From Elusimicrobiota bacterium (GTDB taxonomy: Bacteria; Elusimicrobiota; Elusimicrobia; UBA1565; JACRDR01), in the NCBI GenBank assembly GCA_041694815.1, contig JBGFSC010000005.1, positions 22,973 through 86,972 of the forward strand: a stretch of DNA of 64,000 nucleotides, written 5' to 3'. Shown here piece after piece: positions 1 through 64,000 of this stretch. Position numbers and translations under genes: made by a program. The notes below the pieces were generated by a model. That model was not told the origin of the DNA, made no database searches, and was given only the letters and a program-made list of their open reading frames with translations. Positions within the stretch are counted from its first letter, which is position 1; every line of letters starts with the position of its first letter.

Positions 1-240
1 GGTATAGGCAAAAAGTGCCCTAATCACCCCGCCCGCGTTTCCTTTCACGGAGCCGACCGAACCGCCGATCATGATTTCTTCCGCGCGCACACCCGCGGCA
101 TGACCAGCCTCCGGCGAGGCTCCTTGGCCTAAACCCGCCTCAAGCACCGATGCCGCCTCGGAGGCGTGTTCGATGGGAGACGCCGACGCGAAGGGCATGG
201 ATCCAAAGAGGAATAGAACAGCGAAAGCTATTTTTTCCAT
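1..240 (-). CDS. Secreted/membrane hypothetical protein, tandem paralog of 228..800 (partial, runs off window)
   Basis: Hand-translated and absent from the ORF track: MEKIAFAVLFLFGSMPFASA|SPIEHASEAASVLEAGLGQGASPEAGHAAGVRAEEIMIGG. Aligns with DPIHDASEAVSALEQGL...HDAGRRAEELMLGG of the neighbour; open to position 1. Confidence 0.75.
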   Translation of the reverse strand, partial: MEKIAFAVLFLFGSMPFASASPIEHASEAASVLEAGLGQGASPEAGHAAGVRAEEIMIGGSVGSVKGNAGGVIRALFAYT

Positions 241-800
241 TTCCACCGATCGATGACGCCGCCGATCGAGCGGCCCAAAAGATATCCCGCTGCGCCGAAG
301 GGAGCTCCCGAGATCAATATCGCAAGAGGCACTGAAGTGATCAGAAACACCAGCAAGACCGGCAAAAGGATAGGTGGGGAATCGGCCGGGAAAATTCGAT
401 TGACGAACGGGACTCCATACACCGTCATCCACCATCCGCCAAGGAGAGAGCCGCCGATCGTAAAGCCCAATAACCCGCCAGCAACCCGCCCTATGCTTCG
501 ATAGGATTTCGGTTCTTTAACGACGATCGGGCCTTTCCGCGGCAGTTTAGCGACCAGGCGGGCCAGCAAGTGAGGCGCCGATTTCACGCGCGAGCGTCCT
601 GATACCGAAACGCGAGTGCCTCCCCCCAGCATCAGTTCTTCCGCCCGCCGGCCGGCGTCATGGAGCTCCTCTAGCGCATGTTCAGGCCTAAGACCCTGCT
701 CCAAGGCTGAAACAGCCTCCGAGGCGTCATGGATCGGGTCGGCAAACGCCCGGGAATTCCCCAAAAATAGGAGCGATCCTAACACGAAATGCATCTTCAT
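228..800 (-). CDS. Hypothetical protein with signal peptide and C-terminal Gly-rich TM segments
   Basis: Signal peptide ending AFA, hydrophobic Gly-rich C-terminal helices, TACTAT -10-like box 4 nt before ATG. Confidence 0.75.
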   Translation of the reverse strand: MKMHFVLGSLLFLGNSRAFADPIHDASEAVSALEQGLRPEHALEELHDAGRRAEELMLGGGTRVSVSGRSRVKSAPHLLARLVAKLPRKGPIVVKEPKSYRSIGRVAGGLLGFTIGGSLLGGWWMTVYGVPFVNRIFPADSPPILLPVLLVFLITSVPLAILISGAPFGAAGYLLGRSIGGVIDRWKWKK

Positions 801-829
801 GAGGATAGTAGGCTAAATAAGTCCTCGCC

Positions 830-891
830 TGAGCCGAAAGGCCTAATCTTGCCGGTCTTAAGACCTACGAACGAGCAGGCCGATCGGCCTA
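830..891. promoter_or_regulatory. Three copies of 16-bp palindromic motif (tAGGYC-N4-GRCCTa)
   Basis: TGAGCCGAAAGGCCTA 830-845, CCGGTCTTAAGACCTA 852-867, CAGGCCGATCGGCCTA 876-891. Confidence 0.6.
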
Positions 892-894
892 GCT

Positions 895-1317
895 TTACGC
901 GCGTTTGGGAAGCAGATGAAAATTACGGATATGGCTAGGCCGATAATGGGCGAAATCTCGATCCACCGTAAACAGGGTCTTGATGTTCTCCCTTTCCGCG
1001 ATGGATACCAGCGCGGCATCGGCAAAATCCATGGGCAAGTCCCGGTACTTTCGCATGAGCTCTCGAATTCTAGGGATCTCGTTCTGTCCCAGCTCCAAGG
1101 GGATCAGACTGCCGGATTCCATCAGCCTTAACACGGCGTCTTGGGCTTCGAAAGAGATTGACAACAAATGCAGCGCCTCCGTTACGGCCGGCCAGGCGGT
1201 GAACAGGGCTCCCTTAAAACTCTTTAATGCCCTGACGCAAGATTCATGATGCTTATCGTTGGAGCTAAAAAAGGCGATCAGGGGGCCGGCGTCAACGAGA
1301 ACGCGCTCGGCGGACAT
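895..1317 (-). CDS. vapC: PIN-domain toxin (VapC-like)
   Basis: VLVDAGPL, TEA, MDFADA, TVDRDF acidic PIN motifs; overlaps the upstream antitoxin. Confidence 0.9.
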   Translation of the reverse strand: MSAERVLVDAGPLIAFFSSNDKHHESCVRALKSFKGALFTAWPAVTEALHLLSISFEAQDAVLRLMESGSLIPLELGQNEIPRIRELMRKYRDLPMDFADAALVSIAERENIKTLFTVDRDFAHYRPSHIRNFHLLPKRA

Positions 1318-1561
1318 TTAACGCCCTGCGGAAATAATCGTGCGCGCGCTCGGAAAGGTCCGCAGGGGCGTCCCGGCAAATCCCCAGGCTGTCCTTGATC
1401 TCATCGTAGGGCGAACGCTCCGAGCGAGCGAGCTTGTTCTCCCAATAACTAATCACCGCCTCACGAATCAAGGCGGAGCGGCTGCGCGTCCCGCCAAAAC
1501 GGCGCGCCGCTCTCGAAAGAACCGACCTCTCACGCTTCTTGAGGCGAAGGGTCACGGTCAT
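1292..1561 (-). CDS. Ribbon-helix-helix (CopG-like) antitoxin
   Basis: MTVTLRL...SRSALIREAV RHH pattern, 89 aa, directly upstream of the PIN gene. Confidence 0.8.
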   Translation of the reverse strand: MTVTLRLKKRERSVLSRAARRFGGTRSRSALIREAVISYWENKLARSERSPYDEIKDSLGICRDAPADLSERAHDYFRRALNVRRARSR

Positions 1562-1563
1562 AA

Positions 1564-1601
1564 GTAATACTTATTGTAATACACGCCGTGAGTCCCGTCA
1601 A
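1564..1601 (-). promoter_or_regulatory. Sigma70 promoter of the TA operon with candidate operator
   Basis: TTGACG (1601-1596), 17 nt spacer, TACAAT (1578-1573); GTAATAC repeated at 1564-1570 and 1576-1582. Confidence 0.65.
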
Positions 1602-2017
1602 GGCGCCGGCTGCGCCCTGCGGGGATAACGCGCGGTGATTGTCGAGCGCATCCCCCCGCGGGTGTTGAAGGAGCCGGTCACCACGGCCCAATGGGGCTTG
1701 ACGGCGCCGACGACGTCGTCGAGGATGCGGTTGACGGCGTTCTCGTAGAAGATGCCGAGATTGCGGTAGGCGAGGATGTAGTACTTGAGGGATTTGAGCT
1801 CCACGCATTCCTTGTCGGGGAGATACTGCAGCGTAATCGTCCCCACGTCGGGAAGGCCGGTCTTCGGGCAGATCGAGGTGAACTCGGGCATCTCGATGCG
1901 GATCTCGTAGCCGCGGTATTGGTTGGGCCAGGTCTCGATCGCCGGCAGCCGCTCGCTGCGCCCCGACCTAGCCTGCTGCGACGTGTATCCCAACGAGGTC
2001 CTTTTCTCACGCGGCAT
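1598..2017 (-). CDS. queF: NADPH-dependent 7-cyano-7-deazaguanine reductase (preQ1 synthase)
   Basis: EFTSICPKTGLPD, ELKSLK and RGG motifs of unimodular QueF. Confidence 0.93.
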   Translation of the reverse strand: MPREKRTSLGYTSQQARSGRSERLPAIETWPNQYRGYEIRIEMPEFTSICPKTGLPDVGTITLQYLPDKECVELKSLKYYILAYRNLGIFYENAVNRILDDVVGAVKPHWAVVTGSFNTRGGMRSTITARYPRRAQPAP

Positions 2018-4226
2018 GTTTTCTCCTCAGTCTCAGGGAATTGACGATCACCGAAATCGAGCTCAAGGCCATCGCGGCGCCGGCGAACTGCGGCCTCAGC
2101 CACAGCCCGAATTGGGGCGCCAAGGCCCCGGCGGCCACCGGCAAGAGCAGGATATTGTACGCGAAGGCCCAGGCCAGATTCTGCCGGATGACGCGGCGGA
2201 TGCGTCGGCTGAGCTCGATGGCCTCCATCACGTGGGCTAGGTCGTGGCTGAGCAGCGTGATATCGGCCGATTCCATGGCCACGTCCGTGCCACTACCCAA
2301 GGCGATGCCGATATCCGCCTGGCTCAAGGCGGGCGCGTCGTTGAAGCCCTCTCCGACCATCGCGACTCGATGCCCCTTGGCCTGCAGCTCGGCGACGATC
2401 TTGGATTTCTCGTCCGGCAAGAGCTCCGCGTAAACGGTGGAGATGCCGACCTTGGAGGCGACCGCCTCAGCGGCGGCACGGCGATCCCCGGAGGCGAGGA
2501 TGAGGTCCAGGCCGATCGCCTTCAGGCGGGCGACCACCTCTTCGGCCCCGTCTCGGACCCGGTCGGCCAGTTGCAGCGTGCCGTAGAAAGCCCCGTCCAC
2601 GGCCACGGCGACCACGGAGCCCGCTCCCGAAAGGGCGAGCGCCGCCTGCGGGATGCGCACCCCCGACGCAGAAAGCCAGGCGGCGTTGCCCGAGAGTATC
2701 GTTTCGCCGAAAGCCGCCGCCTTCACGCCCCTTCCGGGAAAGGCCTCGAAGGAATCGAGCGCGGCCGGCGAGATATTCCGGGCGGCGGCCGCCCTCCGGA
2801 TGGCCTCGGCGAAGGGATGCTCGGAGCGCTGCTCGGCGGTGACCGCGTAGCGCAGCAGCTCGGCCTCGCTCTTGCCCGCGGCGGGTGCTAAGGCGGTCAA
2901 TTCCGGGCGCCCCTCGGTGAGCGTGCCCGTCTTATCGAAGACCACGGCATCGAGCTTGCCGACCTTCTCGAGCGTCTCGGCGTTACGCAGCAGCACTCCG
3001 GACTCGGAGGCCTTGGCCATGCCGATCATAACGGCCATCGGCGTCGCCAACCCGAGGGCGCAGGGGCAGGCCACGGCCAGAACCGAGACGAAAGCCGTCA
3101 TGGCGTTGCGAAGGCGCGGCTCCTTCCCGCGCGAGAGCCAAAACACGGCCGCGCCCAGCGCCAGCAAGAAAACAGCCGGTACGAAGACAGCGGCCACGCG
3201 GTCGACCAAGCGCTGGACTGGCGCCTTCGAGGACTGGCTGCGTTGCACGGCCTCGAGGATGCGCGAAAGCGCGGTGGTAGCGCCCACCTCCGTCACCGCC
3301 ACGGTCATAGCCCCCGTCATATTGAGCGTGCCGCCGTAGACCCGAGCGCCAGGACCCTTTTCCGCGGGGATGCTCTCTCCGGTCAAAAGCGACTCGTCGA
3401 CGGCCGAGAAGCCCTCCTCGACGACCCCGTCGAGTCCGACCTGTTCGCCGGGACGCACCAGGATGCGCTCTCCCTTGGCCACCTCGGAAAGGGGCACGAC
3501 GGCCTCCCCGGCGGGGCGCAGCACGCGCGCGGTCTTGGGCGCCTTGCGCAGGAGTCGGCGCAGGGCGTCGGAGCTGCGCTTCTTGAAGGAGATCTCCAGC
3601 ACCCTTCCCAAGGTCACCACGGTGATGAGCCCGACGGAAGCGTCGAAGTCCGGCATGCGCGAGCCAGGCGGAAGCTTTTCCGGCAAGAACACCGCCCAGC
3701 TGCCGAAGGCGTACGCGGCCCAGGTGCCCACGGACACCAGCGTGTCCATGTCCGCGCGCCGGTGCCGCAGGCTTTGCATAAGTCCTTGGTGGAAGTGCGA
3801 CCCGCAGAAGAGCTGCGCCACCGTCGCCAGAGCCCAGACGGTGTAGATGGAAAAGTTGAAGAACCCATGCGACAGGATCGCCGCCCACAACGCGGCCGCG
3901 GTGATCAAGCGCATCTTGAGGGTGCGCAATCTTTTGCGCTCGGCCTCGAGCGCCGCCTTTTCGGCATCCTCGTAGCTCGCGGCCAATCCCGCCACGGGAT
4001 AGCCGCGCTCCTCGACCGCGCGGCGGATGGCCTGTGCCGAAACCCGGGAAGAATCGAATTCGACGGAAGCCGTCTTGCTGGGCAGGTGGACCGCGGCCGA
4101 ATAGACGCCGTCGAGCCCGGACAGGGCCCCTTCTATCTTGGACACGCAGGAGGCGCAATGCATCCCCGGGATGGGGAGCACGACCCGCTCGCGCTCGCTT
4201 ACCGGCCGCTGAGGGAGCCTTGCCAC
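2007..4226 (-). CDS. copA: Heavy-metal (Cu+) translocating P1B-type ATPase
   Basis: GMHCASC HMA domain, TGES, CPCALGLA, DKTGTLT, SEHP, YN..., MALSS; start moved to GTG 4226 behind a GGAGG RBS. Confidence 0.92.
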   Translation of the reverse strand: MARLPQRPVSERERVVLPIPGMHCASCVSKIEGALSGLDGVYSAAVHLPSKTASVEFDSSRVSAQAIRRAVEERGYPVAGLAASYEDAEKAALEAERKRLRTLKMRLITAAALWAAILSHGFFNFSIYTVWALATVAQLFCGSHFHQGLMQSLRHRRADMDTLVSVGTWAAYAFGSWAVFLPEKLPPGSRMPDFDASVGLITVVTLGRVLEISFKKRSSDALRRLLRKAPKTARVLRPAGEAVVPLSEVAKGERILVRPGEQVGLDGVVEEGFSAVDESLLTGESIPAEKGPGARVYGGTLNMTGAMTVAVTEVGATTALSRILEAVQRSQSSKAPVQRLVDRVAAVFVPAVFLLALGAAVFWLSRGKEPRLRNAMTAFVSVLAVACPCALGLATPMAVMIGMAKASESGVLLRNAETLEKVGKLDAVVFDKTGTLTEGRPELTALAPAAGKSEAELLRYAVTAEQRSEHPFAEAIRRAAAARNISPAALDSFEAFPGRGVKAAAFGETILSGNAAWLSASGVRIPQAALALSGAGSVVAVAVDGAFYGTLQLADRVRDGAEEVVARLKAIGLDLILASGDRRAAAEAVASKVGISTVYAELLPDEKSKIVAELQAKGHRVAMVGEGFNDAPALSQADIGIALGSGTDVAMESADITLLSHDLAHVMEAIELSRRIRRVIRQNLAWAFAYNILLLPVAAGALAPQFGLWLRPQFAGAAMALSSISVIVNSLRLRRKHAA

Positions 4227-5002
4227 GCCGCCTCCAAGGCGCTCATTCCGGACCATATCCCCGCGAATCCCAAGCGCACCGCCTCGTCTATACCCTTTCG
4301 CTCCTTGAGGGCCGCCAGGCATTGCGAGAAGCCGATGCGCCCGCCTCGCTCGATCATGAAGCCGGCGACATCGCCGACCTGTTGGTACCAACGGTTGACC
4401 TCGCGCTCCCGCTCGCTCGCCGGCACCAATGCCGCCATCTGGTCGAAGGGCACGGGCTGCAGCTGCCGGGGGAAGGTCGCCAGCGCCCGATGGCCCGTCG
4501 CCTGAGCCTCCTCGTAGACCGCCAGGCCCTCGTTGATCCAGCGGAGTTCGAGCGGCGAGCCGCCCATGTACTCGTGGAAGATCAAATGCGTCATTTCATG
4601 CGCCAGCACACCCGCCAGGTGCGGGCCGTCGTAGCTATAGATGGCGTTGTCGACCGTCAATCCCGCGGACCATGCGGCGAACTGCGTCTTCCTGTGGTAT
4701 TCTCCCGCATCCGCGTAGATGACGATCTCGTAGAGCCCGCGTGGCCGGAAGGAATAAAGCCCCGTATCCCCCATGATCCGGTTGTATTGCGCCTCGGCGG
4801 CTTCCAATATTTCCGCAGCCCTGGAGGAACCATAGGCCTTCACGGTGAAATGCAGGCCGGAAACCTCCTTGCCCCCTGGGTCGAGGCCGGGAAAAACGCC
4901 GGAGGCGAGCGTGGAGGTCGACTCCGCCGGCGCGGAGCCTTCCGGAAGGGAGACGCAGCCCTGAAGCGAGAGCAGCAGCAGCGCCCACGACGAGAAGCGC
5001 AT
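4199..5002 (-). CDS. Lipoprotein with gluzincin (peptidase MA-like) domain
   Basis: Lipobox LQGC, HEMTH (HExxH) and WINEGLA third-ligand motif; TACAAT 7 nt before ATG 5002. Confidence 0.8.
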   Translation of the reverse strand: MRFSSWALLLLSLQGCVSLPEGSAPAESTSTLASGVFPGLDPGGKEVSGLHFTVKAYGSSRAAEILEAAEAQYNRIMGDTGLYSFRPRGLYEIVIYADAGEYHRKTQFAAWSAGLTVDNAIYSYDGPHLAGVLAHEMTHLIFHEYMGGSPLELRWINEGLAVYEEAQATGHRALATFPRQLQPVPFDQMAALVPASEREREVNRWYQQVGDVAGFMIERGGRIGFSQCLAALKERKGIDEAVRLGFAGIWSGMSALEAAWQGSLSGR

Positions 5003-5037
5003 GGTTCGCATTGTATAAAATTGTCTAACATGGGCTG

Positions 5038-6447
5038 GTGAAACCCCGGCCCGTCCTACAGGTGCAGACCCTCAAGATCGAGCGCATGGCTCCGGAAGGC
5101 CAGGCGATCGGGCGCGCTCCGGGCGGAGGGAAGGTCGTTTTCGTCCCCTATGGGGTTCCCGGCGACGAGCTTGACGCCGAGACCGTCTCGAGCAAGGGCG
5201 GCTATTCGGTGGGCCGCTTGCTCGCCTTGCGCACTCCCGGGCCGCAGCGGATCGACCCTCCCTGCCCGCTTCACTTCTACGTCGGCCGCCAGGATCCTTG
5301 GTGCGGAGGCTGCGATTGGCAGCAGATGGACACCCCGGCTCAGCTCGAACACAAAAGGGCCTTGGTGCTCGATTGCCTCAAACGCATCGGAGGACTGCCG
5401 ACGGTCGAGGTGGGGCCCTGCCTGCCCTCCCCCAAGGCTTGGCGTTACCGCAACAAGGTACAAGTCCCTTTCGGGCTGCAGGACGGGCGCATCGTTGCCG
5501 GCTTCTACTCTCCCGGCAGCCACCGCATCGTCGATTTCCAGGATTGCCCAGTCCAACCGGAGCTGTCCGTGCGGCTGACCCTCCGGCTCAAGGACTGGGC
5601 GCGCGAAAAGCGCTGGCGTGTTTACGACGAGAGGCTACACCGGGGCTGGCTACGGCACGCGCTCATCCGGGTAAACCGCCACGGCCAAGGGCAATTGACC
5701 CTGGTTACCCGCTCGGCGGAATTCCCTGGCCAAGAGGAATTCGTGGCCGCCATGCGCCGCGCCTTCCCGGAGCTCGTCGGCCTTTTCCAGAATGTCCAGG
5801 AGGAGAAAACATCGGTGATTCTGGGAAGCCGGTGGAGAAAGCTATGGGGCAGCCCTCATCTGGAAGAGAGGATAGGCCGCTTGAGGCTGCTCTGTTCGCC
5901 CGGGGCGTTTCTTCAGGTCAACACGCCCGCCTGCGAACTGCTCTATGAGCAGGCGGAGCGCGCCTTGACCGCCGGAGGCTTCCATCCCGGCTTCCTGGCC
6001 GATCTCTACTGCGGGGTCGGCTCCATCGCGTTATGGCTCTCCCCATCGGCCGACAAGGTGCTCGGCCTCGAAGAGAATCGAGAGGCCGTTGCCGACGCTT
6101 GGGCGAACGCGCGGGCCAATCATGTCTCCAACGCGAGATTCATCGCTGGCCGCGCCGAGACTCTGCTTCGCCAGCTGCGCGAGGAATGGGAAAGGCGGCC
6201 TCCGGGCTCCTGCGCGGTCGTTCTAGACCCGCCACGCTCAGGTGTCGCCAAACCCATACTCGCAAGCCTTCAGGCGCCAGCCGTAGGCCGGATCGTCTAC
6301 GTATCCTGCAATCCGGCGACATTCGCCCGCGACGCCGCATTATTGTCTCAAACGGGCTTTGGTCTTAAGCAAGTTCAACCGGTCGATCTGTTTCCCCAAA
6401 CCTCCCACGTGGAACTCGTGGGCGCGTTCGAACGGGTAGGTCTTTAG
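5038..6447 (+). CDS. rlmD: 23S rRNA (uracil-C5)-methyltransferase RlmD
   Basis: TRAM-like N-terminus, C..CGGC Fe-S motif, FLQVN, DLYCGVG, LDPPRSG, YVSCNP, DLFPQTSHVE. Confidence 0.93.
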   Translation: MKPRPVLQVQTLKIERMAPEGQAIGRAPGGGKVVFVPYGVPGDELDAETVSSKGGYSVGRLLALRTPGPQRIDPPCPLHFYVGRQDPWCGGCDWQQMDTPAQLEHKRALVLDCLKRIGGLPTVEVGPCLPSPKAWRYRNKVQVPFGLQDGRIVAGFYSPGSHRIVDFQDCPVQPELSVRLTLRLKDWAREKRWRVYDERLHRGWLRHALIRVNRHGQGQLTLVTRSAEFPGQEEFVAAMRRAFPELVGLFQNVQEEKTSVILGSRWRKLWGSPHLEERIGRLRLLCSPGAFLQVNTPACELLYEQAERALTAGGFHPGFLADLYCGVGSIALWLSPSADKVLGLEENREAVADAWANARANHVSNARFIAGRAETLLRQLREEWERRPPGSCAVVLDPPRSGVAKPILASLQAPAVGRIVYVSCNPATFARDAALLSQTGFGLKQVQPVDLFPQTSHVELVGAFERVGL

Positions 6448-6500
6448 GCCTAGATTCTGATGGGTCCTTGACCCCTGGAAATCGCGGGCTTTAGGGGCCA
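6437..6500. promoter_or_regulatory. Three copies of the 16-bp palindromic motif at 24-bp spacing
   Basis: TAGGTCTTTAGGCCTA 6437-6452, TGGGTCCTTGACCCCT 6461-6476, CGGGCTTTAGGGGCCA 6485-6500; the last overlaps the CATACT -10. Confidence 0.55.
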
Positions 6501-6510
6501 TACTAAAGCC

Positions 6511-7263
6511 ATGAGCCTAGCGCGCCTAGCGTTGATCCTTTGGACGGCCGCGCTGTTTTCCGCCGGTCGCGCCGATGCGGCTGGTCCGGAGGAAGGGAGC
6601 TTCAAGAAGCTCTTTGCGCACGAGCTCGATTGGCAGGTCTATCAACGCCTTTCCCAGGACCCGGCGAAAGCGCCGCTCAAGACGGGTTTCGACAACGACT
6701 GGTCGCGTTACGCCGACAACCCTCTTGAGGAGAAGGGGCGCCCCGCCTTCGTGGAGACCTGGAGGAAAAAATTCCAGTCCTTGGCCGCGGAGTACATGGC
6801 CACCGACGAGATGACCGATTCCAAGCGCGCCGAGTGGCAGAAATACGTGGACCTTCCCCCTCCAACGCCGATCGAGCTCATGGTCAGCGGCAAGCAGGCC
6901 TTGGAAATGGCCGGCCTGCAGAAGCCGCCGGAAGTAGCCCCTCCGGACGGAGGTGCTGCCAAAGCTGCCGCGCGAGGGCCGGTGCTCGCCGAGAGGCCCA
7001 AGCCCGCGCCAGGATTTTCCGTCGACACCCCGCCCACTCCGGGCGAGGATAAGGGAGAAAAGAGCAAGACGCCGCAGTTGAGAATTAAGCTTTACGAATC
7101 CATTAGGAATTGGGGAGTCTGGGTCGGTACCGGCTTCATATTCGGTGCCGTCATGAATTCCGGCATGGGCGGCGCCCTGGTGCTCGGGATGCCCTGGCTT
7201 CTCGCCGGGGTCCTCGCGGGCTGCGCCCTCGGCCTTCTCGTGAAGGCCACGACCAAGGACTAA
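6511..7263 (+). CDS. Hypothetical exported protein with C-terminal Gly-rich TM hairpin
   Basis: Signal peptide ADA, Pro-rich linker, two hydrophobic Gly-rich helices. Confidence 0.75.
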   Translation: MSLARLALILWTAALFSAGRADAAGPEEGSFKKLFAHELDWQVYQRLSQDPAKAPLKTGFDNDWSRYADNPLEEKGRPAFVETWRKKFQSLAAEYMATDEMTDSKRAEWQKYVDLPPPTPIELMVSGKQALEMAGLQKPPEVAPPDGGAAKAAARGPVLAERPKPAPGFSVDTPPTPGEDKGEKSKTPQLRIKLYESIRNWGVWVGTGFIFGAVMNSGMGGALVLGMPWLLAGVLAGCALGLLVKATTKD

Positions 7264-7265
7264 TC

Positions 7266-7306
7266 TAGGCCCTTCGTCCCATTTCCCCGTTAGGTCCGAA
7301 GGCGCT
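7266..7306. promoter_or_regulatory. Two copies of the 16-bp palindromic motif
   Basis: TAGGCCCTTCGTCCCA 7266-7281, TAGGTCCGAAGGCGCT 7291-7306. Confidence 0.5.
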
Positions 7307-7340
7307 TGGCAAATTCCAAAGCTCCGGCTACAAATAAGGC

Positions 7341-7796
7341 ATGAGAAAAGCACTGTTCTTCACCTTTCTATTTTTAGGGGTGGGTCTCGCGCACGGCAAA
7401 GAGGATTTTTCCCACTTGAAAGACATGGCGCAAGATATCGCGTCTTCCCCGGAAGAGGGGCTAAGCAGCGCCTTCGATCGCGGATCGAAGCGCTCCCAGG
7501 GCATCACCCTTGGCTCGGCTCGCCGGCGCGGCTCCGTGAACGCGGCCGCGCCGTTACAGAAGGCTCAAAAGCCGGTCGGCATCCCGGTCGGGGGCTCGGG
7601 CGACGACGAGGAGGAGGAAAAGGCCCGGAATCTGGTGGAAAAAAAGATCGGGATGTCGGCCGTGGCCTTCATGGTGGGGACGCTGATCGGAACAGCCGCC
7701 ACGAACAGCTTTATCATCGGGGGAGTTCTCGGACTGGCGGCGGCGATACTGAGCTGGGTGACGTTCGATTCCGTATTTACGAAGCCGGCCGACTGA
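7341..7796 (+). CDS. Hypothetical exported protein with C-terminal TM hairpin
   Basis: Signal peptide AHG and two C-terminal Gly/Ala-rich helices. Confidence 0.75.
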   Translation: MRKALFFTFLFLGVGLAHGKEDFSHLKDMAQDIASSPEEGLSSAFDRGSKRSQGITLGSARRRGSVNAAAPLQKAQKPVGIPVGGSGDDEEEEKARNLVEKKIGMSAVAFMVGTLIGTAATNSFIIGGVLGLAAAILSWVTFDSVFTKPAD

Positions 7797-8847
7797 TCCG
7801 CCGGCCCTGCGCGTCGAAGAAATAAAAGGCCCCGGGCTCGAAGCGGAGTCGGACCTGGCTTTTTAGGGCGAGCCCCGTTTTCCCTTGTATGCGGCATAAG
7901 AGCCGCTCCTGCCCCAAGGAAAGCTCCGCCCAAGTTTCGGCGCCCATCGGCTCGATCAGCTCGAGGCGCCCGCATATCCCCTCTCCGGCGTAGGCCTCCA
8001 GCAGGATATGCTCGGGCCTAAGTCCCACGGTTACGCGGGAAGGCAGCGCCGCCTTCATCGAATCGGGTAATGGCCACAACTGGGAGCCGATTCGCAGTCC
8101 CGAGCCCTCGACGACGGCTTCCAAGGTGTTCATTGGGGGCTTGCCGATGAACTGCCCGACGAATAGGTTGGCCGGGTTTTCGTACACCTCCATGGGAGTC
8201 CCCACCTGCTGCGGGGCTCCTCCCTTGAGGATGACCATGCGGTCGGACAAGGACATGGCCTCCTCTTGATCATGGGTGACGTAGAGCGTGGTCACCGGGA
8301 AATCCTGGTGGAGTTTTTTGAGCTCCATGCGCATCTGCGCCCTGAGCTTGGCGTCAAGGTTCGAGAGCGGCTCGTCCATCAGGAATACCCGGGGCTGGCG
8401 AACCAGGGCGCGGCCCAACGCCACCCGCTGCTGCTGGCCCCCGCTGAGCTGCGCGGGCCGCGACTCAAGCGCCTGCGAGAGCCCCATCAATTCCGCCATG
8501 CGCTCGACGCGGCTACGGATCTCGTCCTTGGGCAGGCCGCGCACAAGTAGGGGAAAGGCGATGTTCTCGCGCACCGTCTTATGGGGATAAAGGGCATAGT
8601 TCTGGAACACCATGGCCACGTCCCTTTCGCGCGGGCCCAGCGCCCCGACGGGCCGGCCGTCGAAAAAAATCTCGCCGACGCTGGCTTCCTCCAGCCCCGC
8701 GATAAGGTTGAGCAAGGTGGTCTTGCCGCAGCCCGAGGGGCCGACCAGGCAAAAGAACTCCCCGTCTTCGATCGTCAGCTCGAGCCCGGACAAAACGGAG
8801 TTCCTCGCGAAGGCCTTGCCCAGGCCGCGGACCTCGATCTTGGCCAT
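7777..8847 (-). CDS. Carbohydrate ABC transporter ATP-binding protein (MalK-like)
   Basis: GPSGCGKT, LSGGQQQR, DEPLSNLD, C-terminal OB/TOBE region; start trimmed to MAKIEV. Confidence 0.93.
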   Translation of the reverse strand: MAKIEVRGLGKAFARNSVLSGLELTIEDGEFFCLVGPSGCGKTTLLNLIAGLEEASVGEIFFDGRPVGALGPRERDVAMVFQNYALYPHKTVRENIAFPLLVRGLPKDEIRSRVERMAELMGLSQALESRPAQLSGGQQQRVALGRALVRQPRVFLMDEPLSNLDAKLRAQMRMELKKLHQDFPVTTLYVTHDQEEAMSLSDRMVILKGGAPQQVGTPMEVYENPANLFVGQFIGKPPMNTLEAVVEGSGLRIGSQLWPLPDSMKAALPSRVTVGLRPEHILLEAYAGEGICGRLELIEPMGAETWAELSLGQERLLCRIQGKTGLALKSQVRLRFEPGAFYFFDAQGRRISRPAS

Positions 8848-9665
8848 TACCCCTTCACCGCTCCCTGCGTCAAGCCGGCCACGATACCCCGTTGGAACAG
8901 ACAGGCGAGTAGGATCACGGGAAGGCAGACGAGCACCGAGGCCGCGGCGATGTCGCCGAATGGCGTCTCGTGAAGGCCCTGGAATAAGGCGACTCCCACC
9001 GGGACGGTCCTGGAGGCGTCGGTCGTCGTGAAGGTCAGCGCCATTAGGAACTCGTTCCAGGAAAAGATGAAGTTCAAGATGGCGCAGGCGGCGATGCCCC
9101 CCTTGGAAAGCGGCAGATGGATGCTCCAAAAGGTCTGCCAGGCGCTAAGCCCGTCGACGCGCGCGGCGTGGAAAAGCTCGCGCGGGATCTCCTTGAAAAA
9201 ATGCGTCAGGGTCCACAGCGTCAGGGGCAGGGTGAAGGTTGTATGCGTCAGGACCAGGGCCGCCCAGCTGTCGCGCAGGCCTAAGGCGCGCACCAGCAAA
9301 AACAGAGGGGCGAGCAGGGCCACGGCCGGCAGCATCGAAACGCTCAGCGTCAAGCCGAGCACGAGGCCTTTGCCACGGGCCGGCAGTTGGGCCAAGGCGA
9401 AAGCGGCGAAGCCGCCGGCGAGCAAGCTAGCCAAGGTGGTGGCCGCCCCCACGCCGAGGCTGTTGACGACCAGGCGCAGGAAGGTCGGGTCGGCGAGCAC
9501 CGCCCGGTAATGCGCCAAGGTCGGACGCGGGGGCAACAGGGGCGGAAGCCGCGCGAGATACTCGTCGGGCCTCAAGGAGGTCTGCACCTGCCAAAGGAAG
9601 GGGGCCAGCGACCAAAGGGCGAAGAGTGCGGCGACCCAAACCCCGAGCACTCGGCCAATGTTCAT
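8847..9665 (-). CDS. Carbohydrate ABC transporter permease (MalG-like)
   Basis: EAA loop (AARVDG), SWNEF, GLTQGAVKG ending. Confidence 0.92.
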   Translation of the reverse strand: MNIGRVLGVWVAALFALWSLAPFLWQVQTSLRPDEYLARLPPLLPPRPTLAHYRAVLADPTFLRLVVNSLGVGAATTLASLLAGGFAAFALAQLPARGKGLVLGLTLSVSMLPAVALLAPLFLLVRALGLRDSWAALVLTHTTFTLPLTLWTLTHFFKEIPRELFHAARVDGLSAWQTFWSIHLPLSKGGIAACAILNFIFSWNEFLMALTFTTTDASRTVPVGVALFQGLHETPFGDIAAASVLVCLPVILLACLFQRGIVAGLTQGAVKG

Positions 9666-10534
9666 GCCGAAGACGGGCGGAGGCGGCCCATGCATAAGAG
9701 GAAAAGGGCGCTGACGGCGGCCGACAGTAGTAGAACCGCGATCCCCACGGCGGAGCCGTAGCCGAATTCTAGGCTTTGGAAAAGCTTTTTATAGGCGAAG
9801 ACCGAGAGCGTCTCCGTGCTCCCGGCGGGCCCTCCCCCGGTCAGGACATAGACGACGTCGAAGACGCGGATGGAATCGAGGCTCCTAAAGAGCAGCGCCA
9901 CCAGGGCCATCGGCTTGAGCTGCGGCCAGGTGACATGAAGGAAGGTCGTCCAAGCCCCCGCTCCGTCGACGGCCGCGGCGCGATAGAGGGGTTGGGGGAT
10001 GGACTTTAACCCCGCCAGCAGCAACAGGGTCATGAAGGGCGTCGTCTTCCAAATCTCGGCCAGCATCGCGGCGGGCAGCACCAGGCGCACATCCGCGGTC
10101 CATACCACCGGCTCGGCGATCACCCCCAGGCGCAGCAACAGGTAATTGAGCAGACCGAAATTCCCGTTGTAGATCCACTCCCAGATCCGCGCCGAGACCG
10201 TCGTCGGGACGATCCAGGGGATGAGCAGGACGGCGAGAATCCAGCGATGACCGCGGAAATCCCGGCGCAGGGCGAGGGCGCAGGCCAGCCCCAAGGCGAA
10301 CTCGACGGCGACGGAGACGAGGGTGAAAGAGAGCGTCACGGCGGCGCTGCGCAAGAAGCGGGGGTTCTGCGCCAGATGGACGTAATTGGCCAAACCCACG
10401 TACTCGTTGACGCCGAAGATCGGGAAACGGCGGTGCAGGCTCATCCAAAAGGTCACGACTATCGGGAATACGGCCGTCGCCGCGATCAGCAGCAAGGCCG
10501 GCCCCAGCCACAGGGTCGCCGTGGAGCGCCTCAT
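9662..10534 (-). CDS. Carbohydrate ABC transporter permease (MalF-like)
   Basis: VGLANY, WKTTPF, AAAVDGA, LTGGGPA; start trimmed to MRRSTA. Confidence 0.92.
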   Translation of the reverse strand: MRRSTATLWLGPALLLIAATAVFPIVVTFWMSLHRRFPIFGVNEYVGLANYVHLAQNPRFLRSAAVTLSFTLVSVAVEFALGLACALALRRDFRGHRWILAVLLIPWIVPTTVSARIWEWIYNGNFGLLNYLLLRLGVIAEPVVWTADVRLVLPAAMLAEIWKTTPFMTLLLLAGLKSIPQPLYRAAAVDGAGAWTTFLHVTWPQLKPMALVALLFRSLDSIRVFDVVYVLTGGGPAGSTETLSVFAYKKLFQSLEFGYGSAVGIAVLLLSAAVSALFLLCMGRLRPSSA

Positions 10535-11811
10535 CGCCAGCGCCCCAATATGGGTTTGGCCTGTATCTCGATGTCGACGATGGCCTGCTTCGGCGTCTTG
10601 ATCCTCACCAAGGCGGCGGAGATCTCCGTCTGGAATATTTCGGACAGGCTCATATAGAACGGCGAGACGGGCCGGGGCCGCGCGTTCGACAAGATCTTCT
10701 CGAATAGCGACAAATGCGGATGGCGCGAGAGCAGGTCCTGGTCGCGGTAGAGCGCCGAGCGAGTCGGGAGGTAGCTCAAGCGCTCGTAGAGCAACTTCTG
10801 CACGGCGAAGGAAGTGAAATATTCCGCGAACAAGAAGGCTTCCTGCGGGTGCTTGGAATGTCGATTGACCCCGAGGTACCACCCCCCCAACGTGCTGACG
10901 CTGGGCTGGCCCGGGAAGCGCGGCAGGGGAGCCAACCCCACCTTCTGGCGGATGCTGGCGTCCGACTTATTGAAAATGCCGAGAACGTAGGGCCAATTGC
11001 GCAGGAACAAGGCGTTACCCTCGCTGAAGACATGGCGGGCGACCTCCTCGTCGGCCGCTAGAACGAGCTTCGGGGAAACCTTGTGGAGGTATACCAGGTC
11101 CACCATGAGCTGCAAGGCCTCCTCGGCCCGCCCGCGGTCCATCACCCAGCTCCCGTTCTCGCCTACGACCTGCACCCCGTTGGACCCGAAGAACTCCATC
11201 GCGTCGCACATCAAGCCCTCGTATTGCTTGCCCTGCCAGAGGAAACCGGACAAGTTCGGATTGTTCTCGCCGCGGAGCACGGTCTGGGCGGCATGGATGA
11301 GCTCCGGCCATGTCTGAGGCACGCCGAGCCCGTACTTGGCTAGGAGGTCCTTGCGGTAATAGAGCAGCCCCGCGTCGGTGAACCAGGGCACGCCGTAAAT
11401 GCCTCCCTGGAAGGTCGCCGCGCGGATGGTCGCGGGAAGAAATTTGGCCTGCTTGTCGGCCGAGAACCAGGGCGAGAGGTCCATTAGCCATCCCGCCCGG
11501 GCGAACTCGGCGATCCAAATGATGTCGAGGCCCATCACGTCGATAGCGTCGCTCTTGCCTTCGAGATTGATAGCGTAGAGCTGATGCTGCTGGCCGGAAT
11601 CCCAGGGCATCACCTCCTCGGCGACATGGATGGAGGGGTGCTCGCGCTCGAAGCCCTCGATCACCTGGTGGAAAAAGGCCTCGAACCCGCTGACCCTCCC
11701 ATGCCGGAACACGATCGTCACCCGGTCGGAGGGTCGCGAGGGCAATGTTTCTTTCGGCTTACCGCAGGCGGACGGTAGCAGGAAAAGGAGAAGGACGGCG
11801 CGCCGAATCAT
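10531..11811 (-). CDS. Carbohydrate ABC transporter substrate-binding lipoprotein (trehalose/maltose-like)
   Basis: Lipobox PSAC, DIIWIAEFA, LYYRKDLL, QGKQYEGL, RNWPY, STLGGW. Confidence 0.9.
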   Translation of the reverse strand: MIRRAVLLLFLLPSACGKPKETLPSRPSDRVTIVFRHGRVSGFEAFFHQVIEGFEREHPSIHVAEEVMPWDSGQQHQLYAINLEGKSDAIDVMGLDIIWIAEFARAGWLMDLSPWFSADKQAKFLPATIRAATFQGGIYGVPWFTDAGLLYYRKDLLAKYGLGVPQTWPELIHAAQTVLRGENNPNLSGFLWQGKQYEGLMCDAMEFFGSNGVQVVGENGSWVMDRGRAEEALQLMVDLVYLHKVSPKLVLAADEEVARHVFSEGNALFLRNWPYVLGIFNKSDASIRQKVGLAPLPRFPGQPSVSTLGGWYLGVNRHSKHPQEAFLFAEYFTSFAVQKLLYERLSYLPTRSALYRDQDLLSRHPHLSLFEKILSNARPRPVSPFYMSLSEIFQTEISAALVRIKTPKQAIVDIEIQAKPILGRWR

Positions 11812-12245
11812 GCCCGGCGTTCCTCTTTGCCAAGCATCCACGCCAGGCTCAGCGCGCCGACGGAAATGCACGAATCGGCGATATTGAACACCGGCCAGAC
11901 CCTCAGGTCGATGAAATCGATGACATGCCCGAACGCCAGCCGATCATAGAGATTGCCCAGCGCCCCGGCGATGACCAGAGCGACCGCATAGCGGGAGCCG
12001 GACCGCGCGGAGCACCAGCGGCGCCGGGCGACGAGCAGGCCCCCCAACAACACGATCGAGAGGGCGATGAAAAAGGCGTTGGAGTCCTGCAGCACGCCGA
12101 AGGCCGCGCCCGTATTCTCCACATAGGTGAGCCTCAAAAACGGAAATATCTCGATGAAGGAGCGCGGGGCCAGGAAGCGCTGGGCCCAGGACTTGCTCCA
12201 GCGGTCGGCGAGCAGGATCGCGCCGATCAGAGCCCCTTCCATCAC
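11808..12245 (-). CDS. lspA: Lipoprotein signal peptidase II
   Basis: [28 protein letters not shown]; classic ileS-lspA linkage. Confidence 0.93.
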
Positions 12246-15055
12246 GCCTTGAGTTGAGACACGCATCGCGCGCAGAGGTCGGGGCGCTTAGGGTCTGCGC
12301 CGATACTCGTCTGGAAGCGCCAACAACGGGCGCACTTGGAGCCTTCGGCCTTGGTGACCTCGATGCTGAGCCGACCGTTTCCCTCCTTGACCTCCACCTG
12401 GGAGACCAGGAGTATCTCCTCCCAGTTCCCGCGGTACTCGCCGAGCCACGGCGCGTCCGCTCCGGCGGCTAGGATCACCTTCGCCTGCAGGGAGCTACCC
12501 AGGGCTCCCGCGGCGCGTTGGGCCTCGATGCGCTTGTTGACCTCCTCGCGTATGGAGAGCACCGAACGCCACCGCTGCCCCAGCCGCTCGTCCGTCCAAC
12601 GCGCCTCGGCCCGCGCGCCGTCGGCGAGGAACACGCTCTCGGCAATAGGGTGCTTGGAGCCCAACGACGAAAGCATCCGGCGCATTTCCTGCCAGGCCTC
12701 CTCGGCGGTGAAGGAAAGGATCGGCGCGGCCAGGACCAAGAGCCGCTCGAGCGTCCAGTACATCGCCGTCTGCGCCGCGCGCCGCTGCGGGTTCTCGCGA
12801 GCGAGGGTATAGAGCTTGTCCTTGCAGGCGTCCAGGTAAAAGGCCGAGAGCTCGAGGTTGCAGAAATCGACGAGGCCGCGCGCCGCGTCCCGGAAGCGGA
12901 ACCCCTCGTAGGCTTCGGCCGTTTGCTTGATGACCAACGACAGGCGGTGCAGGATGTAGCGGTCCATCTCCCCGAGAGACTCCAGCGGGACGGCGTGCCT
13001 AGCCGGGTCGAAGTCGCAGACGTTTCCCAAGAGGTAGCGGAAAGTGTTGCGCGCCTTACGGTAGGCCTCGGAGGGGACCTCCAGCAGCTTCGGCGAAAGC
13101 CTCACGTCGTCGGAATAGTCGGCGAGGGCCACCCAAAGCCTCAGAACGTCGGCCCCCAGTTTGTCCGTGACTTCCTGCGGAGCGACGACGTTGCCTAGGG
13201 ACTTGTGCATCGCGCGGCCCTGGTCGTCTAGCACGAAGCCATGGGTCAAGACCCCCTTATAGGGGGCCTTGCCGGCCAGCGCGACGGAGGTGACCAGCGA
13301 GCTCTGGAACCAACCGCGGTGCTGGTCCGAGCCTTCCAAGTACAGGTCGCAGGGCGACTGCCCTTCGCCTAGGACCGCCAGCCAGGACGCTCCCGAGTCC
13401 ATCCACACGTCGAGGATGTCATCTTCGCGCCGGAACGCCTCCCCACCGCATCGGGCGCATGATTTGGGATCGATGAAGCCCCAGGATAGCTCATCCTCCT
13501 TCGCGCCGCCCAAACGCACGTTTTTGCCGGGCGACTCGAACCAAAAATCCGAGCCCTCCCGGGCGACGCGTTTTTCGATCGATTCGATCACCGAGTCGTC
13601 GTTGAGGAACTCGCCGCACGCCGCGCAGAAGAGCGCCGGGATGGGAGTGCCCCAGACCCTCTGGCGCGAAAGGCACCAATCGGGCCGCCCCTCGACCATC
13701 GCCGATATCCGCGCCTGCCCCTCGGGAGGGACCCAGCGGACCCGAGAGATCGCCTCGAGCAGCTTTTGGCGCAGCCCGCCGCGCTCGACGCTCAAGAACC
13801 ACTGCTCCGTCGCGCGGAAGACGATCGGATTCTTGCAGCGCCAGCAGTGAGGGTAGCTGTGTTGCAATTGGGATTCGCATAACAGCAGCTCGCGTCGACG
13901 CAGCGAGTCCAGTACCGCGGGGTTGCCCTCTTTAAACACCTGCATCCCCTGCAACGGCCCGACCTCGGCGCCAAAACGCCCGGATGCGTCGACGGGGCAA
14001 AAGATTTTGAGCTGATATCGCTGGCCCGCGTAAAAATCATCGGCGCCGTGACCGGGAGCGGAATGGACAATGCCGGTGCCGTCCTCGGCGCTGACGAAAT
14101 CCGCCAATAAGCCGACGCCGATTCCCCCGAAAGGCTTCTCGTACTCGAAACGCACCGCCTCTTTCGGGGCCGATGCGAGTTCACGCCCGAGCCAGGAACG
14201 GATCTCGCGAAAGCCCTTCGCTCCGAGCGCGCCGGCCACCGCCTGCAGCCGTTGCCCCGCGACGAGGAACCGGCGCGCACCCGCGGCTAATTCGAAATCG
14301 GCCAGCACGTATCGGAGCTCCGGATGGAAGGCGACGGCCATGTTGGCCGGCAAGGTCCACGGCGTCGTCGTCCAGATCAGCACCTCGGCGGGATCATTCC
14401 CGACCCAATTCTTGATTGGAAAAGCGACGTAGATCGAGGGTGAGGTTTTGTCTTTATACTCGACCTCGGCCTCGGCCAAGGCGGTCTCGCAATGGATGCA
14501 CCAATATACCGGCTTGAGGCCGCGGTAGATGTAGCCTGCCTTCAGCAGCGACCGGAAGGCGCCGATAACCCGGGACTCATACTCCGGAGACATCGTCGTG
14601 TAGGGATGGTCCCAGTCACCGAACACGCCCAGGCGGCGGAACTCCTCTTTCTGTATCTCGATGAATTTGGCGGCGAAGGCGGCCGCCTTGCGCCTAAATC
14701 CCACCGGATCGGTGATCGAGCGCTTGTCGGTCTTCATCTCCTTGAGCAGGGCGAGCTCGATGGGCAGGCCGTGGCAGTCCCATCCCGGCACGTAGGGGGC
14801 GCGCCGTCCGGACAAGGCGCGGGACTTGACCGTCATGTCCTTGAGAATCTTATTGAGCGCGTGCCCGATATGGATATGCCCGTTAGCATAGGGCGGACCG
14901 TCGTGGAGGACGAATCCCTTTTCCCCCCTCTGCATCCTCCGGTAAACGTCCTTCTCCCGCCAGAACTCGAGCCATTGGGGCTCCCGCTTGGGCAATTCCC
15001 CGCGCATGGGAAACTGAGTCTTGGGAAGGTGTACGGTGCTGGAGTAATCAGCCAT
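12242..15055 (-). CDS. ileS: Isoleucine-tRNA ligase
   Basis: [41 protein letters not shown] (KMSKS variant), C-terminal Zn finger. Confidence 0.96.
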
Positions 15056-15066
15056 GAAGAGAGGGA

Positions 15067-16206
15067 TCAGTCGGCCAAGAGATGCCGACTGATGATGAGC
15101 TCCTGGATCTGGCTGGAGCCCTCCCCGATCTGGTAGAGCTTCGCGTCCCGGAAATAACGCTGGACGGGATTGCGCATCAGGGCGCCGTGGGGCCCGAAAA
15201 GATCGAGAATCAAGGTGGGCGCCTTCATCGCCAGGTCCCCGCTCATGAGCTTGGCCATGGAGGCTTCCTTCGAGTAGCGCTCGCCGTTGTCAACGAGCAA
15301 CGCCGCGCGCAGCGTCAACAGGCGCGCGGCGTCGATCTCGGTGGCGATGTCCGCCAAGAGCTTCTGCGCCCCCGTGAGCCCGGGATTATCGGGGCGGATC
15401 TTGAACTGGTGCTTTCTCGGCTTGACCCAGCGGATTCCCTCCTCGAGAGCCCCGCGCGCGATGCCCACGGCCACGCCCGAGATGCCGACGCGGCCGCCGT
15501 CCAAGACGCGCATGACATCGCCGAAGGCGCGGCCCGGCTCGCCCAGGACATGCTCGGGGCCCAGGCGCACGCCGCTTAAGTGCAGCTGCGCCGTGTCCGA
15601 GCCGCGGATGCCCATTTTTTTCTCTTTCTTTCCGACCTCCAGGCCCGGCGTCCCCTTATCGCAGACGAAGGCCGTCAACGCCTTCTCCCCTGTCCGAGCC
15701 ATGATCACGTAGACCCCGGCCACGGAGCCCTGGGTGGTGAAGGTTTTCGAGCCATTGAGCACCCATCGGCCACCCTCGAAGACGGCCGTGGTCTTGATGG
15801 AGGCGGCGTCCGAGCCCGCCCCAGGCTCGGTCAGGGCCCAGGCGCCGAGCACCTCTCCCCGCGCCAGGCGAGACAGATACTTCTGCTTTTGCGCCTCGTT
15901 GCCCGTCAGGAAGATGTGGCCGGAGCAGAGGGAATTGTGCGACTCGACGGTCAGCGCCAGCGAAGCGTCGGCCCGGCCCAACTCCTCGAGGATGAGGCAG
16001 TAGCTGACCGTATCGAGCTCCTGGCCGCCGTACTTCTTGGGGAAAAAGATGCCGAACAGGCCCAATTTCTTGGCGCCCTCCACGAAATCCCAAGGGAATT
16101 GCTCCTTGATATCGTACTCATGCGCTCGGGGCAGCACCTCCCGCTCGCAGAATTCCCTGACTTTCCTTTGGATTTCGAGGTGATGGGGCTTTAATTTGAA
16201 GTCCAT
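15067..16206 (-). CDS. Acyl-CoA dehydrogenase
   Basis: [35 protein letters not shown]. Confidence 0.93.
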
Positions 16207-16249
16207 CGCCCGTCATCATAACATTTTAGTCCCCAAGCTCGCCTTTCCA

Positions 16250-16489
16250 TAGAAGCCATCCAAACCTGTCAGGCGCCGTCTACAATCACCGCGAAACTGC
16301 ATCGAGAGTCGATCTCTCTAAAACGTAAAGTTTATTTCTTGACGGCGCCTTACGCCTGCAAACTTGGCTTTCGGCCTACGCCCACATCATTCCTCGCTTG
16401 CGTACCTTTCGGGTTGCAGGTGCGCCGCATTTGTTGCCTTGGCTCGAACCCACGTTTTCGTGTTCCAACAGGTTTTTGGACGGCTTCTA
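16250..16489 (-). ncRNA. Candidate structured RNA (or MITE) directly downstream of the HNH gene
   Basis: Closing inverted repeat 16250-16269/16468-16489, internal stems 16271-16280/16341-16350 and 16355-16361/16414-16420, several GAAA/GCAA-loop hairpins on the minus strand. Confidence 0.5.
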
Positions 16490-16504
16490 AGCATAATAAT
16501 GTTA

Positions 16505-17614
16505 TTACTCGCGCTGGAAGTACGGACCGCCGAACGCCCTTCGGCCGGCCAGAAGATTATGCGGCCGACAAAACTGCCTGAGCCCCTCGGGTTGGTCCGA
16601 GGATCCGCCGAGGGCGTAAGGCAGCTTATGATCGAACTCCAACCAGGCCCGACTTTCGCAGCGCACCCCGTCCGATCCAATGAAGACGCATCGGCCGCCA
16701 TCGCGCTCATGCACCGTTTGCTTAACCGACTCCGGGATATACCGCGAACGTTTAAGGCCTTCTCGATTCCCCGTCGTCGGGCGCCGATGCTCGGGCCCGC
16801 TTTTGCGGCGGTCCCGATCGTGCCGATCCAACAACTCGCTAAGCGCCAGACCGATAACGGCGTCTGTTTCCCCGTTAGGGAATCGATGCCGCAATATTTC
16901 CTTGGCCCGAGCGATCATGTCTATGGTCGTTTTACTCGCGGCGAAGCGAAACTCGTATATCTCGGCATTCACCGTGGTCTGTAGAGTCCCGCTTACGTAT
17001 TGACCGAAAAGATCGGGATCAGCAGAAGCCTTCGCATCGACCGAAACCTGGCTTAAAGCCGGCAAGAGGGAATCGGGACTACCCAAAGCCGTCGCATCTT
17101 CTGACGCACGGCTTATAACCGGCAGAACGGCGACCGAAGCAATTTCCGTCAGGGACGGCGCCGCGACTATCCGGATCATATCCCTCGGAGGCTGCTTAGG
17201 ATTTAAGGCGGCGACAATCCGCTCGACCTCCTCCTTGCTTTTGCCGGACGCTCTTTGAAGCAGCCGTTGGTGATTTTCCGAAGTCAATAGCGGGGCAAGC
17301 ATCGTCGCGGCCGATAAGCAAATCTCGCCTTCGCCTATCATCCGCAACAGCGAACGGAATCGGCGTCCCTTGCGGGCCACAGCGATCCGACGATAAGCCC
17401 CGGCCCGCGAGTATTTAAGGATCCGCGTGCAATATTCAAAGGCCGAAGGGTACCCCTTGCTCTCGGGTAGTTGTCTGCGGTCGAACTCCCCGAGCCGAAT
17501 GAGCAGGGCTATAAGCGACCGACGCTCGTTACTTGCGGCCTCGAGCAGTTCCGCGGTCAACCGCTCATCGGTCCAAGCGGCCGTTTCTTTGAACTGCCGT
17601 TCGATTTCGTCCAT
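16505..17614 (-). CDS. HNH endonuclease-domain protein with long helical N-terminal region (DUF222-like)
   Basis: RYIP..VHERDGGRC..RC..LEFDH...GG...CRPHN at the C-terminus; GGAGG RBS before ATG 17614. Confidence 0.85.
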   Translation of the reverse strand: MDEIERQFKETAAWTDERLTAELLEAASNERRSLIALLIRLGEFDRRQLPESKGYPSAFEYCTRILKYSRAGAYRRIAVARKGRRFRSLLRMIGEGEICLSAATMLAPLLTSENHQRLLQRASGKSKEEVERIVAALNPKQPPRDMIRIVAAPSLTEIASVAVLPVISRASEDATALGSPDSLLPALSQVSVDAKASADPDLFGQYVSGTLQTTVNAEIYEFRFAASKTTIDMIARAKEILRHRFPNGETDAVIGLALSELLDRHDRDRRKSGPEHRRPTTGNREGLKRSRYIPESVKQTVHERDGGRCVFIGSDGVRCESRAWLEFDHKLPYALGGSSDQPEGLRQFCRPHNLLAGRRAFGGPYFQRE

Positions 17615-17685
17615 ATGCCTCCAGACCCATATTCCTCCATATGCCTCCACCCATATATACGAATAACAGGTCGATTTAGTTCCAT

Positions 17686-17809
17686 CCCGTGACTTTCAAA
17701 TCAAAAAACGCTGAGAGCAAATAGGATTTTTTCTTTCCAGTCTCACCGGTGAGACTGGAAAGAAAATTCTGCCGGTCTTAAAAGCATTATCTCTCCGAAA
17801 AGTCACGGG
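17686..17809. repeat. Perfect 38-bp palindrome with concentric 11-bp outer inverted repeats
   Basis: TTTTCTTTCCAGTCTCACC|GGTGAGACTGGAAAGAAAA 17729-17766; CCCGTGACTTT 17686-17696 and AAAGTCACGGG 17799-17809 share the same centre (17747/17748). Confidence 0.9.
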
Positions 17810-17900
17810 TTTTTTGTGGATAACAGCAAAGCCGCAGCCAAAGACGGCGCAGGCATCCACCGTGGGTAGCTGAGTACGAGAAATTTTCTATAATCCCGCG

Positions 17901-19817
17901 ATGAAACAGCTCCTCCTCCTGTTCCTCTGCGTCTCCTTCGCCTCCTCGGAGGCACCACCATTGATACCCCGCGAGCTGCTCTTCGGCAATCCGGTCAAGG
18001 CTTCGCCGAAGATATCGCCTGACGGCAAAAAGCTTGCCTATCTAGCGCCCGAGAAAGACATCCTGAATGTCTGGGTACGTAGCGTCGACCGAAGCGACGA
18101 TCAAGTGCTTACCGCCGATAAAAAGCGCGGTATCCGCCAATTCTTTTGGCAGCAAGATAGTCGACACATCCTCTACCTACAGGATCAGGATGGTGACGAG
18201 AACTGGCATCTATACCAAACGAATCTTGACACGAAGAATACGCGCGATCTGACTCCGTTCCAGGGCGTCATGGCGCGGATGGTCTTTGCCGATCCGGATT
18301 TCCCTGATGAGATCCTGGTCGGCCTCAATTTCGAGGACCGCAAGCTTCACGATATCTACCGCATCAATTTAAAAAACGGCGCCGTGGAGCTCGACACCAA
18401 GAATCCCGGCGACGTCGAAGGCTGGAGCGTTGACAACCGCCTGCAGGTGCGAGGGGCCTCGGCCAAAACGTCCGACGGCGGCACCGAACTACGCATCCGC
18501 GACGACGCGCGGTCTCCCTGGCGCATCTTCCAGAGATGGGATCCCCAAGAGAGCTTCGGCGGCATCGTCGCTTTCACGCCGAATGGGCGGGGGGCCTGGG
18601 TATCTTCGAGCGTCGGGGCGAATGCCGTACGCCTGCTCGAATACGACCTAACGACGGATCAGTCGAAGGTCCTGGCGGAAGACGCAACCTATGATGTGGA
18701 CCATGTCATGATCCACCCGACCAAGAGAACTCTGGAAGCCGTAAGTTTTAACCGGGCCAGATGCGAGTGGATGCCGCTCGATCCGTCGTTAAAACCTGAT
18801 TTTGAGGCGCTGGGGAAATTGCGCGATGGAGATTTCCATATCGTCAGCCGCGATCTAGCCGACAAGACATGGATCGTGTCATATGATGTCGATAATCGGC
18901 CAGTTTATTACTATGCCTATACCCGCGGGACACGCAAGGCGGCACTACTATTTAGCAATCAACCGGAACTCGAGAAGTATGCGCTTTCCAAGATGCTGCC
19001 GATATCATTCAAAGCGCGCGATGGCCTGACGATTCACGGTTACTTGACGCTTCCGGTCGGCTCAAAACGACAGGGGCTGCCCATGGTGCTCAACGTGCAT
19101 GGCGGCCCGTGGGACCGAGATATCTGGAAAATGAATCCAGGGGTGCAGTGGCTGGCCAACAGGGGCTATGCCGTTCTGCAGGTTAATTTTCGCGGTTCCA
19201 CCGGCTATGGGAAAAAGTTCCTGAACGCCGGCGATCGCGAATGGGCGGGCAAGATGCATGATGACCTCGTAGACGCCAAGCGTTGGGCAGTCCAGCAGGG
19301 CTACGCCGACCCCAAAAAAGTCTGCATCTACGGCGGCAGTTACGGCGGCTATGCCACGTTGGTCGGGCTGACGTTCACTCCCGAGGAGTTCGCCTGCGGT
19401 GTAGACATCGTCGGCCCCTCCAGCATCGCGACGCTCATCAAGTCCATTCCTCCTTACTGGGCGCCGATAAAGTCAATGTTCGATAAACGGATCGGCAAGC
19501 TGGAGACGGAGGAGGAATTCCTGAATTCGCGTTCGCCGTTGTTCAAGGTTGACCAAATCAAGGCGCCACTGCTCATCGCGCAAGGAGCCAATGACCCTCG
19601 AGTCAAGCAGTCGGAGAGCGATCAGATCGTCGCCGCGATGCGGCAGAAAAATATTCCGGTCGAGTATTTGGTGTTTCCGGACGAGGGCCATGGATTCGCC
19701 CGGCCCGAGAATCGCTTAAAATTTTACGCGGCCGCAGAAGCGTTTTTGACCAGGATTCTTGGCGGGCGGTCCCAACCGCCTTCAGAACGGCATCGCTGGG
19801 ATTCTCTGCGGCGCTAA
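17901..19817 (+). CDS. S9 family (prolyl oligopeptidase/acylaminoacyl) peptidase, exported
   Basis: Signal peptide, beta-propeller region, HGGPW, GGSYGG, NDPRV, DEGHGF. Confidence 0.93.
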   Translation: MKQLLLLFLCVSFASSEAPPLIPRELLFGNPVKASPKISPDGKKLAYLAPEKDILNVWVRSVDRSDDQVLTADKKRGIRQFFWQQDSRHILYLQDQDGDENWHLYQTNLDTKNTRDLTPFQGVMARMVFADPDFPDEILVGLNFEDRKLHDIYRINLKNGAVELDTKNPGDVEGWSVDNRLQVRGASAKTSDGGTELRIRDDARSPWRIFQRWDPQESFGGIVAFTPNGRGAWVSSSVGANAVRLLEYDLTTDQSKVLAEDATYDVDHVMIHPTKRTLEAVSFNRARCEWMPLDPSLKPDFEALGKLRDGDFHIVSRDLADKTWIVSYDVDNRPVYYYAYTRGTRKAALLFSNQPELEKYALSKMLPISFKARDGLTIHGYLTLPVGSKRQGLPMVLNVHGGPWDRDIWKMNPGVQWLANRGYAVLQVNFRGSTGYGKKFLNAGDREWAGKMHDDLVDAKRWAVQQGYADPKKVCIYGGSYGGYATLVGLTFTPEEFACGVDIVGPSSIATLIKSIPPYWAPIKSMFDKRIGKLETEEEFLNSRSPLFKVDQIKAPLLIAQGANDPRVKQSESDQIVAAMRQKNIPVEYLVFPDEGHGFARPENRLKFYAAAEAFLTRILGGRSQPPSERHRWDSLRR

Positions 19818-19823
19818 CCGATT

Positions 19824-21107
19824 TTACGGGAGCCTGGGCAGGCTATCGAGTTTCTTTCTCTGTTGCTCGACCGCCTGCCGGACCGCGGGATTGCGGTAGC
19901 GCGCCCATTCCTTCTCGGCCCTCGCCCGCGCGTCGCGTTCCATCTGAGTCGCCTGCCGCTCGTAAGCGTCCGCCTGCTCGAAATGGTTCTTATTCAGGAA
20001 ATACATGAGGGCGACGGTCCCTCCTGCCGATAACGCCGCTCCCACCAAGGCTCCCATGGGACCGCCCATCATGAAGCCAAGCGCAGCGCCGGCCGCTCCC
20101 GCCACGAGGGCCGCCAAAAGGATATTGTTCTGCGTCGCGTCCCTCAAGCTTTTGGCGTTGGCCATAAGGCCGTCGGCCTTTTCCTTCTCGATCTTCATCC
20201 ACTCCGGCGTCACGTCCACGCCGGGCTGCATGGTCGGCGGGAAAAGGTTCGGGGCGCCGGTTCCCTGCGGGTGAACCGTTTCGGACCCCAGGGCATCGGG
20301 CGGCGCGGACCCCGGCGGCAACGGCGAGAGGCGACCCCCTCCGACGGCCGCCTGCTCGAAGGCGTTGGCGGCGTACTGGCTGCCGGCCTCCCCCCCGACC
20401 CTGGCCCCGATCTGGGAGGCCTGTTTGGCGAAGGCTAATTGCCCGAAGGCGTTTTTGGAATGCACCGCGCGCGCGCTTCGCCCCCCCTGCGCGCGGACGG
20501 AATTGACGGCGCGGGAGGCCGAAAGCGAGCCTCCGCCTGGAACGTGACCGCCTTCGACCGTTCCCGCCGGCATTTTTTTCCCCACGGCCGGACTATCATA
20601 GTACATCGAGGTCCCCCCGGGATCCCCCCCTTCGATGCCCGACCGTTTTTCCCCATTTCCGGCCTCGCTGCCGCGCGCCGCGCCTTTCAAAGCCTCCTCA
20701 ATATCCTGCGTCGGCTCAGCAGCCCCTTCGCTTCCCACGCCGCCCTCTCCCGGCTTTTCGCGCGCCTCATCGAAGGAGAGTTTGCCCGCATTCGCCTGGG
20801 ACAGGGCTTTGAGGGAGCGGTCCTTAGGGCGTTTGATCCGTAAGCCGTCGAGGGTCGCGCCCAGGGACAAGCCCTTCCCGAAGCCGCCGTCGCGCCGCAG
20901 CATGAGCGAGGCGCCCAGCCCCGACGCCAGGCTCGCCCCGAACAGCAGGCATGCCCAAAGCGCCACCCGGGATTGCGGGCTGGCGAAAAGGCCTTGCCCT
21001 CGCACGCGTATCTTCCAGAAGGCTCCGGCGCCCTTTCTTTCCTTTTCTTGGTTTTTAGCCGCCAGCTCCTCGATTTCCACTCTCGGATCTATGTCGGACT
21101 CTTCCAT
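19824..21107 (-). CDS. Hypothetical membrane-anchored protein with C-terminal glycine zipper
   Basis: One N-terminal TM, low-complexity Gly/Pro middle, GAAGAALGFMMGGPMGALVGAALSAGG; TTGACG-17-TATCCT promoter ending 7 nt before ATG 21107. Confidence 0.7.
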   Translation of the reverse strand: MEESDIDPRVEIEELAAKNQEKERKGAGAFWKIRVRGQGLFASPQSRVALWACLLFGASLASGLGASLMLRRDGGFGKGLSLGATLDGLRIKRPKDRSLKALSQANAGKLSFDEAREKPGEGGVGSEGAAEPTQDIEEALKGAARGSEAGNGEKRSGIEGGDPGGTSMYYDSPAVGKKMPAGTVEGGHVPGGGSLSASRAVNSVRAQGGRSARAVHSKNAFGQLAFAKQASQIGARVGGEAGSQYAANAFEQAAVGGGRLSPLPPGSAPPDALGSETVHPQGTGAPNLFPPTMQPGVDVTPEWMKIEKEKADGLMANAKSLRDATQNNILLAALVAGAAGAALGFMMGGPMGALVGAALSAGGTVALMYFLNKNHFEQADAYERQATQMERDARARAEKEWARYRNPAVRQAVEQQRKKLDSLPRLP

Positions 21108-21164
21108 TATTTCCAGGATAATGCGGCTTACCGCTCCCGTCAAGGGCCGCATACCCCCTCGTCT

Positions 21165-21193
21165 TTGACAGCCCTGGGGGTTTATGTTAGCAT
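21165..21193 (+). promoter_or_regulatory. Sigma70 promoter (leaderless) for 21200 ORF
   Basis: TTGACA 21165-21170, 17 nt spacer, TGnTAGCAT ending 21193, ATG at 21200. Confidence 0.7.
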
Positions 21194-21199
21194 GCGCCC

Positions 21200-21523
21200 A
21201 TGACAACCTTGGCCTCGGTCTGCCTCGTCTTGATCACGCTGGCGCTCTGGATCGGCCTGATCATCCTGATCGTGGCGGGGCTACAATTGAGGCGGACGGC
21301 CCAAGCCGTCGAAGCGCGGGTTTACGAGATCGGAGACCATCTCCATGGCCTGCGGCGCGCCGCCTCGGCCGCCTCTCAGCTGAGCTCGCTAATGCGCTCC
21401 CGTTGGATACGCGGGCTGGGCCTGGCGCTGGGCGCTGCCACCACTTTTTATTCCACCCGCTCGCGCTGGCGCAAGGCGCGCGAGGAAGACCCTCCCCCCG
21501 GCGGGCAAAACGGCGGCAGCTAG
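21200..21523 (+). CDS. Small membrane protein (DUF948/YoxC-like)
   Basis: N-terminal TM then amphipathic coiled coil; promoter directly upstream. Confidence 0.65.
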   Translation: MTTLASVCLVLITLALWIGLIILIVAGLQLRRTAQAVEARVYEIGDHLHGLRRAASAASQLSSLMRSRWIRGLGLALGAATTFYSTRSRWRKAREEDPPPGGQNGGS

Positions 21524-21951
21524 GCGATTCTGACGTAGGGCTGCAAAAGGCCGCGGATCTCTTCGGGAATCTTGGCCGGGCGCCATTGTTCGTTGACGAC
21601 GGCATGCCGCGTGTGGCCGCGCGCCACGAGGAGGTCGCCGCTGTCTTGGTCGAAGATCTCGTGCTCGAAGCTGATGCTCGCCTGGCCCAGGGACGCCAGC
21701 CAGGTCCGCACGATCAGTAGATCATCGTAGCGGCTCGGCGCCAGGTACCGGCAGCGCGCCTCGACGGCGGGAAGATAAAGCTTCTTGTCGGCCTCCAAGT
21801 CGCGGTAGCGCACGCCCAAGGAGCGCAGAAGCTCGGTCCTTCCGGTCTCGAAATACTTGAAATAGTTGGCGTAGTAGCTCACTCCCATCTTGTCGGTGTC
21901 GGCGAACGCCACGCGGACGGCGAACTCGTGGGTACGGTTGGCGGCGGTCAC
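21520..21951 (-). CDS. Acyl-CoA thioesterase (YbgC/4HBT hot-dog family)
   Basis: RVAFADTDKMGVSYYANY..FETGR. Confidence 0.9.
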   Translation of the reverse strand: MTAANRTHEFAVRVAFADTDKMGVSYYANYFKYFETGRTELLRSLGVRYRDLEADKKLYLPAVEARCRYLAPSRYDDLLIVRTWLASLGQASISFEHEIFDQDSGDLLVARGHTRHAVVNEQWRPAKIPEEIRGLLQPYVRIA

Positions 21952-21953
21952 GC

Positions 21954-22325
21954 CTATCCCTTGGCGAGGGCGACCTTGATGCGGTTGCGCAGGTCCTCGA
22001 CGCCGCAGGGCTTCTTCAGGAAGGAGTCGACGTTCGGCTCCTGCTCGAACATCTGCTTGGTCGAGGGGTCGAAATGGGTCGCCGTGAGTATGACGACGGG
22101 GATTTTACGGGTCTCCGTGTCCGCCTGAAGCATCCGCAACATCTCGACCCCCGTCACCTTCGGCATCATCACGTCCAAGAGGATCACGTCGGGCTTGGAC
22201 TCCCGGGCCATCTTGATGCCTTCCTCGCCGTCGGCAGCCTTGAGCACCTCGTACTGCTCGCTGAAAACCATCTCGACGAGCTCGGTGAAGGCGGAATTGT
22301 CGTCTACGACCAGGATTTTCTGCAC
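21954..22325 (-). CDS. Single-domain response regulator
   Basis: ILVVDD, LLDVMMP, ILTA, KP. Confidence 0.9.
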   Translation of the reverse strand: MQKILVVDDNSAFTELVEMVFSEQYEVLKAADGEEGIKMARESKPDVILLDVMMPKVTGVEMLRMLQADTETRKIPVVILTATHFDPSTKQMFEQEPNVDSFLKKPCGVEDLRNRIKVALAKG

Positions 22326-22337
22326 GCGCTAATACTA

Positions 22338-23489
22338 CTACCTTTGCTCGCCCCTGACAAGTTCCGCCTCGCCGTGGGAGGCCGCGCGGTAGACCCGGCC
22401 GCGCCAGGCAAGCCTCCTCCTGAACCCGGAGACCCAAAGCAGCATCATGCCGATATCGGAGAGGCCCAGCAGGAGATATCCGGGCCAAGGCATCGGGTTT
22501 CGGTAAACCCAGCGGTCCTGCGCCCACCCGATCGCCGTCCTCCACAACGGAAGAACGGCCAAGAAAGCGATTCCCAACGCTGATGGGCCGCCCGCCGCCA
22601 AGGCCATGCCGGCGATAAACCCCGGCACCGCCAAGGGGAAGAGCAGGTAAAGCCAGGGCAGGGTCCACCACCCCATGACGTACCATTTGCTCAGATGGGA
22701 GAAGGCCTCGACGAGCGTCTTGCCTTCCTCGTCGACGGCCACCCAAGAGCGCAGCAGCACGGGCCGGCGGCCCGCGGCGACCACCCGGGAGCCGAGCGAA
22801 TAGTCGTCGGCGATCTTGCGGGCGAGCGGTTCAAGGCCTCCGATATCCTCGAGGGCGGCTCGGGAATATCCCATCCAGGCCCCAGCGAAGCAGCGGAAAA
22901 AGCCAAGCCGGTAGGAAAGGGCCGCCGCCGGGGTGAAAAAATGGTTGAAGGCGATCTGATACCAGAGCGCCGCCGCCCCCCTCGAAGGGAGATGGTACGG
23001 CGCGGCGAATACGGCTTCGGCCCCGGAGGCGAAGGCGGCCGAGGTCTCCTCTAGCACCTCGCGCGTGGTGAACACGTCGGCATCCGAGAACACGACATGG
23101 GCGTGTTTGGCACTCTTGAGGGCCTCGATCATGTTGTGCATCTTGCCGGTCCTTCGCCCACTGGGCCCGGTCTCGACCAGGAGTACGTCGTGCTCGGGAA
23201 ACTCGCGGACCATGGCGTAGGCGGCCGGGTGGGCCGGGTCCTCGGCCGACTCCATGGCGAATATGAATTGGAGGCGGCGTTCGCCATCGGCCGAAAGCAG
23301 GGCGCGGAAATTGTCCAACATCCCGGCGTCGGCGCCGCGCAGCGGCTTGATGACGGTAAAGGGCGTCTGGAGGGGCTTGCGCGGACCTGAGTCAAGCCTG
23401 AAGTGCCGCCGGCTGGCGAAGAAGGCCGCCGCCTGCAAGACCGCTAAAAGCCCGGCGTAAGCCCATAAGCAGCCGGCGAGCAGGCTCAT
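22338..23489 (-). CDS. Glycosyltransferase family 21 (ceramide glucosyltransferase/HpnI-like)
   Basis: KPLRG, GKMHN, FSDAD, IADDY, LSKW, WRGRVY. Confidence 0.8.
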   Translation of the reverse strand: MSLLAGCLWAYAGLLAVLQAAAFFASRRHFRLDSGPRKPLQTPFTVIKPLRGADAGMLDNFRALLSADGERRLQFIFAMESAEDPAHPAAYAMVREFPEHDVLLVETGPSGRRTGKMHNMIEALKSAKHAHVVFSDADVFTTREVLEETSAAFASGAEAVFAAPYHLPSRGAAALWYQIAFNHFFTPAAALSYRLGFFRCFAGAWMGYSRAALEDIGGLEPLARKIADDYSLGSRVVAAGRRPVLLRSWVAVDEEGKTLVEAFSHLSKWYVMGWWTLPWLYLLFPLAVPGFIAGMALAAGGPSALGIAFLAVLPLWRTAIGWAQDRWVYRNPMPWPGYLLLGLSDIGMMLLWVSGFRRRLAWRGRVYRAASHGEAELVRGEQR

Positions 23490-24238
23490 CGCTTGAGCAG
23501 TTGGGAGGCGAACACGAATTCGAAGCCCTCGGCCTGGAGCTTGGGTACCATTTCCATCAGGCCCTCGTAGGTTCCATGGAAATAGTGGTGGCCGATGGCG
23601 ATCGCCTGGCCGTTGCGCCTGGCCCGCGCGGCGCAGGCCCGCAGCATCCTCATGCAGAATTCCTTATCGTGGCGCTTGGCTTCGTCAAGGAACTGATGGT
23701 TCGCCAGGGCGGGCAGGCCCGAGTCCCTCGCCTCATCGAAGGCGACGGAGCGGGGAGAAACGACGCTGTCGAGGAAATAGAAACCCTCGGCCTTGCGCCC
23801 GAGCAAGCGCATGAAGGCGCGCATCAGGGGCCTGTTTTGCGTCGCCCGATAGGAACGGTGGTTGTTGAGGCCCACCGCGCCACGGATGTCGGCGAGGGAA
23901 CGGGTCAAAAGGGCCTCGACCTTGGCTAAATCGGAAGCCGATGCCTGCTCCGCCGGGAGCTCGAGCGACAGGAACGGATCGAACGGGAAATGGATGATAA
24001 GTTCCTTACCCGCCCTAAGCGTCGCCGCCGCCGCCTCCCGAGTCTTGGGGGAACTGGGCATCACGGCAAAGGTCATCGGCCAAGGCATTTTCATCCAGGC
24101 CTCGTCCGGCACGTTTTTCGGGTAAGTGAGCCCAAAATCATCGATGACGATCGCGATCCGTGGCTTGGCCCCGGCCGCCGCCGTAGCCGAGGCAAGCGCG
24201 GCGAGGCAAGCGGCGGCCCAAACGCTATTTCTCTTCAT
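23486..24238 (-). CDS. Divergent polysaccharide deacetylase (YibQ-like)
   Basis: IAIVIDDFG, H.P, GLNNH, FLDS, FLD, AIAIGH. Confidence 0.88.
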   Translation of the reverse strand: MKRNSVWAAACLAALASATAAAGAKPRIAIVIDDFGLTYPKNVPDEAWMKMPWPMTFAVMPSSPKTREAAAATLRAGKELIIHFPFDPFLSLELPAEQASASDLAKVEALLTRSLADIRGAVGLNNHRSYRATQNRPLMRAFMRLLGRKAEGFYFLDSVVSPRSVAFDEARDSGLPALANHQFLDEAKRHDKEFCMRMLRACAARARRNGQAIAIGHHYFHGTYEGLMEMVPKLQAEGFEFVFASQLLKR

Positions 24239-25940
24239 AATGCTCCAGATGCCTCCTTCCCAAGAGCCAAGGCCCCAGGAAAGCCGCCGCGTTCAGTAGC
24301 AGCAACCCCAAGGCGCAAAGTCCCAGCGCGGCCGCGTCCCATCCGCGGCTGATTCCGAAACGCTGCTGAAAATGCATTTGCACCGGCAGTACCTCCAAGG
24401 CGATCGTCAAGGCGATATAGCCTATCGCCGCGGCCATGTAGACGAAACCGCCCGCCGAGGATTCGATCTGATGGATGTTGGTGGTATTAAATCTCGGGAA
24501 AAGCGCCCCGAATCCGACGCCCATCCCGCACAGCGTCGCTGTCATGACGAAGACGGTGCCGGCCGACAGCCAGGAGATGAATGGGTCGGCGCGAAGCAGC
24601 CGGTTCGAAACGACGATCAGGGTCATGGACAACAGGACCATAGGGATCCAATGGAAGAGGAATTTACCGGCCATCAACGCGCCCAGGCCTTGTGGGGAGC
24701 AGCGCGTGACCCAGAAGGCGCGCCCTTCCATGCTGATGGCGGGGAATGTGAAGCGGAGGCCGAGGCTGGAGATCACGAACCCGGCTACCGCGATGTTCAG
24801 GAAGGCGACGAGGTTTTTTAAGTCCGGGGTATCCAACGGGAGGTTCCGGACGCTGAACAGGTAGACGGCCATAAGGGCCAAAACCAGTGCCATCTGCGAC
24901 CAATGCCGGACATCCCTGAAAAAGGTCCGCCGGTCCTTCCAGAAAGAGGCGGCGAAACGCAGCGCTTGTTGGCCGTCGATGAGGCCCCAGGAGCTCAGGC
25001 GCGCGGCCAACCGGGATTCTGGCGTCGGCAGCACCTCCTGCGACCGGCCCGACCGTGCCGACTCCTGGGCGCCGCTGTAGGCTTCGCCATAAGTTTTTCC
25101 CGCGATCCATAAAAGGCCGGCGTATACGGTGGCCGCCGACCCAGTCAAGAGGGCCGACTGCCCCCAAAAGATCGCCGCGCCCGAGGGCCGAACGCCGTCG
25201 AACGATTGGAGGGCCAGGGCCAACCACCAGGAGGGGAGGGCCGGTGCCGTCGGCGCCTGCAGGTAGCGGAGGTAATCGGCGACCCGCTGCAATATGTCGG
25301 GGCGAGCCAGGCGCTCGGGCTCGCTCAAGCGGAGCAGGACGTAGACGCCAGCCAAGGAAAGGCTCGACAGAAGCCAGAGCGCGTCGCGGGTCCTCGAGGA
25401 CGGGAACAGCCTCATTAAGGCGAGCGTGAAGCCCATGCCGATGGAAGCCGCCAGAAGCGCGAACGGGATCCAGAGCCACCCGAAGGCCGCGTAGAAGGTC
25501 CACGGCAGCCCCCTCACCTCGCCGAGCGCGAACAGAAAGGGCAGCAAGACGAGCAGCAGCATCCAAGACGAGAAAAAGGCGCTCTCCAGGGACTTTTCGG
25601 CGAAAACGACCGGTTCGGGCAACGGTGCCTTCATCAGGAACGGCAGGTCGAAAGAATAGAAAAGCGTGGTAAGAGATATGAGCACGCTCGAGAGCGCCAC
25701 CATCGAGAAGGTCGACAGGAGGGCCACGGCGGTCAATTTCCATATGAGCAGCGGCCCGATGAGGGGAACGCCGTCTAAGAAGCGCAGCAGGCGCAGGAAG
25801 CCGTGGTGTAGACCCATCAGCATGAAAAATCCGGCCGCCGCGAAGGCGGCGTTGCGCGCCCATTCCCACGGCGTCAGCTCGCGCAGGGAGTTGAACCCGC
25901 AACGCGCCTTGCGCTCCAAGAGCACGGCCAATAGCCGCAT
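24225..25940 (-). CDS. Putative ABC exporter permease
   Basis: About 12 TM segments, KD..TFFRD, RFTFPAISMEG; adjacent ATPase. Confidence 0.82.
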   Translation of the reverse strand: MRLLAVLLERKARCGFNSLRELTPWEWARNAAFAAAGFFMLMGLHHGFLRLLRFLDGVPLIGPLLIWKLTAVALLSTFSMVALSSVLISLTTLFYSFDLPFLMKAPLPEPVVFAEKSLESAFFSSWMLLLVLLPFLFALGEVRGLPWTFYAAFGWLWIPFALLAASIGMGFTLALMRLFPSSRTRDALWLLSSLSLAGVYVLLRLSEPERLARPDILQRVADYLRYLQAPTAPALPSWWLALALQSFDGVRPSGAAIFWGQSALLTGSAATVYAGLLWIAGKTYGEAYSGAQESARSGRSQEVLPTPESRLAARLSSWGLIDGQQALRFAASFWKDRRTFFRDVRHWSQMALVLALMAVYLFSVRNLPLDTPDLKNLVAFLNIAVAGFVISSLGLRFTFPAISMEGRAFWVTRCSPQGLGALMAGKFLFHWIPMVLLSMTLIVVSNRLLRADPFISWLSAGTVFVMTATLCGMGVGFGALFPRFNTTNIHQIESSAGGFVYMAAAIGYIALTIALEVLPVQMHFQQRFGISRGWDAAALGLCALGLLLLNAAAFLGPWLLGRRHLEHYEEK

Positions 25941-25944
25941 GGCC

Positions 25945-26691
25945 TCAGAGGTACTTCAGCAGGCCGGAATACTGCTGCCCGCCGGTCAAGGACAGGAAGA
26001 TGTCCTCCAAGCGCTCGCCTTCGCGCCCGAAGCGGAGGGCTTCAAGCGTGTCGAGGGCCACCAGCCTACCGGAGATCATGATGCCGACGCGGTCGCAAAG
26101 CCGCTCGGCGATTTCCAGGACGTGCGTGCACATGAATAAGGTGCGGCCTCGGCGCGAGAGCTCCTTAAAAATGTCCTTGACCAGCCGAGCGCTCTTGGGG
26201 TCGAGGCCGACCAAAGGTTCGTCGAGGATGAGCACCTCCGGTTCGTGGAGCAGGTTGGCCGCCAAGACTAGCTTCTGCCGCATCCCGTGCGAGTAGCTTT
26301 CCGCGAGCTCGCCCCCCCATGGGCGCAGCTCGAACATTTCGAGCAGCTCCGGGATACGACGCGCCTGGGTCTGCAAGGGGACGCCGTAAAGGTCCCCCAC
26401 GAAGCGCATGAATTCGACGCCGGTCAGTTTAGGGTAGACGAAAGGCTCGTCGGGGACCAGCCCCATCCTTTTTTTGGCTTCGAGGGTCCGGGCATGCACG
26501 TCGAGCCCCGCGACCTGGACCGAGCCGGCGCTGGGGCGCAGCAGGCCAGCGATCATCTTGACCGTCGTGGTCTTGCCGGCGCCGTTGGGGCCGAGAAACC
26601 CGAAAATCTCGCCGCGGGGGATATCCAGGTTCAGCGAGTCGACGGCAACGAAGCTCCCGAAGCGCTTGGTAAGCCCCGCGACCTTGATCAA
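25945..26691 (-). CDS. ABC transporter ATP-binding protein
   Basis: GPNGAGKT, SHGMRQK, LDEPLVGLD. Confidence 0.93.
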   Translation of the reverse strand: MIKVAGLTKRFGSFVAVDSLNLDIPRGEIFGFLGPNGAGKTTTVKMIAGLLRPSAGSVQVAGLDVHARTLEAKKRMGLVPDEPFVYPKLTGVEFMRFVGDLYGVPLQTQARRIPELLEMFELRPWGGELAESYSHGMRQKLVLAANLLHEPEVLILDEPLVGLDPKSARLVKDIFKELSRRGRTLFMCTHVLEIAERLCDRVGIMISGRLVALDTLEALRFGREGERLEDIFLSLTGGQQYSGLLKYL

Positions 26692-27617
26692 GCGGCCACG
26701 AGGCCGGGTTCTTCGACGGCCAAGAGCTCGATGAACTGGCGGTAGCGCGACTCGACCGCCTCCAAGGTCAAATCCTCGAGAACCCTCGTGCTGAAGCCCT
26801 CGACGTTGAAGGACGCGACCACGCTGCCCAGCAGCGTGGCCCGCTTGATGTGGCGGATTTGGCGGAAATCGTCGGCCGAGGCCAGGGCTCCCAGGAACCC
26901 CCCGGCGAAGGAGTCTCCGGCACCGGTCGGGTCCAGGACAGAGTCGATCGGGAACGCGGGGAAGGCGTAGAGGTGCTCCTGCACGACGACGATGGCCCCG
27001 TGCTCCCCTTTCTTAACGACCACCACGGAGGGGCCCCATTCGGCGAGCCTTCGGGCCGCGCGGCAATTATTGGATTCCCCCGAGAGCTTGCGCGCCTCCT
27101 CCTCATTGACGAAAAAAACGTCGATCTTGGGCAAGAGCTCCTTGAGGGCCGGCTTCTTCTGCGCGATCCAATAATTCATCGTATCGCAGGCCACAAGGCG
27201 GGGCCCCTGCATTTGCGCCAGGACCTCCCACTGCAGCTCCGGATCGATGTTGGCCAGAAACACAACCGGCGCCGCCTTCTGCTGCCCGTTGAGCGACGGC
27301 TTGAAGCGCTCGAAGACGTTGAGGTGGGTCTCCAAGGTCTTGGCCGAGTTGAGGTCCTTGCCGTACTTTCCCGACCAACGGAAGGTCTTGCCGTCGACGG
27401 CCTTGAGCCCCTCGAGATCGATCGCCTTGGACTCCAGCATTTTGCGGTGCGCCGCGGGGAAATCGGTGCCCACCACCCCCAGGAGCTGCACCCGCGAGAA
27501 GAGCCGCGCCGCAAGGGAAAAATAGACGGCCGAGCCGCCCAAGGCCTCGCGGCTTTCCCCGGCGGGGGTCTTGACCGAATCCAACGCCACCGAGCCCACG
27601 ACCAGTATAGACTCCAT
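26688..27617 (-). CDS. PfkB-family carbohydrate kinase
   Basis: VGSVALD, LGGSA, DPTGAGDSFAGG. Confidence 0.92.
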   Translation of the reverse strand: MESILVVGSVALDSVKTPAGESREALGGSAVYFSLAARLFSRVQLLGVVGTDFPAAHRKMLESKAIDLEGLKAVDGKTFRWSGKYGKDLNSAKTLETHLNVFERFKPSLNGQQKAAPVVFLANIDPELQWEVLAQMQGPRLVACDTMNYWIAQKKPALKELLPKIDVFFVNEEEARKLSGESNNCRAARRLAEWGPSVVVVKKGEHGAIVVVQEHLYAFPAFPIDSVLDPTGAGDSFAGGFLGALASADDFRQIRHIKRATLLGSVVASFNVEGFSTRVLEDLTLEAVESRYRQFIELLAVEEPGLVAA

Positions 27618-27619
27618 GA

Positions 27620-28324
27620 TCACGCTCCCTTAAGCCTTTCTTCGAGATAGCTGCGGATATCCATTTGGGCGCTGGCCTGGCGCAAGTAAAAATTAATCAG
27701 GTCCAGGGCGCGGTTCTGCTGCAGGACTTGGACGAACTCGTCCTTCTTTTTTTCGAAATCCTTCGTCGAGCCCTTATTGGCCCTCTTATATTCCTCCAGG
27801 ACCTCTCCGGGCAAGAGTTTCGCGCTTTGGAAGATCATCTGCTTGAGCTTGAACACGGCGAGGGCTTGGCGCTGTTGGCGTTCGTACTCCTCCGGGCTGG
27901 TCTTGAGCGAATAGCGGACGATTTGGAAATACAACCCCTGGTCGAAGGCGCCGTTGCGCTGGAAGCTGGGCGTATTGCGGATGCTCATGGCCAGTTCGCC
28001 GTCGGTGACCCGAATGCCCAATTTTTTCGCCTCCAGGTAGAGGATCTCGTCGACGATCATGTCGCGCAGCATCCCCTGGCGCACCTCCGCGACGAGAGAG
28101 TCATTGACCTCGACATTGCGCTCCCGCAGGGCGTCGAGATACTGGTCCACCCGGGCCTGGTACTGCAAAAACGGGATCTTCTTGCCGCCGACCGCCGCCA
28201 CCGCCTCCGCCGTCGACGCGCCCGAGAAAAAGTAGCCGCCCAAGCCCACGAAGGTCCCGAGCAGGAAGACGGCGATCGTCCCGACGAAAAAAGGGCGCCG
28301 GTGCCGGCGCAGGTATGAAATCAT
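27620..28324 (-). CDS. SurA N-terminal domain (PpiD-like) chaperone
   Basis: N-terminal TM, VAAVGG.KI, LYLEAKKLGIRVTDGEL, FQRNGAFD; start trimmed to MISYLR. Confidence 0.8.
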   Translation of the reverse strand: MISYLRRHRRPFFVGTIAVFLLGTFVGLGGYFFSGASTAEAVAAVGGKKIPFLQYQARVDQYLDALRERNVEVNDSLVAEVRQGMLRDMIVDEILYLEAKKLGIRVTDGELAMSIRNTPSFQRNGAFDQGLYFQIVRYSLKTSPEEYERQQRQALAVFKLKQMIFQSAKLLPGEVLEEYKRANKGSTKDFEKKKDEFVQVLQQNRALDLINFYLRQASAQMDIRSYLEERLKGA

Positions 28325-28719
28325 GCGGCGGATTCGGCGGTTTTGTGGGCGTGCGAGGGCTTCGTTTTCTCCGACATCGCGCAGGCGCCATCGAAGACGG
28401 CGCCCTCTTCCACGAAAAGCTTGGCGCAACGTATATTGCCCGCCACCTTGCCGGTGGACTTGATCTCCAAGGCGGCCGAAGCGACGATGTCGCCCGAGAC
28501 GAGGCCGGCCACGACGACGCTCTCGGCGCATACATTGCCCCGGACCTGGCCGCCCGGGCCGACGATCGCGATCTGAGCCTCGAGGATGTCCCCCTCGACC
28601 TTCCCCTCCACCCGGATCGAGCCACGGACCGTCATCGTGCCGTGGAAATACGCCTCCGGCCCGACCACGGTGACCATGTCGCCGGATTCAAACGCGTTCG
28701 ATTTGCCGAATAATCCCAT
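28321..28719 (-). CDS. Bactofilin (polymer-forming cytoskeletal protein)
   Basis: Beta-helix repeats IRVEGKVEGDI, VVAGLVSGDI, VEEGAVFDG. Confidence 0.9.
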   Translation of the reverse strand: MGLFGKSNAFESGDMVTVVGPEAYFHGTMTVRGSIRVEGKVEGDILEAQIAIVGPGGQVRGNVCAESVVVAGLVSGDIVASAALEIKSTGKVAGNIRCAKLFVEEGAVFDGACAMSEKTKPSHAHKTAESAA

Positions 28720-28728
28720 ACGCTCGGC

Positions 28729-29694
28729 TCAGAGGGCGGGCTCTTCCTGCGCCTGCTTTTTCAAATAAGGGCGGGGATTGACGGGCTTCCCATGGCGGAG
28801 CACCTCGTAGTGTAGATGGTTGCCGGTCGAACGGCCCGTCGTGCCCATGTACCCGATCATCCGCCCGCGCTGCACGAATTCCCCCTCCTTGACCAGCACC
28901 TTGGAGGTGTGGCCGTAGAGGGTGGAATAGCCCCAGCCGTGGTCGATAAGGAGCATTCGGCCGTAGCCGCCCGTCCAGCCGGCCCGGCGCACCGTGCCAT
29001 CGGCCGTGGCAAAGATCGGCGTGTCGGCGTCGTTGGCGATGTCGACCCCCGGATGGAATTCGCCCGAATCAGACTCGTCGGAAACGTGGAGCGGCGAGAA
29101 GCGGTACCCGAAACCCGAACTGATGCGCCCGTCGGCGGGCCAGATATTGGGCGTCGCCCGGAACAGGCTGCGCTCGTTGGTGATATACCACGCGATCTCC
29201 TGGAATCCCGCGACGCGCTGCTGCGATTCCTTGCGTAGGGCCTCCAGGCTTTTGCGGATGGCGGGCTGGCTGAGCTGCGCGGGATTGCTGTCCGACAGCA
29301 GGCGCGTCAAGCTCAGCCGGTCGGCGGCGTTGGGTCCGCCGACCCCTTCTTCCGATTCGATTACCGCGCGGCGGTTGCGCATGCCCAAGAGCACGCGCAT
29401 CTGCTGGTCGGTCAGGCGGGCGTTCTCGACGACGCCCCGTGAGCGCTCCACCTCATTGGCCAGATAGAGCATCTTCGCCCGCATCACCTGGTTGTCGGCC
29501 TTGGTAACCCAATAATCGGCATGCTTCCCTAATATGATGCCGGCCCAGACCGTCACGAGCGTCCAAACGGCAAGGCAAAAGAAGGCGAAATGGAGGGAAA
29601 ACCGGGCCCGCCATACGGGAAGATCGGTATGGGGGATGACAAGCACGGTGACGTGCCGCCCCAACTGCTTAAAGAAGCCGCTCAGGCGTGTCAA
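28729..29694 (-). CDS. M23 family peptidase with TM and coiled coil
   Basis: HPGVD, YGH, STGNHLHYEV; TTGACA-17-TACACT promoter at 29745-29717. Confidence 0.9.
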   Translation of the reverse strand: MTRLSGFFKQLGRHVTVLVIPHTDLPVWRARFSLHFAFFCLAVWTLVTVWAGIILGKHADYWVTKADNQVMRAKMLYLANEVERSRGVVENARLTDQQMRVLLGMRNRRAVIESEEGVGGPNAADRLSLTRLLSDSNPAQLSQPAIRKSLEALRKESQQRVAGFQEIAWYITNERSLFRATPNIWPADGRISSGFGYRFSPLHVSDESDSGEFHPGVDIANDADTPIFATADGTVRRAGWTGGYGRMLLIDHGWGYSTLYGHTSKVLVKEGEFVQRGRMIGYMGTTGRSTGNHLHYEVLRHGKPVNPRPYLKKQAQEEPAL

Positions 29695-29768
29695 TCGCTC
29701 TCCGAGACGTCAAAAAAGTGTAACAGAACGAACTCGGAGTGTCAATCCTTCAGGTGTCAGACGTTGAC

Positions 29769-31208
29769 TTAATATTTCGGGACGGAGGGATCGACGCGCT
29801 CGGACCAGGCGTTGATTCCTCCGGCCACATTGGTCACGCGCTTGAAGCCCTTCTCCAGCAGCAGCTTCGCGGCCTTGGCCGAGCGCCCTCCCATCTTGCA
29901 GTGGACGACGATGTCGCTTTGAGGGTCCAATTCGCCCAAACGCTCTGGCAATTGGCCCAACGGAATGAGGTGGGAGCCCGGAATCCGACCGATCTCGTAC
30001 TCGAAAGGCTCGCGCACGTCCAGGAGGTAGAACTCCTCCTTCCGGTCCATACGGGCCTTGAGCTGCTCGACGGAAATCTCCGGGAGCGGCGATCCGTTCG
30101 AAGCGCCGACGGCGGAACGGACCCCGCAGAAGGCCTCGTAGTCGATTAAGGCACGGATGCTGGGATTATTCCCGCACAACGGGCAGTTCGGGTCCTTGCG
30201 GAGCTTGAGCTGCCGCCACTGCATTTTTAAGGCGTCGAAAAGCATCAGCCGTCCGACCAAAGGATCGCCTAGTCCCAGTATCCACTTGATGACCTCCACC
30301 GCCTGTAGCGAGCCGATCACCCCGGGCAGCACCCCGAATACGCCGCCCTCCGCGCAGGACGGGACGAGCCCGGGCGGCGGCGGCTCGGGATACAGGCAAC
30401 GGTAGCACGGCCCCTCGGGGGCCTTGAACACCGAGACCTGGCCCTCAAAGCGGAAAATCGATCCGTAAACGTTGGGCTTGCCCGAGAGCACGCAGGCGTC
30501 GTTGACGAGATAACGCGTCGGGAAATTGTCGGTGCCGTCGGCGATGACGTCGTATTGCTTGAACAATTCCAGCGCGTTCTGGGACGTGAGCCGGGTCTCG
30601 TAGGTTTCGATGCGGATATCGGGATTGAGGCCCGAAAGGCGCGCCTTGGCCTCCTGGAGCTTGGGTTTGCCGACCGAACCGGTGGAGAAAAGGACCTGCC
30701 GCTGCAGATTGGAAAAGTCGACCACGTCGAAATCCACGACGCCGATGGTCCCCACCCCCGCGGCGGCCAGATACAGCGAAAGGGGGGAGCCCAACCCCCC
30801 CGCCCCCACGGTAAGCACCCTGGCCGCCTTGAGCCTCTTTTGACCCTCCAAGCCGACCTCGGGCATGATGATATGGCGGTTGTAGCGGCGAAGCTCCTCG
30901 GGGCTCAATGCCGCCCCTTCGGCCAGCGCCGTGCTTCCTCCCGCGATGGAGGGCACGATCAACACGCTGTCTCCGGGCTTGACGGCGGTGCCGACGCCCT
31001 GCAGGTGCCGGATATCCTCGTCGTTGACGTAGACGTTGACGAAATGGCGCAGCCGGCCCTCCGGCGAGAAGAGATGCTCCTTGAGCCCGACATAACGCCC
31101 CGTCAATGCGGAAAGGATCTCCCCCACTGTCTTGCCGTCGAGCTCCACCGTCTCGCGCTTTTCGGCGTAGGACCTAAGGGCGGTGGGCAGATAGACTTGA
31201 ACGCTCAT
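29769..31208 (-). CDS. MoaD/CysO-like ubiquitin-fold carrier fused to MoeB/E1 adenylyltransferase and rhodanese (Ubl-MoeZ)
   Basis: Ubl ending IVPSIAGG, then GAGGLG, SNLQRQ, CYRC/CPLC, rhodanese HCKMGGRS; start trimmed to MSVQVY. Confidence 0.9.
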   Translation of the reverse strand: MSVQVYLPTALRSYAEKRETVELDGKTVGEILSALTGRYVGLKEHLFSPEGRLRHFVNVYVNDEDIRHLQGVGTAVKPGDSVLIVPSIAGGSTALAEGAALSPEELRRYNRHIIMPEVGLEGQKRLKAARVLTVGAGGLGSPLSLYLAAAGVGTIGVVDFDVVDFSNLQRQVLFSTGSVGKPKLQEAKARLSGLNPDIRIETYETRLTSQNALELFKQYDVIADGTDNFPTRYLVNDACVLSGKPNVYGSIFRFEGQVSVFKAPEGPCYRCLYPEPPPPGLVPSCAEGGVFGVLPGVIGSLQAVEVIKWILGLGDPLVGRLMLFDALKMQWRQLKLRKDPNCPLCGNNPSIRALIDYEAFCGVRSAVGASNGSPLPEISVEQLKARMDRKEEFYLLDVREPFEYEIGRIPGSHLIPLGQLPERLGELDPQSDIVVHCKMGGRSAKAAKLLLEKGFKRVTNVAGGINAWSERVDPSVPKY

Positions 31209-31224
31209 ATTCTTCTCCTCTTCT

Positions 31225-31674
31225 TCATAGGATCTCCAGCGCTTCGGGCACGAAATCATTGCCGCCTTCGCTCCGAATCCAGCTGCGCGTCGCGCGCAGC
31301 TCGTCTTTGAACACCGATAGGATCATATAGCTGTAGCAAGGCCAGGCCCGAGACAGGTCGAACGGGGAGGGCCATGCCGGAAGGTCCGGATGCGAATGAT
31401 ACCAGCCGACGATGCCGCGCCCGGTCCCGCGGAATTCCTTTTCGATCTTCAGGATCAGGGCGGGATCGATTTGATACCGCGTTCCCCGCCCTCCCGATTC
31501 CCAGGCGTTCGCCAGGGGCCGATGCTCCTGCGCTTCCACGCTGCGGCCCTGGCGGTCAAAGTCGGGAGGGATGGGGCCCAGCAAGACCCCGCAGCATTCC
31601 TCGGGATGCGACGCCAAGGCATGCCGCTCGATCTCCCCCATCATGGCGCGGGACAGGCGAAGGCTCAATTCCAA
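31225..31674 (-). CDS. JAB/JAMM (M67, Mec-like) metalloprotease
   Basis: EECCG ... YHSHP.....PS..D JAMM motif. Confidence 0.9.
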   Translation of the reverse strand: MELSLRLSRAMMGEIERHALASHPEECCGVLLGPIPPDFDRQGRSVEAQEHRPLANAWESGGRGTRYQIDPALILKIEKEFRGTGRGIVGWYHSHPDLPAWPSPFDLSRAWPCYSYMILSVFKDELRATRSWIRSEGGNDFVPEALEIL

Positions 31675-32594
31675 AACCTCTCGCTGAGGTAGCGTTCCCC
31701 GCTGTCAGGAAAGACGGTGACCACCGTGGCCGAGGCGCCCTCGCGCGAAAGCTCGCCGCAAAGGCGGAGAGCGGCAGCCAGGTTCGCGCCGGAGGAAACG
31801 CCCGCCAAAATCCCGCGGCGGGCCAATGCCTGCACGCAGCGGTGCGCGTCCTCCGTAGAGACCGACATCTTGGCGTCCGCCAAGGCCGGGTCGTAGATCG
31901 CCGGGACCAAGGCGCTTGCCATATGCTTTAGGCCCTCGAGCCCGTGGAAGGGGGAATCGGGCTCCACCGAAACCAACCGTATCGACGCCTTGAGCTCGCG
32001 CAGGCGTCGGCCGGTACCGACGAAGGTGCCGCTGGTCCCTAGTCCCGTGATGAAATGCGTCAGCCGTCCCTCGGTCTGCCGCCAAATCTCCACGGCCGTG
32101 CCGTCGTAATGGGCGCGCCAATTGGCCGGATTGGAGTATTGGTCGGGGTAAAAGTACAGCTCGGGAGACGCCTCAAAGAGGCGCCGCGCCTCGCGAATGG
32201 CTCCGTCGGAACCCTCCAAAGGATCGGTCCATACGAGCTCGGCGCCGTAGGCCATGAGGACTTTCTTGCGCTCCTCGTTGATGCTCGAGGGGACGGCGAG
32301 CTTCACCTTGAAACCGCGCCGGGCTCCGATCCAGGCGTAGGCGATGCCCGTATTGCCCGAGGTCGCGTCCAGCAGGGTCTTGCCCGGCGTGAAGGCGCCG
32401 CTGCGCGTCGCCTCTTCGACCATCCTCCAGGCCGCTCGGTCCTTGACCGAACCGCCGGGATTGAGCCACTCGGCTTTCGCGAACAGGCGCACTTCATCGT
32501 TTAACTCGGAAAATCCGCTTATCTCCAATAAAGGCGTGTTGCCGACTTCCCGAGGCGTCGATGCCAGCTCCGGCGGATGTGAAAAAGCGTTCAT
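31665..32594 (-). CDS. cysM: PLP-dependent cysteine synthase (CysM-like)
   Basis: NPGGSVKDR, TSGNTG, QYSNPAN, GTSGT, PDSGERYLS. Confidence 0.88.
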   Translation of the reverse strand: MNAFSHPPELASTPREVGNTPLLEISGFSELNDEVRLFAKAEWLNPGGSVKDRAAWRMVEEATRSGAFTPGKTLLDATSGNTGIAYAWIGARRGFKVKLAVPSSINEERKKVLMAYGAELVWTDPLEGSDGAIREARRLFEASPELYFYPDQYSNPANWRAHYDGTAVEIWRQTEGRLTHFITGLGTSGTFVGTGRRLRELKASIRLVSVEPDSPFHGLEGLKHMASALVPAIYDPALADAKMSVSTEDAHRCVQALARRGILAGVSSGANLAAALRLCGELSREGASATVVTVFPDSGERYLSERFWN

Positions 32595-32677
32595 TTTGGG
32601 TAAAGTTTATCATTCCTGACTAATTCAGTCAAATATGAAGCTCAAAGTTAAAATTGCTAATATATGACGGCAAATTC

Positions 32678-35410
32678 ATGCTATCTCTGAGAGAAACTTT
32701 TCTCGATTACTTCGACCGCAAGGGGCACAATATCATCGCCTCGACGCCGATCGTTCCACAGGGAGATCCGAGCCTGCTGTTCACTTCGGCGGGGATGGTT
32801 CCCTTCAAGGCCTATTTCCTCGGCCTGAAATCGGGGCTCTCCCGCGCGGCCTCCTGCCAGCGCTGCTTCAGGACGACGGATATCGACCGCGTCGGATCGA
32901 CGATCCGCCACCTCACCTTCTTTGAGATGCTCGGCAATTTTTCCTTCGGCGATTATTTTAAGGCCGAGACCATACACTGGGCTTGGGAGTTCCTGACCCG
33001 GGAGATGAAGCTCGACCGCCAAAAGCTCTATCCGACCGTCTACAAGGACGACGACGAGGCGCTCAATCTTTGGAACAAGGAGAAGCCCGCGCACGCCGTC
33101 ATCCGATTGGGCGAGGACAGCAATTTCTGGAACATGGGCCCCACGGGTCCTTGCGGCCCTTGCTCGGAGATATATTACGACCTGGGACCGGAGCTCTCCT
33201 GCGGCAAGCCTGGCTGCGCCCCGGGCTGCGATTGCGACCGTTACCTTGAGATATGGAACCTAGTCTTCACCCAGTTCGACCGCCAAGCCGATAATTCGCT
33301 TAAGGAATTGCCCCAAAAAAACATCGATACCGGCATGGGCTTAGAACGCCTGGCCCTGGCGGTTCAGGGCAAGAAGAGCCCCTTCGAAACGGAACTGTTC
33401 TGGCCGATCATGGAGCAGGCTTCCGAGCTGCTCCAGACGCTGCCGGGCAAGACCCCGGAGACCAAGCTCGCCTTCCGCATCATCGGCGACCACGCGCGCG
33501 CCGCGACGGTGCTCGCCGCCGAGGGCATCATCCCCTCCAACGTGGAGCGCGGCTACGTGCTGCGCCGGCTCATCCGCCGCGCGATGCGTTACGGGCAGCT
33601 GTTGGGGCGCAAGGAGCCCTTCCTCCACCGCCTCGTCGGGGCGGTGCTCGACATTCTCGGCCCCCAGTATCCCGACCTCGCCAAAGCGCGCGCGCAGATC
33701 GAACACACGCTGCAGGCCGAGGAGGAGCGTTTCCTGGAAACGCTGGAGAAGGGAGAGCGCGAATTGCGCGAGATCCTGGAGCACAAGCCTCGGCAGCTTT
33801 CCGGGGAGCTCGCCTTCAAGCTCTACGACACCTTCGGTTTCCCTCTGGAGCTGACCCAGGAGATATGCCTCAGACACGGCGTCGACGTCGACGTCGAGGG
33901 CTTCGCGAGGGCGCAGGCTGCCGCCGCCGATGTCGCCCGCGCGGGCTGGAAGGGATCCGGCGAGAAGGGCTCGGCGGGTTACGAGGCGTATGCCGCGGCC
34001 AACCCGGGGCTGAACTGCGAATTCAAGGGATACTCTTCCCTATCGCTGGAGACCCGCGTCGTGGGCGTGTTCCGTTCCCGCCCTCCCGCCCCCCAAGGGA
34101 AGCCGGACGAATTGCTGCCGGCGGACTCCGGGGAGATCGTCTTGCACAAGACTCCCTTTTATCCCGAGGGCGGAGGCCAGGTCGGGGACCGCGGCGAGAT
34201 CTTCGACGATCTCGGGCAGAAGATCGCGGAAGTGCATGACACCCAAAAGCCGCTGCCGCCCCTCATCGTCCACCGGGTGACGGCCTTGCGGCTCATCAGG
34301 ACCGGGATGAAGGTGCGCGCCCAGGTGTCGGCCGCGCACCGGGAGACAGTGCGCTACCACCACACCGCCACGCATCTGCTCAATGCCGCGCTCAAGAAGG
34401 CGCTCGGAGCCTCGGTCCGCCAGGCGGGCTCGCTGGTGGCTCCGGACCGCCTGCGATTCGATTTCACCTACCCCAAGCCCATGACGGCCGAGCAGATCCG
34501 CGAGGTCGAACGCAGCGTCAACGAGGCCATCGAAGCCGATATGCCCGTCGAGCCGCAGGAACGCGCCGCCGCGGATATCGAGGCCCTCGGTGCCACGACC
34601 CTGCTCGGCGAAAGCTACGGGGAGAAGCCGCGCTTCGTGCTCATCGGACCGCGCGGCTGGGACGACCCCCGCGAGCGCTACAGCCTCGAGCTTTGCGGCG
34701 GCACGCACGTGCGGCGCACCGGGGAGATCCGCCGCGTCAAGATCGTCAAGGAGTCGGCCGTGGCCGCGGGCATACGCCGCATCGAGGCGGTGGCGGGTCC
34801 GGCCTTCGAGGAGCATCAGCGCCTGGCCGAGCAGGCGCAGCGCCAGGCCCTGCGGGAGGCCTTAAGCCGCTACCGTAAGCTGGCCGCCGAGCTCCAGGAG
34901 CTAACCGGCAAGCCTCCACCCGCCGCCGCGCCGTGGCCCGACCCCGGCGCGGGCGCCCTCGAGGAAGTGAAAAAGGCGATCGACACTTTGCGCGAGGCGG
35001 AAAAGTCGCTTAAGGGCGAAATCACGCGGCATAAGCAGGAGGCGCTGACCCGCCAAGCCCAGATGGGACAGGTGCACCTGGAGGTGGGCCAGGTCAAGCT
35101 CTGCGTGCAAAAGTTCCGGCAGGCGGAGATGGCCACCTTGCGCCGCGTCTGCGATCAGATCAAGCGCGATCTCGGCAGCGGCGTGGTGTTTCTAGGCAGC
35201 ACCGAGGAGAACAAGCTTTCCTTCGTCGTCGGGATCACGCAGGACTTGCTCGGCCGCGGCATCGACGCGGCCTCCATCGCCAAAAGCCTCGCCGAAAGGA
35301 TGAACGGGAAGGCCGGGGGGCGCGCGGATTTCGCCCAGGGCGGAGGCCCCGACTTCGATTGGGATGCGCTTGTCGGGGCCGTGGCCGACGCGCTACGCCG
35401 GCACGCTTAG
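32678..35410 (+). CDS. alaS: Alanine-tRNA ligase
   Basis: FTSAGM, HLTFFEMLGNFSFGDY, DTGMGLER, HHTATH/CGGTH editing site, C-terminal DHHA1. Confidence 0.96.
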   Translation: MLSLRETFLDYFDRKGHNIIASTPIVPQGDPSLLFTSAGMVPFKAYFLGLKSGLSRAASCQRCFRTTDIDRVGSTIRHLTFFEMLGNFSFGDYFKAETIHWAWEFLTREMKLDRQKLYPTVYKDDDEALNLWNKEKPAHAVIRLGEDSNFWNMGPTGPCGPCSEIYYDLGPELSCGKPGCAPGCDCDRYLEIWNLVFTQFDRQADNSLKELPQKNIDTGMGLERLALAVQGKKSPFETELFWPIMEQASELLQTLPGKTPETKLAFRIIGDHARAATVLAAEGIIPSNVERGYVLRRLIRRAMRYGQLLGRKEPFLHRLVGAVLDILGPQYPDLAKARAQIEHTLQAEEERFLETLEKGERELREILEHKPRQLSGELAFKLYDTFGFPLELTQEICLRHGVDVDVEGFARAQAAAADVARAGWKGSGEKGSAGYEAYAAANPGLNCEFKGYSSLSLETRVVGVFRSRPPAPQGKPDELLPADSGEIVLHKTPFYPEGGGQVGDRGEIFDDLGQKIAEVHDTQKPLPPLIVHRVTALRLIRTGMKVRAQVSAAHRETVRYHHTATHLLNAALKKALGASVRQAGSLVAPDRLRFDFTYPKPMTAEQIREVERSVNEAIEADMPVEPQERAAADIEALGATTLLGESYGEKPRFVLIGPRGWDDPRERYSLELCGGTHVRRTGEIRRVKIVKESAVAAGIRRIEAVAGPAFEEHQRLAEQAQRQALREALSRYRKLAAELQELTGKPPPAAAPWPDPGAGALEEVKKAIDTLREAEKSLKGEITRHKQEALTRQAQMGQVHLEVGQVKLCVQKFRQAEMATLRRVCDQIKRDLGSGVVFLGSTEENKLSFVVGITQDLLGRGIDAASIAKSLAERMNGKAGGRADFAQGGGPDFDWDALVGAVADALRRHA

Positions 35411-35480
35411 CGGTGCCAGCATCCACTTTCTACACTTTCTCAACTTTCTCCGGCCAGCGTTTTGCTAGAATCCACTCGTC

Positions 35481-35552
35481 GCGCCCGTAGTGAAATGGAT
35501 ATCACGGCAGCCTCCGAAGCTGCAAGTGCAGGTTCGATTCCTGCCGGGCGCA
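35481..35552 (+). tRNA. tRNA-Arg(CCG), CCA not encoded
   Basis: Acceptor GCGCCCG/CGGGCGC, D arm GTGA/TCAC, anticodon arm GCAGC-CTCCGAA-GCTGC, T arm GCAGG-TTCGATT-CCTGC. Confidence 0.93.
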
Positions 35553-36094
35553 TGGAATCCTTGCCCACCCTCCTGGCGCTCTTAATCCTGTTTTCCGGCT
35601 GCGCGTTGGCTCCGAGATGCAGAACGCCCGGCTGTGAGCTCGCCCAACGGATCAGCGGCCGATATGAAAAAACCCTGAGCGCCGCGCCGCACCGCAAACA
35701 TTCTGGGATTTCACCCGTCAAAAGCCTGCAGCTGGCTCCCTACGGGAGGGAGAACGTCTACTTCCACATCAAGCATGTCACCGAGAACGGCAGCTGCGGG
35801 CTCTATGGCATCGCCAAGCATCGGGGTGGGCGCTTCGTTTTTGTCGAAAGGCCGGATCTGCCCGAGGATTCGCCCCCCGGCGCCAGGCGCTGCGTCATGG
35901 CGCTCGTGCCCAGGCCCGACGCTATTTACGTCGAAGATGGGAATACCTGCCGGGGTTATTGCGGCGCGGGGAACAGCTTCGAGGGGATACGCTTCGAGAA
36001 CGCGCTTAAGAAGCCGATCGCGCTGCGCCGGCTCAGGCGCTCCGAACTGTTTAAACAAGCCGTCTTCGAAAACGAAAAGAGGCGCGGTCTCTAG
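35552..36094 (+). CDS. Cys-rich hypothetical lipoprotein
   Basis: MESLPTLLALLILFSGC lipobox; C.GYCG motif; ATG begins on the tRNA discriminator base (alternative TTG at 35561). Confidence 0.7.
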   Translation: MESLPTLLALLILFSGCALAPRCRTPGCELAQRISGRYEKTLSAAPHRKHSGISPVKSLQLAPYGRENVYFHIKHVTENGSCGLYGIAKHRGGRFVFVERPDLPEDSPPGARRCVMALVPRPDAIYVEDGNTCRGYCGAGNSFEGIRFENALKKPIALRRLRRSELFKQAVFENEKRRGL

Positions 36095-36096
36095 GC

Positions 36097-37035
36097 TTAC
36101 GGAATGGAGTCAAACCCGCCCTTGTAATCCTTCTCCGGCAGCTTGAACCAAAACAGGGCCTCGGCGTTCACCGAGGACTGTGTTCCCCGAACCGCCGTGA
36201 CCATAGCTTGGCCACCGTCCATATAAAGGATGCCTTGCCCCCCCGGCCCCCATATATCGACTATAAAATTCCGCGACGATTCATCGAAGTTTCTTATCGC
36301 AAAAACATGGCCCTGGCGAGTCAGCTGGGTGAGGCCTCTCTCTTGAAGAGACGCGCAAATATCGAGATACTTTTCGGCTGGAGAGAGCTCCTCCGAGGTG
36401 CTTCCCTGCCGGATCTCGACCCGATCCGCTTTCGCGTTCGGGAGAACCATCAAGACTTTCTTGTCGACGCTTGCATCCCCCTGCCGATCGTGGAAGGCCG
36501 CCCAAAAGACCAGTTCAGCCTTGAAGGCTTTGAACGGATCGCTTGAAGGCTCCAACGGCGAATAGCGGACGCCCGGCTTGCCGCTTGCCTTATGGAACAC
36601 ATGCCCGCTGGGCAGGATCATGTACATCGATCCGTCGGCGGCCACCATCTCGGCCTTCTCGAATTTCGTCTGCGGCTCGATATGCCGGCGCAATTGCCGC
36701 CCCTCCGAACGAAGGGCGTTTTGGCCCGCGGCGCGCATGCTGCCCAGCAAGCCGCGAAGCTTGTCCATCCCGGCGTCCGCCATCTTAGAGGAAGAGGCCA
36801 TCAATTCCTCGGCCTTCGGCGGCTCGGGAGGCGGCGGGCTTTGCATATCGTAGCGCTCCATGCCGATGCCGGCCATGATCGCCTTCCAATCCCTCTCACT
36901 CAACGGGCCGGTAGGCAGATCTTTGCGCTGCCATTTCCGTCCGTCCTCGAGCCTTTCGTTGCCGTGCACGCTTGGGGGCACCCATGCCACGGCCAACACT
37001 CCGAATAAGATCGGCAGAATCCCGTCCATTTTCAT
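36097..37035 (-). CDS. Hypothetical exported protein
   Basis: GGAGG RBS, signal peptide, 312-aa ORF, no recognised motif. Confidence 0.65.
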   Translation of the reverse strand: MKMDGILPILFGVLAVAWVPPSVHGNERLEDGRKWQRKDLPTGPLSERDWKAIMAGIGMERYDMQSPPPPEPPKAEELMASSSKMADAGMDKLRGLLGSMRAAGQNALRSEGRQLRRHIEPQTKFEKAEMVAADGSMYMILPSGHVFHKASGKPGVRYSPLEPSSDPFKAFKAELVFWAAFHDRQGDASVDKKVLMVLPNAKADRVEIRQGSTSEELSPAEKYLDICASLQERGLTQLTRQGHVFAIRNFDESSRNFIVDIWGPGGQGILYMDGGQAMVTAVRGTQSSVNAEALFWFKLPEKDYKGGFDSIP

Positions 37036-37055
37036 CGCAACCTCCTTGAATCTTT

Positions 37056-38369
37056 TCATGCGTTCTTACGCGTTCGATTCTCAACGAACGAAACGACTTC
37101 CTGGTAACCGAGCGCAAAGGCGTTATGCAAGGCATGTACGGCCGACGCAAACAGTAGGCCGTGCGTCAAAGTTAAATAACCGAAGAGCAACCCGCTGAGA
37201 ACACGGGGCACCATGGCACCGTAGCCGTGAACTCTGGCGAATATGACGGAACTGCCCACGGAGGCCGTCAGTATGGCCGGAAGTATTGGCATCGACAAGG
37301 CTGATAAGAGAGCCGCTCCACCGAGCGTCAAGCCGGCCCTAAAGATGACTTCCTCAATAAATGCCATCGGCGGAAGCATCGCAAACAATAACGGCTTCGG
37401 TATCCCTTGGAACGGATTTTTCGGCTTCATGTACTCCCCGGCCAAAATACCGAGCATGCTTGTCCCAAGGGCGATGAAGGCCCACGGCAACACCTGAGAA
37501 AAGCCGTCTGACCCGGTGTGGAGCAGAGCCGTGCTAAGCTCCGTGGGCAAAGGCCTAAAGGCAACCTGCGTCAAAGAATGCAGCGCAGCTCCAGCGAAAG
37601 CGGCGATGCCCCCATAACTGAAGAAATGGGTCAGCAACGATCTTTTACGAACATCGACCGCGTCGAGCTGCTTGCGCGCCTTGTCAAAAAATTCCGTCCC
37701 ATCATTGTATTTGGCTTCTGATAAGCCATCTAATACCGCCACCACATTTTTCAATGCTTTCTTAAGTTCTCTGGAATCGCGAACATTGACCTGTCCTTTT
37801 ATGCGTTTGATCGTGGAACCGACCAGCGCGGAAAAAGATTCGACTCCATCCGGAATCTTGCCACCGTTCATTTCCTTGAGCGTGTCGATATTACTTGCCA
37901 ATAGCTCCTTGATTCGGGAGTCGAAGTCCGGCTCATTTAATCCCAGCTTGCGTGGTCTTTCCGTGTTTTCCGCCAACGCAAGCAGATCGTTGGACAATTT
38001 GCCTGCGGCATAGCGCAGAGAAGCCGCCGGCGTGGGGCCCTTCCTCTTGTTGCCGGAGCCGGCTTTGCCCTGCTGAAGCGCGAATTTCTGGCCCTCCATT
38101 ACGCCGGATAGGCCGGAATCGTTACCGAGCACCGCCGCCACTTCCTCGGAGACCATACCCTCGGACAGTCTGGAAGCCGTCTGACGAGCGACCGCCGTCA
38201 TCCGCGTCCCATGGGTGGGAATTGCCTGGCCAGCAACCCGAGAGGGCGCGCCGGAATTTGAATTATTGGAAGATTCCGGGCCGGTTCGTCGGACTCCATC
38301 ACGCGGCTTGGCGATCACCGTATCGCCGACAATGACCAGAAAAGCTGCGAGCAACAAGCATTTTTTCAT
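37056..38369 (-). CDS. Exported-domain protein with C-terminal CPBP (Abi/CAAX protease-like) domain
   Basis: Signal peptide; EEVIFR, FARVH, HALHN motifs in C-terminal TM region. Confidence 0.78.
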   Translation of the reverse strand: MKKCLLLAAFLVIVGDTVIAKPRDGVRRTGPESSNNSNSGAPSRVAGQAIPTHGTRMTAVARQTASRLSEGMVSEEVAAVLGNDSGLSGVMEGQKFALQQGKAGSGNKRKGPTPAASLRYAAGKLSNDLLALAENTERPRKLGLNEPDFDSRIKELLASNIDTLKEMNGGKIPDGVESFSALVGSTIKRIKGQVNVRDSRELKKALKNVVAVLDGLSEAKYNDGTEFFDKARKQLDAVDVRKRSLLTHFFSYGGIAAFAGAALHSLTQVAFRPLPTELSTALLHTGSDGFSQVLPWAFIALGTSMLGILAGEYMKPKNPFQGIPKPLLFAMLPPMAFIEEVIFRAGLTLGGAALLSALSMPILPAILTASVGSSVIFARVHGYGAMVPRVLSGLLFGYLTLTHGLLFASAVHALHNAFALGYQEVVSFVENRTRKNA

Positions 38370-38565
38370 TGAGCTCCTCCCCACTGATAGCAGGATAACC
38401 GGAACTGTAAACCAGCGCCAAGAAAGAAATCTTAAGCATAATTATCCTTATTCTACCTGTGTAATTTATTTAACAGAGGCCTCTCTTGACGCCTGCTTGA
38501 ATCCGCTATTGACAAAACCGGGCCGACCCGATATATAGTAGCGGCCCAACGCCACGGAGGAATCA

Positions 38566-39102
38566 ATGAAAAAGTTAAGCTTGTGCGCCTCGCTTCTATG
38601 CCTATCGTTTTCCTTAGCCGGCCTCGCGGTCGCGCAAGACGAGAATCGAAGGGCAACTCCCGCCACCCCGGCAATCCCCGCCGAACCCTCGGCCGACGGA
38701 GGGCCTGCGACGCCCGCTACGCCGGCGATCCCAGCCGAACCCGCAGCCCCCTCGGGACAGGAGATGGCGCCGGTCGAAGCCCATCCTCACGCGGCACATC
38801 CCGGGCGCCGGCATCACCGCCGCCATCATCGCCGAATGGGTCGCCGGATGGAGCGGCACGGCGAGCATTTGGAACGGGCCGGCGAGCGCCGCGAGAATCG
38901 CGGGGAATGGATCGAGGAGCGCGGCGAGCGGCTCGAGCGGCGAGGCGAGGCCATCGGCGGCCCGGCGGGCGAGCGCATGGAGCATCGCGGCGAGATGATG
39001 CAGCGCCACGGGGAGCGCATGCAGCGCCAGGGCGAGCGGATGCAGAACCGCGGCGAACGCATGGAACACCGAGGCGAGAGAATCCAGCACCCTCGACGCT
39101 AA
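38566..39102 (+). CDS. Exported low-complexity protein with heptad GE-R-M repeats
   Basis: GGAGG RBS, TTGACA promoter at 38509, signal peptide AVA, ATPATPAIPAEP x2, about 11 (R/H)GExxxx heptads. Confidence 0.75.
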   Translation: MKKLSLCASLLCLSFSLAGLAVAQDENRRATPATPAIPAEPSADGGPATPATPAIPAEPAAPSGQEMAPVEAHPHAAHPGRRHHRRHHRRMGRRMERHGEHLERAGERRENRGEWIEERGERLERRGEAIGGPAGERMEHRGEMMQRHGERMQRQGERMQNRGERMEHRGERIQHPRR

Positions 39103-39257
39103 ACTACCACGCCCTCACCTCCTTTTGCGACTTGGCGCCGTCCTAATTAGGCCGTCACGGCGCTCAAATAATTAAATTGCGCCGTTTCCATAGCCCGGGC
39201 CTCCGGCAGATGCTACCCTGCGTCCCTTCGCAACGCCGCTAAGCCAGGAGGAAATTT

Positions 39258-39527
39258 ATGGCAAGAAAACTCGCTCAAAATGAGACGTATTCCGTCCAAC
39301 CATCGACGCAGGATATGCGCGAGGCTCCGGGAGCGATGCCCTCGCCGACGCCGGGGCGCCCGGGAGCGCCCGGGCAGACGACGCAGCCCTATGGAGGCCC
39401 CGGGGACGCGGCCGCCGCCCCTCAAGCCACCCGCGGCTGGGGCGTGATCCTTTTTGTCGTCGCCGTCGTCGCCCTGATCCTTCTTTCCTTCAGGCGCAAG
39501 CGGCGCACGCCTCCTCCTGGCGCCTAA
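39258..39527 (+). CDS. Small single-pass membrane protein
   Basis: AGGAGG RBS, Pro-rich N-terminus, C-terminal TM followed by RRKRR. Confidence 0.65.
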   Translation: MARKLAQNETYSVQPSTQDMREAPGAMPSPTPGRPGAPGQTTQPYGGPGDAAAAPQATRGWGVILFVVAVVALILLSFRRKRRTPPPGA

Positions 39528-42500
39528 AAGGTCAGGGTGAAACCGGTAGCCAGCTGCCGGTTGAGGTATCGCGGGGTCACCGAGTAAAGGACGTCGCAGA
39601 CCCAGGAGAGTCGCTCGAACATGCGCCAGCGCAGCGACGCCTTGGCGGACTGCAGCCAGCGCCCACGGCCCTCTTGCACGCCGTAGCCTCCCGCGTACTG
39701 AAGGGTGGCCCGCAGGGGGCCGCCGCCGCGCTTGAAGGCCAAGACGCCCATGTGCTGCTCTAAGCCCCGCGGCGTGAAGTATTCCCGGTCCCCGTAGCGC
39801 GAGTCCGCATAGAGAAACGAGTATCCGATCGAGAGCCCCCGTACCAGGTTGCGGGCGCCCTGCAGGCGCAGCTCGCGCAGGCGGTTGGAGTCGTTAAACC
39901 GTACCTCGTCATAGCCGGCCGACCCCTCCCACGCGAGCGTGGGGGCCCAGCTCAGCGTGAAGCCGTCCTTGCGGGCCTTGCGTCCCCGGAAGATCGCCGA
40001 GGCGTTCTCCACGTCGTCGATCCCGTCGAAGACGGACAGCCGCAGGGTGGGCGTCAGCGACATCGACAGGCCGACGCCGTAATTGTCGGAGGTCCTTTCC
40101 GTCTTGGCGGGACGCAGCAGCCCGTTGTGGCGCTGCTCGGAGCGGGTCTCGAACTGCCTGCGGGTGTAGGAAAGCTGAACGGCGGTCTTAAGCGTCACCG
40201 GAAGCTGGAGCTGGAATCCCCCCTCCTGCCCGTCGATGCTCGTGGTGCCGTGCTCCGAGTAACGCGAGCGGCCCATCCAACCGGAAAACTGCGCCGCACG
40301 GATGGGGGCTGCCACCCGCACGATCTGCTTGGCGTGGGAGCGGCGGAAATTGTCCGAGAAGCCGACGAAGGCCGGCGTCGCCGAGGGAGCCACCTGCATC
40401 TCGGCCTGCCTGAGGAGCTCTTGATAGCGGGGGGTCTGGGGATCGAGCGAGTGCGCCTCCGCGTAGAGTTTATGCGCGCCGTAAAGATAGCCGGCCTTCT
40501 CCATCGCCACCCCCTTCTCGGCGTAGAGCTCGGCGCAGCGTAGACCCTCCCTTTCGAGGCCTTCGTAAATCTCCAAGGCCTGGGCCGGCCTAGACGCCAT
40601 CACCCACAGGCTCGCCTCGAGCAGTCGCGCCATGACCCAGGGCTCGCTCAACGAGAGCTGTGCTAGCAATTGCTCCTCGCCCATGTCAGCGGGTACTTGG
40701 AAGCGCTTGATGGCATGGGAGGTCGAGCCCGCGGCGTTGAAGCCGGAGGAATCCTGGATGAAGGCCAACGCGAAATGTTTTTGGACCAGCGCCCGGTTGA
40801 GGGACGCGGCCTCGAGCTCGTTGGTCTCGGCGGCCTGTCCGTAATCCCCGTAAGGAAACGCGAAGGCGCACGGGCCCCCGGGGCAGGCCCATTCCCGCGC
40901 CCGGCGGTATTGCTCCTCGAGCCTAGTCCTGAATTCCTCCCTACTTTCCAGGCGGCCGGCCTCGGCCAGCCAGGCGCGGTTGGCCAAGCCGTGCCCGGTA
41001 TGGCTGGAGCTGTCCACCGGGACCGGTTCGCGGCTCGACTGAGCGTGTATTTCCCACCGGCCGGTGCTCCGCCATGCGGCCAATTCCTTGGCGTCCGCGA
41101 GGGAGGGATTGCCTTCCTCCGGCGGCGCGGGGGCGAACATGACCGCCTTAAGCCCCGTCGCCTTCAAGATCGGATCGGCCTGGCGGAACGTCTCGCGTAG
41201 GCCATCGTCGAAGCTCAGCACGAGCGCCTTGTCGGGCAGGCGCCCGCCCTTACTCAGGAATTCCTCCACCTCCGCGACGCCGACGGTACGAAAGCCGGCG
41301 CGCTTGAGGGCCTCCGCGTGTTTCTTGAAATTCTCGGCCCATATCCGCTCGCCGCGGCTGAAAGGCGAAATCCCTTCGTACGCCAAGGCATGGAAGGCAG
41401 GGGGCCTGTCCCGGACCAGGGGGCGGACCAACGCGAAGGCCTCCTCCATCCGTCCGGAATCCGCCAAGATACGAGCCCTCCGGATTTTAAGCAAGGGCGT
41501 CGCCTGCCCCTTCTCCAGGCCGCTGAGGATTTCCAACGCCTCCTGGAATTCCCCCCGCGCCTGAGCCATGCGCGCCGCGGCCAACAAGGGCCGTTCGTTG
41601 TTCGGGTTCCTTTGATGGATGAATTCATACGTCCTCTGGGCCTCCGACCAGCGCTGGCCCTGCTCCAGGGCCGCGGCCTTGAGGGCATGGCCCTGAAGGG
41701 GGAACGGGTCCAACTCGATCGCCCGGGAAGCCGCCATCAATGCCTTCGCCGACCGTCCAGAACCCAGGGAGACCTTGGCCAGGCGCAGCCACGATGACCG
41801 GGAATAAGGGCCGAATTCGGCCAATCGCCCGAGCCAATAATGGCCGTCGTTAAAATCCTTTCGGAATATGGAATCCTCGATGAGGCGCTCGATGGCGTCG
41901 GCGCTGACGCCGGCGCTGGAAGCGAGCAATTTCCACTCCGAAACCGCTTCGTCGAAACCCCCAAGCGAATAAAGAAGGGAGGCGCGGCGCTTGCGATACC
42001 CCACCGTTGGTTGGAGCTTTACGAGACGCTCGAACAGTTCTAGGGCCGATTCGCGATCCCCCAGCTGCTCCGAGAAATCGGCCAGCGCGAACAGTACCGC
42101 GGGGTCTTCCCTATGGCGGCTTTCCAATCGTTTGAGCAGGGCGATGGATTGCTGTTTCCGCTTCAGGTAGAACATCGCCTTCGCCGCGACGAGCGACGCC
42201 TCGCGATCGTTCGGCGCCAAGCGCAGCGCGCGGCGCGAGGAGGCCGCCGCCGCACCGTAACGCCCCTCCCCCAGCTCCAAATTTCCCTGCAGCACGAGGT
42301 AAGAGTGGTTTCCAGGATGCAGCGCCGACAGGCGCGAAGCCAGCGTCAATGCCTCCACAAGTTCCCCCCTGGCCCAATGGGCCCAGCAGAGGCTCAACAT
42401 AGCCGACGTATCGCTGGATCGCTCGACCAACAGGCGCCACTGGCCGATGGCGGCCTCGATTTGCCCGTGATTGTAGAGGGCCTGCGCGCGGAGCCGGCGA

Positions 42501-43594
42501 AGGCGACCATTTTCCGGGTCGAGGCGCAGCAATTCGTCGTATTGCTCCAGCGCGGCCTCATAGAAACCCATTTGCTGGAGCAGGTCGGCCGCGCCGAAAC
42601 GGGAGGCCCTGCCGGGATTGGCCCGCAGGAACTCGCGCAGAAAATTCGTCGCCTCCAGAGAGCGCTTAGCGCCGAAAAGGGTCCTGGCTCGAAGGAGCGC
42701 CGCGTCGAGGTCGTTGGGAGAAAGCGCCAAGGCGCGCGCCGAGAGCTCCAAGGCGCGCTCGAACTTCTCATGCTCGGTTTCCACGCTGGCGGCCAGGATC
42801 AGCGCGGCCACGTCCCTGGGGTAGCGCTCCGGCAACCGGCGCCAGCGAACGGCGTCCTTGTCGAGCCCCTTGAGCTTAGGGTAGGCCCTGGCCAGGGCCC
42901 GCATGCTCTCCGGCTCTGGCGGGTCCCGCCGTACCCACTGCCGCCAAACCTTGAGCGCCTCCTCCCCGCGGCCGAGCTGGTAGAGCACATCCGCGCGACG
43001 CCGGGCGAAGCGGGGGTTGTCTGGCGAACGCCTCACCAGGCGGTCGTAATAGCTCAAGGAGCGCTCGAAATGCCCCAACATATCGAGCAGCTCGGCCATT
43101 TGAGACAGCACCGCCGCATCCCGCGGGTGCGAACGCGAGAAGGGCTCGAGCACCCGCAGCGCCTCCTCGCCGCGCCCTGATCCCGCGAGCGCCCTCGCCA
43201 GCAATACGGCGCCGCGCGCGTCGCCGGGAGCCAGGCGCAGCGCCTCCCGAGCCATGGCGACCGCTTCCTCGAAACGCCCGCTATCGATTTCCAGGCTGGA
43301 AAGGCCGCGCGCGAAGGCCGGATTTTGGGGGTCTAGGGCCATCAAGGTGCGCCAACACTTGCGGGCGCGGTCGTACTCCTGCAGATGGGCGAACGCCCAG
43401 GCCAGGTTCATCAAGGCGTCCGAGGAGCCGGGATTAGCGGCGAGTTCGGCCTCGAAGGATAGGGTCGCCTCACGATAGCGGTTCTGCGACATCAGTTCCA
43501 GCCCTCGCTTGAGGGGTTCCGTTCGAGTGGGGTCCGAGGCCGCGGCTTCGACCGCCGTCAGGAATAGGCATGCGAAAAAAACGGCGTTTCTCAT
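39524..43594 (-). CDS. TPR + CE4/NodB-like + TPR + probable beta-barrel polysaccharide export protein (PgaA/BcsC-analogous)
   Basis: Signal peptide at MRNAVFF, many TPR repeats, LSFDDG and FAFPYG motifs, amphipathic beta strands ending in terminal F. Confidence 0.78.
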   Translation of the reverse strand: MRNAVFFACLFLTAVEAAASDPTRTEPLKRGLELMSQNRYREATLSFEAELAANPGSSDALMNLAWAFAHLQEYDRARKCWRTLMALDPQNPAFARGLSSLEIDSGRFEEAVAMAREALRLAPGDARGAVLLARALAGSGRGEEALRVLEPFSRSHPRDAAVLSQMAELLDMLGHFERSLSYYDRLVRRSPDNPRFARRRADVLYQLGRGEEALKVWRQWVRRDPPEPESMRALARAYPKLKGLDKDAVRWRRLPERYPRDVAALILAASVETEHEKFERALELSARALALSPNDLDAALLRARTLFGAKRSLEATNFLREFLRANPGRASRFGAADLLQQMGFYEAALEQYDELLRLDPENGRLRRLRAQALYNHGQIEAAIGQWRLLVERSSDTSAMLSLCWAHWARGELVEALTLASRLSALHPGNHSYLVLQGNLELGEGRYGAAAASSRRALRLAPNDREASLVAAKAMFYLKRKQQSIALLKRLESRHREDPAVLFALADFSEQLGDRESALELFERLVKLQPTVGYRKRRASLLYSLGGFDEAVSEWKLLASSAGVSADAIERLIEDSIFRKDFNDGHYWLGRLAEFGPYSRSSWLRLAKVSLGSGRSAKALMAASRAIELDPFPLQGHALKAAALEQGQRWSEAQRTYEFIHQRNPNNERPLLAAARMAQARGEFQEALEILSGLEKGQATPLLKIRRARILADSGRMEEAFALVRPLVRDRPPAFHALAYEGISPFSRGERIWAENFKKHAEALKRAGFRTVGVAEVEEFLSKGGRLPDKALVLSFDDGLRETFRQADPILKATGLKAVMFAPAPPEEGNPSLADAKELAAWRSTGRWEIHAQSSREPVPVDSSSHTGHGLANRAWLAEAGRLESREEFRTRLEEQYRRAREWACPGGPCAFAFPYGDYGQAAETNELEAASLNRALVQKHFALAFIQDSSGFNAAGSTSHAIKRFQVPADMGEEQLLAQLSLSEPWVMARLLEASLWVMASRPAQALEIYEGLEREGLRCAELYAEKGVAMEKAGYLYGAHKLYAEAHSLDPQTPRYQELLRQAEMQVAPSATPAFVGFSDNFRRSHAKQIVRVAAPIRAAQFSGWMGRSRYSEHGTTSIDGQEGGFQLQLPVTLKTAVQLSYTRRQFETRSEQRHNGLLRPAKTERTSDNYGVGLSMSLTPTLRLSVFDGIDDVENASAIFRGRKARKDGFTLSWAPTLAWEGSAGYDEVRFNDSNRLRELRLQGARNLVRGLSIGYSFLYADSRYGDREYFTPRGLEQHMGVLAFKRGGGPLRATLQYAGGYGVQEGRGRWLQSAKASLRWRMFERLSWVCDVLYSVTPRYLNRQLATGFTLTF

Positions 43595-45375
43595 GGATGT
43601 CCTCCCCGATCGCCGGCCTCGCTCAATCGGAGCCACTCGAACTCCCCTCCGCCCTCGGGCACGAGGACGCCGTCGATGAGCTTGCGCAAGCCGGAGAAGC
43701 CGGAGGGATCCGGGTGCGCGACCCACAGCTTCCGACGCCTGAACCCCGGCTCGCTCCGCAGGGCCGACACGGCCCCGCGGATGTCCTCCGGACGCGCGCC
43801 TGCTCCCACCCGCAGCAGCAGGCCCTTGCCGCCTAGCGCGTCGGCTTGCCGCCATAGGGCCTGGATGAAATGACGGCGTGAGGACTCCTTCATCCGGCGG
43901 ATCACGCTTGGGTCTTCCACGTAGAGGCCGGCGACGAGGTCGCAGCGATAAAAGCCGGCGATCGCCTTGAGCAGCTCCTGCTGCTCGCCCTGCACATCGA
44001 GCAGGCCTTGCCGGTCCACCCGGATCCATTGAGGTGCCAGGGCGCGGAGCTCGGAAGCGCGGCTGCGGATCTCCTGAATGCCCGCCCTCGGAGAAAAGGA
44101 AAGCCAGCGGACCGGCAAGGGAGCCGCCCGCACCGAGCTCAGAATGGCGCCGGCGCTTCCCTTGTCGGGGTCGTAAACACCGAAGGAGACGCGCCCCTCG
44201 GCGACTCCCGAAGGGACCCATCGCGGCTTGGCGAAAAGCAAGCGCCCGTTGAGCGAAGCGATCGCCCACTCACCCTTGAGGACGAGGCGCAGTCGTGCTG
44301 GAAAATCGTGGGGCGTCACGGGAGCCTTCGCCAAGGTGACGGGCTTGCGCCCCTTGCCCTCCAACTGCTGGAGCCTCCAGTGCCCTTCCGAGGCGCCCAG
44401 GCGAAGATAGCTTTGGCCCGGGATTTCCCTGGCATACATCCAAGCCGCGCGTTTGAAGCTTTTGAGGGTGTATTCGACGACCATATCACTCCAGGTCTCG
44501 GTGCCTCGCAGCGCCAGGGACGCCCCTGTCTGCCGCGGAGTCGGCAAAATGGCCAGGCGCCGCTTAGCGGAAATGATCCCCCATTCGACTGTCCAGTCCA
44601 TCCGCAAGCGTTCAGCCTGGAAGGAATCCTCGAAAGCCCTCTTGCGCGGCTCGAGGGCGAAAAGGGCCAACAACACGTCCGCCGCGCTGTCCGTAGGCCG
44701 GACGCGGAGCAGGCGCAGCCCCGCCGGGCTCTGCAGCCGATCGTTGTAGCCGGTCCTCGCCGGCAAGAAGCGCAATTCGGAACCGGCACCGCCTCCTTCC
44801 AGCGCGGAACCGGCATCGTCCACACGCGTCCCGAAATCCCAAGCCCCCCCTCGGCGCAATTGCCGGACCGCATGGGGAGAAAGGGCGCGCCGGCGGTCCT
44901 CCCTTCTCAGATTTTTCTGCTGGAAGGCGGCCGCGCGCATCCTTCGTTTCTTGAGGACCTTCTCGGCCCAATGGATGCTTCGCGGGTGATCCCGGTCGAA
45001 GGCGATTAGGATCGACTTGGCGGGTAACGGACGGCCCGCCCGGTAAAAATCTCGAACATCCGAGAATCCGATCGTGGAATAGCCTACCCGGTCGAGCCCG
45101 TCGATGATCCTCGTGAACTCCTCCGGAGGGAATGCGCCCTCGCGGCGGTCGACGGCTGGCATCAGCACGCCTATGAAATGCCTCGCCTCGCCGCGAGCGC
45201 GCGCGGCCCTCTGCGCCTGCAGGCCGCGCCTCCTAAAATAGGCGCTTCCCTCGATCAACCATATTCCCGTCAGGGCGAAGGCGGCCAACAGCGCCGCCCA
45301 GGAGGCCGCATAGTTCGGAAGACGCGCGGCCCTCGCGGGGAGCGGCAGCCTTCCGGCGGAAGCCGTCGTTTCCAT
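43591..45375 (-). CDS. Membrane-anchored multidomain carbohydrate-processing protein (degenerate CE4 + beta-sandwich + GH18-like remnant)
   Basis: One TM, GYSTIGFSDV..F..GRPLPAKSILIAFD PgaB-like segment; ATG overlaps the GT2 stop (TGATG); later domains tentative. Confidence 0.6.
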   Translation of the reverse strand: METTASAGRLPLPARAARLPNYAASWAALLAAFALTGIWLIEGSAYFRRRGLQAQRAARARGEARHFIGVLMPAVDRREGAFPPEEFTRIIDGLDRVGYSTIGFSDVRDFYRAGRPLPAKSILIAFDRDHPRSIHWAEKVLKKRRMRAAAFQQKNLRREDRRRALSPHAVRQLRRGGAWDFGTRVDDAGSALEGGGAGSELRFLPARTGYNDRLQSPAGLRLLRVRPTDSAADVLLALFALEPRKRAFEDSFQAERLRMDWTVEWGIISAKRRLAILPTPRQTGASLALRGTETWSDMVVEYTLKSFKRAAWMYAREIPGQSYLRLGASEGHWRLQQLEGKGRKPVTLAKAPVTPHDFPARLRLVLKGEWAIASLNGRLLFAKPRWVPSGVAEGRVSFGVYDPDKGSAGAILSSVRAAPLPVRWLSFSPRAGIQEIRSRASELRALAPQWIRVDRQGLLDVQGEQQELLKAIAGFYRCDLVAGLYVEDPSVIRRMKESSRRHFIQALWRQADALGGKGLLLRVGAGARPEDIRGAVSALRSEPGFRRRKLWVAHPDPSGFSGLRKLIDGVLVPEGGGEFEWLRLSEAGDRGGHP

Positions 45376-47012
45376 CAGCGGGTCCCCCAATGGTTTTTCC
45401 GCATCGTCAAGAAGGCGTAGTAGGTCTGCGGCCCCATCAGCGCGCCCTGAACGGCCATCATAAGGACACCCAACAGCCAATTCGGGCTCGTCGGGCTTTT
45501 CCACAGGAAATAAAAACATTGGGATAGGCCCAAGATCACGAAACCTCCGATGTAGTAGCTCAGCTCCGCCGTTTGTCCGCCCCAAATACCACCCAAGAGG
45601 GTCTTATACGCGATCCAAGGAGAGGCGGTGCTGCACAAGGCGGCCGCGTAGAAAGAAAGCGCGCCTAGGGGATTTTTTCGGCAGACGAAGCGCCCGGCGA
45701 TCAGGGTCTCCCGCAGCCAGGACTTCTTCCAGCGCACCTGTTGGCGCATGTAATGCGACCAGGTGGCCGGGACCAGAGTCGTCGAGACGGCCGTCTCGTT
45801 GTATATCACGCGGTAATTGCGCAGGATGAAGTTGGTGAGGCTCCGATCGTCGCCGAAGGTGGCCTGCGCCCCCAAAAATCGCTGCCCCAGCCAAGGATCC
45901 AATATCGGCATCAAATAACTTCTCCGGTACGCGGAAAGGCAACCGGGACAACAGGTCACGCAGCTAAATACGCTTTCGGACGCCTTCATCAGCTTGTAGG
46001 AGACAAGGTAGCGGAGTTCCTGCATCCGGGTGAGCGTGTTCTTATCCGCGTTCTCGACATCCGTGTGTCCCGACACCGCTCCCAGCGTCGGATCCTCGAA
46101 GCCGCAGACGATTCTCCGGAAGGCCGTCGGATAGACGAAGGTGTCGGAATCGAGGAAGACGATGATTTCCCCGGAAGCGGCGCGCACGCCGGTCGCCATG
46201 GCATGCCGCTTGCCCGAGGAAGGCAGGTTATAGACTTTCAAGTTGGGAAAACGCTGCTGCAGGGCCTTGAGGATGGCTGGGGTGGCGTCGGTGGAGCCGT
46301 CGTTGACGACGATGATCTCCCTTTTATCGTCCGGATACTGGGCGCGGAAGCAGCTTTCTACAGTCCGCGCGATGAAATGCTCCTCGTTCTTGACGGAGAT
46401 AACGACGCTGATCGATGGCTCATAGCCGCTCATCTTCGGCGCGCGGTAGAGGCAAGACAACAAGAAGCGCGATAGATAGAAGGCGCCCAAGATGAGGCTG
46501 TAGGTGTAGACTCCGGGGGCGTACCAAAAAAACTGGAGATTCCCCCATTTGAGATAGGCCATACAGGCGATAAGCAGCATCAGCGCGACTCCGGCTTGGC
46601 GACGCCGATGATATACGGCCCGGCGGATAAGGCTGGGCAGCGACCTTTCCCATCGGACGATGAGAACATAACGGTCGGTCATCGAGGGGTCGCGTTGCTC
46701 CGTGGGTGAGATATCGATCGGCCTCACCTGCGACACGATGCCGGCGAATTCACAGCGTAGGCCGACCGGGGCCGAGCGCACCGATTCGGGGAGATTAAAC
46801 TGCACGACGACCCTCTGACCGCGGCGGAGCGCGACCTTCGAGCGCAAGCAAATGCCCTCCTGCGTATAGTCCGTGGCGGTGGCATGGAGAATCTGGTGCT
46901 CCTGGCCTCGCTCCGAAGAGAAGATGCTAGCCGGGAACCATTCACGGAACCTGGGCTGGCAACGGCGGTCATGATTCCCGCGATATCGCTCGCAGATGGC
47001 TTCGTCGTCCAT
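45375..47012 (-). CDS. PilZ-fused processive GT2 synthase of hyaluronan synthase/NodC type
   Basis: RRCQPR...DYTQEG PilZ-like motifs; DGSTD, GKRHA, DSDT, CCPGCLSAYR, GDDRSLTN, QQVRWKKSW; GGAG RBS before ATG 47012. Confidence 0.85.
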   Translation of the reverse strand: MDDEAICERYRGNHDRRCQPRFREWFPASIFSSERGQEHQILHATATDYTQEGICLRSKVALRRGQRVVVQFNLPESVRSAPVGLRCEFAGIVSQVRPIDISPTEQRDPSMTDRYVLIVRWERSLPSLIRRAVYHRRRQAGVALMLLIACMAYLKWGNLQFFWYAPGVYTYSLILGAFYLSRFLLSCLYRAPKMSGYEPSISVVISVKNEEHFIARTVESCFRAQYPDDKREIIVVNDGSTDATPAILKALQQRFPNLKVYNLPSSGKRHAMATGVRAASGEIIVFLDSDTFVYPTAFRRIVCGFEDPTLGAVSGHTDVENADKNTLTRMQELRYLVSYKLMKASESVFSCVTCCPGCLSAYRRSYLMPILDPWLGQRFLGAQATFGDDRSLTNFILRNYRVIYNETAVSTTLVPATWSHYMRQQVRWKKSWLRETLIAGRFVCRKNPLGALSFYAAALCSTASPWIAYKTLLGGIWGGQTAELSYYIGGFVILGLSQCFYFLWKSPTSPNWLLGVLMMAVQGALMGPQTYYAFLTMRKNHWGTR

Positions 47013-47092
47013 CGTTTCTCCGCCGTAGTATAAACGCGCGGCCAGGGGCTCCCTATAAAGGCCTTGTAAACAGATTCCCATCGGACGTTGAA

Positions 47093-48112
47093 TCATCGGA
47101 TCACGACGAATTTTCCGCTCGTTTTCCAGCCTTGATCGTCGGTGATCAGGTAAAGATAGAAGCCAGAGGCCGCCGTTTCCCCGGCATCGTTGCGCAAGTC
47201 CCATATGGCCACTCCGTTGACGAGGGGCAAGGAACGGACCCAACGCCCGGAAAGAGTGAAGATACGCACTGCCCCTTGGGCGAAGCCGGCATTAAAGGTT
47301 ACCGGCCCTCCGGCATGACGATCGGCCCTCCAGGGATTGGGAAATATCTTCACTGGAGCCTCGGAGGTCTGGGTCGAAGGCGGGGGCGCCGGCCCGTTCT
47401 CCGGAGGCGGCTCTGGATTCTCCTCAGGCGGCGACACCGGAGCATTCTCCGGAGGAGGCGGGATGGCCGACTCGGGTTCGTCTTCGGGAAGCCGCGGAGG
47501 TGGCCAGCCCGGCCTCTCCTCATCCCGTTTGCCTTTCTTTTCCTCCTTGCGTTTATCTTCCTCCCGCTCCTCCTCATCATCGTCCAATTCAGAGGGGATA
47601 TCCTCCACTGTTTCCACCGGCTCGTTGGGAACATTTACGGTGCGGGTAGAGGGTTCTAACAGTTCCCCGGGAGACTCCGCCGTTGCCGTCGACGGCTCCA
47701 CCGGCTCGCTCGGGGACTCCGCCGTTCCCGTTGACGGCTCCACCGGTTCGTTCGGGGATTCGGCCGTGCCAGTGGAAGACTCAACCGGCTCGCTCGGGGA
47801 CTCCGCCGTTGCCGTCGACGGCTCCACCGGTTCGTTCGGGGATTCGGCCGTGCCAGTGGAAGACTCAACCGGCTCGCTCGGGGACTCCGCCGTTCCCGTC
47901 GACGGCTCCACCGGTTCGCTCGGGGATTCGGCCGTGCCAGTGGAAGACTCAACCGGCTCGCTCGGGGATTCCGCCGTCCCCGTCGACGGCTCCACCGGCT
48001 CGCTCGGGGATTCGGCCGTGCCAGTGGAAGACTCAACCGGCTCGCCGGTCTCTTGGGCTCGTGCGAGGGTCATGGATCCGATCGCCAAGAAGATGGACAA
48101 CAACAGTTTCAT
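47093..48112 (-). CDS. Exported acidic repeat protein with T9SS type-A-like C-terminal domain
   Basis: Signal peptide, 14-aa repeats, CTD IFPNP...IFTLSG...WDL...SGFYLY...GKFVVIR. Confidence 0.82.
   Translation of the reverse strand: MKLLLSIFLAIGSMTLARAQETGEPVESSTGTAESPSEPVEPSTGTAESPSEPVESSTGTAESPSEPVEPSTGTAESPSEPVESSTGTAESPNEPVEPSTATAESPSEPVESSTGTAESPNEPVEPSTGTAESPSEPVEPSTATAESPGELLEPSTRTVNVPNEPVETVEDIPSELDDDEEEREEDKRKEEKKGKRDEERPGWPPPRLPEDEPESAIPPPPENAPVSPPEENPEPPPENGPAPPPSTQTSEAPVKIFPNPWRADRHAGGPVTFNAGFAQGAVRIFTLSGRWVRSLPLVNGVAIWDLRNDAGETAASGFYLYLITDDQGWKTSGKFVVIR
47624..48043 (-). repeat. 42-bp intragenic tandem repeat (EPVE[S/P]STGTAESP[S/N]), 9 near-perfect copies plus 1 degenerate
   Basis: Directly visible in DNA and translation; alternating A/B variants give an 84-bp higher-order unit. 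Confidence 0.95.
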
Positions 48113-49029
48113 GAGCGGCTAAATTTCAGGGTGAGCGAAAAGTATTGGGTGTACCCGAGATCGCCTAAGGGAACCCAGGCGTAGTCGAAACCGTACCCGC
48201 GCCATTGCAGGCCCAGCCCCATCGTCAAGCCGTTGAGCCCGGAAGAACGCCTTAAGGCGTCCGTCTTGTACCCTCCTCGAAGGGACAGAGCCCCGACCGG
48301 CCTCCATTCCAATCCCGCGCGGGCGAACGCGGTCCCGCTGCGCGTGCCCCCTGCCTCGAAGGCCAAGGTCAGCGGGTCGATAGCGAGGTACGACACGCCG
48401 GCCCGATACTGCATCGGCTGCGGGTCCCCAGCGCTAATGAATTTCACCTGGGAACCGATGTTCGACCCGACCGCGGCCAAGGAGAGCCGGCGGTTGAGGC
48501 GTAGCAGCGCGCCGGCATCCGCGCTGAATGCGCTGGAGGAGAACTCGTCTATGCGCCCCTGGATCCATCTCCCCGTCACCCCTATAGACAGAGCGGGGTG
48601 CACGGCGATCCCGTAAGCCGCGGAGTAGGCGGCGAAATATCCGGTGAAATCCCCGGTCGGGTTGCCCATGGCGTCGGCCCCGCTCACCTTCCCGGGCCTG
48701 AAATAGTGGGCCGAAAGTCCGAACGCCCCGCCTCTGGGGAACGGATGAACGAAGCTCAAGAATTCGTAGCCCATCGAATCTACGTAGGACAGATGGGTCA
48801 GGGAAAGTTCGGAGGCTTTAAGAAAACCCAATCCCCCCGGGTTCCAACTCGGGGCGTAAGCGTCGACTGACAGGGAGCTGTAGGCCGAACCCATCGCCGC
48901 CGGCCGCCCGCCCAACGGAATGTCCAGGAAGGAGGCCCCCTCGGTACCGGAGGCCGCGAGCGCCAGGAAAGGAGCAGGGACGAGAAACGCGGCCAACAAG
49001 GCTGCCAGTACCATCGCCCGTGCCGACAT
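48109..49029 (-). CDS. PorV/PorQ-like (FadL-fold) outer-membrane beta-barrel
   Basis: GASFLDIPLGGRPAAMGSAY...WNPGGLG hatch motif, beta strands, FDYAW...GDLG, aromatic C-terminal strand. Confidence 0.8.
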   Translation of the reverse strand: MSARAMVLAALLAAFLVPAPFLALAASGTEGASFLDIPLGGRPAAMGSAYSSLSVDAYAPSWNPGGLGFLKASELSLTHLSYVDSMGYEFLSFVHPFPRGGAFGLSAHYFRPGKVSGADAMGNPTGDFTGYFAAYSAAYGIAVHPALSIGVTGRWIQGRIDEFSSSAFSADAGALLRLNRRLSLAAVGSNIGSQVKFISAGDPQPMQYRAGVSYLAIDPLTLAFEAGGTRSGTAFARAGLEWRPVGALSLRGGYKTDALRRSSGLNGLTMGLGLQWRGYGFDYAWVPLGDLGYTQYFSLTLKFSRS

Positions 49030-49092
49030 GGCGGCAGTATAAACCGGCGAATGGGTCGATCGAGTGCAGGCCCGGTAAAATGAGTATGTGGA

Positions 49093-51543
49093 CTATTTGA
49101 GCACGGCAATACGCCCGCGCGAGTTTCCCCCCCGCGAATCCGTGATCACATAGAGATAAAAGCCGGAAGCGACGGCCTGGCCCGCGTCGTTGGTCAAGTC
49201 CCAGGAAGCTTTGCCGTTGACGGCCCTCAGGCTTTTGAGCCATTTTCCCGACAGCGTGAATATCTTGACCGTGCTGCCTTCCCCTAAAAGATCGAACACC
49301 ACAGGCACCCCCCCGTGCCGATCGGATTTCCAAGGATTGGGGAATACCTGCATGCCGCCGGGCGAAATGGCCGGAGCCGGCGCGCGGATCGCCAAGGCAA
49401 CCCAAGGGGAGCGTCCGCCTCCGGGAGGCGGGTTAAAAACCGTGATCTGGGCCGTGCCAGTGGAGCGCACGTCCTCGGACAGGATCACCGCTTCGAGCCG
49501 ATTGGGACTCAGCACGCGGGTCTGGCGGTCGGCCCCGTTGAATTGCAAGGTCGCTCCAGCGGCGAAGCCCTCGCCAATCGCCTGCAAGGAAAAGAGTCCC
49601 TGTCCCGCGGTCACGAAGCCGGGGCTCAAGGAGAACACCCGGGGGATGGGATTAGAGGGCTGCGGAGCCGGCGCGGGCCCGCCGATCCCCACGCCGACGC
49701 CCCTCGAGGGCGCCTCCTGGTTTCCGCTGTCGTCGACGGCCCGGCTCATCAAAACGCGCCCGCCGCTGCCGGAAGGCTTCCATTCGTAGCTCCATGCCTC
49801 CCTTCCCTTAGCCGGGCGCCAGCTGGCGCCGCCGTCCACCGAGACTTCCACGGCGCCGACGATGCCACCGCCCGAGTCCGCGGCGGTGCCGGCGATGAGC
49901 ACCGCGGTCCCGGTGGAAAATACGGTCCCTTCGGACGGGGAAAGAATGCCGGAAGAAGGCGCTTGCGAGTCAGCGGAAGCGAAGGCCGCCACTAGATTCG
50001 CCTGGGGAGATCCCGGCTGGGAATCCATATCCGCCAGGAGATTGCGGGTGGCCTGCTGCAAATCCCGGTAGGCGGGCTGCGGCGGATTCGGGGCGTCATG
50101 ATGGCTGTCCAAGCCCCAGGTCCATTGCATGGTGCCGGCGCCGAAAACCCTGGCCCCGCTCGGGCTGCGGTAAAGGGTAAGGGTATGGGTCGCCGTCCCG
50201 GGAATATACGTGTAGCCCGGGCCCAATTGCCGCCGGTCCACCGCGTAACTGCTCGAGGAAAGGTGCATCAAACCGGCGGGCCTGTAGCCATTGTCGATGT
50301 CCTCGTCCCATTCGTAGCCGAGGATCTGCTCGTAGACCGACTCCGTCCCCGGTGTCAGGCTCGCCACGGAGGTGTTGCGCCAGAAACGATGCCGCGCGAA
50401 ATCGGACGGAACGATCAGGGCGTCGTTGCGAAACGGCCCGACGGTGTATTCCTGCCCCGAGAGGGAGTTGGGGTGCTTGCCGCCGTCGGAAGGCGGGCTG
50501 AAACGATGATCCCACCAATAGCCGGTCCAGGAAGGAGGGCTCATCGGGTCCCGGGTATTGTTGACGCTTTCCTTATAACAGACCATCGTGCGATGCGGGG
50601 TTTTGGTCGCGTCGATGCTGGGCTCCCAGCGGATCTTCCAATATATTTCATTGGAGCTAAAAAAGCCCAGATGCACCCCCGCGTCGCGCGCGGCCTCGAC
50701 GGCCTTCCGCTGGGGCCCGGACCAATATTCGTCGTGCCCCACGGATAGGAATACCTTATGGTTGCGGATCAGCTCCCCGCGCCGATCGCTGTCGACGCCG
50801 GTGAAATAGCTCACGTCGTAGCCGTTGGCCTCCAGCCACCGGATCATCGGATACTCGTGGCCCAGCACCCAAGAGGAGGAATAATTCCGCGTCGTGAAAG
50901 GCCGGTTGTAGCTCACCTTGTAAGCGCGGTTAAACGGCATGCTCGGCGCGACGTAGAGGCTGCCGCCTCCATAGCGGTTATAGGCCTGCCAGGTGGTGTC
51001 CGATGTCTGGAACAGTATATCGCTGCGTCCCGCGTCATCTCGAACCACGAAAAAGATATGGCTGGCTCCCCCGGTGTCCGCGCGCGTCAGCTTGGCGAAA
51101 TAGACGCCCGACACGGCCTCGGCCGGCACGCTCCATGACGCCGAGACGGCCCAATTGCCGCAATCGACCAAGCCGGTCGAAGAGTCGCTCAAGCAGGCCG
51201 GCTGGATCTGGGGTAGAACCGCCGAAGGGGAAATCGAGGCAACCTTGCGCGCGCCGGCTCCACGATAAAATCCTAATCGATAGATATCGATCCGGTACTG
51301 GGAGGCGTCCGTATGGATCTTGAAGTCGACGGTCTCGCCTCGATTGACGCTGATTTCGGTGGAAAAACCGACGATGCTGGGATCGCCGGCCTTGGGAATG
51401 TCCCATTCCGTCGAAAGGTTACCCGTTTTGCAGTTTTCCGCGACTACGGCGTTGGCGGGATTGGCGCAGGTGTCCTGGGCAAAGGCACCCCTAACTGCGA
51501 GCGAGGCCGCGCTCAAAAAAAAGGCATAAATCGTTCCACGCAT
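49093..51543 (-). CDS. Exported protein: N,N-dimethylformamidase-beta-like domain + Ig/IPT domains + T9SS-like CTD
   Basis: ENCKTG, TWQAYN.YGG, SVGHDEYWS, GYEWD, GAGTMQW; VEVSVDGG Ig domain; CTD nearly colinear with that of 47093..48112. Confidence 0.8.
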   Translation of the reverse strand: MRGTIYAFFLSAASLAVRGAFAQDTCANPANAVVAENCKTGNLSTEWDIPKAGDPSIVGFSTEISVNRGETVDFKIHTDASQYRIDIYRLGFYRGAGARKVASISPSAVLPQIQPACLSDSSTGLVDCGNWAVSASWSVPAEAVSGVYFAKLTRADTGGASHIFFVVRDDAGRSDILFQTSDTTWQAYNRYGGGSLYVAPSMPFNRAYKVSYNRPFTTRNYSSSWVLGHEYPMIRWLEANGYDVSYFTGVDSDRRGELIRNHKVFLSVGHDEYWSGPQRKAVEAARDAGVHLGFFSSNEIYWKIRWEPSIDATKTPHRTMVCYKESVNNTRDPMSPPSWTGYWWDHRFSPPSDGGKHPNSLSGQEYTVGPFRNDALIVPSDFARHRFWRNTSVASLTPGTESVYEQILGYEWDEDIDNGYRPAGLMHLSSSSYAVDRRQLGPGYTYIPGTATHTLTLYRSPSGARVFGAGTMQWTWGLDSHHDAPNPPQPAYRDLQQATRNLLADMDSQPGSPQANLVAAFASADSQAPSSGILSPSEGTVFSTGTAVLIAGTAADSGGGIVGAVEVSVDGGASWRPAKGREAWSYEWKPSGSGGRVLMSRAVDDSGNQEAPSRGVGVGIGGPAPAPQPSNPIPRVFSLSPGFVTAGQGLFSLQAIGEGFAAGATLQFNGADRQTRVLSPNRLEAVILSEDVRSTGTAQITVFNPPPGGGRSPWVALAIRAPAPAISPGGMQVFPNPWKSDRHGGVPVVFDLLGEGSTVKIFTLSGKWLKSLRAVNGKASWDLTNDAGQAVASGFYLYVITDSRGGNSRGRIAVLK

Positions 51544-51605
51544 CGCCCGCGAGTATATAAACGCCCGGCGGGGGTAGCGATGAACGGAAAGTAAATTGTT
51601 TGCCC

Positions 51606-52772
51606 TTATTTCACGACGGCGAAGCTCTGGTACAGGAAGGAATTGTCCTTTCGGCGGATCTTCGCTATGTAAACCCCCGAGTCGACCAGACGCCCGGAGG
51701 AGTCGCGGCAATCCCATCGCAGCGCCGCGCCGCCTCCCGTGCGCGTCAGCACGGCGATGCGCCGGCCCCCGGCGTCGAAAACTTCCACCGATTCGGCCCC
51801 TGGGCCGAAGAGGGCCGAATCGTTGATGCCGTCGGCCAATGCGGGGCTCAGGAAGCGCTGCTTGGAGCGGCTCTCCTCGCCAAGCGGCGGAGCCGGAGAC
51901 GGGGGAGCCGGGCTCGGGACGGGCTCGGGCGACGGCGCCGGGATCGGTGGCTCGGGGGCCGGAATCGGGCTCTGGGGCGGGTCCGGCGCCGGGACCGGCG
52001 CGGGGCGCGGAGATTCATCCAAGGCGCTTACCGTGAAGCTCCGGAACTTCAAATCGCAGTTGTCGCCGCGGATGCCAACCTTTCCTGGCACACGAATCGG
52101 CGCGCCTCCCATCGAGCCGTCGTCGACCGCGGAGGCCAGGAGGCGGCCGTCAATGAAAAGCTTGAGGCCCACGGAGCCGTCCGCGTTGTTGCGCGCCGTC
52201 GCCTCGATCCGCTGCCAGGCCTTATGCGGAACGCCGTAGGAAACGACGGGGCTTAAGGTGAAGTAACTCCCTCCGTTCGAGGGGCCGCCGGGGATCTTCT
52301 TCTTGATCATGACGGTGCCGTCCCGGCGGTTCAGAGTGACATAATAGGTGTAATATTCGCTCTGATAGCGCAAAAAGAGATGGACGCCGTCGTAATCCCG
52401 GGGGGGCGTCGCCGGGGTGGAGCTCAGGCCGTCGTTGAGCAATTCCAGCCTCAGCGCGATATCCTTGAAGTCGCCGCGCTTCGTCGTCAGTCGAAAAACC
52501 GCCGAGTGCGTGCCGTTGGTGGAGCGCGCGTTCGGCTGGACGGAATCGGGAACCCCGCTCCAACCGCGACCCCGGTCGGCGAAGAGGGAGCCGCTGCTCA
52601 TTTCCCAAATATCGGATTTGACGGCGTTCGGGTCGTTGGGGAACCAATAGGCGAACTCGTTGGTCACCAGGCCGTCCGGCAGATTCTCGAACGAGTAGCT
52701 GGCCAGGGTCTCGGCGGCCAGAGGCATCCGCGACACAACGAACAAAACGCACGCGAGCCATGCGTGTCTCAT
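51606..52772 (-). CDS. Exported beta-sandwich (lectin/ConA-like) protein with Pro-rich linker and FlgD-Ig/CTD-like end
   Basis: Signal peptide at MRHAWL, GKVGIRGDN, PAP/PEP linker, VFDAGG...WDC...SGVYIAKI. Confidence 0.72.
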   Translation of the reverse strand: MRHAWLACVLFVVSRMPLAAETLASYSFENLPDGLVTNEFAYWFPNDPNAVKSDIWEMSSGSLFADRGRGWSGVPDSVQPNARSTNGTHSAVFRLTTKRGDFKDIALRLELLNDGLSSTPATPPRDYDGVHLFLRYQSEYYTYYVTLNRRDGTVMIKKKIPGGPSNGGSYFTLSPVVSYGVPHKAWQRIEATARNNADGSVGLKLFIDGRLLASAVDDGSMGGAPIRVPGKVGIRGDNCDLKFRSFTVSALDESPRPAPVPAPDPPQSPIPAPEPPIPAPSPEPVPSPAPPSPAPPLGEESRSKQRFLSPALADGINDSALFGPGAESVEVFDAGGRRIAVLTRTGGGAALRWDCRDSSGRLVDSGVYIAKIRRKDNSFLYQSFAVVK

Positions 52773-53686
52773 CCCCCCACCCCGCCGAATAACAGCCGGA
52801 CCCCGATCAGATGCGAGCCGACGCTGCCGCCCAGGAGGTTGCGGTTGAGCACCAAGGCGTAGTCGACGCCCATGCGCCCCTTCTGTATGCCGAATCCGCT
52901 CGTGATCTCGTCGGGATTGACCCCGATCCGGAAAAGCACCTCGGCGTCCCACACGCCGGAAATACGCTTTTGCAATCCCACCGTCGGCAGAACTCGGCGG
53001 GCCCCTCCGGGGTAGGTGGCGCCGCGCACCGCCAGCTCGGTCGTGACCGTCAGCACACGGCCCCCTACGGGAAACGCGACCGCCGCGCGCCATTGCCTGG
53101 CGACACGGTCCTCGGAGGCGAGCCCGACATCCGGACGGTTGAAATTCTTGACCGAGAACCCGACGTCGAAACCGGGGGCGATCGGGTACACGGCCCCGAA
53201 GTCCAACCCGAGCGCCGAACGGGAAGTCCCACCGCGGAAAACCGGATCCTCCGAATCCTCGCCCTGCGGGGAAAAGGAATGCTGGAGCCAATTGGCGGAG
53301 ACGCCGAGCTGTACGCCCAGGGGCAGCTTCCGGGCGACGGTGAAGGCCATGGTCCGCTCTTCCATGAGCCCGGAAGCCCGGAAACTGCCGTAGCCTAGGC
53401 CGAAGCTCCCCCAACGGGTCGGGACGCCGGCCGCGATAAGATTCGTCCCGATCTCCCCGATGCCGTCTAAACCCGCATACAAGCCGCTGCGCATGAAATA
53501 GCATTCCGGGCGGGGCAATCTCGCGATGCCAGCCGGGTTCAAAAATATCCCGGCGGAGTCGTCGGCGGCGGCCACGGAAATGTTTCCCAGGGCGGCCGAG
53601 CGCGGGCTCAATATCGGCTCCTGAAAGGCCGCCTGCGAGGGCGCCGCGCTCCCCAGAAAAAATAAAAACGCCGCGAGGCGTCTCAT
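52769..53686 (-). CDS. PorV/PorP-like outer-membrane beta-barrel
   Basis: SPRSAALG...FLNPAGIA hatch motif, NFNRPD, VDYA, C-terminal strand. Confidence 0.75.
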   Translation of the reverse strand: MRRLAAFLFFLGSAAPSQAAFQEPILSPRSAALGNISVAAADDSAGIFLNPAGIARLPRPECYFMRSGLYAGLDGIGEIGTNLIAAGVPTRWGSFGLGYGSFRASGLMEERTMAFTVARKLPLGVQLGVSANWLQHSFSPQGEDSEDPVFRGGTSRSALGLDFGAVYPIAPGFDVGFSVKNFNRPDVGLASEDRVARQWRAAVAFPVGGRVLTVTTELAVRGATYPGGARRVLPTVGLQKRISGVWDAEVLFRIGVNPDEITSGFGIQKGRMGVDYALVLNRNLLGGSVGSHLIGVRLLFGGVGG

Positions 53687-53820
53687 TGAATCAATGTATC
53701 AAAACTCGCCGGGCGCCGCCGGACGGCCGTAACAGTTTCTTAATCAATCCTTTACACGGACTCCATGGACTCTAAGACGGGGGGCGGTTAAAATGCCACC
53801 TCACATTTACCGGAGGTTCC

Positions 53821-54831
53821 ATGTCGAATACTCGAATGGCCGCGCGTCGCTGGGGAATTGTCTTGGCAGGGGGAGAGGGCTCCCGCCTGCGCCCCTGGAC
53901 CATGCGTCGCCTCGGCTTCCACCGACCCAAGCAGTACTGCGCCTTCCTCGGCGAGCGGAGCATGCTGGAACACACGATCGACCGCACCGCCGGGCTCATC
54001 CTACCCGAGCGCTTGGTGACCATCATCGGGCGCGGCCATTGGGCGCATCTGGAGGAGCCTCGCCGCCAATCGGTCCCCGGCATGATCATCGAACAGCCCG
54101 GGGAGAGGGACACCGGGCCGGGGGTCTTCTTGCCGCTGACCTACGTCATGGCGCTCGAGCCGGAGGCCACCGTGGCCGTTTTCCCATCGGACCATTTCAT
54201 TTTTCCGAAGACTGAGTTCCAGCGCCTCGTCGAGCAAGCCTTCGATCTCGCCGAGTTCCTGCAGGACCGAATCGTCCTACTAGGGGCGGCGGCCGACCGC
54301 CCCGAGCCCGAATACGGATGGATCGAGCCAGGAAGAGCGCTGGAGGAGGGTCCGCTCCGCTCCGCCTGCGCCGTCGAGCGATTCGTTGAGAAGCCGGATC
54401 TGCGCACCGCCGACTCCCTTTTCCGACGCGGCTGCCTATGGAATACCCTGATCATGGTTTTTAAAGGTAAGGCGCTCTGGTCCATGGGCCAGGCCCTCTT
54501 CCCCAAGATGCTCCATCGCTTCGAAAGCCTTCGCCTGGCCCTCATCGGAGGAGGCGGCGCGCCGGAAGCGGCGGCGGTCTACGAGGGGATGGAGCGGGTC
54601 AATTTCTCGAGCGGACTGCTCGCGCGCTTGCCCGCCAAGACGGTGGTCGTGCCGATGCACGGAGTTCTTTGGAACGACTGGGGCCGCCCGGAACGCATTT
54701 CGGAGACCCTGGCGGCCATGGGAAGCGTCTTGGCGACCGAACCGGCCGACGCCGATGGTCTCGTTCATCCCCTCAATAATAACAAGTTGCCGCCGCTATA
54801 CACCCCCGAGCCCACCCTGCGCATACAATAG
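53821..54831 (+). CDS. Sugar-phosphate nucleotidyltransferase (mannose-1-phosphate guanylyltransferase-like)
   Basis: LAGGEGSRL, PKQ, RDTGP, PSDH, YGWI, FVEKP, WNDWG. Confidence 0.85.
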   Translation: MSNTRMAARRWGIVLAGGEGSRLRPWTMRRLGFHRPKQYCAFLGERSMLEHTIDRTAGLILPERLVTIIGRGHWAHLEEPRRQSVPGMIIEQPGERDTGPGVFLPLTYVMALEPEATVAVFPSDHFIFPKTEFQRLVEQAFDLAEFLQDRIVLLGAAADRPEPEYGWIEPGRALEEGPLRSACAVERFVEKPDLRTADSLFRRGCLWNTLIMVFKGKALWSMGQALFPKMLHRFESLRLALIGGGGAPEAAAVYEGMERVNFSSGLLARLPAKTVVVPMHGVLWNDWGRPERISETLAAMGSVLATEPADADGLVHPLNNNKLPPLYTPEPTLRIQ

Positions 54832-54906
54832 CCCCTAGGCTTGTGAGACAAGCCTAACGCCCGCGCGGGACGCGACGTTTCACGCGCGTGTGCGGCGGAG
54901 GGGTCT

Positions 54907-56742
54907 ATGTGCGGAATCGTCGGATACATCGGCCAGCGCCAGGTAGTGCCCATCTTGCTGGGAGGCCTCAAAAGCCTCGCCTACCGCGGCTACGACTCGG
55001 CTGGGCTGGCCGTGCTCTCGGAAACCGGGCTGCATGTGCGGCGGGCCGTCGGTAAGATCGACAACCTGAGCAGCCTGCTCACCCTCCGGCCACTGCCAGG
55101 CCGCGTGGGCATCGGCCATACGCGCTGGGCCACCCATGGGCGCCCCTCGGAAGAAAATACGCACCCGCATCTCGATTGCTCCTCCAAGATCGCGGTCATC
55201 CATAACGGGATCATCGAGAACCACGGACCCCTCAAGGACAGGCTCCTCACCTCGGGGCATGCCTTCCGATCGGAGACCGACACCGAGGTGATTTCCCACC
55301 TCGTGGAGGAAAAGCTGGCCTCCGTCGGGTCGCTGCGCGAGGCGCTGCGGCTCGCCCTGCGGGAGCTCGAGGGGGCCTACGCCATCGCGGTGCTCTGTTC
55401 CGACTTCCCGGGGGAGCTGCTAGCGGCCAAGACCTCCTCACCCTTGGCTGTCGGGCTCGGCGAGGACGAGGCCTTCCTGGCGTCCGACGTGCCGGCGTTC
55501 CTCGAATATACCCGTGACGTGATATACCTCGACGATGGGGAAATGGCGGCCTTCAGCGTCCGCGAGGCCGAATTTTCCGACATCCGCGGCCACCGCATCC
55601 GGAAAAGCCCCACCCGCGTCTCATGGAACCGCGGGATGGCCGAGAAGGCCGGTTACCGCCATTTCATGCTCAAGGAGATCCACGAGCAGCCCCGTGTGAT
55701 CGCCGACACCTTGCGTGGCCGCACCTTGCCGCTTTGCAATGGGATCCTGGAGCGGGAAACCGGGATGGACCGCGGATTCTTGAGCGGGGTATCGTCCGTG
55801 CATCTCGTGGGCTGCGGCACGGCACATCACGCCGCGATGGTCGGCAAGTACCTATTGGAGCGTTTCGCCCGGATCCCGGCCCAGGTCGAGACCGCCTCCG
55901 AATTCCGCTACCGCGAGCCCATGCTCTCGCCTTCGACCCTCGTCATCGCGATCAGCCAGTCCGGCGAGACCGCCGACACCTTGGCCGCCGCGCGCCTGGC
56001 GAGGCAATCCGGCTGCAAGGTGCTCTCGATCTGCAACACCGTGGGCTCCGCCCTGACCCGCTGCGCGGACTTCAATTTCTACACTCATTGCGGGCCCGAA
56101 TGCGGCGTCGCCTCGACGAAGGCCTTCGTGGGCCAGCTGGTCGCCCTGAGCGCGCTGACCCTGCATCTCGGCGCGAGCCTGGGCCGGCTGAGCGAGCAGG
56201 AGGGGCTGGCGTGGGTCTCGGAGCTATCGCGCCTGCCGGAGCTCGTGGAGGCGGCCTTGAAGCTCGAGCCGGAGGTCCAGGATATCGCCCGCCACTACTG
56301 CAGGGCCGAGCACTTCATCTACATCGGGCGCACCTTCAACTACCCTACCGCATTAGAGGGGGCCCTCAAACTCAAGGAGATCTCCTACATCCACGCCGAG
56401 GGATACGCCGCGGGTGAAATGAAGCACGGGCCCATCGCCTTAATCGACATGGCCATGCCGGTGGTCGCCATCGCCACCCACTCCAAGGTCTTCGACAAGG
56501 TGCTTTCGAACATCGAGGAGGCCAAGGCCCGACGGGGCCAGATCATCGCCCTATGCACGCAGGGCGAGAAGCGGCTCTACGGCAAGGCGGACCGCATGCT
56601 CGAGCTGCCCAAGGCGGGAGAGTTCCTGTCGCCGATCGTCAACGTAATCCCCCTGCAACTGCTGGCCTACCACATCGCCGACCTGCGCGGCTGCGACGTC
56701 GACTGCCCGCGCAACCTGGCCAAGAGCGTGACGGTCGAATAG
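54907..56742 (+). CDS. glmS: Glutamine-fructose-6-phosphate transaminase
   Basis: MCGIVG, GHTRWATHG, SQSGETADT, PRNLAKSVTVE. Confidence 0.96.
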   Translation: MCGIVGYIGQRQVVPILLGGLKSLAYRGYDSAGLAVLSETGLHVRRAVGKIDNLSSLLTLRPLPGRVGIGHTRWATHGRPSEENTHPHLDCSSKIAVIHNGIIENHGPLKDRLLTSGHAFRSETDTEVISHLVEEKLASVGSLREALRLALRELEGAYAIAVLCSDFPGELLAAKTSSPLAVGLGEDEAFLASDVPAFLEYTRDVIYLDDGEMAAFSVREAEFSDIRGHRIRKSPTRVSWNRGMAEKAGYRHFMLKEIHEQPRVIADTLRGRTLPLCNGILERETGMDRGFLSGVSSVHLVGCGTAHHAAMVGKYLLERFARIPAQVETASEFRYREPMLSPSTLVIAISQSGETADTLAAARLARQSGCKVLSICNTVGSALTRCADFNFYTHCGPECGVASTKAFVGQLVALSALTLHLGASLGRLSEQEGLAWVSELSRLPELVEAALKLEPEVQDIARHYCRAEHFIYIGRTFNYPTALEGALKLKEISYIHAEGYAAGEMKHGPIALIDMAMPVVAIATHSKVFDKVLSNIEEAKARRGQIIALCTQGEKRLYGKADRMLELPKAGEFLSPIVNVIPLQLLAYHIADLRGCDVDCPRNLAKSVTVE

Positions 56743-58146
56743 CTACGCCCGCACGATCTTCTGGCGCTCTTCCTTGACCGCCCCGCAGGCGTTGCGGGTG
56801 TCGACGACCAGGGAGGCGTGTTTGACGATCCAGGAGTAGTCGTAATCGCTGTGGTTGGTCGCGATCAAGACCGCGTCCTTGCCGGAGATTTCCTCCTCGG
56901 TCAAGGCGACGGATTTCACCTTGAGGTGGCGGTAATGGCGCATCGTCGGGAAAACCGGGATGTACGGGTCATGGTAGACGACGCGAGCCCCCTTCTCCCC
57001 CAGGAGCTCCAGGAGGCGGAAGGACGGAGACTCGCGCGGGTCGTCGATGTCCTTCTTGTAGGCCAGGCCCAGCAGCAGGATCTTCGCGGATTCCAGGGAT
57101 TGTCCGCGCGCGCGCAAGGCCTGCTCCAATTTACCTACGACGTAATAGGGCATCTGCGTGTTGAGCTCCCCCGCCAGATCGATGAAGCGCGTCGAGAACT
57201 GGTACTCGCGCGCTTTCCATGAAAGGTAAAAAGGGTCGATGGGGATGCAGTGGCCCCCCAACCCCGGCCCGGGATGAAATGCCTGGAAACCGAAGGGCTT
57301 GGTCGAGGCGGCGTCGATGACCTCCCAGACGTCGATGCCCATACGGTCGAAACACATCTTGAGCTCGTTGACGAGGGCGATGTTAACGCAGCGGTAGATA
57401 TTCTCCAATAACTTGGCCGCTTCCGCGGATTCCCATGAGGAGACCTCCACGACGCGGACGACGGCGGAACGGTAGAGCTCGGCGGCCACCCGCCGGGAAT
57501 GGTCATCGGCGGCCCCCACCACTTTCGGTATGGTCTCATTGTTGAACTGCTTGTTGCCGGGATCCTCCCGCTCCGGGGAGAAGGCAAGAAAGAAGTCCTT
57601 GCCGCAGCGAAGCCCCTTCTTTTGGAGCTCCGGCTTCATGACCTCTCTCGTGGTGCCGGGATAGGTGGTGCTCTCGAGGATGACTAGCTGCCCCGCCCTC
57701 TGATTCTCAGCGATGGATTTCGCGGTGGCTCGGATGAAGGAGAGGTCGGGCCGGCCGTCGGCCGTCAGCGGGGTCGGTACGCAGATGATGATGGCGTCCA
57801 TCGCTCCCAGGCGCTTGAAATCGGAAGTGGCCTCCATGCGCCGGCTACGCCTCAATTCGGCCACGATGGAAGAGGGGACCGAGCCGATGTAGGACTCCCC
57901 CCGATTGAGCTTCTTGACCTTGGCCTCGTCCACGTCGAAGCCGGTGACGGAATAGCCCCGGGAGGTGAACAGGCGCACGAGCGGAAGGCCGACGTAGCCG
58001 AGCCCGATCACGCCGACGCGGGCCTGCCGGGTGTGGATTTTCTGCAACAGCCGGTCAACCGCCGAACTCGCCTCGCGGGCGTTGCCGTTGCCGTTGCCGC
58101 TACCGCCGTTTCCGAGCGACTTGGGACGCAATAGGGTCTTATTCAT
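56743..58146 (-). CDS. Nucleotide-sugar dehydrogenase, UDP-N-acetylhexosamine (WbpA/WecC/TviB) type
   Basis: GLGYVG, CVPTP, ESTTYPG, SPER, KLLEN, GGHCIPIDP, D.RESP. Confidence 0.9.
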   Translation of the reverse strand: MNKTLLRPKSLGNGGSGNGNGNAREASSAVDRLLQKIHTRQARVGVIGLGYVGLPLVRLFTSRGYSVTGFDVDEAKVKKLNRGESYIGSVPSSIVAELRRSRRMEATSDFKRLGAMDAIIICVPTPLTADGRPDLSFIRATAKSIAENQRAGQLVILESTTYPGTTREVMKPELQKKGLRCGKDFFLAFSPEREDPGNKQFNNETIPKVVGAADDHSRRVAAELYRSAVVRVVEVSSWESAEAAKLLENIYRCVNIALVNELKMCFDRMGIDVWEVIDAASTKPFGFQAFHPGPGLGGHCIPIDPFYLSWKAREYQFSTRFIDLAGELNTQMPYYVVGKLEQALRARGQSLESAKILLLGLAYKKDIDDPRESPSFRLLELLGEKGARVVYHDPYIPVFPTMRHYRHLKVKSVALTEEEISGKDAVLIATNHSDYDYSWIVKHASLVVDTRNACGAVKEERQKIVRA

Positions 58147-58235
58147 AGGGCGGGATTATATCGCCCTCCCCCAAGCCCGCCCATAGCGGCGCGGTAAAGA
58201 AAGCGTCTCTTTTGGATGAAGCCGAGCCTGCGGTT

Positions 58236-59051
58236 CTAGCGCGGGCCCGGCGCGGGGACGGTCAGCACCGGCGTGGACGAAAAGCGAAGGACGCGCTCCA
58301 CCGTGGTGCCGAGGACCCAGTCGCGTAGCATGGACTTGCGCTGGGCGACCAAGACGATCCAGGCCGATCTTCCGGCCTTGAGGATCTCCTCCGTAGGGTA
58401 GCCCCGGCGCCATTTGGTCTTGACCCGCGCGCGACGGGCCGTCGCGGCCGACAGGCGCTTGCGGACCGACTCGAGGGAGCCGGTGGGGTCGGGATCTGCC
58501 GGCCCGATGATATGCAAAACGGTCATCGGCGCTCCAAACGCGGCAGCGACCTTAGCGGCGACGCGCACTCCTTGCTCCGAATGGGAATTAAAATCGACCG
58601 GGGCCAGGACGGAGCGCATCTTCGCGGGTCGGCCGTGCAGGACCAGCACGGGGATAGTAGAGCGGCGCACCACGTCCTCCGCGACCGATCCCAGCCATAA
58701 ACGGAGCAGTCCCGTCGCCCCGTGAGTGCCCATCACGATAAGATCGGAGCCAAGTTCTTCCGCCATGCGGAGTATCGCCACTACGGCATCGCCTTGCGAC
58801 ACGTGCAACCGCGGACCCTTACCCGCGATCTGCCGCAGCCGGCGCAAAATGGCCTCCTTGGAGCCGCTCTCGTGATAGGCCGCGGCGGCCAGCATCCCCT
58901 CCGTCATGGGAGGCGGCTCCTGGACATAGACGACGTCCACGGACGCCCGGAAACGGCGAGCGAGCTCCTTGGCGTGGCTCAAGGACGGCGCGCTGACCCA
59001 GCTGAAATCGACCGGCACCAGGATTCGCCTGGGAGGGAATCTCACGTTCAT
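58236..59051 (-). CDS. Tandem universal stress protein
   Basis: Two PVDF domains, MGTHG...GSVAEDVVR, GTTVERVLR. Confidence 0.9.
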   Translation of the reverse strand: MNVRFPPRRILVPVDFSWVSAPSLSHAKELARRFRASVDVVYVQEPPPMTEGMLAAAAYHESGSKEAILRRLRQIAGKGPRLHVSQGDAVVAILRMAEELGSDLIVMGTHGATGLLRLWLGSVAEDVVRRSTIPVLVLHGRPAKMRSVLAPVDFNSHSEQGVRVAAKVAAAFGAPMTVLHIIGPADPDPTGSLESVRKRLSAATARRARVKTKWRRGYPTEEILKAGRSAWIVLVAQRKSMLRDWVLGTTVERVLRFSSTPVLTVPAPGPR

Positions 59052-60568
59052 TGCGACACGGCCGGCACGACCGTCTCGCGGACATCGGCTGGGCTTTCGA
59101 TCCGGACCTCTCCACCCCGCCTACGATAATCCTCGCACCAGTCGCTCAGCAATTGTTGCGCCGCGTGATCGATGTAGGCGAGCTCGATCCGGATTCGAAC
59201 ATTGCGCCTGGGAGGAACCATCTCGAGAAGCCGGTCCAATTTCGCGAGGTTCATGAAGCTGGCCGTGCCCGACAGCACAAAGGCCTCGTCGTATTCGCCC
59301 TCCGGAACCTCCTTCTGACACTGCAGGCGGGATATCCTATAAAGCAGCAGGATGGTCGCCGCGCCCAGTCCCGCGATGATGCCGTTGAGCAGATTCGAGG
59401 CGACGATCGTCGCGACGGTGACGAGGAAGACGGCCGCCTCCCCCTTGTCGATCTCCCACAGATGCCGGATCGCGGCCGGATTTACCAGCTTGACGCCGGT
59501 AAAGACCAAGATGGCGGCCAGGCTCGAGACCGGCACATAGGTCAGGAGTCCGGGCATCGCGGTCAAGAACAGCAACAGCCAGAATCCGTGAAGCATGGTC
59601 GAGGCCCGGCTTCGGGCGCCCGCCTGGACGTTGGTCGCACTGCGAACGATCACGCCGGTGATCGGCGGACAGCCCAGGACACCCGCGATCAGCTGTCCCG
59701 TCCCCTGCGCCATGATCTCGCGGTCATAATTCGTCTTGGTCCGGCCGGTCATCTGGTCTACGGCCGTCGCGGTCAGCAGCGTCTCGGCGCTGGCCACGAA
59801 GGCGACCGTCAACGCCGCGCCGAATAGGGACGGGGTCAACAGCCCGGCGAGGCCCTCCAGGGAGGGAAAGGATAGGGCTGACCCGAGCGCCTCCGGGATC
59901 TGGATGAAGCGTATCGGCATTGCAAGGGCGTTGGCGGCAGCGATCGCGACCGCTACCCCGGCGAGCGACGGAGGCACGGCGCGCAGCAGGCGCGGCGGCT
60001 TCCAGCCCCACAGCAAGATCGTTACGATCGTCAAGACGCCGACCAGCGCGGCTTGGGGATGAGCGGAGTCCCCCCCCAGCGTAACAGCCTTCACGATGGC
60101 TTTGGGAATGGTCGCGAGATTGACGAGCGCGCTGCCCGCCGGCGAGTCATCGATCATGACGTGAAACTGGCTGGCGAAGATCACCACGCCGATGCCGCTA
60201 AGCATCCCCTTGATAACCGCCGGTGACACGCTGCGGAAGCTTCGCGCCAGGCCAGCCGCGCCGAAAGCGATCTGGATGGCCCCCGCCCCGATGAGGATGA
60301 CCCCAAGGCCTGATATCCCGTGCCGTCCGACTATGTCGACGACGATCGTGATGAGGCCGGCCGCGGGGCCGCTCACCTGAAGCGGGCAGCCGGCCAAGCC
60401 GCCGACGATCAGCCCCCCGATGATTCCGCTGATGATGCCCGTTACCGGAGGCACGCCCGAGGCCAGAGCGATCCCCAGGCACAGCGGCAGCGCCACCAGG
60501 AATACGACCAGCGAGGACAAAAAATCCGCCGCCCAAGACTCCTTGGAGTTTTCCGGATGCCCCGTCAT
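59048..60568 (-). CDS. SulP/SLC26 anion (probable bicarbonate) transporter
   Basis: ALPLCLGIALASG, VSGPAAG, TGVIVRS, short STAS-like end. Confidence 0.9.
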   Translation of the reverse strand: MTGHPENSKESWAADFLSSLVVFLVALPLCLGIALASGVPPVTGIISGIIGGLIVGGLAGCPLQVSGPAAGLITIVVDIVGRHGISGLGVILIGAGAIQIAFGAAGLARSFRSVSPAVIKGMLSGIGVVIFASQFHVMIDDSPAGSALVNLATIPKAIVKAVTLGGDSAHPQAALVGVLTIVTILLWGWKPPRLLRAVPPSLAGVAVAIAAANALAMPIRFIQIPEALGSALSFPSLEGLAGLLTPSLFGAALTVAFVASAETLLTATAVDQMTGRTKTNYDREIMAQGTGQLIAGVLGCPPITGVIVRSATNVQAGARSRASTMLHGFWLLLFLTAMPGLLTYVPVSSLAAILVFTGVKLVNPAAIRHLWEIDKGEAAVFLVTVATIVASNLLNGIIAGLGAATILLLYRISRLQCQKEVPEGEYDEAFVLSGTASFMNLAKLDRLLEMVPPRRNVRIRIELAYIDHAAQQLLSDWCEDYRRRGGEVRIESPADVRETVVPAVSQ

Positions 60569-61218
60569 CACGCCCTCCTCGCTACGGCTTCCGCCGCTTT
60601 CCGGCCCGCGCCCTCCTTCTCGGAGAAGGACACGACGCCGGTGCGCAGGTCATAAAATGCGCCCACGACACCGAAGGCGCCCTTCTCGTGGAGCCCTCGC
60701 AGCTCCGGACTTTTGCTGAGGAGCTTTTCGCGTTGCGTGTCGACGTTTCGCCATACGGCAGCGTCTAATCCCCCGCCGTTGCCAAGATCTCGTCCTTCGC
60801 TAATGGACAACCGGACGCCCGCGACCAGCCTGCGCAGGTGGCGGGGGGCCCCGGCGGGGACGCCCTCCAGGGCGGCGCCGACCGCGCCGCAGGAGGAATG
60901 CCCCAGGATCACACAGAGCGCGGTGCCGAGCTTGAGCGCCGCGTACTCGATCGAGCCGATAATCCAGGGCGTCGCGATATTTCCCGCGACGCGGCAGACG
61001 AACAGCTCCCCGAGCCCGCAATCGAAAACCAGCTCCGCCGGGGCGCGGGAATCCGCGCAGCCGATCACGGCGGCGAAAGGCTTTTGGCCCTTCTCCGCCA
61101 GCTCCCGGAGTTTCTGGATGCTCGAGAGCGATTCCACTGACCTCAGCCCAGAGACGAAGCGGGCGTTTCCATCTATTAGACGCTTAAGCGACGTTTGAAC
61201 GTTTGAATTCGTGAGCAT
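60568..61218 (-). CDS. Beta-class carbonic anhydrase
   Basis: GN.RF, CADSR, RVAGN, GHSSCGAV. Confidence 0.93.
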   Translation of the reverse strand: MLTNSNVQTSLKRLIDGNARFVSGLRSVESLSSIQKLRELAEKGQKPFAAVIGCADSRAPAELVFDCGLGELFVCRVAGNIATPWIIGSIEYAALKLGTALCVILGHSSCGAVGAALEGVPAGAPRHLRRLVAGVRLSISEGRDLGNGGGLDAAVWRNVDTQREKLLSKSPELRGLHEKGAFGVVGAFYDLRTGVVSFSEKEGAGRKAAEAVARRA

Positions 61219-61291
61219 GACCCTCCCCATAAAACGACCTGTTTTATCCTTTATTCTTGCCGTAAAAGGCTATTCGACCGAGTCTATCCGG

Positions 61292-61636
61292 CTAGGCGCG
61301 GAGGGAAGAGTCGGGTGGGGCGTTGAGGCGTGGGGAAAAGCCGTCGCAGAGGCGCAGAGAATACACGCAGTCGTGAGAAAAGGCGACGGGAGACCAGGCC
61401 GGATGCAGATGCGGCAATGCGGAATCGAAGTCGTCCAGGTCGCCCTGGCGGGTATTGTCGTCCGAGGAGGAATGATCCTCCGCGCACGGCCGCGAGTCCT
61501 CCCGGCAATCGTGTTCGGCCGCGGAAACGGCCGCGGCTTTCGAGTCCGAAGGCGCCGAGACCTTGAAGGTGCTAGTGAGCAGCAAAGCGAGCAACAAGCC
61601 GAACGCGAGAGGCAAACGCCCTCGAATACCGTCCAT
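61292..61636 (-). CDS. Small exported leader-like protein (Cys/His/Asp-rich, C-terminal RLNAPP)
   Basis: Hydrophobic N-terminus; TTGACT-17-TACAAT promoter (61677-61649) directly upstream; first ORF before the carbonic anhydrase. Confidence 0.5.
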   Translation of the reverse strand: MDGIRGRLPLAFGLLLALLLTSTFKVSAPSDSKAAAVSAAEHDCREDSRPCAEDHSSSDDNTRQGDLDDFDSALPHLHPAWSPVAFSHDCVYSLRLCDGFSPRLNAPPDSSLRA

Positions 61637-61761
61637 GGTCAATGTGCCATTGTAACAGACCTACCCACTTTAGTCAACGGGTCCCAACATGAAGTTTACG
61701 GCCTTGCTATCGCCGAGACTTGCAGGAAAGACTACACTGCTTCGCCGTCCAGGAGGCCATT

Positions 61762-62187
61762 ATGAAAGTAAAAGATATTATGACCAAGAACCCCCGCTGC
61801 TGCGCGCCGGGAACCTCGCTCGAGGAGGTCGCCAAGATCATGTGCAATTCCAACGTCGGCGAGGTCCCCGTCGTGGAAAGCGAGCAGAACCGTAAGATCA
61901 AGGGCGTCATTACCGACCGGGACATCACCTGCCGCAGCCTCGCCCAAGGAAAAAATCCGCTGGAGCTGGCGGCGCGCGACTGCATGAGCTCCCCGGCCAT
62001 CACCGTGACCCCCGAAACCAGCGTCGACGCCTGCTGCCAGCTGCTCGAAAAGCATCAGATCCGCCGGGTGCCCGTGATCGACCGGGAGAATCGCTGCGTC
62101 GGCATCGTCGCCCAGGCGGATATCGCCCTTAAATGCGAATCGACCAAAACCGCGGAGGTCGTGCGTGAGGTAAGCCAAGTCGCTTAA
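61762..62187 (+). CDS. CBS-domain protein
   Basis: AGGAGG RBS, MKVKDIMT, GVITDRDI, IRRVPV, GIVAQAD. Confidence 0.9.
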   Translation: MKVKDIMTKNPRCCAPGTSLEEVAKIMCNSNVGEVPVVESEQNRKIKGVITDRDITCRSLAQGKNPLELAARDCMSSPAITVTPETSVDACCQLLEKHQIRRVPVIDRENRCVGIVAQADIALKCESTKTAEVVREVSQVA

Positions 62188-62307
62188 AAAGGGCTGGTTT
62201 AATGCTATAGTAAGGGGGACGGCCGAACCGTAGCTCGCCCTCCTCATTTTCATCTCTGCGGCGCCCGCCTGTATCCCTGAGAGCCGTCGGCTCTTAGGCG
62301 GGGTTTA

Positions 62308-63201
62308 ATGCCTACGACGCTGCTTGCCGAAAGGGCCTCTTATCTTTTCACCGGCGCGCCTTTTTTGGGCGACTACCTGCTCAACGGCAGAACGCCGTCT
62401 AGCCCCGCAGCCTTGCTCGTCGCGGGGGCGCTCGCATCGGTGATCCTGGCGCTCATACTGGTCACGCGGCACAATCGCAAGCTGACCCAACGCATCGACA
62501 CGCTGCGGCAAACGATGAACGAAGCCATCATTCACGATCTCAAGAACCCGATGACCTCCATCATGGGCTGCCTATCGGTGCTCCGCGATAACGGGCTCGA
62601 GGAGTCCGGCAGGGAAAAACTGGTCGCGATCGCCCTAAACTCTTGCCGCGCCCAACTAACCCTGCTCGACACGCTCGTCGATTCGAACCGCCTTGAATGC
62701 GGGGAGCTCGCGCCCAATCGATCTCCCATCGACATCGGCGCGCTATTGCGCCAAAGCCTCGATGGGGTCCGAGGAACCGCCGAGTTCCTGGGGGTCCGAA
62801 TCGAGGAGCAGCTCGGCGCATCCCTGCCGTCGCACATCAGCGTCGACCCCGACCTCTTTCCAAGAGTCATACTGAACCTGCTCCATAACGCGCTCAAGTA
62901 TACGCCCAAGGGCGGCGTGGTCAAGCTCAGCGCGAACGCGGCCGAAGGAGACCTTCGCTTCAAGATTCACGATACGGGCTGCGGCATCGGTCAAGAGCAT
63001 CTCGCGAGGCTGTTCGGGAAATACTATCGGATCGAGGGCGGGGACCAGACGAGCCGCAGAGGCACGGGACTCGGCCTCTACTTCTGCCGGCTCGTCGTCG
63101 AGGCGCACGGCGGCGCGATCAGCGTCGCCAGCGAATTAGGCAAGGGAACCACTATCTCGATCGGAATTCCCCTCGACGGACACGGGAGCCAACGACCATG
63201 A
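62308..63201 (+). CDS. Sensor histidine kinase (one TM, HisKA + HATPase)
   Basis: HDLKNP, NLLHNALKY, DTGCG, GTGLGL. Confidence 0.9.
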   Translation: MPTTLLAERASYLFTGAPFLGDYLLNGRTPSSPAALLVAGALASVILALILVTRHNRKLTQRIDTLRQTMNEAIIHDLKNPMTSIMGCLSVLRDNGLEESGREKLVAIALNSCRAQLTLLDTLVDSNRLECGELAPNRSPIDIGALLRQSLDGVRGTAEFLGVRIEEQLGASLPSHISVDPDLFPRVILNLLHNALKYTPKGGVVKLSANAAEGDLRFKIHDTGCGIGQEHLARLFGKYYRIEGGDQTSRRGTGLGLYFCRLVVEAHGGAISVASELGKGTTISIGIPLDGHGSQRP

Positions 63202-63593
63202 CCTCGGAAAAAATATCTCTTCCCCGCCTGCTCGTCATCGACGACGACATCGCCATCCGGACCATGCTGGAGACGGCACTGGAAACCCGCTATGACGTCG
63301 TCTCCCTTCCAGGCGGCGCCGAGGTGCTCAAAACGATCGAAGCGCATGACCCGCAACTGGTGCTTTTAGACGTCAACATCGCCGCCGACGACGGCTTCGA
63401 GATCTGCGAGCGCATCCGCGCCCAGCCCCGTCTCAAGCGGCTCCCGATCCTGTTCATGACGATCCGCAAGGACAACGCGACCTTTTTGAAAAGCCTAGAG
63501 ACCGGCGGCGACGCCTATATCCAAAAGCCCTTTGAGATTTCCGCTCTGCGAGAAAAGATCGACTACCTGCTCAGCAATCGCCGACAGCCATGA
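63198..63593 (+). CDS. Single-domain response regulator
   Basis: LVIDDD, LLDV, FMT, KPF; 4-nt overlap with the kinase. Confidence 0.9.
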   Translation: MTSEKISLPRLLVIDDDIAIRTMLETALETRYDVVSLPGGAEVLKTIEAHDPQLVLLDVNIAADDGFEICERIRAQPRLKRLPILFMTIRKDNATFLKSLETGGDAYIQKPFEISALREKIDYLLSNRRQP

Positions 63594-63778
63594 GAGAGCG
63601 CCAATGCGAGGCAGTCACGATCGCCGGAACCTATTCGCCATCGCACCGCTGCCTCAAACGCCACGGCATCGTAAAGAAAGGCTCCCGCTTTTTCTGTCCG
63701 CACCACCGCGCCTCGACCGCGCGGAGAAAAACAGGCCAGGCGTCATTGCGGTTTCCTCTTATGCTGGCGCGAAGTTAA
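63590..63778 (+). CDS. Small basic putative Zn-finger protein
   Basis: ATGA overlap with the regulator stop; QCEAVT..G...RC...FCPHH C3H pattern. Confidence 0.45.
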   Translation: MRERQCEAVTIAGTYSPSHRCLKRHGIVKKGSRFFCPHHRASTARRKTGQASLRFPLMLARS

Positions 63779-63834
63779 CAACAAATCGGTCAGCGCATGC
63801 ACTGATTTATAAAGGCGGATTATGTCCGGACGCC

Positions 63835-63874
63835 TGAGCCCTACAGCCTAAACGCTGTTAGGCCTTTAGGCCCA
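63835..63874. promoter_or_regulatory. Two copies of the 16-bp palindromic motif at 24-bp spacing
   Basis: TGAGCCCTACAGCCTA 63835-63850, TAGGCCTTTAGGCCCA 63859-63874. Confidence 0.5.
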
Positions 63875-64000
63875 CAGCTGTAGAACTCGTCGGGCACATC
63901 GTTACCACCTACCGAAAGAACGAGAAATCTGTTGGATGTCGTTTAAAGAATTAAAAAGAATGAGGCGCAAGCACTCCCTGACAGAACGCGAATTCGTGAC

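Follow-up and report, generated by a model that had tools for sequence, protein, structure and literature searches.

Is the strongly folding stretch of DNA that begins just downstream of an HNH-family gene in an Elusimicrobiota genome an RNA partner of the protein encoded by that gene, or has a mobile element come to rest there? The stretch in question occupies positions 16250..16489 on the minus strand of the 64,000-nucleotide sequence analysed here, to which we refer as the window, and a first-pass annotation of the window had put forward both explanations: an HNH-associated guide or scaffold RNA and, alternatively, a MITE with terminal inverted repeats of about 20 bp. Our analysis supports the latter and allows it to be specified as a non-autonomous IS1182 derivative. 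We conclude with considerable confidence that the stretch is a defunct non-autonomous transposon (MITE) whose ancestor was an insertion sequence (IS) of the IS1182 family, namely a decayed single-core ('type A') copy that carries a second MITE nested within it. Identifying the element as a relic disposes of a misleading hint at an RNA-guided HNH system and is of little import for the window itself; the residual interest resides in the parent IS, which harbours a conserved, covarying and strand-asymmetric hairpin inside both of its ends.

The structured element and its neighbouring genes

The element is housed in a 298-bp spacer between two genes, both of which lie outside of it on the same strand. 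On one side is the HNH-family gene P0001 (DUF222-like/HNH endonuclease family; 16505..17650, minus strand), and the element starts 15 nt past its stop codon, exactly as the first-pass annotation had claimed; on the other side is an acyl-CoA dehydrogenase gene (15067..16206, minus strand), which starts 44 nt downstream of the element. The P0001 protein (381 aa) has no match in Pfam or NCBIfam, whether searched whole or split into halves. The label 'HNH-family gene' is acceptable because, among 81 homologues in the databases, PF01844 is found in 18 and PF14279 in another, because six of them are named McrA-like by their source, and because there are weak matches of its C-terminal 100 residues to isolated Cas9 HNH domains in the PDB (best E 0.038) and of one paralogue to DUF222. 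No RuvC-type domain was found in P0001, and its homologues carry the HNH domain only. These homologues are limited to the window's order (49 of the 401 phylum genomes), and in families f1–f3 they occur in 46 of 59 genomes, the window's own genome not being counted. The gene family is multi-copy, with 1–8 matches per genome, and many of its members reside on contigs of just 1.5–2.5 kb; a P0001-family gene may itself be part of a small mobile or repeated unit.

The two ends of the element are complementary to each other. The 5' and 3' terminal inverted repeats (16468..16489 and 16250..16269, both read on the minus strand) form the arms of an outer stem of 20–22 bp in which 20 positions pair; an inverted-repeat search returned 15 nt of it at 93%. 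The pairing of TAGAAGCCGTCCAAAAACCTGT (16489–16468, minus strand) with ACAGGTTTGGATGGCTTCTA (16269–16250) through a single G-U had been described correctly at the outset, save for a 2-nt AA bulge that went unmentioned. A 251-nt stretch of the minus strand folds with −97.5 kcal/mol compared to −74.4 ± 4.6 kcal/mol for 200 shuffled sequences, none of which folded as well (z −5.0). The plus strand of the element folds about as well (z −5.5), as is expected of a palindromic DNA element. The appearance of a multi-stem structured RNA is explained by complementary terminal repeats in combination with a self-complementary subterminal hairpin, since any single strand of such a sequence folds into a long structure. 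All open reading frames of at least 40 aa that overlap the element extend into its flanks, and there is no transposase gene inside. No promoter-like or terminator-like site was found in the region 16100–16600. An Rfam scan, which might have lent support to the proposed non-coding RNA, returned no match within the element at the gathering score or at E ≤ 10, nor any match at E ≤ 1 in seven well-preserved copies of the family described below. At gathering score, Rfam recognises nothing in the window but a tRNA gene at 35481–35552 on the plus strand (70.7 bits).

The inner stems that had been singled out, namely a perfect 10-bp stem (16271–16280/16341–16350), a GAGAG/CTCTC hairpin, a CCTGCAA/TTGCAGG stem and several small hairpins with GAAA or AAAA loops, are all present in the sequence. 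Their interpretation changes in the light of related copies. In the family consensus, GGC-CGAAA-GCC does not form a hairpin of its own but constitutes the 3' strand of the basal stem of the conserved core, CG-CAAG-CG is likewise no hairpin and sits in a conserved internal loop, and the bases of the supposed CACG-AAAA-CGTG hairpin are better supported in a long-range pairing that competes with it; the 7-bp CCTGCAA/TTGCAGG stem occurs in this decayed copy alone and is not a family feature. Moreover, what had been taken for a single element of 240 nt is in reality a family member of about 160 nt plus a nested insertion of 80 bp, and the perfect 10-bp stem is supplied by this second, ISAzo13-type MITE inside the first.

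Dispersal of the repeat family and absence of a link to HNH genes

Dispersed copies, which the first-pass annotation had named as the mark of a MITE, are readily found by BLAST in the window's own genome (G000), where contigs C52, C40 and C38 carry sequences with 69–76% identity over the 5' 140 nt. Alignment of these copies defines a canonical unit of about 165 nt, relative to which the copy in the window is longer by about 80 bases, located before its 3' arm. The most conserved part of the unit is a subterminal hairpin of about 87 nt, hereafter the core, and a covariance model (CM R1) built from 26 cores yields 12 matches in the own genome that correspond to about eight elements. The window contains a degenerate copy of the core (16365..16452, minus strand) that is among the weakest members of the family, scoring 58.8 bits compared to 77–100 bits for good copies, and on its 5' side the purine-rich internal-loop motifs are largely gone. 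Other type-A copies are bounded by the same terminal inverted repeat that is present in the window element, and the size of the latter (240 nt, or about 160 nt without the nested insert) compares to a family range of 165–295 bp.

The family extends well beyond this genome. BLAST detects the element in 15 of 61 relatives, and CM R1 has matches in 34 of the 151 sampled phylum genomes, representing 28 of 63 genera, with at least 106 core matches in the genome of one relative (G011) alone. An exact-pattern scan of genome contigs returned 82 stretches, and CM R1 confirmed 75 of the 80 loci that were fetched; the confirmed loci stem mostly from Elusimicrobia/Elusimicrobiota MAGs and otherwise, judging by record title, from Omnitrophota, Planctomycetota, NPL-UPA2 and Ratteibacteria. 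The five loci without a CM match (from an actinomycetote, two Verrucomicrobia, a member of the Rhodospirillales and Lentzea) look like chance. One covariance model of the core flags the repeat family in MAGs of Elusimicrobiota, Omnitrophota and Planctomycetota, which is of practical use for a repeat that breaks assemblies and mimics structured RNAs. A sub-threshold Rfam match was encountered at one further locus of G011 (L157:852–914, contig C1), where the MAT2A 3'UTR stem-loop A model scores 31.1 bits (gathering score 40, E 5e-4) outside the MITE; it is probably due to chance.

The commonest form in other genomes, designated 'type B', comprises two cores arranged head to head, 20–62 nt apart, between terminal inverted repeats. 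Six type-B copies of 295 bp in G011 differ at just two positions and have sharp ends and unrelated flanks, and this near-identity speaks for recent mobility. All six read Y|CTAG...CTAG|G, which fits either a 4-bp duplication of CTAG or a 2-bp duplication of TA; the corresponding flanks of the window element, TTAG and CTAT, are decayed. The 24-nt terminal repeat of the G011 copies has 45 matches in that genome as opposed to none for a reversed control, and all 45 occur in pairs spaced at about 200–295 bp or at contig ends; numerous contigs of G011 and G021 end within the element. The flanks of the G011 insertion sites are just 72% identical to G009, a genome of the same genus, and synteny is gone on one side, so the two are too divergent for an empty-site comparison. 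A 69-bp palindrome in G011 (C4:269241–269309) consists of two type-A terminal repeats alone, without a core, and could be either a derivative reduced to the minimum or the footprint left by an excision.

Bacterial intergenic repeats of comparable appearance are well known. The Correia elements of Neisseria (CREE/NEMIS) are intergenic MITEs of about 100–160 bp with terminal inverted repeats of about 25 bp and TA borders, they are present in many copies and fold into long hairpins when transcribed, and to our knowledge their parent transposase has not been identified. The family described here appears analogous in being an intergenic, multi-copy MITE with terminal inverted repeats that may be bordered by TA and with a long hairpin; it differs in that an IS1182 parent is identified (below), that it occurs in several phyla and that conservation is higher in its interior than at its ends, and presumably also in sequence. 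The ERIC/IRU sequences of enterobacteria are imperfect palindromes of about 127 bp that are intergenic, transcribed and distributed across genera, some of them with insertions at fixed sites, and we know of no parent IS for them. As imperfect palindromes with a cross-genus distribution they are a likely parallel, and their internal insertions recall the nested insert of the window copy; the latter differs in being a MITE in its own right, with terminal repeats and a parent IS distinct from those of the element around it.

Could the element nonetheless act as a partner RNA, transcribed together with the HNH gene or subsequent to it, and serve as guide or scaffold, in the way that IscB operates with its omega RNA? 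The position of the element 15 nt after the HNH stop codon and on the same strand is what makes the idea attractive, together with its strong folding, with G-U pairs that are favoured on the HNH-sense strand, and with a second family copy in the same genome (C38:17405–17493) that is located about 200 nt from a DUF222-like paralogue. The comparison with other loci does not bear it out. When HNH-homologue loci from other genomes were searched with 1.5-kb flanks, a real core was present in none of 29, even though both own-genome controls were found; the sole CM match among them (19.9 bits, E 0.0067) was judged to be chance. Conversely, none of the five element-rich genomes G011, G009, G010, G134 and G143 has a homologue of the HNH protein, and in genus g11 the protein is found in 22 of 23 genomes and the element in one of 18. 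The second pair in the own genome has the reverse arrangement, the element being upstream of and antisense to the gene, and the paralogue is without an HNH domain; three of the five own-genome paralogues are without an element altogether. Genes flanking the copies share no function: the own-genome copies neighbour ferredoxin, HTH, patatin, dCTP deaminase and glycosyltransferase genes, and other copies lie beside unrelated housekeeping genes including those for oxidoreductases, transporters, response regulators, kinases, a ligase and ribosomal protein S2. The locus resembles IscB omega RNA and HEARO (Rfam RF02033) in that a structured, RNA-like sequence adjoins an HNH-domain gene, but neither HEARO nor any other Rfam family is matched, P0001 lacks a RuvC-type domain, the two are not conserved as neighbours and the element is dispersed beside unrelated genes. 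Because no real core lies beside the HNH homologues examined in other genomes and the dispersed copies of the element lie beside unrelated genes, the guide-RNA reading of the first-pass annotation fails; we regard it as almost certainly wrong, and the adjacency to the HNH gene is incidental.

Within the own genome, two of about eight elements lie within 200 nt of two of the five DUF222/HNH paralogues, in opposite arrangements (C12:39480–40622 with C12:39222–39461, and C38:17729–18556 with C38:17405–17493). A rough, nominal and post hoc estimate, made by hand and not computed by a tool, puts the chance of this double adjacency at about 0.003, and its simplest reading is that of selfish DNA clustering in permissive spacers.

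The IS1182-family parent and the nested insertion

A pattern scan of metagenome contigs delivered 66 loci, among which CM R1 picked out one (L279) with two inverted cores 1.5 kb apart (1018–1105, plus strand; 2590–2676, minus strand). They reside in an IS of 1737 bp that is delimited by perfect 35-bp terminal repeats (979–1013/2681–2715), and the first 24 nt of this repeat are the terminal repeat of the G011 MITE. On NF033551, 'IS1182 family transposase' (cut-off 270), the 460-aa open reading frame between the cores reaches 400.5 bits; it also matches DUF772 (PF05598), DDE_Tnp_1 (PF01609) and DDE_Tnp_1_6 (PF13751). The 5' half of the window element is collinear with both ends of L279 through repeat and core, and its terminal repeat (TAGAAGCCGTCC...) resembles and is collinear with that of the IS (CTAGGAGTCCGTCC...).

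Homologues of the L279 transposase are encoded in 27 of 401 phylum genomes, and 28 loci were examined. One of these (L341; G393:C5:28660–32112) is an internally deleted copy with 70–78% identity, cores at 1242–1329 (plus strand) and 2386–2472 (minus strand), and a transposase gene that matches residues 20–170 and 387–459 only; its layout suggests a stage midway between the full IS and the two-hairpin MITE. L349 holds a copy that is truncated and retains the left core, and at L348 there is one core 1.3 kb away. The closest full-length homologues (L332, L333 and L359, 62–66% identity) have no core at E ≤ 0.001, and the hairpin therefore marks a sub-lineage; the parent link itself is drawn from three loci, L279, L341 and L349.

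An autonomous copy was sought in the element-bearing genomes themselves. The window's genome has neither a PF05598 match nor a homologue of the L279 transposase, and no IS1182-type transposase was found in G011 either; both MAGs are 97–98% complete, and repeats often remain unassembled. At the DUF772 loci of 20 element-bearing genomes a core was present in none of 14 at E ≤ 0.01, the four sub-threshold matches scoring 11–13 bits (E 0.16–0.78). Searches with the terminal-repeat pattern found no kilobase-spaced pair, as the 45 matches in G011 and all type-A matches in five genomes are short pairs, solo repeats or located at contig ends. The contig-end copies of G021 were considered as candidate IS ends and rejected, since the sequence that they share amounts to only about 115–177 bp and no IS lies behind it. 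A parent of the IS630 type had also been entertained; elements of this type duplicate TA within CTAG. Its transposase domain PF13358 (DDE_3) is absent from G011, G009, G134 and G000, with fragments only in G010, and the candidate was dropped once the IS1182 parent was found.

The L279 element is a recognisable relative of the IS1182 family, as exemplified by ISPse1 and by IS1272 of staphylococci, in its transposase score above the NCBIfam cut-off, its terminal inverted repeats and its length of 1737 bp. ISPse1 from Paracoccus is listed with a length of 1653 bp, inverted repeats of 16/16 and a direct repeat of 4 bp (PMC3281130); the six G011 copies would be compatible with a CTAG duplication of 4 bp. 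IS1272 and TnSha1 insert into hairpins, and some other members of the family target palindromes (PMC4923244). The present lineage differs in its 35-bp repeats, in the conserved, covarying 87-nt hairpin inside each end and in its hosts, which are uncultured Elusimicrobiota, Omnitrophota and Planctomycetota, and the window copy differs further in being a reduced one-hairpin form for which no resident transposase was found in its genome. In those parts of the literature on IS1182 MITEs and hairpins and on Elusimicrobia MITEs that were accessible to us, there is no description of this element or of a subterminal hairpin.

Taken together these forms suggest a succession of events. The autonomous parent carries a conserved hairpin of about 87 nt inside each terminal inverted repeat, facing inward, and internal deletion of the transposase gene would have given rise to 'two-hairpin' MITEs of about 270–300 bp. 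Further reduction would have left one hairpin between two terminal repeats (about 165 nt), the form seen in the window, with transposition presumably catalysed in trans by an IS1182 transposase. The window copy would then have landed in the 298-bp spacer between the HNH-family and acyl-CoA dehydrogenase genes, decayed there as its core shed much of the conserved motif, and been hit by the 80-bp MITE of an ISAzo13-type IS. In its current state it probably does nothing beyond adding a stable hairpin to transcripts that cross it.

The nested insertion (16271..16350, 80 bp, no strand assigned) possesses 10-bp terminal repeats of its own (16271–16280/16341–16350) and is flanked by TA (16351–16352) and GA (16269–16270). 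Neither the four other own-genome copies that were aligned nor any of the 12 type-A copies in alignment A3 contains it. Its end is found again in three of another 100 genomes from the order, in most cases where a contig terminates. Positions 10–39 of the insert are 90% identical by BLAST to the left end of an element at locus L210, with an inverted copy 1.3 kb away. This element (L210:1504–2801; G013:C64) is a complete, TA-bounded IS of about 1.3 kb with terminal repeats of about 30 bp, and the 403-aa open reading frame between its ends scores 451 bits on PF07592 (ISAzo13-type transposase); TA precedes all six left ends examined. On the strength of these similarities the L210 IS is likely to represent the parent family of the 80-bp insert. 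A MITE of the same kind, about 95 bp in length, is present at locus L207 (G058).

Covariation and strand asymmetry of the subterminal hairpin

The 12 type-A copies of alignment A3, derived from six genomes, fold as one long irregular hairpin of 52 pairs in which 94.9% of the paired cells are complementary compared to 77.5 ± 1.1% in shuffles (none of 500 reaching this value), and both sides have changed at 31 of the 52 pairs compared to 18.3 ± 2.4 in shuffles (again none of 500); with partners slid by 1–3 columns as a control, the fraction of paired cells drops to 34–43%. Within the core, 110 copies provide compensatory changes at 17 of the 18 pairs of the covariance model, and columns 36:83 covary between GC (43), CG (38) and AU (19), with a conserved G and A flanking the pair on both strands. 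In columns 25–42 and 77–91 of alignment A5, conserved purine-rich strands are opposed around single covarying Watson–Crick pairs; by their sequence these resemble tandem G-A pairs, and the pattern matched no known RNA or DNA motif.

The two strands of the hairpin are not equivalent. The early observation that G-U wobbles on one strand correspond to A-C mismatches on the other holds for the family as a whole, with 47 G-U as opposed to 10 A-C in the type-A alignment, although this preference does not make the element an HNH partner. RNAalifold energies are −69.6 for the sense and −48.0 for the antisense strand, and the sense strand is the more stable one in every one of the 12 type-A copies as well as 101 of the 107 distinct cores, counts that come from related copies and for which 'sense' is defined by the model; the asymmetry is hence suggestive only. 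Covariation in conjunction with greater stability on one strand suggests selection on a single-stranded form, which a reading of the core as junk leaves unexplained. The core is also more conserved than the terminal repeats, which counts against the MITE reading, as the ends of a typical MITE are more conserved than its interior.

In the parent IS the sense hairpin reads inward from both ends, and therefore any transcript entering from outside begins with the same 'sense' hairpin, an arrangement that would suit an RNA element acting on incoming transcripts or else a single-stranded DNA form. Hairpins and palindromes are already known as targets of the IS1182 family, and the core could therefore bear on the control of transposase expression or on end recognition. 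Covarying stems, G-A-rich internal loops and a compensating central pair are kept across at least four candidate phyla, and it is a tentative possibility, which we consider to fall short of probable, that the 87-nt subterminal hairpin is a functional single-stranded module, most likely of RNA, of this IS1182 lineage. If so, the hairpin could keep read-through transcription from reaching the transposase, or serve as a binding site for the transposase or for a host protein, and the MITEs would spread it to untranslated regions by the hundred, with possible effects on host mRNAs.

A related proposition is that the window copy or the family hairpin has been exapted to serve the host at the RNA level, be it as a stabiliser of the 3' end of the upstream mRNA, as a leader of the acyl-CoA dehydrogenase gene or as a protein-binding hairpin. 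The covariation (31 pairs with double changes, compensatory changes at 17 of 18 core pairs), the more stable sense strand, the conserved purine-rich internal loops with their covarying central pair and an informal tally by which many copies lie directly behind a co-oriented gene would all be in keeping with such a role. Against it, the window copy is one of the worst members of the family (58.8 bits), has lost much of the conserved loop sequence and is split by the nested insertion; the region 16100–16600 is devoid of promoter-like or terminator-like sites, the neighbouring genes share no function, and the orientation of copies relative to Pfam-supported neighbours is mixed, likewise by informal tally. 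Covariation and asymmetry can moreover stem from the biology of the IS instead of that of the host, and we deem exaptation unlikely.

Strand asymmetry would also fit a single-stranded DNA substrate, and the inverted doublets of a conserved hairpin resemble the architecture of REPINs. Both would be expected if a RAYT-type (IS200-like, Y1) transposase recognised the hairpin and mobilised the family, in the manner of REP/REPINs, as single-stranded DNA. Two of 88 open frames of at least 200 aa in core-bearing loci L045–L074 match Y1_Tnp, one directly beside a core (L070) and one about 220 nt away (L071), and Y1_Tnp is found in 18 of 20 element-bearing genomes. Examined from the side of the transposase the association disappears, as a core lies within 1.5 kb at one of 30 Y1_Tnp loci (L229), which is about the chance expectation, and G010 and G116 are rich in elements and without Y1_Tnp. 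Further evidence against this very improbable route comes from the length of the terminal inverted repeats and from the parent, a DDE (IS1182) element that shares them; descent from an IS1182-family insertion sequence remains the preferred reading. The Y1_Tnp (IS200-like) genes themselves, with frames of about 330 aa, are multi-copy in G168 (up to 15 matches), G190, G159 and others.

Follow-up and report, generated by a model that had tools for sequence, protein, structure and literature searches.

Between the genes for an acyl-CoA dehydrogenase (acd) and an S9 peptidase, a 64,000-nucleotide stretch of the genome of an Elusimicrobiota bacterium (the window) carries a block, at positions 16250–17809, in which a gene for an HNH-family protein lies between two symmetric elements. 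The arrangement raises the question of whether this is a self-contained mobile cassette, in which a nuclease travels with its own structured RNA, or a host-regulated gene beside unrelated elements. The lower GC content and the two neighbours named in the original prediction both hold up: GC is 0.554 in the block compared with a genome mean of 0.629, a value among the lowest 4.5% when 13,459 segments of 1560 nt are ranked, and Pfam identifies the flanking genes as stated. GC at third codon positions (GC3) is 0.65 in the HNH ORF compared with 0.86 in acd and 0.82 in ileS, and is likewise low (0.69) in the flanking S9 peptidase gene. Scans of the HNH locus returned no sigma-70 promoter-like sites and three terminator-like sites, no excess over the shuffle expectation. 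Two direct repeats (16152–16165 and 17684–17697, 12 of 14 nt alike) were considered as a target-site duplication and rejected, because one copy falls within the acd coding sequence. The reading that we favour, at a probability of roughly two in three, is that the gene encodes an ECF-sigma-controlled, cytoplasmic, dimeric, DNA-binding HNH nuclease of three modules from a multi-copy family, and that the repeat downstream of it is unrelated.

The HNH protein and its family

The HNH-family ORF occupies positions 16505..17614 on the minus strand, stop codon included, and encodes 369 residues from the ATG at 17614, the start common to homologs. An in-frame GTG at 17650 offers an alternative start, giving 381 residues, and occupies the start-codon position of other genes with the same promoter. 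A 26-nt tandem duplication (17606..17657, minus strand), detected as a direct repeat and compared with locus L020, spans an SD-like GGAGG and the start region.

The AF2 model of the 369-residue protein (pLDDT 84) has helices over residues 2–137 and a C-terminal beta-beta-alpha region, so that both the long helical N-terminus and the C-terminal HNH domain of the original prediction are seen. The protein models as three modules, all encoded on the minus strand: a ParB/KorB-like helical DNA-binding domain of helix-turn-helix type (residues ~30–141, nt 17192–17527), a ribbon-helix-helix (RHH)-like domain for dimerisation and DNA binding (residues ~218–270, nt 16805–16963) and a zinc HNH domain (residues ~285–365, nt 16520–16762). 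The linker is of low confidence and carries a 60-nt internal tandem duplication. VIA-align superposes residues 33–141 on the DNA-binding domains of ParB, KorB and Spo0J (KorB/ParB structures 1r71, 8qa8, 6s6h and 1vz0; Z 6.7–8.1) at 7–19% identity, within the range of Z 7–8 that helical domains reach by chance, and residues 218–275 on the RHH proteins TraM, NikR and MazE (Z 3.9–4.5), so that the ParB-like and RHH assignments both rest on moderate Z. KorB and ParB proteins bind palindromic sites as dimers; unlike them, the 369-residue protein lacks the ParB N-terminal CTPase domain.

A dimer is suggested by a homodimer model of residues 210–285, which scores 0.42 compared with 0.00 for the best of three controls; among solved proteins, 20 of 30 one-chain pairs and 1 of 23 single chains reached the score mark that it passes. 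At least 93% of contacts are common to the runs, the partner pLDDT is 63 or more, and the strands at residues 221–225 pair antiparallel across the model. Since RHH dimers are abundant among solved structures, we take this result as a likeness of residues 218–270 to an RHH dimer and not as proof of one.

Residues 284–365 match HNH domains (Z 5.5–7.1), with VIA-align Z scores over residues 284–368 of 7.1 to 5h0o (GVE2 HNH), 6.6 to 6ghc (McrA) and 6.0 to 4h9d (Gme); Foldseek with the same model gave no match at E≤1e-3, and McrA and Gme HNH at E 0.07–0.3. The protein shares with these small HNH nucleases and nickases (GVE2, Gme and EcoKMcrA; Z 6.0–7.1) the beta-beta-alpha-metal fold, the zinc ligands and the Asp-His general-base pair, but it has two extra modules predicted to bind DNA and a Gly for the middle Asn. 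Pfam and NCBIfam HNH models found nothing on the protein, even at E≤10. Four PHROG HNH models match it (E 3.4e-4 to 3.9e-3), and PF01844 and HNH_5 match 24 and 11 of 50 homologs, respectively. An alignment of 50 sequences bears out the original description of a zinc-binding HNH domain in which DH and HN are retained and the middle Asn reads EGL: D328-H329 and H352-N353 are conserved in the family, with C309, C319, C349, H352 and N353 invariant in all 50 sequences, H329 conserved in at least 90% of them and D328 invariant in the closer 24, and the middle position reads PEGLR as opposed to the family consensus xxNIR, a position that varies (G, C) in the closest subgroup too. The catalytic Asp-His...Asn residues thus appear intact in what would be a zinc-stabilised domain. 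In H-N-H motifs the middle Asn has a structural role, so a Gly-bearing copy may still be active; activity of the 369-residue protein could nevertheless be weakened, because the Pfam and NCBIfam HNH models fail on it and the consensus middle Asn is missing.

By sequence, the protein belongs, as an unremarkable member, to a DUF222-like HNH family that is very large and functionally uncharacterised. Of the 55 homologs that we found, the best is 49% identical to it; a profile search reached 10,048 clusters (50% identity) at E≤1e-30 and 24,242 at E≤1e-10, and the nearest Atlas clusters bear the name 'HNH endonuclease family protein'. Scanning metagenome loci with the single protein as query found no relative, and with the alignment it found 24 loci, all distant homologs (25–41% best-segment identity). 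In this Elusimicrobiota order, genomes maintain several diverged members of the family. The organism's own genome has five paralog places at 33–43% identity, three of them full length, one (contig C38) without the HNH domain and one (C48) without the N-terminal domain, and 27 of 31 related genomes have 2–12 matches each, counts that are inflated by split matches.

DUF222-HNH proteins (PF02720 + PF01844), of which we take the '13E12 repeat family' of mycobacteria to be the best-known example, have the same layout of a helical N-terminal domain, a variable linker and a C-terminal HNH, the same pattern R-x-IP...RD-x-G-x-C...DH...C-x-x-HN and, likewise, several diverged copies per genome; the function is unknown in both cases. 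They differ in that the 369-residue protein matches no Pfam model, DUF222 included; DUF222 is touched by 3 of 50 homologs, weakly (best E 0.0028), and in one neighbouring Atlas cluster it is present on 23% of members. The family here also differs in being tied to an ECF-type promoter that is rare in distant homologs. The parts of the literature covered by our search held no functional study of the DUF222-HNH/REP13E12 family.

The promoter, the palindrome and a putative regulon

The gene is preceded by an ECF-sigma-type promoter (17657..17683, minus strand), with a -35 element GGAACT at 17678–17683 and a -10 element TCGTAT at 17657–17662, the consensus being GGAACT-N16-CGTAT. This motif precedes all five paralogs in the same genome and is found at 12 of 13 homolog loci from relatives of other genera, and at 1 of 22 distant metagenome homolog loci. 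It occurs at 30 sites in the genome, compared with 0–12 for reversed, scrambled or wrongly spaced controls, and a weight-matrix scan gives 43 promoter sites. The same motif stands upstream of a gene for an ECF sigma factor (C36:17575–18114; generic ECF type, TIGR02937), and the window promoter has the GGAAC-type -35, CGT-type -10 and 16–17 nt spacing in common with the sigma gene's own promoter. Transcription of the HNH gene would then depend on an ECF-sigma promoter and leave little or no leader, and the nuclease would be made only while the sigma factor is active, because promoters of this type are presumed to depend on it. The notion of a self-contained cassette fares badly here, the promoter type being common to about 30–40 other host genes and the sigma gene.

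The ORFs behind the motif include the DNA-uptake and processing genes ComEC, YifB/ComM, ComF/GntX and RadC; dprA follows comM at a distance of four close-packed ORFs. Also found behind the motif are a REP tyrosine transposase, PC4, an MT-A70 methylase, SpoVG, two ORF6N proteins, antitoxins and five Asp-protease-like (retropepsin-like) ORFs. A ComEA-type HHH_3 domain was looked for and not found. A 171-residue ORF on C35 that carries the promoter, and whose N-terminus looks like that of the HNH family, proved to be RadC. The exact pattern has 13, 5, 22 and 14 matches in the relatives G004, G005, G006 and G028, compared with 0, 0, 3 and 6 for the control. Thirty of these 54 sites were taken as loci and 29 have a downstream ORF; by blastp against the set from the organism's own genome, the 29 include two ECF sigma factors, four HNH proteins, two RAYTs, ComEC, ComF, SpoVG, two HTH and two ORF6N proteins, with 13 left unlabelled. 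Counts of a relaxed pattern are not above the reversed control in G009, G010, G011, G015 and G016, and it is not enriched over control in genomes without the HNH family. Many of the relaxed-pattern matches in G009 bear, by eye, a GGAACTTTT extension. The new point is the promoter, in which the HNH family of this lineage appears to share an ECF-type motif with DNA-uptake genes.

Two nt upstream of the -35 element begins a nested palindrome (17686..17809), in which inverted repeats form an 11-bp outer stem (17686–17696/17799–17809) around a perfect 38-bp palindrome (19+19; 17729–17766), followed by TTTTTTG on the plus strand; the fold z of the whole is -4.2 relative to shuffles. The 38-bp palindrome is unique in the genome (BLAST) and to this locus; the REP family aside, the genome has few other long perfect palindromes. 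Its role may be that of an operator or of an insulator. One such role, compatible with the reading that we favour, is autoregulation: the ParB/KorB-like and RHH domains of the protein would recognise the palindrome as their operator or cognate site, and the dimer would repress or insulate the sigma-dependent promoter of its own gene, in the manner of KorB, which binds operators that are palindromic. The perfection and uniqueness of the palindrome are far beyond chance, and the model of the protein shows two DNA-binding modules of the kinds found in palindrome-binding dimers. In addition, the C38 paralog and the homolog loci L023 and L029 have nested hairpins, unrelated in sequence, that end 2–10 nt upstream of the -35, and perfect palindromes lie upstream at L020 and L024. 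However, the paralogs on C20 and C48 have no such palindrome, and no half-site is common to the loci; among promoters of this type, no recurrent half-site (TTTCCNG...CNGGAAA, TTCCGGT...ACCGGAA) was found nearby. Promoters of this type that serve non-HNH genes (two ORF6N genes, comM and spoVG) have strong hairpins in front of them as well, and the hairpins may be no more than terminators or insulators shared across the regulon. We regard autoregulation as rather unlikely.

Alternative sigma factors govern competence in other bacteria, as in the ComX/SigX regulons of streptococci and the SigH regulon of staphylococci. The arrangement described here would resemble these in having a small alternative sigma factor and its motif before comEC, comF, radC and dprA-type genes, but the sigma factor is of generic ECF type, belongs to a different phylum and has a putatively autoregulatory motif, and the predicted regulon is dominated by accessory genes, five HNH paralogs among them. 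Most of its putative members seem unrelated to DNA uptake, and we infer 'competence' from four to five marker genes. Under the reading that we favour, activity of the ECF sigma factor would most likely mark a competence-like state, in which the nuclease would bind and then cut or nick specific DNA. A bolder proposal is that the ECF sigma factor runs natural competence and that the multi-copy HNH nucleases are competence-induced selfish genes that cut specific sites, such as alleles or incoming strands without them. If so, they would be made exactly as foreign or sister DNA enters the cell, would resist 'curing' by transformation or spread by homing-like repair, and the DNA-binding domains of each copy could have their cognate site in the unique palindrome beside it. 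We consider this proposal improbable. The parts of the literature that were searched contained nothing joining HNH endonucleases, a competence regulon and natural transformation.

The paralogs might instead be defence nucleases of the McrA/type IV restriction kind, each with a different specificity. The source annotation of some homologs reads McrA, the HNH domain matches those of McrA, ScoMcrA, TagI and Cap5 (Z 5.3–6.6), and the putative regulon includes an MT-A70 methyltransferase. However, PADLOC has no family for the 369-residue protein and gives one marginal match to a paralog (E 0.0068), the model contains no modification-reading domain (SRA, SBD, YTH or similar), and the flanks are acd and the S9 peptidase gene, with no defence-island neighbours. 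A defence role therefore seems quite improbable.

The downstream repeat and the question of mobility

The element at 16250..16489, downstream of the gene, is a nested, hairpin-shaped dispersed repeat (MITE/REP-like) unrelated to the HNH gene. It is composed of outer arms (16250–16267 and 16469–16489) and a core (16350–16468), with an extra inner hairpin (16268–16353) inserted in the window copy only; a 15-nt stem closes it, and the fold z-scores of the symmetric elements range from -3.5 to -4.2 relative to shuffles. Four full copies are present in the organism's own genome (G000), where BLAST places copies at C52:57660–57822, C40:20625–20788 and C38:17391–17531. A covariance model, R1, matches the window core (47 bits, E 2.6e-12) and has 11 matches in the organism's own genome; matches occur in 13 of 31 genomes, including 52 in G011 and 14 in G009, both of which have no match to the 369-residue protein. 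The core of about 95 nt is also found alone or in inverted pairs, and some copies of the repeat lie at contig ends. The terminal inverted arms, the rod-like fold and the many intergenic copies recall REP/RAYT and MITE-like repeats, from which the window repeat differs in its nested architecture and in having no transposase linked to it. Elsewhere in the genome there is a 48-nt perfect-palindrome repeat of about 30 copies, together with a RAYT gene.

The original prediction had taken this element to be a structured RNA with which the nuclease might be associated, a role that does not fit a dispersed repeat present in G009 and G011, where no match to the protein was found. An Rfam scan of 15500–18500 (E≤1) gave chance-level sRNA and miRNA matches only, none of them to RNAs of the IscB type. 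The HNH domain does superpose on that of IscB (Z 5.5–6.4, ~59 residues), which has its omega RNA (HEARO) as this gene has a structured element nearby; however, IscB structures align over residues 295–362 only, the protein lacks RuvC, PLMP and TID, no Rfam RNA family is matched, and the element is independent of the gene. Neither Pfam nor a fold search found a RuvC or DDE domain in the protein, in agreement with the earlier judgement that it is not IscB, TnpB or an IS. The repeat adjoins only two of the five paralogs, in differing orientations: it lies 3' of the HNH gene in the window, and at C38 it lies on the 5' side and is turned the other way relative to the gene. Still, two of the four full copies are found no more than 250 nt from HNH paralogs, a closeness that exceeds chance expectation and is left unexplained if the repeat is unrelated.

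As for mobility, the two symmetric elements are both real, though mutually unrelated, and neither is conserved beside paralogs or homologs as the ends of a cassette would be. The five paralogs and the homologs share no flanks beyond the promoter. No recent copies or terminal repeats of the gene were found among them, and the identities of 33–43% between paralogs and of 49% to the best homolog speak against recent movement. Comparison with relatives from other genera for empty sites found the ileS–acd order kept in G004 and G021 with a different upstream neighbour, and the proS junction likewise differs between relatives and this genome. A group II intron RT lies upstream of acd in G021, and in G001 and G005 a RAYT follows proS, at the junction that the C20 paralog occupies in this genome. 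The gene thus looks accessory and possibly selfish, given its low GC3, its multiple copies and the synteny breaks, but the self-contained, homing-like part of the prediction finds no support: neither near-identical copies nor a surrounding intron or intein was seen, and no empty site was demonstrated.

A self-contained selfish or homing cassette, in which the HNH protein would cut a specific site (possibly the palindrome or the empty allele) with the flanking symmetric elements as ends or cofactors and the downstream one as guide or partner RNA, could draw on the low GC3, on the position of the gene at synteny breaks that hold other mobile genes in relatives and on the two repeat copies adjoining HNH paralogs, but against the diverged paralogs, the unshared flanks, the inconstant placement of the repeat, its abundance where the protein has no match and a palindrome confined to this locus it is highly improbable, and its RNA part is largely refuted.

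Implications

Competence genes are conserved and expressed in this phylum (PMC8809381); the term 'sigma' does not occur in that paper, and our literature searches found no competence regulator for the phylum. The motif distribution described here suggests a sigma-controlled, competence-like regulon in Elusimicrobiota. The locus also carries a caution, in that a structured-looking element beside an HNH gene need not be a guide RNA. For the HNH family itself, so far uncharacterised, the ECF-type promoter of this lineage, conserved across genera, provides a regulatory handle and predicts when its members would be expressed.

Composition of the block and the repeat downstream

The sequence features predicted for the low-GC block at 16250-17809 were borne out: its GC content is 55.4% against a genome mean of 62.9%, within the lowest 4.5% of 13,459 equal-sized genome windows, and its 369-aa ORF has symmetric elements on both sides (a palindrome at 17729-17766 and the element at 16250-16489). 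The HNH ORF lies on the minus strand at 16505-17614, counted from an ATG start; an alternative in-frame GTG at 17650 would give a product of 381 aa. GC3 is 0.65 for this ORF, 0.86 for the acyl-CoA dehydrogenase gene (acd), 0.82 for ileS and 0.69 for the S9 peptidase gene. A tandem duplication of 26 nt (17606-17657) covers the ribosome-binding site and start of the HNH gene, and from it come a second GGAGGCATATGGA and, upstream, a short out-of-frame ORF. A 60-nt in-frame tandem duplication at 17012-17124 (53 nt aligned, 72% identity) falls within a low-confidence linker of the protein. The S9 peptidase gene (17901-19817), which shares the lowered GC3 (0.69), has a paralog of ~70% DNA identity on another contig of the same genome, G000 (C54:18058-19829; C-numbers denote its contigs).

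Both intergenic stretches beside the ORF fold better than shuffles (z -3.5 to -4.2), and the original prediction included a structured RNA. Inverted repeats, BLAST and a covariance model of the repeat core identify 16250-16489 as one copy of a ~165-nt repeat with a hairpin shape, the arms of which start with TAGAAGCCATCC; in the window copy, an extra hairpin (16268-16353) is inserted in the left half. Other full copies were found at C52:57660-57822, C40:20625-20788 and C38:17391-17531, and the inner core of ~95 nt is present at further sites, at times in inverted pairs. The covariance model has matches in 13 of 31 related genomes (G-numbers), with counts as high as 52 in G011, 40 in G021 and 35 in G027; certain matches in relatives begin at a contig's first base. 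The copies on C52 and C40 have no HNH neighbour, the C38 copy lies 5' of an HNH paralog in the opposite relative orientation to that in the window, and G009 and G011, with 14 and 52 repeat matches, have no HNH-protein match. These findings make the element an intergenic repeat of the dispersed kind, and a partner RNA at this position was rejected, the repeat being multi-copy and independent of HNH genes. Two of the four full copies are at most 250 nt from HNH paralogs, a closeness for which the dispersed-repeat reading gives no reason.

Family, copies and genomic location

A word-indexed search returned 55 homologs (best 49% identity), two of which bear Elusimicrobia names given by their sources, and a profile search over 1.84 billion cluster representatives returned 10,048 at E<=1e-30 and 24,242 at E<=1e-10. 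The nearest Atlas clusters are called 'HNH endonuclease family protein' and belong to Myxococcota, Acidobacteriota and Bdellovibrionota; the window protein thus joins, as a new member, an HNH family that is known but uncharacterised. Its own genome (2.77 Mb, 54 contigs) contains five HNH-family places at 33-43% identity, none of them a recent copy: full-length paralogs on C12, C16 and C20, and partial ones on C38 (without the HNH domain) and C48 (without the N-terminal domain). Matches occur in 27 of 31 same-order genomes, at 2-12 apiece, figures that count some ORFs twice.

Synteny was compared with relatives from other genera of the order. The ileS-acd order is kept in G004 and G021, but in each of them acd has another upstream neighbour than in the window; in G021, the place that the HNH gene takes in the window, immediately upstream of acd, is held by a reverse transcriptase/maturase of a group II intron (locus L011, 2734-3768). 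Downstream of proS lies the C20 paralog in the window's own genome, and in G001 and G005 a REP-associated tyrosine transposase (RAYT) with the same promoter type. Judging from these differing neighbours at the acd and proS junctions, the HNH genes occupy variable junctions. No element ends shared among HNH paralogs and homologs were found, and no empty site was seen in these relatives.

Domains of the HNH protein

The window copy was unmatched in Pfam and NCBIfam even at E<=10, and its residues 274-359 were matched by four PHROG HNH models (E 3.4e-4 to 3.9e-3). Among 50 aligned homologs, profile matches were to PF01844 (24), HNH_5 (11) and, weakly, DUF222 (3). C309, C319, C349, H352 and N353 are invariant in the alignment, H329 is at least 90% conserved, and D328 does not vary in the closest 24 homologs. 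An AlphaFold2 model (pLDDT 84) has three folded parts, which were compared with solved structures using VIA-align; residues 284-365 resemble the HNH domains of GVE2 (Z 7.1), McrA (6.6), IscB (6.4) and Gme (6.0). A C-terminal HNH domain is thus upheld by the PHROG models, VIA-align and the conserved residues. The middle Asn of the family consensus xxNIR is, as predicted, Gly in the window copy (PEGLR), at a position that is variable in the closest homologs too. The predicted absence of RuvC and DDE domains also held; the HNH domain is like that of IscB, but this protein has no RuvC.

In the same model, residues 33-141 are similar in fold to the ParB, KorB and Spo0J DNA-binding domains (Z 6.7-8.1) and residues 218-275 to ribbon-helix-helix (RHH) proteins such as TraM, NikR and MazE (Z 3.9-4.5); VIA-align cautions that Z values of this size arise by chance for helical domains, so the ParB/KorB-like and RHH-like assignments of the two N-terminal parts are treated as leads. 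Foldseek alone gave no match to the model at E<=1e-3. Modelled as a homodimer, residues 210-285 passed the test with a score of 0.42 (best of three controls, 0.00). Proteins solved as same-chain pairs attained that mark in 20 of 30 cases, and proteins solved as single chains in 1 of 23. Between runs, no fewer than 93% of contacts agreed, with a partner pLDDT of at least 63, and strands 221-225 lie antiparallel to each other, as in RHH dimers. The modelled pair points to a likeness to known dimers, not to binding.

A predicted ECF-type promoter and a putative sigma regulon

Alignment of upstream regions revealed GGAACT-N15/16-TCGTATA upstream of all five HNH paralogs; the window gene has this ECF-type promoter motif at 17657-17683 (minus strand). 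Of 13 homolog loci taken in other genera of the order, 12 carry the motif, against 1 of 22 distant metagenome homolog loci with sufficient upstream sequence. Matches in the window's own genome, where the motif is written GGAACTTTT-N-TCGTATATATGGCATG, number 30 versus 0-12 in reversed, scrambled and wrongly spaced controls, and a weight-matrix scan gave 43 sites. At many sites an ATG lies 7 nt past CGTAT, which suggests leaderless genes or very short leaders.

A perfect 19+19 palindrome (17729-17766), nested within an 11-bp outer stem (17686-17696 / 17799-17809), starts 2 nt upstream of the -35. By BLAST it has no second copy in the genome, and, besides a 48-nt REP family, it is one of few long perfect palindromes there. 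At C38 and at homolog loci L023 and L029, comparable nested hairpins, unrelated in sequence, come to within 2-10 nt of the -35 on its upstream side, and non-HNH promoters of the same type are also preceded by strong hairpins; a search for a half-site common to palindromes near such promoters found none. The palindrome may be an operator for the HNH protein's own predicted DNA-binding domains, or an insulator. The 48-nt perfect palindromic repeat, GGTGCCAGGGATTGACTTTCGCCTAGGCGAAAGTCAATCCCTGGCACC, has ~30 copies (e.g. C9:23812-23859, C4:15180-15227) and variants that extend to 68-84 nt. The stretch separating the 38-bp palindrome from the S9 peptidase gene contains TGTGGATAA (17815-17823), a perfect DnaA-box consensus; related hairpins, TATCCACAAACTTCT...AGAAGTTTGTGGATA, occur at C33:4325-4360, C16:5178-5215 and C40:20505-20540, among them upstream of the C16 paralog.

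The motif also stands (C36:17539-17564) 5' of an ECF-type sigma gene (C36:17575-18114; TIGR02937 above cut-off), and ECF sigma factors that regulate themselves typically have their own motif in front of their gene. Other motif-bearing genes include those for ComEC (site at C14:12207), YifB/ComM (C38:47732), ComF/GntX-like (C19:14420), RadC (C35:7978), RAYT, PC4-like and MT-A70 proteins, SpoVG, two ORF6N proteins, BrnA/CopG antitoxins, and two HTH and five retropepsin-like proteins, so that the motif connects the sigma gene to DNA uptake and to many accessory genes. Downstream of comM, four close-packed ORFs on, lies dprA; a ComEA-type domain was searched for and not found. The RAYT gene with this promoter is at C15:53833-54741. 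The five retropepsin-like aspartyl-protease paralogs (139-157 aa; C41:32503-33979, C28:11222-11674, C24:41395-41811), three of them in tandem, each have their own ECF-type promoter, in which the ATG follows the -10 after 7 nt (0 nt for one of them).

The exact pattern exceeds its control in G004 (13 vs 0), G005 (5 vs 0), G006 (22 vs 3) and G028 (14 vs 6), with zero in G015. From the first four genomes, 30 of 54 sites were fetched as loci, 29 with a downstream ORF; labels were assigned by blastp against the own genome's motif-gene set, leaving 13 of 29 unlabelled. Labelled ORFs encode ECF sigma (G005, G006), HNH (four), RAYT (two), ComEC, ComF, SpoVG, HTH (two) and ORF6N (two), and the putative regulon is thus seen in these relatives also.

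With a promoter motif common to HNH, sigma and uptake genes and kept in relatives, the HNH gene would depend on a host sigma factor and form part, together with DNA-uptake genes, of a putative conserved regulon. The original prediction was right in recognising an HNH nuclease family gene, and wrong in making it RNA-associated and self-contained, the promoter being common to genes of the host regulon; the gene is neither an RNA-guided nor a self-contained module. What deserves pursuit is the connection of the gene with a competence-like regulon of the ECF type.

Follow-up and report, generated by a model that had tools for sequence, protein, structure and literature searches.

Gene organization of the locus

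The window, by which we mean the whole stretch of DNA that was analysed (64,000 nt), comes from contig JBGFSC010000005.1 (GCA_041694815.1) of an uncultured Elusimicrobiota bacterium. The following genes are considered here.

52769..53686, minus strand: PorP/SprF-like outer-membrane barrel; 305 aa, signal peptide, PF11751 match
51606..52772, minus strand: cargo 1; 388 aa with signal peptide, putative lectin-like domain, Pro linker and type-B-like C-terminal domain
49093..51543, minus strand: cargo 2; 816 aa with DMFA2_C, Big_7, choice-of-anchor Z repeat and type A C-terminal domain
48109..49029, minus strand: PorV/PorQ-family barrel; 306 aa, NF033709
47093..48112, minus strand: cargo 3; 339 aa with acidic Ser/Thr/Pro/Glu repeats and type A C-terminal domain
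45375..47096, minus strand: HAS-like processive GT2 synthase with predicted PilZ fusion; 545-573 aa, WGTR at end
43591..45375, minus strand: membrane-anchored pseudo-deacetylase; 594 aa with TM helix 23-41, CE4, CBM66-like jelly roll and partial GH18-like barrel
39524..43594, minus strand: exporter; 1356 aa with signal peptide, TPRs, PgaB-type CE4, TPRs and PgaA-type beta-barrel
53821..54831, plus strand: sugar-phosphate nucleotidyltransferase, mannose-1-P guanylyltransferase-like; PF00483
54907..56742, plus strand: glmS (glucosamine-6-phosphate synthase), second copy; TIGR01135, 816 bits
56743..58146, minus strand: UDP-N-acetylhexosamine 6-dehydrogenase-type enzyme; PDB matches

The eight minus-strand ORFs from the PorP-like barrel to the exporter were confirmed in the order given by an earlier note on this DNA, as were its overlapping stop and start codons: five of the seven junctions overlap, with successive gaps of -4, 62, 63, -4, -4, -1 and -4. 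The same note described precursor genes at the locus. These adjoin the run, but all three lie outside it: the nucleotidyltransferase and glmS diverge from it on the plus strand, and the dehydrogenase converges on glmS from the minus strand. The start of the GT2 gene is ambiguous (47096, 47081 or 47012); the database call is the 545 aa form. No Rfam match at gathering score was found in window positions 36000-64000. Promoter and terminator counts did not differ from the chance level. The eight genes form two linked modules, a three-gene polymer core and a set of barrel/cargo pairs.

The three-gene core

Compared with the PDB, the GT2 gave Xenopus hyaluronan synthase (HAS) 1 as the top match (E = 1.8e-33). 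Structure prediction had been proposed as a check; it placed the GT2 model (pLDDT 87.7) closest to HAS1 and Chlorella-virus HAS, with all of the top 13 Foldseek matches being HAS, and resolved the anchored protein into CE4, CBM66-like and partial GH18 parts. The single GT2 module and intrinsic membrane channel of class I HAS are present in the predicted structure; the topology rests on this model because a hydropathy scan missed the GT2 helices. HAS residues were mapped through the Xenopus HAS1 alignment, using the available part of PMC11750622. K218, D242, R287, Y288, C307, GDDR, R381/W382, S385 and WGT are kept, while F292 is replaced by Y and R296 by K, the latter in 64/64 aligned homologues. 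The best NCBIfam match was NodC (TIGR04242, 152 bits; cut-off 550), and the PgaC-type profile TIGR03937 scored 101.4 bits (cut-off 422.3). A quick tree separated PgaC from the GT2 family (SH-aLRT 99) and, with vertebrate and viral HAS left out, put the family outside the HasA/NodC group (support 98); the family does not form one clade in this tree. A contig scan across genomes with the single GT2 as query found only distant GT2s.

The PilZ domain of the window GT2 gave no Pfam match. Its predicted assignment rests on homologues, in which PF07238 was found in 11 of 14 aligned N-termini, on the motifs RxxxR and DxTxxG in its own N-terminus, and on the model, whose N-terminal domain has six strands. 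DYDxxG replaces DxSxxG in many close relatives. The PilZ domain of BcsA lies at the C-terminus, and the PilZ profile matched that region of BcsA at E = 1.2 only. The genome encodes three full-length GGDEF domains, and c-di-GMP is predicted to bind the synthase PilZ domain and gate polymer production.

The anchored protein (model pLDDT 92) matched the PgaB N-domain (Z 17.5), CBM66 (Z 18.6) and chitinase (Z 15.0). The CE4-like anchored protein of the earlier note retains its fold and TM anchor, but its catalytic residues are lost and it is a pseudo-enzyme: the DD-type motif occurs in one of 92 aligned homologues. A profile search retrieved 295 homologues at E <=1e-30, where a word-index search found one. 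One homologue (P0175) is a fusion of this protein with the exporter.

The exporter shows TPR and PF01522 family matches. The CE4 profile retrieved E. coli PgaB (E = 4e-32), and the barrel profile PgaA (PDB entry 4y25; E = 8.9e-6). PF21197 is present in five of 15 aligned exporter barrels and absent from the window's own, which also does not reach the PgaA equivalog cut-off. The second metal histidine of the CE4 domain is missing here and kept in 34 of 38 distinct exporters.

Across metagenomes, the CE4 gene follows the GT2 in 59 of the 64 loci with at least 900 bp downstream, and the exporter barrel is present in 28 of the 29 loci with at least 7 kb. The three-gene core is strongly conserved and widespread in environmental bacteria.

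Barrels and cargos

The PorP-like barrel scored 22.5 bits for PF11751 (cut-off 22.3) and 27 bits for TIGR03519 (cut-off 90.6); the PorV-family barrel scored 144 bits for NF033709 (cut-off 90). Cargo 1 has no Pfam match of its own. Homologues of its C-terminus match CHU_C at 19.5-20.7 bits, below the cut-off of 27, and of the 19 relatives looked at, 17 have such a C-terminus next after the PorP orthologue. Solved relatives of cargo 1 and of the PorP-like barrel were sought with phmmer and none were found. The cargo 1 domain and the jelly roll of the anchored protein were considered as possible kin, but profile comparison gave 3% probability and no kinship is claimed. Cargo 2 matched PF20254 (354 bits), NF058597 (75.7) and TIGR04183 (26.9; cut-off 23), and cargo 3, with nine repeat motifs, matched TIGR04183 at 24.8 bits. 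Neither of these two cargos is conserved in relatives: the DMFA domain of cargo 2 was in no fetched relative locus, and cargo 3 had no match in 20 relative loci. Barrel-linked cargos in relatives mostly bear carbohydrate-binding (CBM-like), intact CE4 deacetylase or GH18 domains; relatives of the PorV-family barrel adjoin CE4-deacetylase cargos in three genomes (G056, G428, G441).

The co-occurrence of barrels and synthase seen in the earlier note was borne out. In a set of 100 genomes from the order, a close GT2 is present in 18 of the 20 with a PorP-like orthologue and in all seven with a close relative of the PorV-family barrel, against a baseline of 21/100 and against 7/36 and 2/20 for control barrels, whose cut-offs were chosen after the results were seen. 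One control (C54:86878) is an imperfect negative because its partner cargo has an N-terminal domain in common with PorP-linked cargos. In genus g11, barrel and synthase occur together in eight genomes, singly in two and two, and not at all in 26. Fisher values for the association overstate it, since these are related genomes that may have a single transferred island in common. One genome (G387) has the PorP pair without the synthase, and another (G032) has the core without the pair.

The expected co-conservation of the neighbourhood held for the core and only in part for the barrel/cargo pairs: of 29 informative metagenome loci, only five show a barrel or tag upstream of the synthase. That the pairs belong to the system was likewise borne out in part. 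They track the synthase, but type-IX-like pairs occur genome-wide (21 other PorV-family loci, 16 of them beside a tagged cargo), and the PorP pair keeps closer to glmS/dehydrogenase/glmU, beside which it lies in 17 of 19 relatives, than to the core, which is within about 15 kb in 8 of 19. In five relatives (G015, G047, G004, G426 and G441), moreover, NfrB and WecB immediately precede the GT2. These findings would fit a reading in which the core works as described but the barrel/cargo genes, functionally unconnected with the synthase, travel along on a shared mobile amino-sugar island or serve an NfrB/WecB-type polymer. We consider this unlikely. In the genome that carries the window, blastp found no homologue of NfrB or WecB, and still the pair there runs in the same direction as the core; two relatives (G024 and G056) have kept the PorP pair on other contigs; and next to divergent synthases (L104, L105, L117 and L123) lies another type of barrel, accompanied by CE4 or GH18 cargo. 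The cargo 1 N-terminal domain, present in 8 of 80 metagenome synthase loci, adjoins or sits inside core genes in six metagenome loci showing no barrel or tag.

Precursor genes and the likely polymer

The earlier note had inferred an amino-sugar polymer, and precursor genes for one are at hand: glmS and a UDP-HexNAc-type dehydrogenase lie at the locus, and glmS, glmU and GH18 recur in relatives' islands. A glmS paralogue (66%) lies on contig C24. The nucleotidyltransferase, near the core in three relatives (G005, G004 and G024), was considered as GlmU and rejected; it is closer to mannose-1-phosphate guanylyltransferase, with TIGR01479 at 104 bits, below the cut-off of 373. The dehydrogenase matched UDP-ManNAc/GalNAc dehydrogenases in the PDB at E = 5e-67 to 2e-55 and UDP-glucose dehydrogenase at 6e-39. 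Synthase-linked dehydrogenases were of the UDP-HexNAc type in 23/23 loci and of the UDP-glucose (Ugd) type in 0/23; as a control, the enzyme beside Bacillus hasA was of the UDP-glucose type (47.8% versus 28.9%). The dehydrogenase likely supplies a uronic-acid donor, and the gene content suggests that the product is likely an N-acetylhexosaminuronic-acid polymer.

A GH18 homologue was found in 16 of 80 metagenome synthase loci and, in this genome, on contig C25. With CE4, it makes a partner set that would also suit a neutral beta-1,4-GlcNAc polymer (chitin- or chitosan-like), the dehydrogenase then serving LPS or capsule synthesis; the best NCBIfam match to NodC agrees with this, as does the absence of the dehydrogenase from most fetched loci (it was seen in 6 of 29 metagenome loci with at least 5 kb upstream). 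Such a product seems quite improbable: the NodC motifs EYW, GEDR and WLSR are replaced by RY, GDDR and WGTR in the GT2 family, the retained R287 contacts the uronic acid in HAS (PMC11750622, in the part available), and the dehydrogenase often directly precedes the GT2, also in Paenibacillus, where a cultured member has a cluster of deacetylase, dehydrogenase, PilZ-GT2, deacetylase and GH18.

Were the product true hyaluronan, made from UDP-GlcNAc and UDP-GlcA, a class I HAS would for the first time be paired with a Pga-type exporter in a diderm. HAS gives the best sequence and fold matches, and R287, GDDR and WGTR are kept. An XlHAS1 R296K mutant still yields short HA according to the available part of PMC11750622, and a UDP-glucose dehydrogenase is encoded on contig C19, so that GlcA is available. 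We nevertheless regard hyaluronan as very unlikely. R296 is K throughout the aligned homologues and the family falls outside HasA/NodC; the polymer is probably not hyaluronan because every linked dehydrogenase is of the UDP-HexNAc type.

Comparison with known systems

The core shares with E. coli PgaABCD (PgaA, PDB entry 4y25; PgaB, PDB entries 3vus/4f9d) a TPR and PgaA-type barrel exporter, a PgaB-type CE4 domain with the D-D and H-x4-H metal motif in most exporters of the new family, and an inner-membrane GT2, with c-di-GMP control predicted here. In PgaABCD, however, the synthase is PgaC rather than a HAS-like enzyme with a predicted N-terminal PilZ fusion, and PgaB combines an active CE4 and GH153 in one lipoprotein, whereas here the deacetylase is inserted in the exporter. 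Further differences are the extra anchored pseudo-deacetylase with its CBM66-like domain, degenerate CE4 and GH18-like partial barrel, GH18 instead of GH153, and the linked HexNAc dehydrogenase. The synthase-dependent core of the earlier note stands as conserved, with its HAS-type synthase, but two of its three genes derive from Pga. The absence of a one-to-one match to pgaABCD was upheld, because there is no PgaD and the synthase is outside PgaC. A rearranged pga (PNAG) operon, suggested by the PgaA-type barrel, the PgaB-type deacetylase and pga variants without pgaD (known here by a mention in PMC7112194), is barely credible given the low TIGR03937 score, the lack of the PgaC motifs TEDI and WVSPDRG, the separate position of PgaC in the tree and the failure to find PgaD (PF13994) in a 97.8% complete genome with a positive E. 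coli control.

With class I HAS (Xenopus HAS1, PDB entries 8smm-8smp; Chlorella-virus HAS, PDB entries 7sp6-7spa; Bacillus HasA), the GT2 has in common one GT2 module with its own channel, R287/Y288, C307, GDDR, QxxRW, S385 and the WGT(R) gating loop. Bacterial has operons differ in their HasB-type UDP-glucose dehydrogenase, and NodC has no exporter of the PgaA-derived TPR/barrel kind. In the alginate system Alg8-Alg44-AlgK-AlgE, a PilZ sensor, a GT2, a TPR/porin and a nucleotide-sugar dehydrogenase lead to a polyuronate. The logic is the same; here the exporter is PgaA-derived and the PilZ domain is fused to the synthase, and no Alg family was among the best 25 family matches per protein.

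As in type IX secretion of F. johnsoniae (PorV with type A and PorP/SprF with type B C-terminal domains), a PorV/PorQ-family shuttle and TIGR04183 tags are found over cut-off, and a PorP-like barrel is paired with a type-B-like tag; cognate barrel/cargo gene pairs are described for type IX in the part of PMC12618676 available. The present system differs in its Elusimicrobiota host, in its PorP-like gene lying upstream rather than downstream of the cargo, and in the tie of the pairs to a polysaccharide island. The candidate SprA-like pore, short at about 1830 aa, is a single ORF on contig C19 that matches TIGR04189 in three partial stretches, all below cut-off (best E = 1.5e-15), and has no match in the PDB by phmmer. 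No motor or sortase was detected: searches for GldM and GldN gave no match, with the positive controls equally silent, and the PorU match was confined to the C-terminal tag region. Literature searches of the main text of open articles found no description of this system on the synthase side, nor of a type IX system in Elusimicrobiota.

Proposed function and significance

On sequence and modelling evidence, the best reading is that the locus represents a new family among synthase-dependent exopolysaccharide systems, predicted to be gated by c-di-GMP and to have dedicated secreted partners. With somewhat better than even confidence, we propose that the core makes and exports an acidic amino-sugar polymer under c-di-GMP and that proteins which bind or modify the polymer likely reach the surface by way of the two barrels. 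GlmS and the dehydrogenase, as their enzyme types suggest, would supply UDP-GlcNAc and UDP-N-acetylhexosaminuronic acid. The GT2, judged by its fold and residues, would polymerize these and thread the chain, most likely of alternating GlcNAc and GlcNAcA, through its own membrane channel like class I HAS. Having lost its catalytic residues, the anchored pseudo-deacetylase may act as a non-catalytic periplasmic guide, and the TPR/PgaA-type barrel would by homology export the chain. The PgaB-type domain of the exporter would partly de-N-acetylate it in most relatives, probably weakly here, and GH18 may trim it. In Elusimicrobiota, the co-occurrence of synthase and barrels suggests that the type-IX-like PorP/PorV barrels display cargo that may bind or act on the polymer. 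More tentatively, and at less than even confidence, the whole may be one coupled matrix system: a widespread c-di-GMP-gated HAS-like family would make a hyaluronan analogue with HexNAcA in place of GlcA and pass it through a deacetylase-PgaA porin, and a motor-less type-IX-like branch would install lectin-like, deacetylase and GH18 proteins.

If true, this would add a new family to the few synthase-dependent exopolysaccharide systems, likely with a new glycosaminoglycan-like polymer, which the related cluster of a cultured, harmless Paenibacillus makes accessible to test. It would offer a natural variant in which to study the choice and alternation of sugars by class I hyaluronan synthases and the way an N-terminal PilZ domain could gate such enzymes, and give the type-IX-like pathway of Elusimicrobiota its first concrete job.

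Gene run and precursor genes

The earlier note described eight co-oriented minus-strand genes, several with overlapping ends. Both points hold: the run extends from 53686 to 39524, and five of its seven junctions overlap while the other two are gaps of 62–63 bp, which suggests a single operon. A PorP-like barrel, cargo 1, cargo 2 (DMFA), a PorV-family barrel and cargo 3 (acidic repeats) precede three core genes. The adjacent precursor genes are also present, but the nucleotidyltransferase and glmS lie on the plus strand and the dehydrogenase converges on glmS.

39524–43594, minus strand, 1356-residue exporter
43591–45375, minus strand, 594-residue anchored CE4-like protein
45375–47096, minus strand, PilZ-GT2 synthase
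53821–54831, plus strand, nucleotidyltransferase
54907–56742, plus strand, glmS
58146–56743, minus strand, UDP-HexNAc-type dehydrogenase

The window spans C12:22973–86972 of the host genome (G000; 2.77 Mb, 97.8% complete), which carries paralogues of glmS and the dehydrogenase on contigs C24 and C19, the copies here being second ones. By sequence, the nucleotidyltransferase resembles a mannose-1-phosphate guanylyltransferase from which the isomerase portion is missing.

Elsewhere in the window, carbonic anhydrase, SulP transporter and universal stress protein genes form a single run (58236–61230, minus strand) that probably serves bicarbonate uptake. Genes at 29769–32594 (minus strand) encode cysteine synthase-like, JAB-domain-like and MoaD-MoeB-rhodanese fusion proteins, which, from motifs in the translations, we take to be a sulfur-carrier pathway. 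Just past the 3' end of the exporter gene, 38566–39102 (plus strand) encodes a secreted, low-complexity protein of 178 residues with Pro/Ala, His-rich and Arg/Glu/Met repeats.

Synthase

The closest solved relatives of the GT2, by sequence and by fold, are class I hyaluronan synthases (HAS); its named homologues belong to Elusimicrobiota, and the host is accordingly taken to be an uncultured bacterium of this phylum. Residue roles were taken from PMC11750622. In the alignment to HAS, the GT2 retains K218, D242, R287, Y288, C307, GDDR, QxxRW, S385 and the WGT gating loop but has Y for F292 and K for R296; all 64 aligned homologues have K at the latter position. The motifs of NodC and of PgaC differ from those of the GT2, which scores below both family cut-offs. 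In a quick 50-row tree, from which vertebrate and viral HAS were left out and in which the synthase family itself is not one resolved group, the GT2 falls outside the HasA/NodC group (support 98) and outside PgaC (99).

PilZ stands at the N-terminus of 15 of the 120 GT2 homologues listed and in 11 of 14 aligned N-termini. The N-terminal domain of the window GT2 gives no PilZ match of its own and was assigned through these homologues; it contains RxxxR and DxTxxG. The host genome encodes three full-length GGDEF domains, with the GGEEF motif confirmed in two. The synthase is probably gated by c-di-GMP.

A different GT2, at L039:9254–10501 in genome G007, groups with Bacillus HasA (support 96), keeps RY and ERAA and is followed by an O-antigen-ligase-like gene; it is possibly a true HasA in Elusimicrobiota.

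Anchored protein and exporter

The anchored protein has one membrane helix followed by CE4, CBM66-like and partial GH18-like folds (model pLDDT 92; fold-match Z scores 17.5, 18.6 and 15.0, respectively). Because the DD-type catalytic motif occurs in only one of 92 aligned homologues, the protein would most likely be a non-catalytic guide. The exporter combines TPRs, a PgaB-type CE4 domain (profile match to Escherichia coli PgaB, E = 4e-32) and a PgaA-type barrel (PgaA, PDB entry 4y25, E = 8.9e-6). Of 38 distinct exporters, 34 retain the complete CE4 metal motif; the window copy is without the second histidine. In one homologue, P0175, anchored protein and exporter are fused.

Conservation of the core

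Co-conservation was examined in the best 80 of 551 metagenome GT2 matches. Of the 64 loci whose sequence extends far enough past the GT2, 59 have a CE4 gene next; the exporter barrel was found in 28 of the 29 long enough to show it. The core genes are therefore co-conserved. The GC content of these loci ranges from 35 to 74%. Single core genes have named homologues in Omnitrophota, Phycisphaerales, Manganitrophaceae and Binatota. Within the host's order a close synthase occurs in 21 of the 100 other genomes, and some of the synthase copies lack an accompanying exporter. On a plasmid of Paenibacillus cellulositrophicus KACC 16577 there are a deacetylase, a dehydrogenase (located by tblastn in a stretch without a listed gene), PilZ-GT2, an anchored deacetylase homologue and GH18; the plasmid set has no exporter, as expected of a monoderm.

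A second layout occurs at L030:5921–10773 and L169:4167–10232, where the synthase is accompanied by PorV and a tagged CE4 cargo and adjoins phosphoketolase genes, the TPR-barrel exporter being absent from the DNA fetched.

Barrels and cargo proteins

The host genome has 21 PorV-family loci, 16 of them adjoining a cargo with the type-IX-like C-terminal tag, and encodes 20 C-terminally tagged proteins, 18 of which were used to build the profile. An SprA-like ORF scored below the cut-off. This ORF (~1830 residues; C19:8829–14318, L163:3830–9319, plus strand) lies beside lptFG-like genes and gives three partial TIGR04189 matches. At C38:58886–100225 (plus strand), a tagged protein of 13,779 residues is followed by a PorV-TPR fusion.

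Since barrels and cargos occur genome-wide, adjacency to the core alone would mean little, and co-occurrence with the synthase was therefore counted across all of the order's 100 other genomes (Table).

Table. Barrel occurrence and close synthase (baseline 21/100)
PorP-like orthologue: 20/100 genomes; synthase in 18/20
Relative of operon PorV: 7/100 genomes; synthase in 7/7
Control barrels of the same genome: synthase in 7/36 and 2/20

The genomes are kin, so P values for co-occurrence overstate. Among 38 genomes of one genus, eight have barrel and synthase, two and two have a single one, and 26 have neither. The PorP-like barrel stands without the synthase in genomes G387 and G415, and the synthase without the barrel in G032, G421 and G428. 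In the 19 of 20 PorP neighbourhoods fetched, a matching tag comes next in 17, glmS, the dehydrogenase or glmU accompanies the barrel in 17, and the core lies within ~15 kb in eight.

PorP-linked cargo bodies vary but contain CBM-like modules (F5/8 type C, sialidase-like CBM, PF06439). At divergent synthase loci (L104, L105, L117, L123 and contig C58 of G015), a different barrel and an intact CE4 or GH18 cargo lie directly upstream. The cargo 1 domain occurs in eight of the 80 metagenome loci, six of which show neither barrel nor tag in the DNA fetched, and in one case it forms part of the gene that follows the GT2, through a fusion. No counterpart of cargo 2 or cargo 3 was found in relatives, and both appear to be local additions. 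At C54:88024–90401 (L165) in the host genome, a paralogue of the operon PorV (49%) is paired with a secreted CE4 deacetylase that bears the tag and has its motifs intact, and homologues adjoin the synthase in other genomes; that this deacetylase stands in for the weakened exporter CE4 domain is speculation.

The main caveat to a tie between barrels and polymer is that several relatives' islands also hold an NfrB/WecB system, of which blastp finds no homologue in the host genome. On balance, a functional tie is moderately favoured.

In five relatives (L022, L024, L026, L167 and L168), a second polymer system, consisting of two TPR proteins, an NfrB-like GT2 and WecB, lies directly upstream of the GT2, in an island that also has WbqC, PIG-L deacetylase and GlnA-like genes. 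The host genome has close kin of other genomes' island genes at C22:56999–60325 (L166), namely WbqC and a tandem of three PIG-L deacetylase genes.

Polymer

Each of the 23 dehydrogenases found linked to a synthase gives a higher score with UDP-HexNAc-type references than with UDP-glucose-type ones, whereas the dehydrogenases next to Bacillus hasA and to a HasA-like gene of Lactococcus belong to the UDP-glucose type. Relatives' islands also carry glmU and GH18. GH18 homologues occur in 16 of the 80 metagenome loci, with the catalytic DxE examined only in five relatives' copies, in L123 and in the following host copy, whose orthologues occur in four of the 100 genomes, all four with the synthase.

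C25:16407–17384 (L164:8408–9385), minus strand, GH18; in G389, G411 and G008 its orthologues come straight after the exporter, whereas here the gene is displaced

Because the uronate-contacting arginine is kept and the linked dehydrogenases are HexNAc-type, the likeliest product would be an acidic polymer built from GlcNAc together with an N-acetylhexosaminuronic acid. The latter component is slightly favoured. Two points speak against this product: the dehydrogenase was seen in only six of 29 loci with at least 5 kb upstream, and UDP-GlcA can be made by the host.

Comparison with described systems

By membership tests the core belongs to none of the Pga, has and nod systems. The view that it does not map one-to-one onto pgaABCD was borne out by the PgaC comparison and by a search of the host genome, in which PgaD was not found. 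According to PMC5122149, the genes found together with bacterial chitin synthases are DUF1501/DUF1800, a set differing from the core. The barrel/cargo pairs resemble the type IX shuttles of PMC12618676; no description of a type IX system in Elusimicrobiota was found in the openly available literature searched. Nor was the core synthase system described there. PMC12204202, PMC7112194 and PMC10939387 were also consulted.

The core is very probably an exopolysaccharide machine. It would work in like manner to Pga or alginate secretion and is a real, apparently undescribed variant of synthase-dependent secretion.
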